Assembly: GCA_002256025.1 (NCBI GenBank)
Contig: NKIB01014463.1
Location: 1 to 43,125 of the forward strand
DNA: 43,125 nucleotides
Origin: Asterionella formosa
Taxonomy: Eukaryota
Reading direction: 5' to 3'
Shown: piece after piece, positions 1-43,125 of the stretch
Layout of the letters: each line of letters begins with the position of its first letter
Numbering within the stretch: the first letter of the stretch is position 1
Program-made: the position numbers and the translations under genes
Notes under the pieces: model-generated
Database searches by the model: none
Told to the model about the DNA's origin: nothing
Seen by the model: only the letters and a program-made list of their open reading frames with translations

Positions 1-126
1 AAATAATTATGTGAAGTATTTCAAATAATTATGTGAAGTATTTCAAATAATTATGTGAAGTATTTCAAATAATTATGTGAAGTATTTCAAATAATTATGT
101 GAAGTATTTCAAATAATTATGTGAAG
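1..126. repeat. 22-bp tandem repeat (AAATAATTATGTGAAGTATTTC), at least 5.7 perfect copies, truncated by the window edge
   Basis: Five identical units at 1-110 plus a 16-bp partial unit. Degenerate related units continue to about 310. Confidence 0.95.
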
Positions 127-867
127 GTGATCACATAATATAGTGATGATCAGGAATGCATGCATGATACTTTGATCAAATATTTAACGTGATGTATTCA
201 GATAATATATAGACATGTTCAACTACGTATTTTGATGTATTCAACTAATTCATGTGATGCATTCAAAATCAACTAGGCTTATTTACGTGATGGTCACTTC
301 ACGTAATACGCGGCTTAGATGTGGTGTGAAAGAAATAGTGGGTTCTAGCATCAACCCAACCAACATACCATTTCGACTAATAATAATTATGTAATAGTCA
401 AAATATCACTCTGAGTACATGGGGCTTATTTAACAAGCCGAAAAAATTTGGGGAAATTCTTGGTAAAAAAGTTTTAACTTGAAAAAGGGAAGGGATGCTC
501 AAGGAGACTGGCATCCACTTACAAAGAAATGTCGACCTGTCAACCTCCAGGGCTTTCTTCATGCAACAGGGTGCAAACAGAGAGGAGGATCCCTGGTTCA
601 GACAATCTGTAAACAATGAAGAATTTTCTATCAACCATCCATTTGAGATTTGATATTCAAACAATACTCATCTTCTGCAATGAAAAAGAACACACCATGT
701 ATGTTGGGTTGATCCAAGACGAGAATGCTGCCAAGGAGAGCCATGCAAAGCTATTCTATTCCAGTAGTTTCTCTTTGAAGATGCCTAAAAATGATGTTTA
801 TGTTTGAACTTGAAAAAGTACCAGGAATTATAACATATGCATTTTGCCTACTTTTGCTATCATGATT

Positions 868-1048
868 ACATGGGCATCATTGTTGAATTTCTGTGCAGGA
901 TGTTTTGCTTTCACGATTTTTACTCTGAAAATGTCCTCTTTATGATAACGTGTGACAATAACATGGGAATCATTGTGCCATGGCTGTGCGTGCAGGTTGC
1001 TTGGCTTCCACGATTTTTCACTCTGAAAATGTCGTCTTCATGACGACG
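868..1048. repeat. Imperfect tandem duplication, period about 93-98 bp
   Basis: ACATGGG(C/A)ATCATTGT...GTGCAGG...CACGATTTTT...ACTCTGAAAATGTC(C/G)TCTT occurs starting at 868 and at 961. Confidence 0.8.
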
Positions 1049-1781
1049 CCTGCTGACGTTAATATGAAAATCTAGCTGTGAATGAGTCTCAACTTGAATT
1101 CGGAAACGCATACGAACCCTCCAAAAACAATTCGAGAAGCGAATTCTCCTGTAGGAATTCACCAGAATATAGTAATATTAACGGTATATAGCTTTCTAAA
1201 ATTCAGCAGAATGAATGCTATCATTAGTTAGTCGTGCTGAATGCGACAAATTCACCATGCAAATCGTAGACGAGGGAAACTATGATGGCGACCTCATTTC
1301 TTCGATGAGAACTATGAATATGATAGAAACGGTACATAATATCTTTATAATACGAAGCGAGCTGTGCTCACAAGTTTGCGAGAAAATATAAATGGTACAT
1401 AAATATTTCGCCTTCGCTGCTATCAACTCACTTACGTTCACTCATCTCGACTGCAGGTATGAGCAAATTATGCATTCTCAATTCAATTAATCATCACATC
1501 GCAAAGCTTTAAGGATCCGAAACACATCAACCATCATATTCCTTGAATGTTCACACGTCCAATCCTCTCGTCTAATATGGGAAGCAGGGATGACGTGTTT
1601 GGAAACGTTGCGCCAGCTATTGCAATATTGACATCATCCCCTGCATCTGCAAGTTCACCATCGTCGGTGAGTATCAAAGCCGAGACAAGCGGCAAGAATT
1701 AAAAAACTTCTTTGTTTCATATCCGATGAACTCACACGGAAACGCGGATACACCGACCTTGTTGTAACCAAGGGCCAATTG

Positions 1782-2840
1782 ATGTATCGCACTCCTTCAG
1801 GATCAGTTGATTCACAATCTTCAAAACCTGACTGCTGGCAGCAAGGACTAAAGAATCAGAAAGCGGAAATATCATCAAGATTAAACCGACCTAAACCTAC
1901 TCCCATGGATCCAGGGCAAACAGCCAAGTGCCACGAGCGCCACTTTGTCGTTCATAACTACCACGATCGATGCAACGAGGAGGTATTCCTGAAGAAATCA
2001 AATGCGAACCAGCACTCCACTTCAAATGCCCGAGGTGGGGTCGTCACTCCTTTCCCACTCATTCTACACAATATGCTCGAACGCATAGTAGGTGTGGGTT
2101 TGGGTCATGTGATTTCTTGGAATCCTCATGGTCGAGCATTTGCAGTGCACGACACCAAAGCATTCATCACGAATGTCATGCCTAGGTTTTTCCGTCAAAG
2201 CAAGATGTCGTCTTTTCAGCGCCAGTTAAATCTCTATGGATTTGCTCGGCTTACAAGGAATGGGCCTGACAAGGGATCTTACTATCATGAATACTTTCTG
2301 CGAGGCAGGCCTGACTTATGCGCGATGCTACATCGAACACGAGTCAAGGGGACAGGCGTACGTACGTGCGGTAATCCCGAGTCAGAGCCTGACTTTTCCT
2401 TGATGAGTCCAGTGCCATTTGTGAAGAGAGGTGAAAATGACGTGATAGAGAAACGTTTAAAATTATCACCAAAGGAAGGCTCTAAAGCTAAGAAACCACC
2501 CTCGAGGAAATCTTTGACTGGAGATTTCTCGAGGTCACTTCATTCTGCACCATCACGAAAAGCACTACCGTACGAGGTGCAAACATCGCCTTTGTCTCGA
2601 CCATTGGCATTGACGAACATGCTCAATTCCAGTATAAATACAATGCAGTATAGCGATCTCGCAATCAATCCCTACTTGCATTCACCAGGACAAGAAACCT
2701 GGCATCACACTGATTTTTGCGTATGCGACGACAGGAACTTTTCACAGCAAGACAGTATGGACCACAGCGTTAGCGTGGACAGTGATGATGATATGGACGA
2801 CGTGGAGTTTGGGATGCTTCTTCAAGAAGTTCTAGACTGA
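1782..2840 (+). CDS. Heat shock transcription factor (HSF-type DNA-binding domain)
   Basis: Motifs GGVVTPFPLILHNML, ISWNPHGRAF, FFRQSKMSSFQRQLNLYGF, YYHEYFLRG. The start is uncertain: an upstream exon at 1547-1666 (GTGAGT donor at 1667) could splice in frame to the AG at 1772. Confidence 0.92.
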   Translation: MYRTPSGSVDSQSSKPDCWQQGLKNQKAEISSRLNRPKPTPMDPGQTAKCHERHFVVHNYHDRCNEEVFLKKSNANQHSTSNARGGVVTPFPLILHNMLERIVGVGLGHVISWNPHGRAFAVHDTKAFITNVMPRFFRQSKMSSFQRQLNLYGFARLTRNGPDKGSYYHEYFLRGRPDLCAMLHRTRVKGTGVRTCGNPESEPDFSLMSPVPFVKRGENDVIEKRLKLSPKEGSKAKKPPSRKSLTGDFSRSLHSAPSRKALPYEVQTSPLSRPLALTNMLNSSINTMQYSDLAINPYLHSPGQETWHHTDFCVCDDRNFSQQDSMDHSVSVDSDDDMDDVEFGMLLQEVLD

Positions 2841-3360
2841 TGGAGCTCGATACGATTGCTGTGTCCACCACTTTAATAGGTTGCAGACATACGGATTCCA
2901 CTGTTGCATCTAGGGCAAAACAGCATACGGCAATTAGAGCTAGATATATGATTACATGATGGATGCAATATTGCAAATTGAAGCTTTGATTGATAGGAAA
3001 CAAATACTAATGATGGCTTCATGCGAAAGAAGTTATTACAATGTTCCTGTGAATCGTGACTATAGTTTGACTCTAAAATTGCATGTGTGATATATACGGT
3101 ATTCCTCTTAACGCATTCTTGAATTTCATACTTACTCTGTCAAACAGAGACAAGACAATACTGGTATGTATTATCGGAAAATTGTCGGAAGCGAAGCTTA
3201 AAGAATGCGTGGTGTATATATACACGTATAAATATGAATATATCCATTTTCGTAACCAGTAATAAGAAGCATACGCCAACGTACCGGTACTCTGACCCAT
3301 TATTCTTTTGATTAGTTCGACCATAATTATTCAGTGCTTTGGAAGAAACAAACTTCTATA

Positions 3361-3910
3361 GGACTTTATGTTACCCCTCCTTGCTAATTTTGGAAAAATC
3401 GGTCATTGAGATTGCCCTCAAGCAAAATAAAGCACAAAAAACCAACAGCAATGTTAAATCAATCAGCTGATTGACAATGGTAGTGCTTTTTGTTTTGTTG
3501 GGGAGCTAATAAATAGGTTTCATAATAACAAAAAACTATAGGAATTCATGCTGACTAGAGACTATTGTAATATGCTTTGGGGCAGCCACTTTGGCATTCT
3601 GATGGATACTATGTGGGCTGTTAGCTTGACAATTTTCATTCGATGGCATTCCAAATATTGATCTCCCAAAAATCCATCTGAGAAATCGCATTTTGCCACT
3701 CCTCCATCGCCACATCTGTCCATTGAATTACCTGTTCATTGCTTCCCTTATCCCTGCTGCTCTGTTCATTGTAGCATCGCTTGAAACCTTCACCAATTGG
3801 TTCCTTGTCTGATTGCTGATTCCGAATTTATGGATAATTCCTTGAATTCAATTACGCAAATTTTCTTGCAAATCATCCCATTCCTCATATCATCTTTATC
3901 GCTGCTTCCA
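3361..3910 (-). mobile_element. Decayed dispersed repeat / transposon remnant, copy A
   Basis: Colinear with 19740-20257 in the opposite orientation. Shares an exact 28-mer (3793-3820 vs 19804-19831) and the same terminus GTAACATAAAGT(C/T)CT. Confidence 0.7.
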
Positions 3911-4871
3911 CAAGAATGAGGAGGAATGAAAATGGATATATGAGTGAGATTCTCGTGGACAATGATGTGCTACAATATCCGGTCTGCTGCTGGTCACTTT
4001 TAGAAAGACAGTATCTCCTATGTTTGACACAAAAGGGACAACGGGTACAATTCCCTCACCTCATCCAACCAGCTACCAATAACCTATCAGCCTGTGTGAT
4101 GCTGCCTGTGCGACACCAAGCAACAATCACAACAAACTAGACCACAAGAATGACAATAATGGTGATATGTGACAATGTGGTAATATTTATAGTGAACTTG
4201 TATTGCTCTCTGTACTGCTATCAAGAAGAAAGCTCAAGTCTGGAATGCTGCCAAGATACACTAAGAAAAGAAGAATTTGAAAATTGAAATGGCAACAATA
4301 GACCCCTTACTTTGCATCGCTTGATTGGCATGGTGAAAAAATATTGATTTAGGTAAGAAAGCACAAGACTATTTAGGATTTTTTTAACATTCAGTTTCTA
4401 TTGCCCTTTTTGTCAACAAGCATTTGAAGCACAAAAGGTTACATGTGGTGTCGATACTCTCATTGAAGGTCAACGTCTGGGGATTTAAACATTTTTAGGT
4501 GGTAATAATTTGCCAGTAATGGGTCTCAACAGTATTCATTTTTTAAATCTATAATTGAGGTATATAAATATATATACTATGTTGATTATGGACTACCCTC
4601 TCTGTTTTTTGCGAGATTTCTTTTTAGGAAAATGAGAGCTATTGTCATGACTGCTTGACCCGATCCACCACATAAAGCATCCGCTTGAGTAATGCGTTCC
4701 AACGAAATGCCCTCCATGCAGATGTTTGAGTTCGAATTGTAGCTCGTGGTGCCGATGAGTTGTTATTTTGGACCAGGTGTGCTTAGTGCAGAAAATATTA
4801 AAGGACGTGAAGAATCCTCGGCAAGGGACTGCTGATTAACCTTGCAGGTGAGTACAGTTGATATGGCATCA

Positions 4872-5573
4872 TCAGCCGAAGGCCTTTTCCAAAATGTCAT
4901 TCTCCTTTCGGATTCCGGCAGATTTAGTACCCCCATTCACTTTGACCACTGACACTGCGTCTTCAGGAGGAGGAGGAAGGAAGAATCTTACACGTTTTCT
5001 TGGCCTAAATGTGCTCTGAGTTGTAGTATCAGCTCGATTCTCCTGGAGAGAACAACGCGCCCTTTTCAAGGAGGCAATCGCAGCTTTGCTAGATTTAGTA
5101 CTTGGAGCCAGCACTGGAAGGTCTTTCCTGTTGATACCCACGAGACTTTTCATAGCCCCATACAACAAGGTTTTGGCCTTGTTACCGTTTCCAGCGTCTC
5201 GCCATGCAGAACTGTTTCTTGCTTGAACATATATCTTGGCATTTTCCTTTTCGAAAATTTTGTTGCAGATAGAGTAAGCGATGCGGTAACTAATGTTGTT
5301 GGGTTTGTTCCAATTGTCAACAAAAAGTGTTCGGTTCATTTCCGTTAACGAAATGAAGAATGTATGTCCATCGTGAAAGCTCGGGACCAACTCAATGCAT
5401 CCATTTTTGGAAATGGCTAGAAATATATCTCGGGAGGTCTTCGGTATCCCCTTTGGCAATCTTGCCTCTTGTCTCAGAACTGTATGTTGTGTGGCGGTGG
5501 CGATGCTTGTCTTGTCATTTTCGCTCAACGAAGCAACGACGAGATCACGGCTTCGAGATGTTTCGGGAAGCAT
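4872..5573 (-). CDS. Hypothetical protein with a divergent DUF6824-like domain and a basic NLS-like motif
   Basis: 233-aa ORF with ATG start. DIFL...HDGHTFF...IAYSICNKI...KIYV...W-x7-AK...GAMK parallels the diatom DUF6824 pattern DVLxG...HPGNxxF...IAxxIV...GRFL...W...AREKVxQALR. RPRKRVRF is NLS-like. Confidence 0.65.
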   Translation of the reverse strand: MLPETSRSRDLVVASLSENDKTSIATATQHTVLRQEARLPKGIPKTSRDIFLAISKNGCIELVPSFHDGHTFFISLTEMNRTLFVDNWNKPNNISYRIAYSICNKIFEKENAKIYVQARNSSAWRDAGNGNKAKTLLYGAMKSLVGINRKDLPVLAPSTKSSKAAIASLKRARCSLQENRADTTTQSTFRPRKRVRFFLPPPPEDAVSVVKVNGGTKSAGIRKENDILEKAFG

Positions 5574-6510
5574 TGCTCGTCTTTTATTGGTAAGTGAAGA
5601 GGGAAAGGTTCAATTCGCTTGGTTAGTTGTTGTAATTTGTTAGAAGAATAATACATGTAAAAGATGTGGGTTGGATGATCTTGTCTGAATGATGGCGGTG
5701 TACTGTATGGATGGATGTTCGTCGGGCGCATCGAGTCGTCCATCATACAGCCAATATGCTCCGAGCGGCATCAATCGTGTCAGATGTTGAGCATGATCAT
5801 GTCGCGTTCCAATACCGGTACGGTACCCGGTATACTATTCTTATCAAGAATTTCATTATCTGAGCCCGATGATATTTAAGTAGCTATGTTTATACAGGAA
5901 TGTTCGGGTCGTTCCAAGACGATATGATTCTTGGAATGGAATCAACCTATTGTGCACACAGTACAGGTACCAGGTACCAGGTACCAGTATACCGGTATCT
6001 ACAAGGGTACGCTGGTAAGACGAAAGATGAATATTTACGACAGTTGTACCATGTACGCTGTGTATGTACACATGAATGGACTGGTATTTGTCCGACGGCA
6101 TGCTTTGCTTGTATATGCAAACAAAAATGTGTATATATGTATAAGTAAGTATGCCAGTATGTATGATCCCTGAATATCAATTTATTTTAGACTACTATGT
6201 ATCGAGTCTACATATTTTGTATGCCGTCTACCAGATGTTCAACCTAGGACCAGGTAGCTATTCTAGTGCACGCGCAATGATTCACCCCATCGCATGGCTG
6301 AGCTGCATAGATGTAGCGATGATTTTGATTTCTAGCTTCATGCAAATGATGTGTGCCGTGGCGATTGCTCCTCTTTGTCATATACACACACACTCGCACC
6401 TAACAAATGCAATCATCAGAAACGCGTGAGCACACAAACACACACCAACCAACCAACCAAAAAGCCAACCAGCCAACGAGAGCTATTCAAATCAGCTTCT
6501 CGCAGTCAGC

Positions 6511-7512
6511 ATGAACTCGACGCTCTTTCAAGAAGCTAGAGCCTTGTTCTGTAGCGCATGTCGTGCCGGCTGCCAAGACGAATCAGCATCAGTACTGCCA
6601 CTGAAGCGCTGCGGTCGTTGTAAACTTACTCAATACTGTAGTGTCAAATGTCAGAAACAACACTTTTTCTTGCATAAGAATCTTTGCAAGCGAATTCATG
6701 AATTACGTGACATGGAAACTGAAATTGTTTGTGACAACAACACCCATCTTGGTACGGATTCATTTACGCAAATTAAAACAGAATTGGCACGATGCTCCTT
6801 CATTGCTGCCTATCAAAGCTGTGATACCTTGGAACGAGGTGCCAGCATGATGGAAATATCTCTTCGGCACTATTTCGACATGATTCCTACCATCCCTTCT
6901 GTATTTTTGCAACACTTTCATGTAGTTTCACTTTTACTTGTTGCTCTCAACAACGACATGGAGGCGTTGTCCTTGATTAATTACTATCATCAGTATTATA
7001 GTCACGTCATCGATCCAGAGCAAAGACTTCTACTCGAAGACGAGATGTGCAACAATTATACTACAAACAATGTGGGTTGGATCGTTCCTCTCCAGAATGT
7101 CACCATTGAGATTTCGTCTGACCCTAACATGAAGCCAAACAACATCTCCATGGTTTCGCTGATATTGATGCTAATTATCAAAATGAAACTCATGATCCAA
7201 TTGCGAACAAAGAAGCACAATAAGGGCCAAGATGATGCTGCCATTCAGCAACAACAAGTGAAGTTTCTTGTGGATTCCATTCATTGCAGAGATCCCTTGA
7301 TTTTATTTCATATTCGTGATTCGATTCCTCTCACATTCAATGATGTTCCAGAACTAGTGGATGATTTTGCAGGAATACAAGAACATTTATTGTTGTTGCA
7401 AGACTGTTTCTTCCTTTCTCCTGGAGTGAGATCCCTTTTGGATGATTTTGTTCAAGATGACGAAGAAATTGATGATTCGTCTATTGAAAATCCTACGGAT
7501 CTACTAGACTAA
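6511..7512 (+). CDS. MYND zinc finger protein
   Basis: CSAC...LKRCGRCKLTQYCSVKCQKQHFFLHKNLC matches the MYND C4-C2HC spacing. 333-aa ORF. Confidence 0.9.
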   Translation: MNSTLFQEARALFCSACRAGCQDESASVLPLKRCGRCKLTQYCSVKCQKQHFFLHKNLCKRIHELRDMETEIVCDNNTHLGTDSFTQIKTELARCSFIAAYQSCDTLERGASMMEISLRHYFDMIPTIPSVFLQHFHVVSLLLVALNNDMEALSLINYYHQYYSHVIDPEQRLLLEDEMCNNYTTNNVGWIVPLQNVTIEISSDPNMKPNNISMVSLILMLIIKMKLMIQLRTKKHNKGQDDAAIQQQQVKFLVDSIHCRDPLILFHIRDSIPLTFNDVPELVDDFAGIQEHLLLLQDCFFLSPGVRSLLDDFVQDDEEIDDSSIENPTDLLD

Positions 7513-9977
7513 CACCAATGCAATTTTGCATTTATGTTTTAGTTTGACATTATAGGTCAGATAGAAAATAAAACATTGCACATACTATTATGGTATACTT
7601 GGTACAGCACCTTGGAATTCAAGGGTTTCTAATGATGGCCCTTATTATTTCCACTTTAAATTGGCAACATTTTGGTATGTTATTTGACTGTGGGTCACAG
7701 GTTCAGCATGGATTTGATGTCAAAACTCGAGTTTTGAAAAAGACGACAATGATACATTGTCAGCTATTAAGAACAACAAGATTAGCCAAGGTAATATATA
7801 AGCACTTTGGTCTTCTTCATGGAACTACTTATTTCATCTGTTGCTGATAGTTGCTTGATCTATCTTGATTGCTAGGTCATCCTACTTTGATGTACCATGT
7901 TACCCAGTGTTCTATTAGGGGAATGTGATAATTGGTTTGTTCCTCAGCTGTGCCACAGGTATAAGTATGGAGCATCAGGGACTGTACCTGGTAAGTACCA
8001 GTACCAGTTCTATAATAGTTCCAGGTCTAGGTCTAGGATAAATGGAAGTCTAGACTACATCACTAGGGTACCCCTAGTGATAACGAAGCAATGCATAAAA
8101 TAAACAAGTGTGAAAGATATGTGGAACAAGAAATCCCATTTATGTTGCCATGCCCTAGCTACATTGTAATGCGCATCATTATTAGCACTCCGTAGACCCG
8201 TATTTAAACTGTGCGCACCGGTATCCACCGTATTGTACAACATTTGTTTAACTGTGTTCCTAGCGACAGCGGTACACTGGTAGAATATAATAACGGTATA
8301 ACGGTACTCCTACGAATATAAAAAAGGACCAGAAAGAATACCGGCATGTAGAAAAGCAAATTATAATTATTGTGTGATCTCCGCGCATGCTTGACGAGTC
8401 AACAGTGTCCACCCAATTCGCTGGTAAATACAATAGCACATTTGTGTAGAGATACCACGCTCTAAAATAAAGCCTTGATTTGACCCGATAACATCAATTA
8501 CAGAAACAATTTCACTTCCAGCTGACGATAGTATCGTATCATATTACTTCAGTCTCAGCACACATTCAACATGTCTGCTTTCATTAGTTATCACCAACCT
8601 TGATGTGCACATGAAAATGTGTTGCTTTGCATCCAAGAGACGGTACGATACACAACTTTGTGAACCTTTAGTGGTCAAGCGTCCTCAATGTTTTCTCGTC
8701 ATGGTGACAACGTGAATGATCCATAGTGAGGTTACAATAAATATTTTATAAAGACGCAAGAAGAAATTACATGATCCCAGACACTTTCTCCTTTCTCTGA
8801 AATAAAGGCCAAAGTCACAAGAGTTCATACACCTTTCTTTTCTTTCGTTGTTTACACTCACACAGTACTTTTAAACGTTTTGATAGGGGATGTTTGATTT
8901 GCCAGAAAAGGTGGGAATCCATTTTATTGTTATAATCATTACAAATTCATAATTCATGAATGCTCCACCCCCACGAATTAGTCAGGATGTCCTTGGTCCA
9001 AGAGAGAAAAACTTGTTTTTCTTTTTAAACTCTAATACTGTATCATCTGTTACATTTGTGGAAAAGTATAGCACTCTGGAGAAAAGTGACGAACTGCCGT
9101 TCTTTCGTTTTGAAACAACAAATTTTGGTTCGTCGTGTAAATGCTTTTTCTTTTGGATTGTGTCAAACCGCAACCCTTCGAGAGTAGATGCCAACTTTTC
9201 TTTAATTCAATGAAATGTGCATCTTAGTGGGGTCTAACGCAAACATTTATATTTTTTTCACATACAGCAGGATGGATCATATTATATCCATGCCTATTAT
9301 TAATAACTGTTGTTAATAATAGCACAAACAAACTACACACACCAATGGTGGAGCAAAGATAAGGTAAATAGGACTTGACCACAACGACATGAACAAAACG
9401 GGGGCTTCACTTTTGTTTTCGAACTTATTCCATGATTGATGAAAAACACATTCAATCCCCCAATAATGAAACTATGGATGTTACAAAGGCTCATCGGCCG
9501 GCCTTGGATGTGTGGACGATATATTCCTTACTTGCTCATGTATCTTGTGGCTCACATTCATACACTATATATATATACAGGTAGGTGGGTTGGTGATCTT
9601 TTGATTCTTCTTTAAATAAACCCTGGGGAAAAACACTCTGTGGTTTGTGTTTGTTCATGACATACCTACAATTTATCACACCCCAATAGAACCCATTTTT
9701 GACTTGGCCAAGGAACTTTTGTCACACAATATGACTCAAACACGAAATGAACGGCGTACGTCGATTTTCATATGGAGTTCCTTCTTGTGCCAAGCCTACA
9801 TTTTTTACTAGTTATGATGTATTGAAGAAGTATATCATTGGACTCACTTCTGCTTTCGAATACTGATTTTCCGTCAGGCGAGAGAGGCTTGGAATTGAAT
9901 TGTTTTTCCAGCAATTGTATAGAAGTGGCCATGCCGAGGTGGCCTACAAATTGATCTCTTCATGTCAAGTGAGGTCA

Positions 9978-10021
9978 AATCATGATCTGTTGCTACAGTA
10001 ATCATGATCTGTTGCTACAGT
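9978..10021. repeat. Exact 22-bp tandem duplication AATCATGATCTGTTGCTACAGT x2
   Basis: Two identical adjacent copies at 9978-9999 and 10000-10021. Confidence 0.95.
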
Positions 10022-10151
10022 GTCCGATGAGGCTATCAATTAGTCTTGTGAAACAGGATTTTTGTAGCAAAAAAACATGCCATCTAAATAGTTTATAAAA
10101 TAATGTCAATACATGCAAGTGAAATTACTTCAAATGTGTACGAACCTTGAG

Positions 10152-11063
10152 CTATGCATCGATTTCCACCACTGGGGTATTAGAACAAGCCGTTCGCCAC
10201 ATATTAACAAATCTTCTAGCCATTAATGCCCCTTCCTTTGTTTGCAAACCCAGACCTCCAAATTGCACCGCTCTCTTGCCATCGGTTAGTTGACACTCTT
10301 CTGGTGTCCATTGTACTTGTAATAATTCTTTTTTGGAAACCCATACTTCCATTCTCGATTTGTACATATCCTTTGATATTTTTTTGCGTGTTTCCTCTAA
10401 TGCTTTCTTAACATTCCAATCGACAAATTTCCTATACTTGGGAGGATAGTTTTCATTCCAATCCTTTTGCTCTGCCACATGCTTGGCAAAGGTTGCACCG
10501 ATGTGTCGTACGACTCTGAAATATTCATGCCCAGTCCCAGAGACTAGTGCGGACCCCCCATAGGTGGTCAACATACCGCCATTGGGCAAGGTCCTGCCAT
10601 GTCGTATGAAATAGTTCAAGGGAAACGTATTCAAATCTGCCATCCATCCACCCCCCACACCTGCCATGGCAATCCATCGTTTGTACTCAGCTACAGCATC
10701 AGGTACAAGGAACGATTCGTCAGTAAGGAGAGCCATAAGGTCTTGATAGTCAGGGATCATTCGACAATCGTTTTCGGAGATTATCCTTGGGTCCCACCCC
10801 ACGTCGAACCACGCCTTTTTCCAAGTTTCGACGAGATCGACAGCTGGGTCGTTCGGTTTGAAGGTTGTGGGTGCGTCAAAGTAGGTATAAATACAAGGGC
10901 GAGTTTCGTCCAATGTCTGGAGTCGTCGATGAATCGGTGTCAGGCGACGAGAGAAGATGTGATGCTTGGCAGCGAAATGGACGAAAAATAGCAAAAAGAC
11001 AAGCGCCCCAAACAGATAGACGGTCCGTTTACTGGCTTCCTTCCTTAAGCAGTTGTGCAGCAT
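10152..11063 (-). CDS. Type II membrane protein, glycosyltransferase-like (DxD-type fold, diatom-expanded family)
   Basis: First ATG at 11063, followed by an N-terminal TM (VYLFGALVFLLFFVHFAA) and an RRL motif. Core motifs IYTYF, WKKAWFDVGWDPRII, RWIAMAGVGGGWMADLNTFP. Confidence 0.75.
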   Translation of the reverse strand: MLHNCLRKEASKRTVYLFGALVFLLFFVHFAAKHHIFSRRLTPIHRRLQTLDETRPCIYTYFDAPTTFKPNDPAVDLVETWKKAWFDVGWDPRIISENDCRMIPDYQDLMALLTDESFLVPDAVAEYKRWIAMAGVGGGWMADLNTFPLNYFIRHGRTLPNGGMLTTYGGSALVSGTGHEYFRVVRHIGATFAKHVAEQKDWNENYPPKYRKFVDWNVKKALEETRKKISKDMYKSRMEVWVSKKELLQVQWTPEECQLTDGKRAVQFGGLGLQTKEGALMARRFVNMWRTACSNTPVVEIDA

Positions 11064-11511
11064 TTTTGGAATTGAGAGACTACAGCACTTAGTTGGGTAG
11101 TACTCAGGCAACCGAGTGGTTAGCAAGTCAAAGATGGTCGCAATTACTCCAGAGTACACCACAACAAGAAAGGAGGGTGGAATGGTGATGAAGGCCGAAA
11201 AAACTGCAAAGATACCTGATGGTCATAAAGGGAAAAGGAGTATCGGTACCGGTAGTATTGTTAGAGTCATAATGATGCCTGAATGTCCATTTCATGCGGA
11301 GGTAATGTCTCTACGAAATACTCGCATTCTATGTATGTCACAAGGGAAACAAATGCATGACAACTTGTTGCAACAGGTCTTGTCCCTCTGGTTGACTGTT
11401 GATACTACCAGTACCAGGATTGTATTATGTATACCTAACCAATAGTAACTGGTAGTAGCTGCTAATGTAGAATGTAGGCTCACTGCTGATCTGCTGATTA
11501 TCATATGTCGC

Positions 11512-11512
<1 letters not shown>

Positions 11513-11562
<50 letters not shown>
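11513..11562. repeat. (CTTT)12 microsatellite
   Basis: Perfect tetranucleotide run. Confidence 0.95.
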
Positions 11563-11753
11563 ACCAGTAGTTAATTAGTATGGTAGCTATGGTAGTAGAG
11601 ATTTTCAGGTATAGCTGCTGGCCATGCCAATGGAAACTCTCTGATGGTTATAGCTCCTTTTCAAGCTAATAATAGGATAATGAAGATGTATAATTGGAGC
11701 ATTATACTGTAATGAAACTGAACATACCATTTTGTAATGTTTATAGTACTAGT

Positions 11754-12311
11754 TTAACGTTGCAAATGCCGTTTGTGAATAAAAATTAAATGCCATCCAA
11801 AGGTTGTTTGAATGGGACCCATCGTTGTTTGTATGGGAGATGTAGGAGAGAAACATGCCTTGTCAAAGGGCGGTGCCATGTCTCCTGGTTTGAATCGTCC
11901 TAAATATCCCCCTGCTGCCTTGGAGGGACAAGTGGAGAGTGATTTTGCGACAGTTGCGAATTTTGCAGCATCATTTTTAATGTCAAGATCTTTCAAGGTC
12001 GATTCTTTTTCGCAAAGGATATGAGACGCTTCACACCAAGAACTGGGTGGAAAGAGGACACCGTACATATACCATCCACCCAATAGTAAGACTATAATGG
12101 TGACTGGACTAATAGGAATATCCCTACCAAAGGGTAGTGGTGTATTTCTATTATACCAGGGTTTCGCGTCTTCACGTGCTTGTGCCATTTTGCTTTTCAG
12201 CGACGTACTAGCAGCAGCAGCAGCAGCAGCAACTGACAGGAGAAGGTAGCAAAACGCCAATGAAGAATAATGGGCGTGCTTCCATGGACTCGATGATGTT
12301 GCTGTAGTCAT
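11754..12311 (-). CDS. Parvulin (PpiC-type) peptidyl-prolyl cis-trans isomerase with N-terminal signal/TM segments
   Basis: Motifs ASHIL, FATVAKSLSTCPS, GGYLGRFKPGDMAPPFDKACF, GPIQTTFGWHLI. The start is placed at ATG 12311, ahead of a signal-like hydrophobic stretch; the ORF extends upstream to 12491. Confidence 0.9.
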   Translation of the reverse strand: MTTATSSSPWKHAHYSSLAFCYLLLSVAAAAAAASTSLKSKMAQAREDAKPWYNRNTPLPFGRDIPISPVTIIVLLLGGWYMYGVLFPPSSWCEASHILCEKESTLKDLDIKNDAAKFATVAKSLSTCPSKAAGGYLGRFKPGDMAPPFDKACFSPTSPIQTTMGPIQTTFGWHLIFIHKRHLQR

Positions 12312-13000
12312 TCTGGATAGTATCAGTAGCTCGCAGTCGTGAGCAATAGTTTCACTGCAGGTAGCAGGCAGCGGGGTGGATGAAGCTATGTCCAACTCAC
12401 CACAAGGAACAAATGCGATGTGATATGAAGTGATGTATGCAGCGCTGCTGCTGATACTACAAGCTACGACTGTCAGGATAGAATCAGCCATGATTGGATA
12501 TTTTGATGCCGGCAGCTCTGTACTACCGGTGGTACCTGGTACCTGGTACCAGCACCAGGATCATGTACCGGTGCATGCCGGTCGTAATAAACCTCAGGTA
12601 CTAGTATACGTAGGTATACCGGTAGACTTGTTAGACACTGGTACCAGGTAACAGGTAAAAGTACCTGTACGCTACAAGGTACGCTGGTGGTACCTGGAGA
12701 AGCTGGCACTGGTCGCAGAGAATGATGAATACCATGTTAATAAATGAGAATCTGTTTTATAGCCCATTCCCAATCCCCTTTTTCGAGGCAAATATTCATT
12801 ACGCTGCCTGCCAACAAGATCTGCGCTTCCCTAGTTTGTTAATGTAGGTGAGTCCCCAACCACCTTTCATGAACAAGGGTGATTGTCTTAACTAAAGTGT
12901 TAGGAGAAACTCTGACTGCCTAGGGAGGCAACACAAGCTGCTTGTAGGGTGGCAAACCAACTTTTTCTCACACACTAGACAAGTTAGCGTGGGTCTCTAA

Positions 13001-13065
13001 AACTGCGGGAATCGAACCTCACAACCTCAGATCAAAGGCAACTTGCTCAACGAACTACAACTGTA
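13001..13065 (-). repeat. Degenerate tRNA-like / Pol III B-box element within a repeat
   Basis: The minus strand has GGTTCGATTCC in an imperfect hairpin. It shares GCAA(T)CTTGCTCAAC...TACA with 19516-19533, next to the second tRNA-like element. Confidence 0.35.
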
Positions 13066-13877
13066 TGCCATTTCCTTCATATGATGATACCATGTGAATA
13101 GTACATAGGCAATCCCAAAAAATGACGCCACCCAAAAATCATCTTGACGGACTGGCAATCCAATCAAGTGAAAATTTTCAAAATGTTTTTGAATTTCCTG
13201 TTGACTCCTATTGTTATTTTTTCATGGGCCAAATGGTATACTTGAAAGCAGCACTAACTAAAAGAAGCTTACATGGTGTCGAACATTCAAAGGATAGCAA
13301 GGCAAGTGCCGGTATATAACATAATACCTACATACTGGTAAGTATATACATCACGCCCAACCAAAAGATGATTTTCTCATAAGGAGTATTTACCGTTGAT
13401 CACTTTTCAACTATAGATACATATGTTTTGCTTTAAACCGTTCAAGTCGACCCTATATATCGTTTACTCCAGTATTAATATATATTTGTATAGAAAGTAC
13501 CGGTATACTGTTCGAGTTTTGTAGTTCATACTGTCGTATATACCCACCCAGCCACGAACAGGTATTTTGGGTACCAGTACCGTAATATGCTACTCCTACA
13601 TATGCAGTATCACTAAAATTGAGGATGATTCTACCGGTCATAAGTCAAGTCTATCGTAAGTACTGGGAGTGCCGGACTGCATCGTAGCGCATTGGTGGCC
13701 CGTCGGCCTCATTTTGAATCACGCCTGGCGGTTCAAATCATGTGTATCTTGATTCTTAAAATAACATCTCATTTTGTAGACTCGTCCACTTTGAATTGAC
13801 CTGTCTGCTCCTCCATATACTTACCGGTATATTAAATACATGATCTGATCGATAGTTAGCCTTTCCTATTGTCGACC

Positions 13878-15308
13878 ATGATGGCATCACTTCTCCCGCC
13901 TATCCGCCTCTTGTTCTCATTGGTTGCCTTGCTTCCTGGAATCTCGTTGGCCGATCGGATCTTGATAACATTTCCGACCTCAAGTCCGACGTTTCTTTCA
14001 GAGTCTCCTTCTGCTGCTCCTTCTTCGTATTCTGCTCCAGTCACCTCGAATGTACCAGTCACTTCCATACTGCCAGCAACAGTGGCACCAGTCACCATGG
14101 CTCCGCTATCATTCGTTCCGACGACAGCCCCATCTGATGTTGCCCTTTCCCTTTATCCTTCGGAGGCACCCACTGTGGTATCAGCTTTGCCAACGAACAC
14201 CGGTTCCGGGATTGCCATGATTGCGCTACAAGCCAATGTTTCCGTAGTATTGGAACAAGTCCAATCATTGGCCGACACGTCCATTCAACTTTTTGTGAAT
14301 GCAAGTCAAGAATTTTTTGGTGAATGGTTTAGATTACGTTCAACGCCAATTACCAACGTGACTGTGATTGTGTCGAAACAAGAAATTGTAGGAAAACGGC
14401 AACGACAATTGGCAACAAGTGCAAGTGCCTTGGCTTTGGACTTGATGATTATGGGAAATACAAATGACACGATGATAAATACTACCTCGTTTGAGGATTT
14501 GTGCTCCTACTTAGTCGATGATAAAGGATATGCATTGACTGACTTGTTAGTGGCAACGAATGATCCAGCATTGATTCAAGTACAATCCATCAAGACAGCA
14601 ACAACAGCAGCAACTGTAACGGCATCGCCCTCTACCACTGTACCATCCACAGCAAATGGCAATACCAACAATGGGCTGAGTATGTATGCATGGATTGGCA
14701 TTGGGGTTGGGGCTGGAGCTCTTCTTGTGCTGCTCCTTGCAATGATTCGGTATCGGAGAGGAGGCAATGCTACTGATTCAAACATGATCCCTACGACTGT
14801 AATGTCTAGCAGCAACAACAATAATAACAGAGCACCACCACCCCTGACAACAACAAGTTCCTTGATTTCAGATGTACCATCCTCAATGGAGAATACAACC
14901 TTGAATAACATGGACAACATGTCATATGCCTATTCATTGGATCATGGCATTGGGGATTCGGAGAGTGTCTTTGATCAAGGCACTGTTGAGTCATTTAGTA
15001 CCCTGAGCCGAGGAATGCCATCGGAAATTGGAAACACGATTAGCACTAGTGATGCCATGACGAAAACAAGAGAATGTTGGGCTCCACCAGGAAAATTGGG
15101 GATTGTCATTGATACGTCCATAAATGGTCCTGTTGTGCATAGAGTCAATGCGGGATCACCCTTGGAAGGGGTCTTGTGGCCAGGTGATATCATTGTCGCA
15201 ATTAATGATGTGGATACAAAGTCATTGTCAGCGTCGGCCATTACATCACTCATGGCAAAGAATATGAACCAACGACGGCGATTGACTGTCTTGTCTGCTG
15301 AGGGATAA
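13878..15308 (+). CDS. Single-pass type I membrane protein with Pro/Ser/Thr-rich ectodomain and cytoplasmic PDZ domain
   Basis: Signal peptide, SPSAAPS/PTTAPS repeats, RQRQL motif, TM (AWIGIGVGAGALLVLLLAMI) followed by RYRR, and C-terminal APPGKLGIVID...GSPL...GDIIVAIN PDZ signature. Confidence 0.9.
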   Translation: MMASLLPPIRLLFSLVALLPGISLADRILITFPTSSPTFLSESPSAAPSSYSAPVTSNVPVTSILPATVAPVTMAPLSFVPTTAPSDVALSLYPSEAPTVVSALPTNTGSGIAMIALQANVSVVLEQVQSLADTSIQLFVNASQEFFGEWFRLRSTPITNVTVIVSKQEIVGKRQRQLATSASALALDLMIMGNTNDTMINTTSFEDLCSYLVDDKGYALTDLLVATNDPALIQVQSIKTATTAATVTASPSTTVPSTANGNTNNGLSMYAWIGIGVGAGALLVLLLAMIRYRRGGNATDSNMIPTTVMSSSNNNNNRAPPPLTTTSSLISDVPSSMENTTLNNMDNMSYAYSLDHGIGDSESVFDQGTVESFSTLSRGMPSEIGNTISTSDAMTKTRECWAPPGKLGIVIDTSINGPVVHRVNAGSPLEGVLWPGDIIVAINDVDTKSLSASAITSLMAKNMNQRRRLTVLSAEG

Positions 15309-15345
15309 TGGCAAGTCTGTGGGAATGTTATCTATAAATACATAT

Positions 15346-15370
15346 TGTGTGTGTGTGAGAGAGAGAGAGA
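15346..15370. repeat. Compound (TG)n(AG)n microsatellite
   Basis: TGTGTGTGTGTGAGAGAGAGAGAGA just after the PDZ gene stop. Confidence 0.85.
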
Positions 15371-15387
15371 ATATAACAACGTTACAG

Positions 15388-15537
15388 TGTTTGATTGAAA
15401 TAGGTGATTAGTTGAAATGCAATATATTGGTAGTAATCAAATCCTTTAGCTAATTGTATATCAAATTGTTTGCTTGAATCTGTGGTTAGTTGAAATGCAA
15501 TTTGTTGGTAGTAATCAAGTCCTTTAGCTAATTGCGT
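15388..15537. repeat. Imperfect 78-bp tandem duplication
   Basis: TTAGTTGAAATGCAAT...TTGGTAGTAATCAA(A/G)TCCTTTAGCTAATTG starts at 15408 and at 15486. Confidence 0.85.
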
Positions 15538-16083
15538 AGCAAGGTTAGCTATCTTACTACCTTTTACATGATGATCTTGGATGTGGACCATTATAGTCGT
15601 TATCAATCTTCCAGTAATATGCTAATCAACCATGATTGTTGTCCTCTATATTTTCACTCGAATCCGCACTTATTCATGATATAGAGAGTTATAAAAGGGA
15701 GAATTATGAAGCCCCATGATGCGGTATTTATAATGCCAGTAAATTTAAACTCAGACTCTTGAACGAAATTAGGGGCAATTGCCACCATGTTGTCGAGGGT
15801 GGATTTTTATCCGAGCCGTTTTTAAGCCAACAATAGCGTCTCATTAACATGACCAGCCGACTGGGTGGACTTTTTATTGTTAGCCAACTAACGCATGACA
15901 AGTTGGTAACCAACAGAACAATTTTATGTTGCAATTAACTACCTTATAATCTCTATGGTTAGCCTTTATGGTAAACAAAAATGTATGTTCCCCTGATGCC
16001 GATATGCAAGCCCATTGGCAACCTCCAAAATCCCCGTACAAATCACCTCCAGTAAAGGTCAGCCCGACCCGACCCAAACTAGC

Positions 16084-17247
16084 TTAACCATCTATCGATC
16101 CGGTCCATCCAATCTTCTGGTGTGCATTTGGAGGACGTCCCTTGAGTAATCTTAATTCAGGATGAGATCCGCGAGTGCACCACATGACGGAATTTTTGGG
16201 CATGGGGTGCCAGGTATGAGTTTTCGTGAGTGGGTTGCTCGCCACAATAAATGATGCTTCCAGTGGCTCTACATCCGCATACACCGTCCCGGGCAAGCTC
16301 AAGTGCTCTGCCAAATCCACCGTGTGTTCAATAAAATCCGATTCGGGTTCGGATCCGTCACCACTGCTGCTGCCCCCATGTTCAGAATCACCGTCCGACA
16401 TTGAAAGTTGCGAAACGTACAGGACGGGATCATCGCTCGTAAGCTCCTGATAGAGATGCTGTGAGTTTCCATATGCAAAGTAGAGCGATGGGGGAGGCAC
16501 ATCTGGACTCTTGTCACAAAACCTCGTGACGACGACAGTATCGCCGTCGGTCAAGGAGAAGTTGCATGTGGAGAATCCAGTGACGATGCCCGCGTCGATC
16601 AACAGTCGCTCGATCTGCCGAAGCGTCTTCTTCACGGCCGATACGAGACGCTTGTGGCCGTAGGCGGTCGTTTGTGTCAAGGGCGACTCGCCGGCGCCAT
16701 CCTTGGCCAGATGCGTCAGGATGAGGGCGAAAATGCACTCACTGTCCGTTGTGCCGTGAATGGTGTAAAAGACCTCGTCTGAGACTTCGTTAAGAAAGTG
16801 CCTCTTGATCTTGGAGTAGCTGTCGATGCGTCCATTGTGACAGAAGAGGAGGCGTCCGCACTTGAAGGGGTGGCAGTTGGTCTGGCTGACGCCCGACCCA
16901 GCCGAAGCCGCTCGGACATGAGCAATCATGCAGTTGCTCTTCGTCGCCATGCAGATCTCTCGCAGATTAACATTGTTCCAGGCAGGCTGCGTGTCTTTGA
17001 AGACGGCGGCCCGGATCTCCTCGTACGGCTCGACGCCACCGCTGCCATCGTGCGGGAGCATGGCAATGTTGGAATGGTACCAGCCCACGCCGAAGCCGTC
17101 GCCGTTCATGGCGTGGTTGTTCATGTCGCTGAACTCGGGATGGAAGGACGCATCCTTTGCCAGCTGGACCAGCGAGTTGCTCGGGGCCAACACAATGTCC
17201 GACAAGGAGACGGGATCTGAGGAGAGCAGTGTGATCCAACGACACAT
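16084..17247 (-). CDS. Class II (Ntn) glutamine amidotransferase-like protein, DUG3/EgtC family, catalytic Cys1 intact
   Basis: Starts M-C-R-W. Motifs NGDGFGVGWY, PAWNNVNL, AHVRAA, NCHPF, HNG, GTTDSE, VASNPLT. Confidence 0.92.
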   Translation of the reverse strand: MCRWITLLSSDPVSLSDIVLAPSNSLVQLAKDASFHPEFSDMNNHAMNGDGFGVGWYHSNIAMLPHDGSGGVEPYEEIRAAVFKDTQPAWNNVNLREICMATKSNCMIAHVRAASAGSGVSQTNCHPFKCGRLLFCHNGRIDSYSKIKRHFLNEVSDEVFYTIHGTTDSECIFALILTHLAKDGAGESPLTQTTAYGHKRLVSAVKKTLRQIERLLIDAGIVTGFSTCNFSLTDGDTVVVTRFCDKSPDVPPPSLYFAYGNSQHLYQELTSDDPVLYVSQLSMSDGDSEHGGSSSGDGSEPESDFIEHTVDLAEHLSLPGTVYADVEPLEASFIVASNPLTKTHTWHPMPKNSVMWCTRGSHPELRLLKGRPPNAHQKIGWTGSIDG

Positions 17248-17260
17248 GCTGTTGCTTCTA

Positions 17261-17299
17261 TCAGATCAGATTAGACTAGACTAGACTAGATTAGATTAG
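17261..17299. repeat. Imperfect pentanucleotide repeat (TAGAY-like) directly upstream of the GATase start
   Basis: TCAGA TCAGA TTAGA CTAGA CTAGA CTAGA TTAGA TTAG. Confidence 0.8.
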
Positions 17300-18085
17300 G
17301 TTGTGGTTCAGACTTGATTTGGAATTTTGAAATTGTGACCTTTGACAAAGATTCCTGCGCCTCGAAAGCACTTTTTGGTGCAGGATCGAACCAAACAGAA
17401 TACTAGTATATTCATCGTATCATATATACGTATGCATATGTGTAGTACTCGAGTGTCATCAGCAAGCAGGGCCGCTCGTCGTCGATTGTTGCTGGTAGGT
17501 GCTCCTTGGTCACAGCTGTTGCCTGTGCCACTGAATAATGGAATAACCATGCACAGTGTTTCAATCGTTCACTTTGGTATCTATGTATTTTGTGTTCATA
17601 GATGATCCGGCCTTTCCGCGAGAGTAACGTTAACCATGCAGAGACAATACTACCGTACCAGGTACCAGCACATAAAATGAAATCATACTAACATACAGGT
17701 CCGATCTAAATACAATATGAATAAATGCTTGTATACTAAACTAGAGTGGACAATGTTTATTCACATACCGGTAGTTTATACATTACGTAGAGACCCTGTA
17801 CATAGCAGCGGGAATGACTCAACGCTTTTCACTATGGAGTCGTGAGCGTTAAGGAAATGTCATCAAAGACATGATCATATACCGGTATGCTACTGATACA
17901 AGGTATGCCTGGTCGTACCAGGTACCCTGGTACCCTGATAATTTTTAGCTACTATACAAGGTACCAGGTACTGGTACCTGGTACCAGGTAGCATTACTCC
18001 ATGGTGCCTGATGCCTTATACTCCTTTTGAGTCCCGCATGAGGTGGCTACAGTCAAAAAAGTGGTTGAAAGGACGGAATTAAAGG

Positions 18086-18548
18086 CTACATACGGTACGT
18101 GGTACCAGGTACCAGGTAGCATGGTGCATGGTACATTCTCACCATAGTCATGTCAACTTTGGTCACGGCAGCCTTCACTTCTTCGCCCTCGCCCTCAACT
18201 GCAGCAGCTCCACTTGGAGGGCGAAGTTGATACACTTGTCGTGATTCTCTATGGTAAAGTACCGGAAGCATATCTTGGCCAATCAGTTGTCTGAGTTGCG
18301 CCGCTTCTTTGTTGTTTCTTGCAATATCCATGCGATCTACATGAATACCTAGTTCTCCTTCGATTTCCTGGACGCTCTGTTCCATGGCATCACATTCTGG
18401 GCTCAAACCTGGCGGGACTCTAAAGAAAATAAGCGGTGTGTATTTCTTTGTCGACAGAAAAGGGAGCATGTTCAGAAAAGGAACTCCTTCATAGCGAGTG
18501 CTAACAACAGTAGCTAGCAAGCAAGGAGGCGGAAAGGAGGATTCTCAT
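18086..18548 (-). pseudogene. Thioredoxin-fold-like protein gene, apparently frameshifted near the start and truncated or unspliced at the 3' end
   Basis: PLIFF-x6-SPEC-x-AME...VDRMDI...LPVLYHRES resembles a thioredoxin fold with SxxC. ATG 18548 (MRILLSASL, signal-like) is 1 nt out of frame with the main ORF. The C-terminus runs into GGTACC repeats. Confidence 0.55.
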
Positions 18549-19009
18549 AGTGATAGCAGTCAAGAGATGTCAACCACAAGAAGTAAAAACAGAACGGCGA
18601 GAATACAACTAAAGGTAAGACAAGGCGGACCAGCGTAGAGAAGTTAGTTCGACGTGATCAACATGTACGATATGCATCAGATCACAAAACACATGTAATC
18701 CATGGTACGTCATTTTCATTCTCAGGAGTTAGGTACCAGGGAAGGTCCGACAGCGCATGTTCTATGCGCACCATTCAGTTTCGACGCACTCCCAATGGAT
18801 CATCTCATGCCTGCTGGACGAGATAGGCCAGCTTTCGATTAAAATAATATTCCCTAAGTAATTTAGGAAATCGTTACTCTTATTGACCAATGATGATTTG
18901 CAGAATAAATCTCTGCTGAATATGACTCAGATTAGCTGACTGATGAATGGGTTTTAGCAAACCATCTTCTAGCTTTGGAATCACCATAGGAATCCAACCT
19001 TTCAACATT

Positions 19010-19092
19010 TAGAACTTGTTGACAATGACTAGAATGTGCTGACTACAACAGGAACTTGCTATGACTAAAACTTGTTGACTATGACTAGAACT
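19010..19092. repeat. Degenerate ~20-bp tandem repeat (TAGAACTTGTTGACTATGAC consensus), about 4 copies
   Basis: Units start at 19010, 19030, 19050 (shortened) and 19066, with a partial unit at 19086. Confidence 0.75.
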
Positions 19093-19395
19093 CCTTGCAA
19101 ATAAGAATACCGGTAGATTCTCTGAATGACCCTTAGGCCTGTGAAGTATATATACATGAATGAACACAACCACTCCCTCCTGATTGCCTTGCCAATACTA
19201 CAAATAAGCATATGTGTTAGTAACATGTCATATCTAGATACATGGTGACAGTCATTTTATGTCAATTAAATTTTATAGTACATTAAAGCTATCCAATAAT
19301 TGCACTTGGGCCCACCAAATAGATGGACACAATTAGTACCGGTTTTATTCGTCCGTACGGTACAACGGGACCAGGGACTACATGAAAAAGACAGG

Positions 19396-19457
19396 TGGAG
19401 AATGCAGGAATCGAACCCGCCACCACAGTGGGTGTGCTAACCACTAAGCCATTCCCC
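19396..19457 (-). ncRNA. tRNA-derived Pol III-like unit with shortened anticodon arm (pseudo-tRNA or SINE head)
   Basis: Minus-strand sequence GGGGAATGGCTTAGTGGTTAGCACACCCACTGTGGTGGCGGGTTCGATTCCTGCATTCTCCA. It has an A box TGGCTTAGTGG, a B box GGTTCGATTCC, a T stem GCGGG/CCTGC, an acceptor stem GGGGAAT/ATTCTCC, and TTTTT 6 nt downstream (19385-19389). Confidence 0.65.
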
Positions 19458-19739
19458 TACATGGTGACAGTCCTTATTATGTCAGATGCAACAGCCTACC
19501 GGGGTGCCCGGTGAGCAATCTTGCTCAACTACAGACACACCTATAGGTTAGGTTTGCATAGATATATCAGAAATCTATCAGGAGAGAACTCGACTAACAA
19601 CTATTTGGTTACTTTAGTTTCAACCTAGGAGATAAAATGTGCACACAAGGATTATTTCTTGCTGCTACCAGTAAGAGCCCCTTTATTTTCATAAAGTCCC
19701 TTCAATATCTGGTTCCAAGTTCAATGTTTTGGTTTGATC

Positions 19740-20257
19740 TGAAAGCAGCAGAATTTATAATGGTGTGATGAAAGTCTAAGAAAGATCCTTCAAGGTGGAC
19801 ATGATCAGCAATCAGACAAGGAACCAATTGGCAAAGATATCAAACAACACTGCCTACAATCAACAACTGAGCAGCAGGGACAGGGAGAGAAACAAATGGG
19901 TAGCTCAATGGACAGGTGTAGTGATGGAGGTGTGGAAAATTGTTATTTGCAATTGGATTGTTAGGAGATCAACTTTTTGGAAATGCCATTGCATGCAATT
20001 GGTCTACAGATCTGCCATCCGGTCGTCAAAGTGCCCCAAAAATGTAATAGTATCTAATCATTAATTCCTTTGGTTTGTTTCCATTATGCCTGTTCAATAG
20101 TTCACCAGCCCAACCAAAAGCACCAGCATTGTCGAACAGCTGGTTGATTTAATAACATTGCTAGTGGTTTTCTCGTGCTATATTGTGCTCGAGGGGTATC
20201 TCGATGTCCGATTTTTCCAAAATAAGCAAGTACACAACCGTAGTAACATAAAGTTCT
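19740..20257 (+). mobile_element. Decayed dispersed repeat / transposon remnant, copy B
   Basis: Homologous along about 500 bp to the reverse complement of 3361-3910, for example CCGATTTTTCCAAAAT(A/T)AGCAAG and AAAAGCAC(C/T)A(G/C)CATTGTC. Confidence 0.7.
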
Positions 20258-20664
20258 GAAGGCATGCATTTGTTGAGAGGCTCTACCGTGCCTACTAAAA
20301 TTTCGGTGAAACTCTAAAACAACCTGGAAAATACATATGTTTGACTAGTTCTGCGAAGGTTGCATGTGTCTGTTCAATTATCTATACCCCATACTCCTGT
20401 ACCGGTATTGTATTTCTGAATGATTGTACGTGGTACCACCGTCAAGGGGAATACGCACTTACTTTCTACTTTACCACTGTATGCATGTGTTATGATGCTG
20501 CATTGAATCTCCTTACTCCCTGATGTCCTTGCCTCTCGTTCGTTCGGCTCCAGTCGCCTGTAGTCCATCGAGTATACTAAACTAAATGTTAATTCATTTT
20601 CTTCCAGCGCAAGGATACCGATACTTAATTCAGTCGGTCTAGGCCTCACCTCATTGTCAGAATC

Positions 20665-20692
20665 ATGATATCAACATCAGAAAACGCCGACG

Positions 20693-20728
<36 letters not shown>

Positions 20729-22767
20729 AGATCATGCACTTTGTCAGCTCACTTCGCCTGAGTCAAATCATTAGGAAACAAAATGGTGCAGATGCAGCTA
20801 TAGATCGAGCCTTTGATGAACTCGATTTAAAAAGTGATGGTCAATTGGGTCGATCGGACATTGCACATTTCATGAAGGCGGCTGCCAACTTGATTCGAAT
20901 GGAATTAGAATCTGATATTATTGAATGCGCTGTTGACGCACTGTTGGACGATGTTGGTGGGGACTACAAGACGTTGTCGTCATCCTCTGTCGCGAGTAGT
21001 AGTAGGTGCATTACACGAGAGCAATTTAGAAACATATTTCAACGACATCCAGAAATGATGAGAGTCTTTGATGATGAGATGACCATGGCATCGCTTCGAC
21101 AATCAGTACGAGACAGAGACAATGATGAACTCACAAAGGCGGAGGAGGCTAAAGAAAACTCACAAGTATGGGAGCATGCATACACGCATTGGAAGAATGG
21201 ACGAGTCGCACTGGTATGGTTGGCAGCGTACGGTGCTGCGAATATTGTGGCATTTACGTACAAGGGAATCCTATACAAAGATAATGAGGAAGCCATTGCC
21301 GTCTTTGGGAATTGTATCATCATTGCTCGAGGATGTGCACAATGTTTGAATCTAAACGCATGTCTCATTTTGATCCCAATGTGCCGACACCTTCTCACTC
21401 GAACAAGAGCGGTTGGGAAGGTCAGATTTTGGTTCCCTTATGATGCCACTTTAGAATTTCACATGTTAGTCGGAATCGTCATGGCGGTGTTTGCCTCGAC
21501 GCATGTTTTGGCGCATATTTGCGACTTTTCTCGATTTGCCGATGCAGATGAACAAGACATCGTTGCACTGTTCGGAGATGCACTGGGGCCAATCCCCGAG
21601 TCAAAAGGCAAACGATGGTGGTTATTGATTAAACAACCAGCGGGCATTACTGGAATTATCATGGTCATTTGCATGGCAATTGCATATGCAACCATACTTA
21701 GACGACGAAAGAATTTCAATACATTTTGGATCACACACCACCTTTTACTCGTCATGCTGGTGGCTTTGTGCTTCCATGGAATGGGAAGTCTGCTAGAACC
21801 ATTTCAGAGTGTCTATTGGGTTGCAGGGCCGTTCATCTTGTATCTTATCCCACGTATTATTAGAGAAACGAAATGTTCCAAGTGCAAAGTCATAGATGTT
21901 TCACTCAAAGGTGGAAACGTTGTTGCCTTGAAGTTGGTAAAGCCTGCAAGTTGGAATACGTCCGTCAAGGCAGGCATGTATGCGTTTATCAATGTTCCAA
22001 AAGTGTCGTCGTATCAGTGGCACCCCTTTACACTCACGTCAGCACCACATGAAGACTTTATTGAATTCCATTTTTGTCAAGTGGGCGATTGGACCACCGG
22101 TGTTCACGACCTATTGGAAAAGATAACGACGGACATATCAATCAGGTTCAAAGACCAAGCAAACAACCTCAATGTACCGACTGTTCAAGATTTGGTTGTC
22201 AAGGTCGAAGGTCCTATTGGTGCGTCATCACAAGGCTTTTCAGATTACCCCATTCTTGTTCTTGTTGGTGCTGGAATTGGTGTCACACCGATGATTAGCG
22301 TCCTGAAGCAGCTGCTGTGGGAGCCTGGGAAGATGAAACGTACGTTCTTGTACTGGACAGTGCGAGACCGAGCCTCGTTTGATTGGTTTTGTACATTGAT
22401 GGATGAAATATATGAAAGTGATCAGAAGCATGTATTGCAAATTCGACACTTTTTAACATCGATCAAAGATGATGAACGTGATATTGGTGCTATCCTCTTG
22501 CATCACGCGACCCGAGCCAAGCACATGCGAACAGACTTTGATATTGTGTTGGGTCATCGCGCGCATCATCAAGTCGAAGTGGGTCGTCCTGATTGGGTTG
22601 AGGAGTTGGCCTCTATCCGCACTGAATCAAAGGAGTTGGGGCACAATAAATGCGGGATCTTTCTATGTGGACCCGCAAAAATGGCACAGGATATAGCCGA
22701 TGTGAGCTTTAATCTTTCCGTGGAGGACCCAAGTTTTAACTTTCACTTTTCTAAAGAAACTTTCTAG
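20665..22767 (+). CDS. EF-hand NADPH oxidase (RBOH/NOX5-like respiratory burst oxidase), intronless, 700 aa
   Basis: EF-hand AFDELDLKSDGQLGRSDI; heme His pairs FHMLVG...STHVLAH and THH...CFHG; GITG in TM4; FAD motif WHPFTLTS; NADPH motifs EGPIG, LVGAGIGVTP, FLCGP; C-terminal KETF. N-terminal poly-Asn (11 residues, 20695-20727). Confidence 0.95.
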
Positions 22768-23021
22768 CCATACATAAAGATATAATCAGCCTACTGTATA
22801 GTGCACTTGGTTTGATATATGATTGGAGAAAGATTCCTTCCGATTGATTATTTCCCTATTTTACCCCCATGTGTTGCTTAAGTTTTCGAGAGGAGGATTG
22901 AGGACTATGGGCCAACGCTTGGAGCATATAGCTGTTGGTCACTGTTATACTTTGTCGTCGATGATGATATGGTTTGTGATGGGTTCCCCTAAATTTGCAA
23001 ATATATACCGATCAACTTCCA

Positions 23022-24260
23022 TTACATGGACGATTCTTGCCGGCGGCCGTTCTGGACAAGTAACCTCAATTCAGGAGGAAATCCTCGGGTGCACCACATG
23101 ACCGAATTTTTGGGCATGGCATGCCAAGTATGAGTCTTCGTGAGAGGATTGCTAGCCACCACAAACGAAGCTGCCAAAGGTTCCACATTGGCATATGATG
23201 TACCGGGTAAGCTCAAGAGATTTCCCAAATCCACGGTAGTTTCTAGAAAATGAGCGTCGGTCAAGCCTTTTTGGTCTTCGTGTAAATGAATACGTTTCAC
23301 GGATGTCCCTTCCACATTGTAGCTGTTTTGCGTATTATTGCTACTGGTACTGCTACTAGCAGTGCTACTGCTGTCCGACTCTGCAGACCCACCCTTTTCA
23401 TCGGACTCGTCCTCGCCGTTGTAAATTTGCTGACCGTACAGGACAGGATCTTCACTGGTTAGTTCTCTATACAAGTGTTCCGCAGTTCCATAGGAAAAGT
23501 ACAGAGATGGAGGAGGGGAATTAGGGGATTTGTCACAAAATCGTGTTGCTACCACAGTATCGCCATCCGCCAATGAAAAGTTGAAAGTGGAATGTCCTTC
23601 CAGAATTCCAGCCTGTCGCAAGAGGCAATCTATTTGACAAAGTGTCTTTTTGATGGCCGAAACTAGACGCATGTGACCAAAGGCCTTAGTTTGTGTCCTG
23701 GGTGAGCCTCCGCTGCCGTCCTTGGCCAATTGAGTCAATATGAGTCCAAAGATGCATTCACTATCCGTTGTGCCTCGAATGATCGAGTAAATTTCTTCCG
23801 ACACTTGATGGATCAATCGCCGTTTGATTTTGGAATACTTATGAATACGTCCATTGTGACAGAACAACAGTCTTCCACATTTGAAAGGATGACAGTTGGC
23901 ATGAGTAACTTCCATCCCATCCGAAGCGGATCGCACATGCGCCATGACACAATTGCTCCGCGTTGCCATGCAAATTTCTCGCAAATTGACATCGTTCCAT
24001 GCCGGCAGTGTGTCCTTAAATATAGCAGAGGACACTCGAGGATCAGGATCATGATGAGGGTTGTCGGTGCCGTTATCAGTATCATAGTACCAGCCAATGC
24101 CAAAGCCGTCCCCGTTCGTTGTGAGCTTGTTAAAGGTGGGAGTGAACTCGGGATGAACGGAAGCATCCTTCGCCAACTGAACCAGCGAGTTGCTCGGGGC
24201 CAGAACAATATCCGACAAGGAGACGGTATCAGAGGAGAGTATCGTGATCCATCGACCCAT
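23022..24260 (-). CDS. Class II glutamine amidotransferase-like paralogue (DUG3/EgtC family) with Cys1 replaced by Gly
   Basis: Aligns with the 16084-17247 protein from ATG 24260 (MGRWITILSS vs MCRWITLLSS). Retains NGDGFG, AHVR, NCHPF, HNG, GTTDSE. The ORF is intact, 412 aa. Confidence 0.9.
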   Translation of the reverse strand: MGRWITILSSDTVSLSDIVLAPSNSLVQLAKDASVHPEFTPTFNKLTTNGDGFGIGWYYDTDNGTDNPHHDPDPRVSSAIFKDTLPAWNDVNLREICMATRSNCVMAHVRSASDGMEVTHANCHPFKCGRLLFCHNGRIHKYSKIKRRLIHQVSEEIYSIIRGTTDSECIFGLILTQLAKDGSGGSPRTQTKAFGHMRLVSAIKKTLCQIDCLLRQAGILEGHSTFNFSLADGDTVVATRFCDKSPNSPPPSLYFSYGTAEHLYRELTSEDPVLYGQQIYNGEDESDEKGGSAESDSSSTASSSTSSNNTQNSYNVEGTSVKRIHLHEDQKGLTDAHFLETTVDLGNLLSLPGTSYANVEPLAASFVVASNPLTKTHTWHAMPKNSVMWCTRGFPPELRLLVQNGRRQESSM

Positions 24261-24859
24261 GATGAGATTATACCGGATGAAAATATCTCGTCCTTCTATC
24301 ACATTTATAAAGGACTTTGTGAGATGAATTGTGATTCCAAATGAATTCCAAAACATTTTGACATGACGCCGTTGGAAAAAAGTGTCTATACACACACTTG
24401 TGTACCGGTTCCTATACATATTTTCTTACTTGAATAAAATACCAGTACATAGCAAGATTCCTCGAGCGATGTATAGAGTAAGTGAACTCATTACCGTTCG
24501 CACGTCAGTGCGAATCTCTGACATGCATCATCATGTGCTTACCCTGGCACCCCCGGTACCTGGTACCAGGTACCATCCTGTATTTCATTCCTCGTCGTAC
24601 GAACCTACTGGTACCAGGTACTATGATTTCAAATGGAGAATTGTGTACAATTCTACAAGCAGTGAACAGTAAACTAGATTCGACCGACCCAGACGCATGT
24701 AATAACGGTGCTCCAGCCAAAAGAAGGGACGAGGAAGAATGTGTACAAGAATTCTGCAAACAACGAGCAATAGGTTTCATTCGTGGATTCTTCCTACTCC
24801 GAACTTTCTGCTTCTTTCCTGCTCCAACGAAAATAAAAGCATTATACAGCATAGAAAAG

Positions 24860-25687
24860 ATGTGTTGCTCCACCATGGACAATCTCTTTCTGGTAACTGT
24901 CATTTTCTCAGAGTTGGTCTTGGGTTTAAGTTCGTCTCTGCCTCAGAGTACTGAATCGTTGGATGGATACGCCTTTGATTGTTCCGGTGTGTTGATCGGC
25001 TTTTCTGGCAAGACCAACATTCATTGCATGAATAGCGTCAACAATAACAACAATGATTACCTTTGCGGGGAGTATCAATGGGATGGCAAAGACTTGCTGG
25101 CATACTCCTCCGTCACTGGACCCTTTCGTGCAACGTCGCTGGAACGTGTTGATGACTTGCTCATTAGCTTTCAATCGTCTGTGACTACAACTTGCAATGT
25201 TGTGTCGCTTGACTGGCGAAAGTATTCAATGACCAACTTTTTAGGACTCAAATGCCCCATTCAAAATCTGATTCCTGGGGTTTCCTATCAGGAAAATCAT
25301 TTCTCTTTCGGAATTAGTGGAGATGCTGCCTTGCGATCCCCATTAGAATTGCCTTCGGGACGCCATCGCCAGTTGATCCGTGACCTGTACGGGATTTTCC
25401 GACGAACGAACAGCAACGGTGGTTTGAAAATATATTTCGGACCGCAACAGGGTCAACCATTGCTCGTACTTGAGGGTTTACTGACGGACGGTGGTGAGCT
25501 GAATATAGAAGGATATATGCCTCCTGGACCATGTGTGCATGATGGGACGAGCTTGATGCAGAACTCCACGAGCCTACCAACTCATTATGGCGTTGGTTCA
25601 TCTCCTAGTAGCTCATCATCCCTTGGATTTCATGTCGTTTGGACTACTGCCACCATCCTAGCGATTAGTATCGGTGTCAGTATGTAA
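24860..25687 (+). CDS. Hypothetical secreted, probably GPI-anchored, protein
   Basis: Signal-like NLFLVTVIFSELVLGLSS after ATG 24860/24875. Cys-containing body. C-terminal Ser-rich spacer plus hydrophobic tail (GFHVVWTTATILAISIGVSM). The upstream ORF extension from 24482 runs through GGTACC repeats and is probably non-coding. Confidence 0.65.
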   Translation: MCCSTMDNLFLVTVIFSELVLGLSSSLPQSTESLDGYAFDCSGVLIGFSGKTNIHCMNSVNNNNNDYLCGEYQWDGKDLLAYSSVTGPFRATSLERVDDLLISFQSSVTTTCNVVSLDWRKYSMTNFLGLKCPIQNLIPGVSYQENHFSFGISGDAALRSPLELPSGRHRQLIRDLYGIFRRTNSNGGLKIYFGPQQGQPLLVLEGLLTDGGELNIEGYMPPGPCVHDGTSLMQNSTSLPTHYGVGSSPSSSSSLGFHVVWTTATILAISIGVSM

Positions 25688-26143
25688 CGTAAACATTGCA
25701 CAACTTTATTCTACTACCATTGAGAGAATATCGGTGTCACCTATTTGTCAAGTCGCTTCGTTCTGAAAGCGAACTCCGATGACGAGCACCTTTTTCGTCC
25801 ATTCGTGCATGTGGCATCGTCAACCTCTAGCTAAAAATTGAAACGTAAAGTTTGACGTTCCCTGACCTTGGAGGCAAATATGAAAATCCAAACCTTGAAT
25901 CGATTTACTTAAACTCTCTAATCGTTATGAACGCTAATATCCCAAATAGTTGCTCATGCTCCCTAGTGGAGCAGTGACTAATCTTACATATACTACTCGA
26001 GATTGGACCAAATTCTTCTTGGGGGGATGGTGTTTGCTCAAAGTAAGTTTTCTTGTTTTGTGTATTGTTGTTTCACAGTCGTATAGTTGAAATGTAAGGA
26101 TATGTAAATATAAATGAATCTCGCTCTCTTATCTGTTCTCCCG

Positions 26144-27453
26144 TCAGTCTTGGGATTGCTCAATGGCGGCATAGTCCACAACTACCATGACTTGGTTGGT
26201 ATTTGAACTTTCGTGCATCTTGTGATCAAACATAGTTGGATCAAGATAATGAAAATGTTGTCCTTCAAACGAAATCAGTTCATCTGGTTGAATATCATGA
26301 CACAAAGACATTTCTGATGGATGGTGAGGTAGTAAAGCAGTAGGACCTTGACGTGGTGTCGATGGTGGTGTAACAATGGTATTCCTGACGACTTGCATCA
26401 AGGTGCTCATTGGTTCAATGTCATCGTCATCGTCGAGGGGTGGAGGAAAGTCAAGGCCACGAGGAGGTTGAAGTGTCATCTTTCGTGTTTCACAAGGAGT
26501 GACAAACATACTACCCGAATGGGAGTCAATCATGTCATCGGAGGCACGATCGTTCACATTCCAAGTAGTCCCATGGACTGGGGGCATGCTATAAAAGTCA
26601 GGCTGAAAACGAAATAGTGTGAGTACATACAATATAAATGCATATATAGTAACTATGGTTATTGCATCAATGCACTAATACATACCTCAGTTTGGGGACT
26701 ACTGGCTGCCTTGATCCCGGTGCCCTTGATTCTCGTTCGCATCATGCGCTTGGACAAAAGGGGTCGCCCTTGTAGAAACAATTCATGATAGTATCCTCCT
26801 CGATCGCGTCCAGAGGTGAGTCGACAAAATCCATATAGATTCAATTGTCGTTGAAAGCTCGTTAATTTGGTTTGTCGAAAGTACACTGGCATCACGTCCG
26901 CCACAAATTCCTTGGCCTTGTGTACTACAAAGCACCGACCATGAGGTTGCCATGAGACAATGTGAGTCAGTTCATCGTCATGAACCTTGGTGAGCATGTA
27001 ATGTAGTTTCTCAGGAAAGGGCACAGCCACTCCACCTCGTGGTCCTCGACGAGCCTTTTTCGATTGTTCATCGTCACTGGTGACCACATCTTGTGATTGC
27101 TGTGATGCTGACGATGACGAGACAACTTGTGGTACTTCTAGACCACCAGATGATGACGATGATGATGAAGTTTCAATATTGTTTGTCTGGATCATCGTGT
27201 CGACAAGGTTGTTGTTCCCATCTCGAGCATGATCATGGTAATCATGTTGCACTCGTCGTTTCTCGTCAGAGTATGAGTCGCTCTCATGATGATTCTGACG
27301 ATTCACACGACGGTGATTCATCCTATCCTTTGTAGAAGTAAACGTCGATGATGCCCATATCTCATCCTGATCCAACGTGGACGAGGGAACCATTTCGGGC
27401 GGGACGAGATTATGATTCGAAGTAGTAGTAGGGTAATTACGAGGGAGATACAT
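26144..27453 (-). CDS. Heat shock transcription factor; 2 exons (27453-26686, 26602-26144), about 408 aa
   Basis: Motifs GGVAVPFPEKLHYML, VSWQPHGRCF, YFRQTKLTSFQRQLNLYGF. An 83-bp GTATGT...TTTTCAG intron joins PQTE|PDFY in frame, matching ESEPDFS of the first HSF. Confidence 0.93.
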
Positions 27454-27504
27454 GTTTAGGCGATTGCAGGTCCGACACGACTTGATAGGTGAAAGTATAA
27501 AGGC

Positions 27505-27529
27505 AATTGAATTGAATTGAATTGAATTG
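27505..27529. repeat. (AATTG)5 pentanucleotide repeat upstream of the HSF start
   Basis: Five perfect copies. Confidence 0.9.
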
Positions 27530-28912
27530 CGTCTCTGTGTGTGTAAAGAGTTAGTATTTGAGTTTGGTCATGTCAATTGCATTCTGTTTGTTTGATCGTG
27601 CTTTCATGTCAGTTTGTCTTTTGATTGAACTTCACCTGTGGGCTCATTCTGATTGTCATTGAACCACTTGAGATTATTATTCTAGCCTACAAACGACTCT
27701 TACCTTCAGTTCCAAATCACACTTTTCAACTTCTCTTTTGTCTTGAGATCTAATTTGTGAATCTCTGTCGAGGCGATGGTTTATATTCAATTGCTTGTTT
27801 CTTCGTTTGTTGTTGTGAACATTTTTGCAAAACTGAGGATCACAGTACACACGAGAGTGGTTTGAACCAGTTTCTGGGAGTACTGGTAACCAGGTACCAT
27901 CAGGCAGTGCTCAGTACACCTGTAAATATCCATTCTCCGAATGACAAATAATACATTTACCAGCATGCCACAAGCAACCATCACAGCAAGGCATTCTTGC
28001 TCTGTTTGCCATCAGCATCAATCTAAATATGAAATCTGGAACGCTTTCCCAGATGGAAGGTGCAGGGGCAATAGCAAGTTTCATTGGCACTTCTTAGAAC
28101 GAAGTCGTCGCCATCGTCCCTAGGAAACTTTTAGTGGCAGCAGGACAGACATGACCCAAAAGGTGTGGGTCGATCTCATCAACATCTGGTTGAACGAATG
28201 TAAGTGCCGTCTGTCCTGTGACTATTGTTCCTCGAAGAACAATTATGACGTATGCAAAAAGGCAGCATGACGAAAATACAAGGAGGTGGTTGCTAAGTAC
28301 GGAGTATCCTTCAACTCCTGGACCTTCTTTGGCATGTAAAATGTAAATACCACGTGCATTCTTGGCTAGTGGTGTTGATCCCCATTTCAACCTTGAACCG
28401 TAAAGGAAATCTTTTGCTGATGCATCATTTATATCGAAGCTGCAAATACAATCCAGTACAATGTACAGTAACGAGAACAAGCAAGGTAGAAACCTTTGTT
28501 TACATACAGAGAAATTTTTCGTTTTTCGACGAATACCTGATACCATATACTAAGCACCATGTACCTAATGGAACACACGTACATATAAACTGTACATATG
28601 TGCGGCTATATAATATATGTGTGTTGTACATGTTCGTTTGTCACCACTGCTCCTACGTCGTTTGTTGAAGGAGGAAGGGAGACTGGAGTCGTGGCTAATG
28701 GGCATGACAAAATAACATAAGAAGATGGTATTCTCGTCCTGATGCTATGCAATTCTCGTTTTTAATTGTCGTCACTTCTCCCTCTTTCGATTGATTTCCT
28801 TATGTAGCAATAAACCGGTAGGCTTTACTACCAACTCTAGTTTCTTATTCAATAGTTCATGTCGTTCTTTCCATTATAACTTATACATAACTACCGGTAT
28901 GTAGTCATGGAC

Positions 28913-29449
28913 TTAATGTCCACATGTTCCGCAAACAACCAGGTTCCAAACCAAGGAATTGTCATCGAGTTGGTCAACAGGATCAAGGTACCCTGACGCA
29001 CAAGCGTAATCGCCAGTTCCTCCAGCAATCGAGGCTGCCTTAGCAGTACATGAACCCAGAATGTTGATAGAGGTAGCGTACAACTCTGTGATATTGTCGT
29101 AATCGTAATCAAAGAGAAGGGCACCCTGAAAGGTACAATCCACTTCGTTTACTGACGAAATTGTCAGCATTAAATTGCCAAGGGGTGTGGTTGTATCGTT
29201 AGTGACTCCATCAAAGAACTGAAGAGGTTCTGTTGCAGAAAGTTGAGGAGTTATGAGCTTCGTTTCTGTACATTTTCCTTGTGCAGGAGCGCCTTTTGAA
29301 TTTTTTCCCATTTTCCCCATTTGTGTACGGTGTTTATTCTTTTCTGCATTCGCTTTCCCCAGTCCCCTAACATGACGGTGTGCGGCGACGAATCCGGGAA
29401 GGGGGCCCAAAAAAGCAAGGAATGGAAGAAAAACAGATGAAGTTTTCAT
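28913..29449 (-). CDS. Secreted protein with dirigent/allene-oxide-cyclase-like beta-barrel
   Basis: ATG 29449, signal peptide MKTSSVFLPFLAFLG..., HVRGL motif, Lys/Gly-rich linker, and ASIAGGTGDYACASG motif typical of dirigent/AOC barrels. Confidence 0.7.
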   Translation of the reverse strand: MKTSSVFLPFLAFLGPLPGFVAAHRHVRGLGKANAEKNKHRTQMGKMGKNSKGAPAQGKCTETKLITPQLSATEPLQFFDGVTNDTTTPLGNLMLTISSVNEVDCTFQGALLFDYDYDNITELYATSINILGSCTAKAASIAGGTGDYACASGYLDPVDQLDDNSLVWNLVVCGTCGH

Positions 29450-30395
29450 TGTTGTTGTAAATTGATTGAATCTTCCTCTAGCAAAACGTGCAAACACAAC
29501 GTTAGTGCATGTTTATTTGTTTCTTGACAATTAAAAAGCCAACAGACAAGTTCTAAAGTAGAATCAGCAACGTCGCTTCATTGTTTCTTGGAGCTCCGCT
29601 GTTTTCCAGGTTGATACTTACTCGTTTGAATAAGTCAAGAGTAAACCAATTTTGGAGTTTATGAGGTTCTTGTGCAATAGCAAAACTAATTGATGGTGCA
29701 CCTTTGAACATCCCTTCAGGTTTTTCTGCACTCATCATCATAGGTGATAGCATTTCGTGTCGCAATAGACTTGTAAGTAATTTCCACAAGTGTAAAGAGT
29801 GTATGTGGCATGGTGCACTTGGCCGGGCTTGGTGGCGTTGATTCGAAGATTTGTACTCTTGTGAGGTAAAATATGTTTTTCATGAAAAGGGCTCAGTAGT
29901 AGGAAGTACCGGAACCAGTAGTGAACAATGAATATGAGTATGAATGAAGAATGTTATATACGTACGTGAAAAAACTGCAAAACTTTTTAGAAGTATTCAT
30001 ATATGAAAACAGTAAATCCCTTTTTACTATCACACAATACTTAGTATTACATTATTTTCAACGTGTAAAAATATATATTTGAATAATGCTGTATCATCAC
30101 ATACACGTCCCTGAGTACCAGGACCAGGTATCGTCCCCATAGTACAAAATGCATACTAGCTTATTGCCAACGAGTCCTACATCCATGAATACTGATACAA
30201 TATCAAAATGGCCGAACAAAAAAGCATGCTGCTTCCTGAGGAATGTTTCTCAACTATGAAACTCATGTATCTTTGCCTTTCATACTCACTAGCTTATGAT
30301 GCAGCATCAGTCATGGAGAATATACTTTTAGACTACCATATCCTTGCACATGGTAAAAGCTATTCTCGGTTGTATCAAGCTTTCCGTGTATCTAT

Positions 30396-31606
30396 TCATT
30401 CCTCCTTGGTTTTGATGATATTGTTTTCAGTCTTGGCACAGTTTCTAATAATCCTCGTAAAGTCCCACAAGTAAACAAGACTTATCAATCGTAACAGTCC
30501 CATTAGTAGCACTTGCATCAATCCATCCCAGATCCCATGAACTGGTCCCATCCCTGCAGTCAATGTTGCCAACATCCATCCTTCAATACCAAAGTATACA
30601 CAATAGGGTGGATTATTGGACAAGGCTGCTGCAACCATGGCTTTTGCAACACTGTAGAATATTTTAAAATAGCGAAGAGTGTGTGAGAGAGAGTGTATTT
30701 GAGAGTGAAAAACAACGTATCCAATCAATCGCCACACGGTAAAAAAAGTAGCAATCACATATTTCTATTCATTGCACATATGATAGACAAGCCCATACAC
30801 ACTTACGTTTCAGGTGGAAACAATCCAGCGACTTCAGAAATAGCAACTGTTTCTTTTGGTTTGCTTTCATTTTCTAGTTTATATCCTGGAGTGTCTGTAT
30901 CTGGTGGGAATGCCAGCATAACATTAACTCCATCACGACGTACTTCCATTTGCAAGGCTTCACAATATCCCTTCAACGCAAATTTGGACGCACTGTATGC
31001 TGTGTATCCATATACACCTACCAATCCCGCCATACTCGACGTCATGCAAATGGTCCCACCATGGTTTTGTTTCATGGAGGGAAGGAGTGCTTGCGTCAAG
31101 TACACAGCTCCCAGGTAATTGACTGCCATGAGACGAGAGAATTCATCCAGGGGCGTTTCATGAAAGGCAGCAGAGGAAGATGTTCCGGCATTGTTGAACA
31201 ATACCGTGGGCGGTCCGGCATTGTTGATTATTGCGGTGGCGTATTCCTGACATGCCGTGCCATTGCTAACATCGAAGGAATAAGTATGAATGCCGGTGGT
31301 GCCGTCCACTACTCGCTCCATCAGTTCCTTCTTGGCAGCTTGTAATTTTGTTTCGTCTCGTGCAATCAACGTAACGTTCCTGAATCCCTGTTTCACACAT
31401 TCATGTGCCAAGGCAAGACCAATGCCGGACGATCCGCCAGTAATGACAGCATGTTCCTTCTGTTTCCGCTTCGAATTCTTCTGCTTGTTCTGAGATGATG
31501 GGAGAAGGAGCCAGAGCACGATGATTAGAACTGTCACTACGGACAACACAATGATGGTAGATGGATGGAACCATGGAAATACGTCGTCGCTAAGCATGCT
31601 GCTCAT
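30396..31606 (-). CDS. KDSR: 3-ketodihydrosphingosine reductase (SDR family); 2 exons (31606-30807, 30651-30396), about 351 aa
   Basis: N-terminal TM, ITGGSSGIG, NNAG, YTAYSASKFAL, family-typical FPPDTDTPGY, C-terminal hydrophobic segment. A 155-bp GTAAGT...CTACAG intron keeps the frame (AC|T). Confidence 0.9.
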
Positions 31607-31783
31607 CTTGATGGATGTGAGATACTTAATTAAGCGGTGTAGCGGAACGGAAACGAACAAAATAGAGCAAGATCCATTTCAGAATACCGGTATTCATATA
31701 TACCGTAATCAATTTGTTTACCGGTACCTGGTACCATACCAGGTACTAGCCCCTAAACCGGCTACTGTTGACCCCATATGATA

Positions 31784-32042
31784 TGTCAAGAATATTACCC
31801 TGAGTCACAAGGATTGTGGACTCCATTGTAATCCAACGAGTCGAATATTGCATTGCCACGTCAATCAGCTGTGTAACTAGATCAAATATTGAAGATTTCT
31901 AGAATTGTTTAGTGGAAACTCGAAGAGAGCCTTAGAACGACTTTGCAGGAAGCAAAGATTAATGGAAATGAAACATTAAGTTAAGCTTATAATTTAATTT
32001 GAGTTTAGATTATCAATTGAGAAAACAGTGTGTTAATTGACA
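31784..32042. mobile_element. Possible solo LTR (259 bp, TGTCAA...TTGACA termini)
   Basis: Perfect 6-bp terminal inverted repeat with TG...CA ends and an AT-rich 3' part. No target-site duplication or PBS recognised. Confidence 0.3.
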
Positions 32043-32880
32043 GGAAGGTCAATTAGTCTATCTAGCAGGAAGGCTAGCAGCAGAGAAGAGAGAAAGTAAG
32101 TGGCACTAGATATTACTAAGAGCACGTAAGAGTCTAAGTGAAGAGAGCGCGACCCAGCCTATGGGAAGGAGTATGGACCTTTTCAACAATGATACCGGTA
32201 GTATTACGGTAGACTGGACCAGCTACATTTAATGTACCCTGGTACCAGGTACCTGGTATACAATACATATCATAGTATCAACTATCAACCATCATTGACA
32301 GCAATTCCCGCTCCAGTTATCGTCTTGCCACTAGTTTTATGCTAACATTGCATTTCATAATGAAATTGTGTTGTTGCTGTTTGTTGTGGGCGGTTGTGTG
32401 TTGTGAAAACAGTCTTGTTCTTGATTTCGAAGATGTCATTGCTGTTGCGGCACTCAAAATGCCTTGTTTTGGTTCTTGGCTGGCAGTGAGATCATCCGGT
32501 ATCATTTTCACTTCATTGCTTGCGTGCTTGTTGTGGGCGCTTGTTGTCACTTGTGTGTACTGAAAAAAGTCCTTTTTTTTTTGTTTGATATTGATATTGT
32601 AGATGTTGTTAGTTGCTGTTGTGGCGCTTGTGATAGCATTTGATGCTTTAGTGCTGGGTGACATTTCCATTGTGGCAATGGTTGGTTGTTGGATGAAGAA
32701 GGTTCTTTCAACCCATTGATTTTCGTTTTCACTTGCTGCATTCAAAAAAAGACAAGAACTCTTCGATTTATTTCTGTGAAGCAACCACTGGTAGCACTCA
32801 TCATGGTACAACATTGTTTGCATACTCTGAAAAAAATTATTATTCTTACTTCGCAATGTTCAACGGCACTTCTTCATCTT

Positions 32881-32967
32881 TCAGCCAACCTTGGCCACAT
32901 TTCAGAATTTAAGCTCGCCGTATATGTATTAGTAGCTTGAGTTTAAAATATGGCCAGGATTGGCTGA
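32881..32967. repeat. 87-bp inverted repeat / hairpin
   Basis: TCAGCCAACCTTGGCCACATTT pairs with AAATATGGCCAGGATTGGCTGA (19/22 Watson-Crick), and there is an inner arm TTTAAGCT/AGCTTGAG. Confidence 0.75.
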
Positions 32968-34526
32968 CAAATGAAAGAAATCGTTTTCCTTCGACCCCTC
33001 ATTTCCTTTCACTTGTTTGATTGCAGCAACAAAACGAAATTAATTTAGCTGTAAACAATGCGAAGAAGTGAGAATTCTTTTTACCGCCAAAATTAGGCAT
33101 GCTAATGGAAAAATTACCCCTCAGTAGCCAACCGCCCAATTTTGAGTTTCTGAAAATTGACATGCTGGTATCCGTTCCTACTAGTGGTTGCGGTTTGTGC
33201 AAGTCAGACCTCATATCTTAAGTGGCTACCAGTTACAGTCATTATTATGAAAGTTAGTACATCCAGTGGATTGTTTCGAAAATGTCTTGTCACATGCTGG
33301 GGTCAATATTTTGTTCTTAACTAATTTCTTTTTAATGTTTTGTTAGCATATGTGCAAACCACCTTTATACTAATTCAGCCATTGGCATCAGTCACACTCT
33401 TGCCTGATAGGCCATTTGGATGCGTCAGAAACACCAGCCAACTCGTAAATTTCATTACTGCATCCTCATCAGCCAGCATCTAGCAACAAAAACAAAAATC
33501 GTAGCCTCATGTTATCCCAATATGCCTACTTACTCCATCCAATCTTCTGGTAGAGTTTTGATACTATACAGCATCTGTTTGCAGGATAGTGCTTTGGTGG
33601 AGGCCTGCTTGTCAGAAAAGCAAAGATTGTGGAGGAGAAGGTAAGCCCATCATTGTGGCTGGTGTCAGAGTTATCATTTTTCCCAGTGCTTTCATTGTTG
33701 ATTGTCAACTGTCATTGCTGGAATGTCCTCTAATGATATGCATGGCTGTCTTCTTTTGTCTTTTAATCAATGCATCTACTGCTCCTTGATTCACAACAGT
33801 AGCTGTATTGTTTGTTATCATTAGCAAAAGCAACCATTATGGACTTATCAATTTGTTGCAACAAACCAGCACACAAGTCACCATGATGGTACCACCAACT
33901 TTGGTGGTTCCCCCATGAAAGGAGGGGGGGGGGTTGTTAACAGTTACAGTTGAACCATTCGACTATGGAGAAAAGTGAAGAAACGAAAGAAAAAATTCCC
34001 TTAATAACCAGTGGCCTACATGACGGTCCCGTGGATGAAATACCGGAGCAAAATTTTCCGTCCGTCATGAGGACTGCTCCATGTGGTGTCTGTTTCCAAT
34101 CATCCTCAGCTGCAATCCTCGTCACGAAGATCTCAATCCCCTTTTAATCATGATAGTCAATGAACATCAGGCACTTGCCTCAACTGGACGCACAGTATGT
34201 AGCAGGAGTAGGAAATTGTTTTTTAGAGAGTACTAAAGTACCGCATTATGAATATTAGCTAATAATAATCATACCGATAGAATTATCATTCATGGACATT
34301 TTTATCCCACACGCACTTTTTCTTAAATTGCATTGTTGATCTCCATCCTCCTCCTCCTTGTGTTGTCGTGATCATTGTAATAGTCTTTTGCATTTTTGAT
34401 TCATAATCTGTACGTTTTGCATCAAGCGAACGAACGATTATACAGATAGAGCGGCAGGAGGGCGATTTCGCAGTCGGCACGTGTCTTGACAAGAAGCATA
34501 TCATTGGTATCATCGGTATCAATTCT

Positions 34527-34573
34527 GAATCCAAATCTGAATCGGTATCAGAATCCAAATCTGAATCAGTATA
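34527..34573. repeat. 24-bp tandem duplication (GAATCCAAATCTGAATC(G/A)GTAT..)
   Basis: Two near-identical adjacent copies upstream of the 34647 ORF. Confidence 0.85.
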
Positions 34574-34646
34574 CCGGTAGACCACAGCAAACATCGTTTC
34601 GCCATTTGTGACTGTATAAAGACTTATTATTTATACGAAACATAGT

Positions 34647-35435
34647 ATGAAAACGAGAACCAAGGGAACACTCGAGGAACGAATCGAGAAAGTTCGATCT
34701 GATTTGGAAGACGTGAAAGAAAAGCGAAAGGTTGCGCAATATAATTGGGCAGAAGCAGAAGCGGCCCATTTGCAAACGATACACCAACTGCACAATCAAT
34801 GGTTGATATGCAAGGGTCGGGTCAACATCCAACTGTACACCAAGGTCATGGAACGGGAGTTCGGGAGCAGGCATCTTATTCCGCAAAAGGTTGTCACGCA
34901 GCAAGCACACTTGTGTCGATCCTTGCATCACATGGAAGTTCACGAAATAGCACTTGCATTAGTGGACGAGCAGAACAAGGAATTGGTCAAAATGATGAAG
35001 AAACAAATTTTGGCGATTCAAGAGGAAGAATCAAATGTTGAGATGGAACTGATGAATCAACTATGTAAGGTGGATGCCATTGTCAAGACGATGCAAGCTG
35101 CGTTGGGCATTGTACCTGATCCCGATGATGATTGGCTAGTGTCTCTCTCTCGGTCCACCATGAGTCGACGTAGCAGCACTTCCTCTCAAGCTTCGCCCCA
35201 TCAAGGGATGATACAAGCGTTCAAAGGGTTCTGGTCATTTAGAACAAGGTCATTATCATCATCGTCATCATCTGGAAAGGACAGCAAGGCCGTTGCTCAC
35301 ATCTTGGAAGAAGAACAGACACCAGGAGAACCCACAACACCACTGACAACAGTGGAGGACGACAGAGATTCTTTGACTACCAGAGTGAGCAATCGACGCA
35401 GAGAATCATTGGCCATGATTACCGGTACACAATAA
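34647..35435 (+). CDS. Hypothetical coiled-coil protein, 262 aa
   Basis: ATG-initiated ORF with heptad-like E/K/Q/L-rich helices and a Ser-rich C-terminus. No family recognised. Confidence 0.75.
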   Translation: MKTRTKGTLEERIEKVRSDLEDVKEKRKVAQYNWAEAEAAHLQTIHQLHNQWLICKGRVNIQLYTKVMEREFGSRHLIPQKVVTQQAHLCRSLHHMEVHEIALALVDEQNKELVKMMKKQILAIQEEESNVEMELMNQLCKVDAIVKTMQAALGIVPDPDDDWLVSLSRSTMSRRSSTSSQASPHQGMIQAFKGFWSFRTRSLSSSSSSGKDSKAVAHILEEEQTPGEPTTPLTTVEDDRDSLTTRVSNRRRESLAMITGTQ

Positions 35436-35712
35436 AGGGAGCGATCATTTCCTAGACATTATGGCACATATATATACATATAATATTTATCTACATATTT
35501 CATAAATACCTGTATTAAGCATGATGCTAAGCAACAGCTATTCGACCTATGATATGATGGTGGTCACGGTCTACAAAACAGAACGGCATTTACGATGAAT
35601 AGCGGTCACGGTGTCGCAAAACTACCGTTATAGGCTATAGAGAGGGAAAAAAGAAAACAACACCTTGCGGTGTCACCACAGCATTCAAACTATAGTTATA
35701 GGTGAGTTAAAA

Positions 35713-37130
35713 TCAGATATCAAGGAGAAGACGATTAGGATCAGAAACCTTGTCAGCAATAGACTTGAGAAAAGTCACACCTTCACGTCCGTCAATAAGT
35801 CTATGATCGTAAGTCAAGGCCAAATACATCATGGGACGTGCAACAACTTCCCCTTTTGCATTAACCACGGCTCGCATTTTGGTCGCATGCATACCCAAAA
35901 TGGCGGACTGGGGAGGATTAATGATCGGGGTTCCCATCAATGATCCAAACACACCACCATTCGAGATGGTAAAAGTCCCTCCTGCCATGTCATCCAAGGA
36001 CAGCGACCCGTCCTTGGCTTTGGCACCGTACATGGCAATGTTGCGCTCGACATCAGCAAAAGACATGGCTTCCGTGTTCCGTAAGACTGGAACCACAAGT
36101 CCATTGGGACTGGCAACTGCAACACTAATATCGCAATACTCTCGGTACACCACTTCCATGGTTTCGTCATCAATATATGCATTGACTGATGGGATTTCTA
36201 GTAAGGCAGCAGTCGCTGCCTTGACAAATGCTGACATGAATCCCAACTTGACCCCATGTCGCTCCATAAAGGCATCCTTATACTTGTCTCGAGTTTCCAT
36301 GAGATTTCCCATGTCCACTTCTTGAAATGTCGTTAGCATGGCAGCAGTATTTTGTGCATCCTTGAGGCGGACTGCGACTCGTTGGCGCATGCGAGACATT
36401 TTAGTACGACGTTCGGTACGTTGTCCCAAAAAGGCTGGTGAACCAGTGGGTGTTGGTGGTGCTGATCTTCCGGCAGTCGGTGGTGCTTTGGGAGCCGCAG
36501 GAGGAAGTTTCGCCGCTGCAGCAGCAGCAGGCGATGGAGTAGCAACAGGTGAAGCCGCAACAGGTGAAGCCGCAACAGCAGCAGTCGCCACTGGTTCTGG
36601 CGCTTTAGCGGCAACGGCCTTGGTGGTTGGCGCACCTGCTCCATCTGGAGCTACCGCATCAGTATCCAAACGAAACAGGGCGGATCCGACAGCCACAATG
36701 TCATCAACTTCACCTAGAATCTCCACAACTTTTCCTCCTTCTGGCGCACGAACGTCCACGCTCACTTTATCGGTTTCCAACACCACTACAACGTCATCCG
36801 CGTGCACATAGTCGCCCGGGGCACACGGCAAGTCAACAATGACACCTTCAACAATCGAGTCTCCCATAGTTGGGACCTGTATCGGAAATAATAATTTCAT
36901 TGAAATTAATTCAATTTGTGAGCGACATTCAGGGGGGACTCCGCTGAAGATTGACTCCTTCGATTGGTCCGCAAGGACTGCAACAACAGATGGCACGAAG
37001 CACGCGCACGTACCTGAACGATCTTGATGGGCATCATCAAGGCAGGCCGTGGGGAGTAACATCTGGAGACGTAGCGAGCCGCTGGGGCACGACGCGTCGC
37101 AGCGGTAAGCAGACGAGCAAAAGTCGTCAT
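35713..37130 (-). CDS. DLST: Dihydrolipoamide succinyltransferase (2-oxoglutarate dehydrogenase E2), mitochondrial; exons 37130-37014 and 36876-35713, about 426 aa
   Basis: Arg-rich presequence [14 protein letters not shown], lipoyl motif ETDKV, Ala/Pro linker, [31 protein letters not shown] 137-bp GTACGT...ATACAG intron in phase 0. Confidence 0.96.
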
Positions 37131-37681
37131 TGTGGACGACGTTGTTTTTGTGTTTCCTTCAGGAAGAAGCAATCAAATGGTTCTCGCAGATGATTTTGTC
37201 GCAGCTATTTTTATATATAAAAATGATGAATATAAATATATTTATTCATGTATATATATATTAAAGATCAATAAGTGCAAATACTGTCTGTCATGCTGGT
37301 AGGCACAAATGCAACCTCCAGCAGATGTCAGCGCGCAGTTGAACGAATTATTTTTACTACCGTTGTGCTGATATTATGGAGTTACAGCAGAAGACGGTTC
37401 TTACAATGAGGGGAAAATATAGCTACATTTCTCGTTGACCGCAACTTACTTCAGATCCAACTGCATACCGGTAGTTACAGGGTAGACGTACATTCAGCGA
37501 AGGTACCGGTACCAGGTACCGGGTACTGTTTTGGGACGAAATGCCGTACGAACTCCTTTTCCTACGTATATCAATACCAGTGTATATGAAATGTGTTTTG
37601 ATATATATTAAAACATACCGGTAGAAATAAAGAATATATGTTTGTGGCCACTTTTTCCTCACAAAGAAGCACAAGCAGAAT

Positions 37682-40600
37682 TTACTGATGTGCGCCCTCA
37701 TCAGTCGAAGTAATCTCTACTAAAAGGTCGCCTCCATCTACTTGATCCCCAGCAGTCACTACAACCCGTTCCACTTTCCCAGACACTGGAGAACTCACAA
37801 AAGTCTCCATCTTCATGGCAGAGAGCGACAACAAGTGATCGCCTCGCTTAACGATATCGCCCTTGCTCACCTTCGTTTCCAACACTACTCCAGGCATGGG
37901 TGCACCGACACTTCCGTCGACTCCATCCAATGCCTTGGCACGTTTCACAGTCGCGGTACCGACAGTCCTATCAGTCACGTGAACCGTGCGAGGACTACCA
38001 TTCAACTCAAACTGCACCGACACCATTCCATCCTTGTCAGCGGCACTCACACCAGTCAACTTCACCATCAGCTGCTTCCCAGGTTCCAACGTCACAGACA
38101 ACTCCTGGCCAATCTTCATACCGGTTAAAAACGTCCGGGTATCCAAATAACTCAATCGGCCAAATTCAGACTTGTGCTCCATGAAATCATCAAACACCGA
38201 GGGATACATGGCGTGGGACATGACATCGACATCACGAATGTCCAGATTGCCTTTTTTACGCCCAGACTCGGGACCCCACTTTTCCTTCAGCTTGGTGCGA
38301 GCTGAGGCTAAATCCATTGGAGCCATATCAGCACCGGGGCGACCTTCAAACGAGACAAGTCCATCGGTTCCCTTGATTGTCTTTCCTTTCAGCACTCGAC
38401 TTCGGAAGGGTTCAGGAAATCCATAAGGAGGGATTCCAAGGCAGCCTTGGAAGTACTCAACCACAGATTGAGGGAAGTTTAGAGTCTCGGCCTTTTCGAC
38501 GATTTCTTCTTCGGTCAGTTTATTTGACACAATGAATTGGGCCAAATCACCTGTCACTTTGCTGGACGGCGTCACCTTAATGATATCACCTAGTAATCGA
38601 TTGGCAGCCGCATAGGCAGTCTTGACCTGGGACCACTGCCCAGTTAAACCAAGTTGTGTTGACTGGAATAAGAGGTTGGTGTATTGTCCACCAGGCATTT
38701 CGTGAATGTAAACGTCGGCAGAGCCAGTCTTTTGACCAGACTCAAACGGGGCATACAAACCTCTGCATTCTTCCCAGTATTCATTGACAGTGGCAACTTC
38801 ACTCAAATCCAAACCAGTGTCAAGATTCGTCCCAGCGGTACTGGCAACAATTGCCCCCAACGATGGCTGAGAAGTAGTGCCAGACATGGCGTCCATGGCA
38901 GCATCAACGGCATCGGCTCCAGCATGACCAGCGGCTAACATACTAGCCACTCCAGTTCCAGCTGTGTCATGTGTATGGACATGAATAGGCAAGTCGGGAT
39001 GCGCCTCGCGCAAAGAGCTCACAAGTAATGTTGCAGCTGCTGGCTTGAGCAACCCAGCCATATCTTTAATGGCAAGCACATGAATACCCGCATCAACCAA
39101 CTTCTGAGAAAACTTCAAATAGTATTCCAGGTCGTACATGCCACGCTTAGGATTGCAGACATCACCAGTGTAACAAATGGCTGCCTCAGCAATCCCGCCA
39201 GCTTGGCCAACAGCATCGATACCCAATCGCATATTTTCAATATAGTTGACCGAGTCAAAAATACGGAAAACATCCATGCCATGGTCCTTGGCCAATTGGC
39301 AAAACTCGTAGACCACGTTGTCAGGATACGAAGTGTAACCAACAGCGTTGGCTCCTCGAAGAAGCATCTGGAACGGAATATCAGGGACAGCTTCTCGAAG
39401 GTGTCCCAATCGATCCCATGGGCATTCACGTAAGAAACGCATAGCAACATCAAAGGTGGCCCCACCCCAACACTCAAGAGAGTAGGCATTTTGAAGTGCA
39501 ACTTTCGTAGCGGGAGCAATGTTGAGCATATCAATTTTACGAAGGCGGGTTGCCAAGAGCGATTGATGCGCATCGCGCCATGTCGTATCAGTTATGAGCA
39601 ACCCTTCATGCTTTCGAACAGCCTTGGCAAATGCCTCGGCGCCGTCATTGTCAAAGATTTCCTTTAGTGAACGTCCCGTCTTGGGACGTGTTTCAAGTGT
39701 TGGAATAAAAGGATCAACACTGCTTGGAGGCGGACCCGCAGCACCAAGCTCCTTGGGAGTTCCATTAACAATCACGTGTGCAATGTACGCCAAGAGCTTT
39801 TGGGCACGATCTTGCTCCTTGAGAGGAGCCAACAAGTACGGGTTGGCGGCAATAAATCCAGTATCAACTACACCATTCAAGAACTCTTCATTCTCCAAAA
39901 CATTCAACAAAAATGACTTGTTCGTTGATACACCTCGCACACGGAATTCCCTCAAGGCACGAACAAGTTTGGCGGCTGCGTCTCGACGATTGCGAGCCTT
40001 GGCCGTAATCTTGACCAATAAAGAATCGTAATGAGGCGAAATGCGGGCTCCTGGGAAACCTGGACCATCGTCCAATCGAATTCCCATCCCGGCAGGCATC
40101 CGAAATACGTCAATGGTTCCAGTGTCGGGACGAAAATCTTTGGATGGATCTTCCGTGGTGACACGACACTGCATGGCAAAGCTAGTTGGTTCGATAATTT
40201 GGTCTTGAGTAAGGCCAAGTTCTACAAGTGTCTTACCCGAGGCAATCATGATTTGCGACTAAATATAAGAAAAAGCGTGAGAGGGCAGTTGGGACGAACA
40301 TACATGCCTTCTTCAATGAATACATGTCATACCTGCACAACGTCCACTCCAGTAATCTCTTCAGTAATGGTATGTTCGACTTGAACTCTTGGATTGACTT
40401 CCATAAAGTAATGATCTCCGTGCTTGTCCACCAAAAATTCCACAGTTCCAGCATTTCGGTACTTGGCACCCGACAACATGCGAACAGCATCCGCGAAAAT
40501 GGCCTTACGTGTGTCCTCTCGCAACCCCACCGCGGGTGCTGTCTCAATCACCTTTTGGTGCCTTCGCTGCACGGAACAATCTCGGTCATACAAATGAACG

Positions 40601-42093
40601 ACATTACCAGTCCCATCTCCCAAACACTGAACTTCGATATGACGAGGGGCCTCGACATACTTTTCCACAAAGCAGCGGCCATCGCCAAAGGCATTGAGAG
40701 CTTCATTGGAGGCTTGGGTAAACATGGGTTCCAGCTCTTCTGCCGTCAAGACAACACGAATTCCACGTCCACCACCTCCCATGGCAGCCTTGACAATGAC
40801 AGGATAGTTACATCTGTTCACGGGGTTGTCAATGTAGTCTCGAGCATCTCTGACGGTAGCAAAGGCAGCGGCTGATCCAGGGACCACAGGCACATGATTT
40901 TGGATAGCCAGTTCTCGGGCTGTCGTCTTATCACCAAATGCTTGGAGATTGGCAACGGTGGGCCCAATAAAGGTGATGCCTTCAGCCTCCAGAGCAGCAG
41001 CAAAGGCTTGGTTTTCCGACAAGAACCCGTAGCCCGGGTGAACGGCTTGGACGCCATTGTCCTTGCAGATCTTGACTATAGTAGCAATGTCCAAGTATGC
41101 AGCCACAGGAGACTTATCGGTGGATAGTTGGAAGGCTTGGTCGGCCTTGTACCGGTGCTGGGCGAAGCGGTCTGTTGGTTGCCATGGTGTGGTTGCAAGT
41201 AAGTGAGGACCATGTCAAAGGGTGTAAGGGAATCATACCGACACGGAATGTTGGGTGATGAAATGGTGAGTGATGTGGTACAGAAAAACAGTACCAGACT
41301 GGACGTGGAAAAAACTAGCGCGTCATGAACCCATGCAGATCTTCCTCTGGTTGAAAACATCACGCGACAATAACGAAAAATTCAACAGAACGAGAGACAA
41401 ATGATGACAATGGCGCTCATGATATACATTGATGTTGACACCCCATTTGGAAACAATACAAAATGCGAAGGACCACGAAGAAATGGGGGATTCATAGCAG
41501 AACACCTTTTGTATGACAATCTGTCAATAGTGCAGAAACATACCGGTAATGCCTTTAACAAAAGTAAAGATATATATATAGATATTTTCCTTCAGAGTCG
41601 ATACGATGGAAATCAACAGCATCTATTGGACATGGCAGGCAAAACGAGATTTCGTGCACAAACGATGCGACAACGCACGAAGTGACGTTCTGAAAACAAG
41701 TCGAATCAAGTCATTGTAGGTGTATAAGACTCGTCGGCCTATGGGCCGAGTCTCTGGCGAATGTAGGAGGATGTGTTCTATCAAAAGTTACATACCTTCG
41801 TAGGAATAGATTCCAGCAGTCAAAGACCCAACTTCGGCTGCCGCTCGATTAATACGAGTAGCAATTTCTCCTCGATTGGCTGCCAAAATTTTGGTAAAGG
41901 GAGGTTGTCGGTAGGCCTTTCGAGCCACATTTCGGACTTCTGGAGGAGCCTCAACACTAGAAAGCGTCGATGTGGATCGAAGGATCTGATGGCTAGATGT
42001 TGTCAGATAGTAAGGCACGCCAGTCAATGTGGCAGTGGCATTAACTCGACGCAGAGCCGCCAAGCGTTGAATCCCAGTCACTCGTCGAAACAT
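37682..42093 (-). CDS. PYC: Pyruvate carboxylase, mitochondrial; exons 42093-41796, 41171-40333, 40258-37682, about 1237 aa
   Basis: Biotin carboxylase motifs [33 protein letters not shown]. Carboxyltransferase motifs [22 protein letters not shown]. Biotinylation motif AMKM. GT-AG introns of 624 and 74 bp keep the frame. Confidence 0.97.
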
Positions 42094-42430
42094 GACGGTG
42101 AAATCGGCTGATGGCTGATTAGATGTAAGGAAAGGATAGTAACAGACTTACTTTGAGACTGTCAGCGCCTTGTTTCCGATCCAGTTGAAATTCCAACCCA
42201 GGATCGGTTGTTCGCAATTTATTATGTTGCGCCGAAATCCAAACGTTTTGTGGAGGGAAGGATACGATTCGTCATCGCAAAGCGTAGCCCAATACCAATA
42301 TAAACAAGGCCGAAGTGTCAAGAAATGCAAAAGAATAGCTTTCACGGTTCTCATCCAAATATTCATCCAAGTGTCGTTTTTGGTATCCCTATAAAGTAAT
42401 GGCAAGCAGTGTGAATCAATAGGGATAATG

Positions 42431-42440
42431 ATGACGTCAT
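42431..42440. promoter_or_regulatory. Palindromic CRE/bZIP-type site ATGACGTCAT in the divergent PYC / COX7a-like promoter
   Basis: Perfect 10-bp palindrome 93 bp upstream of ATG 42533. Tandem CCAAT boxes at 42289-42299. Confidence 0.4.
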
Positions 42441-42532
42441 GAAGAACCAAAAGCTGGTATACAGGTGTATTGTTCGCAGTTCATTTCGCATTCGTTGCAA
42501 GACGGTAAACAGCAAAACAACAAAGAATCACG

Positions 42533-42930
42533 ATGATTGCTTCTCGCTTTGCGTCCCGGACCGCCATGGTCGTTCATCATCAACAAAAGCGTGGATTAAT
42601 TGATTGGATGGTCAAGTGGCCTGACAGGGTGAGAAGCGGACGAGAAATAGACGCGGACGAGATGGAGGATTCGCCGTTGTCACAATGGAGGGAATACGGA
42701 ATCTTTGTGTTCGAATCGCTAACTATTGCTTCTTTCTTTTTTAGGTGTTGGAATACAAAAAGATCCAACTCAAGGGTGGAGTCCTTCAAGGAGCATCCAA
42801 CCCCACTTGGTACAAGCAACAAGGTGACACGGCAGTGCTTGTATTTGGTGCTGCACTTGTTGGGTATGGAATGTTTCAAACTTGTGTAGGCTACTACCAC
42901 TTGGCAACTGGAAAAGGGAAAATTCAGTGA
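42533..42930 (+). CDS. Small mitochondrial single-TM protein, cytochrome c oxidase subunit VIIa-like; exons 42533-42628 and 42745-42930, 93 aa
   Basis: Presequence MIASRFASR...KR, then NPTWYKQQGD + TM + GYYHLATGKGK, resembling COX7a. A 116-bp GTGAGA...CTAAC...TTTTTAG intron in phase 0. Confidence 0.75.
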
Positions 42931-43125
42931 AGAGGCGACAATTACTGACTTTAGTGGACTAGCAATGTAGTTTTCTTAAGAAGCTTTTTCATTTTTTACA
43001 TACAGTGCTCCTCTATAGGTATGGTTGTTTGTAATTTCTTTGCATGGTGCTTATCAGTAAACAGTATTGCTTGACAAATGCAGGTGAAAGGCTCTTCTGA
43101 TAGCAAATGTAACCTGCCCTAGTTA

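Follow-up and report, generated by a model that had tools for sequence, protein, structure and literature searches.

Palindromic octamers in promoter-side DNA of Asterionella formosa as candidate excision scars at TA dinucleotides

Introduction

A 43,125-nt stretch of Asterionella formosa DNA (contig NKIB01014463.1; hereafter the window) carries one palindromic octamer, TACCGGTA, far more often than expected, which raises the question of what creates or preserves so many copies of a single word. A preliminary description of the window likened the word to cyanobacterial HIP1 and proposed that a sequence-directed process acts on it, i.e., methylation-coupled repair, biased conversion, or a chromatin or boundary protein. 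HIP1 (GCGATCGC) occurs as often within genes as outside them, and point changes are its proposed origin. Here, we analyzed count, anatomy, and placement of the word in the window and compared individual copies between strains, homologues, and related loci. Every density figure for the window is derived from these 43 kb and not from a whole genome.

Results

An exact-word search recovered 21 copies of TACCGGTA, matching all 21 positions previously listed. In 100 dinucleotide-preserving shuffles the mean was 0.23 and the maximum 2, such that no shuffle reached 21. On both strands, the 42 occurrences compare with expectations of 1.22 (order 0), 0.48 (order 1), 0.72 (order 2), and 2.11 (order 3), and the word is the top octamer of the window, 20-fold over the order-3 expectation. 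Models of order 4-6, fitted to the same 43 kb, expected 12.6-40.6 on both strands; this is self-fitting and no refutation, because the word itself supplies 42 of the 63 TACCGG counts. The strong over-representation claimed at the outset was borne out, with 21 copies against 0.2-2 expected.

All one-mismatch neighbours of TACCGGTA pooled reached 37 counts against 14.8 expected, and the word is thus sharp. The CpG-transition neighbours TACTGGTA and TACCAGTA accounted for 13 of these 37 counts (2.3 expected) and were the sole strongly enriched one-mismatch forms. A HIP1-like explanation would have methyltransferase-linked repair or biased gene conversion make or keep the palindrome through point changes across the whole genome. 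Two features agree with this: the octamer is palindromic and strongly over-represented, with CCGG (or CCWGG) at its core, and an excess of CpG-transition neighbours is expected from deamination of a methylated site. However, the same 13 counts can also be read as TACCWGGTA minus one base, CCGG in general showed no enrichment (154 occurrences, both strands counted, where 125-189 were expected), and Pfam domains revealed no methyltransferase or Vsr-like gene among the window ORFs.

The octamer is only half of a wider family, TA-CC(W)GG-TA, which the preliminary description had overlooked. TA-CCGG-TA occurred 21 times against 1.15 expected and TA-CCWGG-TA 21 times against 0.54 expected, giving a family density of ~1 member per kb. 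All forms of TACC-N1-GGTA together reached 24 against 0.66 expected, with A (14), T (7), G (2), or C (1) as the centre base. Members also form TA-delimited tandem arrays of 6/7-bp units, 13 in the window, with the unit centres CCGG, CCWGG, CGG, CCG, CCAG, CTGG, CCCGG, CCGGG, and CCCTGG; 34 of 84 unit sides directly abut another unit. Copies and arrays are as follows (positions in the window; strand given only where assigned).

3282..3289: TACCGGTA, solitary, in the 2-kb gap between convergent ORFs 1779-2840(+) and 4872-5573(-)
5813..5832: TACCGGTA (5813-5820) heading three-unit array CCGG, CGG, CCCGG, in divergent intergenic 5574-6510
5962..5997: four-unit array CAGG, CCAGG, CCAGG, CCAG, then TACCGGTA at 5990-5997
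11247..11254: TACCGGTA, 85 bp upstream of ORF 10152-11162(-)
12533..12548: two-unit array CCTGG, CCTGG, in divergent intergenic 12492-13868
12617..12624: TACCGGTA, 126 bp upstream of the PPIase gene (11754-12491, -)
13498..13505: TACCGGTA, 371 bp upstream of the PDZ gene (13869-15308, +); the overlying ORF is the single member on record
13822..13829: TACCGGTA, 47 bp upstream of the same PDZ gene
17651..17664: two-unit array CCG, CCAGG
17766..17773: TACCGGTA, 519 bp upstream of GATase gene 16084-17247(-)
17880..17887: TACCGGTA, 633 bp upstream of the same GATase gene
17916..17990: two arrays, CCAGG, CCCTGG (17916-17932) and CCAGG, CTGG, CCTGG, CCAGG (17962-17990)
18103..18118: two-unit array, strain-variable by one 7-bp unit; it lies ~20 bp beyond the position at which ORF 18086-18469(-) diverges from its full-length 194-aa homologues
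19108..19115: TACCGGTA, solitary, 639 bp upstream of ORF 18086-18469(-)
20400..20407: TACCGGTA, 265 bp upstream of the ferric reductase gene (20665-22767, +)
24557..24620: two arrays (CCTGG, CCAGG; CTGG, CCAGG) in the short divergent promoter between a GATase gene (23022-24419, -) and ORF 24623-25687(+)
28892..28899: TACCGGTA, just beyond the stop of ORF 28913-29512(-), 346 bp upstream of uncertain ORF 28094-28546(-)
31685..31733: TACCGGTA at 31685 and 31719, the second heading array CCGG, CCTGG; 25-59 bp upstream of the longest start of the SDR gene
32193..32258: TACCGGTA (32193-32200) and three-unit array CCCTGG, CCAGG, CCTGG (32235-32258)
34572..34579: TACCGGTA, 75 bp upstream of ORF 34647-35435(+)
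35420..35427, + strand: TACCGGTA in the last codons of ORF 34647-35435, protein end ITGTQ
37466..37525: TACCGGTA at 37466 and 37504, the second heading array CCGG, CCAGG, CCGGG; 404-442 bp upstream of the E2 acyltransferase gene (35713-37062, -)
37616..37623: TACCGGTA, 554 bp upstream of E2 and 66 bp past the pyruvate carboxylase stop
41541..41548: TACCGGTA in the ~620-bp first intron (about 41173-41795) of the pyruvate carboxylase gene (-)

TACCGGTA was solitary in 18 of 21 cases, whereas TACCWGGTA lay within arrays in 18 of 21, a contrast that a reading of the family as excision scars leaves unexplained. The 13 arrays with 6- or 7-bp periods are in keeping with a self-propagating micro- or minisatellite, whose palindromic unit would spread through slippage, hairpins, and microhomology deletion with neither a transposon nor a factor involved. 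The solitary copies argue against such a process because slippage cannot make a single copy from a bare TA, and adjacent CCWGG units differed in W as often as they matched (four pairs against three).

Comparison across the whole window revealed no flanking sequence common to the copies, and the flanks are uninformative. The only direct-repeat families in the window were the arrays themselves, with no MITE among them, and the interiors between inverted arrays were unrelated to each other. A MITE or other transposon fragment was ruled out, there being no common flanks or terminal repeats and only unrelated interiors. The earlier statement that the copies do not look like transposon fragments holds, as they are not pieces of a repeat family. 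The missing flanks exclude fragments but not excision scars, because scars by nature carry no flank.

Placement relative to genes was assessed on our own rough gene map, backed by Pfam domains and a codon score. On this map, 18 of the 21 copies fell into 5'-containing intergenic DNA and one each into convergent intergenic DNA, an intron, and coding sequence, in agreement with the previous assignment of 20 intergenic or intronic copies and one in the last codons of an ORF. The corresponding densities on this rough map were 1.34 per kb in 5'-containing intergenic DNA, 0.16 in convergent intergenic DNA, and 0.04 in CDS. The contrast between 5'-containing (18 copies, 13.45 kb) and convergent (one copy, 6.43 kb) intergenic DNA gives a binomial probability of 0.006 by copies and 0.069 by clusters. 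Start codons lie 25-639 bp from the 5'-intergenic copies. Coding DNA makes up 52% of the window, yet it holds a single copy, and this one coincides with a six-base gain (see below), which further weakens the HIP1-like explanation.

The promoter-side position of these 18 copies favours another possibility, namely that TACC(N0-1)GGTA is the site of a dimeric transcription factor or general regulatory factor (e.g., MYB-related), produced by normal mutation and promoter selection with the indels being incidental. Several features of the window fit such a site poorly: TACCGGTA is absent from two long upstream regions (1-1778 and 42092-43125), copy 35420 is coding, faces a convergent gene, and would be senseless as a promoter site, and the word is much sharper than a typical binding matrix. 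Moreover, spacings of 0 and 1 occur at equal frequency, and overlapping 7-bp arrays in which W varies would be odd for a dimer site.

Two copies of TACCGGTA, 35420 and 20400, were comparable in protein-level alignments, and in both cases a six-base (two-residue) difference lay on the word, which would agree with an empty site consisting of one TA. At 35420, the window protein and three same-species variants end ITGTQ, while nine of nine homologues from other species (52-63% identical) terminate in I(T/N)Q and show a gap of two residues at this point. The six extra bases lie within ATTACCGGTACACAA, and two six-base placements fit the protein alignment. By outgroup comparison, this gain reads as an insertion; it is the only copy for which the direction of change is known. 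Copy 20400 is overlain by a non-coding ORF on record from three contigs, in which a 96%-identical strain is two residues shorter (NTGTGVW vs NTGVW) and lacks the intact word. The shorter strain can be accounted for by any of three six-base deletions; all destroy the word, and only one leaves a clean single TA. In addition, another strain has one CCTGGTA unit fewer in array 18103-18118. Two coding sites served as controls: TACCCGGTA, at 23201 in a GATase gene, is set apart from the paralogous sequence solely by substitutions, and a TACCGGTA in a gene of related locus L067 lies in a gap-free alignment to 9 homologues.

The alignments speak against gain by point change, as the preliminary description had envisaged it, since both comparable copies differ by six bases. 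What stands of the proposed sequence-directed process is that a sequence-specific process creates the word, as the six-base differences indicate; HIP1, methylation-coupled repair, and biased conversion are unsupported, and we consider a HIP1-like origin most improbable. The six-base differences at both copies also count against the regulatory-site explanation. For slippage, the strain difference of one identical 7-bp unit is favourable, and TAC...TAC microhomology within the word could drive six-base deletions, but the gain at 35420 reads as an insertion; we regard slippage as the origin of the family as quite improbable.

To place the window among its relatives, we counted the word in related loci. 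Its density is lineage-specific, with 0.49 TACCGGTA per kb in the window compared to seven copies in 309,604 bp of relatives (~20 times fewer), and none of 43 transcript-like loci carried it. Upstream of the E2 orthologue, four hits fell within the zone predicted from the window across 25 loci (0.106 expected), a zone that was set after the data had been seen. Measured from the lipoyl-domain anchor, the window has TACCGGTA near -606, -644, and -756, and relatives have it at -614 (L001), -642 (L050), -687 (L034), and -700 (L079). Among 24 relatives, E2 upstream DNA held 6 hits in 20.8 kb and other 5' intergenic DNA one in 38.1 kb, i.e., the E2 upstream DNA was 11 times denser in this comparison of one gene. 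E2 coding sequences were 68-78% identical, whereas the upstream regions did not align and there was no shared synteny.

Recurrence upstream of E2 in 4 of 25 loci despite non-aligning upstream DNA, together with absence from transcript-like loci, supports a regulatory site, while the rarity of the word in relatives and the choice of the zone after the fact detract from it. In its favour, TACCGGTA also figures in Phytophthora infestans as promoter motif M94, which is rated 'high-confidence' and forms a pair with M93, TACATGTA (PMC3597505). Two further reports deal with TACATGTA: one places it in front of 12,070 Phytophthora genes and rejects the idea that it began as a footprint (PMC3520976), and the other shows that the MYB-related factor PsMyb37 binds it in yeast one-hybrid and EMSA assays, with knockout lowering target expression (PMC11134190). 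TACCGGTA is possibly a candidate factor-binding site by analogy, the reported binder PsMyb37 concerning the sister word. The chromatin or boundary protein suggested previously survives as a possible function only, on the basis of the published P. infestans motif and the E2-upstream recurrence. As an account of how the word came to be so abundant, a regulatory site on its own seems unlikely to us.

Discussion

We conclude that TACCGGTA and TACCWGGTA are, on balance, probably small insertion scars at TA, most likely excision footprints of a TA-targeting Tc1/mariner-like transposon. A small insertion would convert TA into TA-CCGG-TA or TA-CCWGG-TA. The cut-and-paste element would have ends beginning CC(A) and finishing (T)GG, and its insertion would duplicate the TA. 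Excision would then leave a few terminal bases per side, which end-joining would seal into a palindrome, the middle base, if retained, resolving to A or T. Re-insertion at the TA of an older scar followed by renewed excision would add 6 or 7 bp and thereby build tandem arrays. Scars would accumulate where insertion is tolerated or favoured, in non-coding and mainly promoter-side DNA, and some may double as factor-binding sites.

The anatomy of the family, the six-base differences at both comparable copies, and the 7-bp-unit difference between strains were observed, and from this footing we infer the transposon itself, its end sequence, the joining chemistry, and the promoter preference. Published footprints offer precedents: Sleeping Beauty leaves 'cag' or 'ctg' between duplicated TAs (PMC5224488), and taCATGta is cited as a Tc1 footprint in C. 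elegans (PMC3520976). The 5' repeats of the Mos1 tribe are reported to begin CCAGGT (PMC3419177), and such ends would supply CC(A) and (T)GG. Compared to the 2-4 bp quoted for Tc1/mariner footprints (PMC7913693), CCGG (4 bp) falls within the range and CCWGG (5 bp) outside.

Other observations fit less readily. The classical 3-base mariner forms were not enriched in the window (TACCATA 3 vs 4.3 expected, TATGGTA 5 vs 4.2, TACCATGGTA 0), no window ORF of at least 90 aa contained a transposase domain, and a TA-flanked CC...GG element bounded by genuine terminal repeats was absent from the window and from 80 related loci (L001-L080). The TAC...TAC microhomology could also just make such a palindrome prone to deletion. 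The promoter-side bias within non-coding DNA counts against scars in that placement is non-random, and the E2-upstream excess in relatives does so as well, because neutral scars do not predict it.

A broader and doubtful, though conceivable, extension is that stramenopile promoter palindromes of the form TA-xy-y'x'-TA (TACCGGTA/M94 and TACATGTA/M93) began as Tc1/mariner-type excision scars, which are still being sown here. If true, a transposon visiting open promoter DNA would leave ready-made dimer-binding sites, and regulation could be rewired without the transposon leaving any sequence of its own.

Akin to HIP1, TACCGGTA is an over-represented, scattered palindromic octamer with no common flanks; unlike HIP1, it avoids coding DNA and shows a six-base difference at both comparable copies. 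The Grainyhead/CP2 site AACCGGTT (PMC9869538), as quoted there, shares the ACCGGT core within an 8-bp palindrome and differs in its outer bases, a resemblance of words only. On the scar reading, the family would share with Tc1/mariner footprints a duplicated flanking TA, a few element-end bases in between, a palindromic structure, and an A/T choice at the unpaired centre; those footprints are described as rare and scattered, whereas here the scar would be the top octamer and would build tandem arrays. The Phytophthora motifs M94 and M93 (motif-1/AM-20) likewise come from a stramenopile, are over-represented upstream, and follow TA-xy-y'x'-TA, with the M94 octamer being identical. In contrast to Phytophthora, TACATGTA is not enriched in the window (1 vs 0.98 expected), and a +1 spacing variant and arrays, none of which is described in the available parts of those reports, accompany a far higher density here.

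Enrichment and anatomy of the word family

The palindromic octamer TACCGGTA, which reads TA-CCGG-TA, occurs 21 times in the window at precisely the positions listed in the preliminary description, against a mean of 0.23 in dinucleotide shuffles, of which 0 out of 100 reached 21. No other octamer in the window matches its enrichment (42 on both strands vs 0.5-2.1 expected under Markov orders 0-3). Orders 4-6 "explain" the word only because they were fitted to the same 43 kb that contain it, with the word itself supplying 42 of the 63 TACCGG counts. All density figures rest on this one 43-kb window. There was no excess of CCGG as such (154 vs 125-189, both strands). After the family's own words, the top-enriched hexamer was CGTACG, another GTAC-containing palindrome (24 on both strands vs 6.9, order 3).

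The octamer is one half of a larger word family. In the window, TACC and GGTA directly abut 21 times and are separated by one base 24 times (0.66 expected), with A at the centre in 14 cases, T in 7, G in 2 and C in 1, while all other spacings were at background level. The sister word is thus TACCWGGTA. TACCGGTA is sharp, its pooled one-mismatch neighbours numbering 37 vs 14.8, including 13 CpG-transition forms. TACCATA, TATGGTA and TACCATGGTA were not enriched in the window, and the Phytophthora promoter motif TACATGTA, also of the form TA-xy-y'x'-TA, was at background (1 vs 0.98).

Sequences between two TAs in the window, observed vs expected
CCGG: 21 vs 1.15
CCWGG: 21 vs 0.54
CCAG/CTGG: 13 vs 2.3

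Units also form 13 arrays, in which they lie head to tail and hold their TAs in common; the centres, found with a search pattern allowing only C-run/G-run centres, were CCGG, CCWGG, CGG, CCG, CCAG, CTGG, CAGG, CCCGG, CCGGG and CCCTGG. Another unit abuts 34 of the 84 unit sides, and the remaining flanks carry no information. Most TACCGGTA copies are solitary (18/21), in contrast to TACCWGGTA, of which 18/21 lie in arrays. Pure slippage could be considered for such tandem runs. However, W was the same in 3 pairs of neighbouring CCWGG units and different in 4, which is not the product expected of slippage, and slippage fails on the solitary copies; we regard it as very unlikely.

A search for CC...GG elements bordered by TA and carrying terminal repeats of 14 nt yielded 11 pairs, all of which were discarded because they ran from one array to another. 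A MITE at 12533-12657 and 17975-18118 was ruled out by unrelated interiors, and a viral-contig scan with an array gave 0 matches.

Placement relative to genes

The window encodes two HSF-type factors, ferric reductase, pyruvate carboxylase, 2-oxoacid dehydrogenase E2, two GATase paralogues and an SDR, a gene content that points to a stramenopile alga, probably a diatom. Introns are short, Rfam and tRNA scans revealed no RNA genes in the window, and the stretch is present in freshwater/lake metagenome runs and one algal culture. The gene map is a rough one that combines ORF and Pfam evidence with a codon score whose training set was the Pfam-supported genes, with ORFs 28094-28546 and 32317-32856 doubtful. 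On this map, 20 of the 21 copies are non-coding (19 intergenic, 1 intronic) and one is coding, as the preliminary description had it.

Distribution of TACCGGTA over DNA classes in the window
5'-containing intergenic, 13.45 kb: 18 copies
Convergent intergenic, 6.43 kb: 1 copy
Intron, 0.69 kb: 1 copy
Coding, 22.55 kb: 1 copy

The difference between 5'-containing and convergent intergenic DNA had a binomial probability of 0.006 when copies were counted and 0.069 when clusters were counted. Copies lay 25-639 bp from the nearest downstream start codon; the upstream stretches 1-1778 and 42092-43125 contained none. Five TACCWGGTA copies in nominal "CDS" were not truly coding, as three lie 5' of a better start codon at 24623 and two in the read-through tail of a truncated gene.

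Several other features of the window were recorded:
1-126: 22-bp tandem repeat, 5.7 perfect copies at the very start, followed by 1.6 kb without an ORF of at least 90 aa or a family member; together they may represent a contig end or satellite
7513-10151: 2.6 kb between convergent genes without a long ORF, containing one TACCTGGTA (7985), GGTACC (8067) and an exact 22-bp repeat in two copies (9978-10021); it may hide an unrecognised gene or decayed element
16084-17247 and 23022-24419: GATase_4 genes ~6.9-7.0 kb apart, coding DNA partly 78-86% identical; their upstream regions could not be aligned, yet both contain arrays
37426-37716: non-coding ORF, no match in a protein search
41173-41795: first intron of pyruvate carboxylase, ~620 bp, long compared with the gene's other inferred intron (~70 bp)

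Length differences at individual copies

If the copies were transposon footprints, six- or seven-base indels should be found at the sites. This prediction was stated before testing, and three comparisons were feasible, all of them resting on proteins. The copy at 35420 lies within the final codons of a genuine gene that is restricted to its lineage. Its protein ends in ITGTQ in the window and in three same-species variants, and all nine homologues from outside the species (9/9) end in I(T/N)Q and lack two residues exactly at the copy. The six extra bases lie inside ATTACCGGTACACAA, and removal of CCGGTA brings back the I-T-Q codons. Because the extra bases are absent from two separate outgroup lineages, this copy is a gain.

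The copy at 20400 precedes the ferric reductase gene by 265 bp and falls in a spurious ORF recorded from three contigs. A 96%-identical strain has two residues fewer exactly there (NTGVW vs NTGTGVW in the window). Three six-base deletions fit at the protein level; all destroy the word and one leaves a clean single TA. For the array at 18103-18118, another strain has one CCTGGTA unit fewer, and the loss of one unit was the sole conversion of the window's CYLVPGTTYRM into that strain's CYLVPRTVCNL. As controls, TACCCGGTA at 23201 differed from the paralogue by substitutions only, and a TACCGGTA inside a gene of locus L067 aligned without gaps to nine homologues. Exact look-ups of 20 ORFs over copies returned 18 unrecorded, 1 singleton and 1 informative case.

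An intronic position of the array in ORF 18086-18469 was considered and dropped, because the window nowhere encodes the final 61 residues of the homologues; the gene copy is therefore truncated. Homologues of this gene (18086-18548) have 194 aa and are 95-97% identical; the break falls ~20 bp before the GGTACCW array, and an apparent frameshift puts the first 12 residues (MRILLSASLLA...), at 18548-18513, into a different reading frame.

The preliminary description had proposed a process akin to HIP1, in which methylation-linked repair or biased conversion makes or maintains the palindrome, and had suggested testing for gain by point mutation. Neither idea agrees with the six-base differences, seen at protein level, at both comparable copies (35420 and 20400). 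The avoidance of coding DNA and the lack of a CCGG excess also speak against such a process, which we consider highly improbable.

Recurrence upstream of E2 in relatives

A metagenome scan with the window's E2 protein recovered 80 loci with a best full-length identity of 76%. None was from the same species, so alignment of orthologous intergenic DNA was impossible. Across the 28 loci of at least 4 kb (309,604 bp), we found 7 TACCGGTA vs 1.78 expected and 4 TACCWGGTA vs 1.82 expected. Given these low counts, the extreme density in the window is lineage-specific.

The matches in relatives are non-randomly placed. Counted from the conserved lipoyl-domain start of E2, the window has TACCGGTA at about -606, -644 and -756, and relatives have matches at -614 (L001), -642 (L050), -687 (L034) and -700 (L079, +1 form). 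A 200-bp zone, chosen after the data had been inspected, held 4 matches vs 0.106 expected in 25 non-duplicate loci.

Family matches by DNA class in relatives (24 loci, rough gene calls)
E2 upstream intergenic, 20.8 kb: 6 matches
Other 5' intergenic, 38.1 kb: 1 match
3' intergenic, 24.5 kb: 0 matches
Genic, 154 kb: 2 matches

The E2 genes of motif-bearing relatives share merely 68-78% DNA identity, no alignment was obtained between the upstream regions of four E2 orthologues, and the motif-bearing relatives show zero synteny with the window. TACCGGTA was absent from all 43 transcript-like loci (43/43). On a quick E2 tree, the motif-bearing loci fell into more than one clade (6 changes, a number as low being reached by 103 of 500 shuffles), and the word was present in each of the three closest genomic loci (L001, L041, L034).

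Two of the loci contained local clusters. L034:3300-3680, upstream of E2 (~70% DNA identity), has TACCGGTA accompanied by a TACCGGTACCGGTA doublet and a small group of degenerate words of the family, a set resembling the window's clusters. In L053:3162-3663, another TA-xy-y'x'-TA palindrome, TATGCATA, occurs 7 times inside 500 bp, in an AT-richer intergenic patch of an unrelated, GC-rich (61%) organism.

Origin of the family and comparison with known systems

On balance, we lean slightly towards the family being excision scars of a TA-duplicating cut-and-paste transposon. An insertional process would write TA-CC(W)GG-TA at a TA: a transposon whose termini are CC(A)...(T)GG would duplicate the TA, depart and leave these bases behind. 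Such scars would explain the TA punctuation, the variable centre and the A/T choice at its middle base, the 6-/7-bp arrays with mixed W, the sharp word and its missing flanks, the scarcity in coding DNA and the lineage-specific burst. Against this origin, no element or transposase was found within 43 kb of this genome. Canonical Sleeping Beauty footprints are 'cag' or 'ctg' between duplicated TAs (PMC5224488), Tc1/mariner footprints measure 2-4 bp (PMC7913693) and Mos1-tribe 5' repeats start with CCAGGT (PMC3419177). The 5-bp centre of TACCWGGTA is unusual for a Tc1/mariner footprint, which counts against scars, as does the restriction of the indel evidence to proteins.

Neither the bias towards promoters nor the recurrence upstream of one particular gene, E2, is predicted for neutral scars. 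Both favour a pure factor-binding site of ordinary origin, as does the Phytophthora precedent: TACCGGTA and TACATGTA are M94 and M93, listed among "high-confidence" over-represented P. infestans promoter motifs (PMC3597505); TACATGTA precedes 12,070 Phytophthora genes (PMC3520976), and the MYB-related protein PsMyb37 binds it (PMC11134190). The text of a P. infestans PBM paper contains no CCGG-containing motif (PMC11267843). Our literature text searches found no paper tying TACCGGTA to diatoms or footprints, and one text match (10.1101/116012) was merely a primer. We judge a pure factor site unlikely. A regulatory role nevertheless stays alive owing to the bias, the E2 recurrence and the precedent; that scars also serve as factor sites, which overlaps the excision-scar origin rather than adding to it, is a possibility we hold tentatively.

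Transposon excision scars are usually viewed as rare curiosities. If they reach ~1/kb, become the top word of a genome and lie mainly in promoters, they would act as a mutational force of their own and could mislead motif discovery. Mobile DNA could thereby seed transcription-factor sites with none of its own sequence left. The footprint question was raised earlier, and then set aside, for TACATGTA in Phytophthora: its authors note that in C. elegans Tc1 leaves taCATGta as a footprint on excision, and reject this origin because TACATGTA is so abundant and conserved (PMC3520976). The seeding route is testable here because TACCGGTA is an oomycete promoter motif that reappears at a single orthologous promoter in diatoms.
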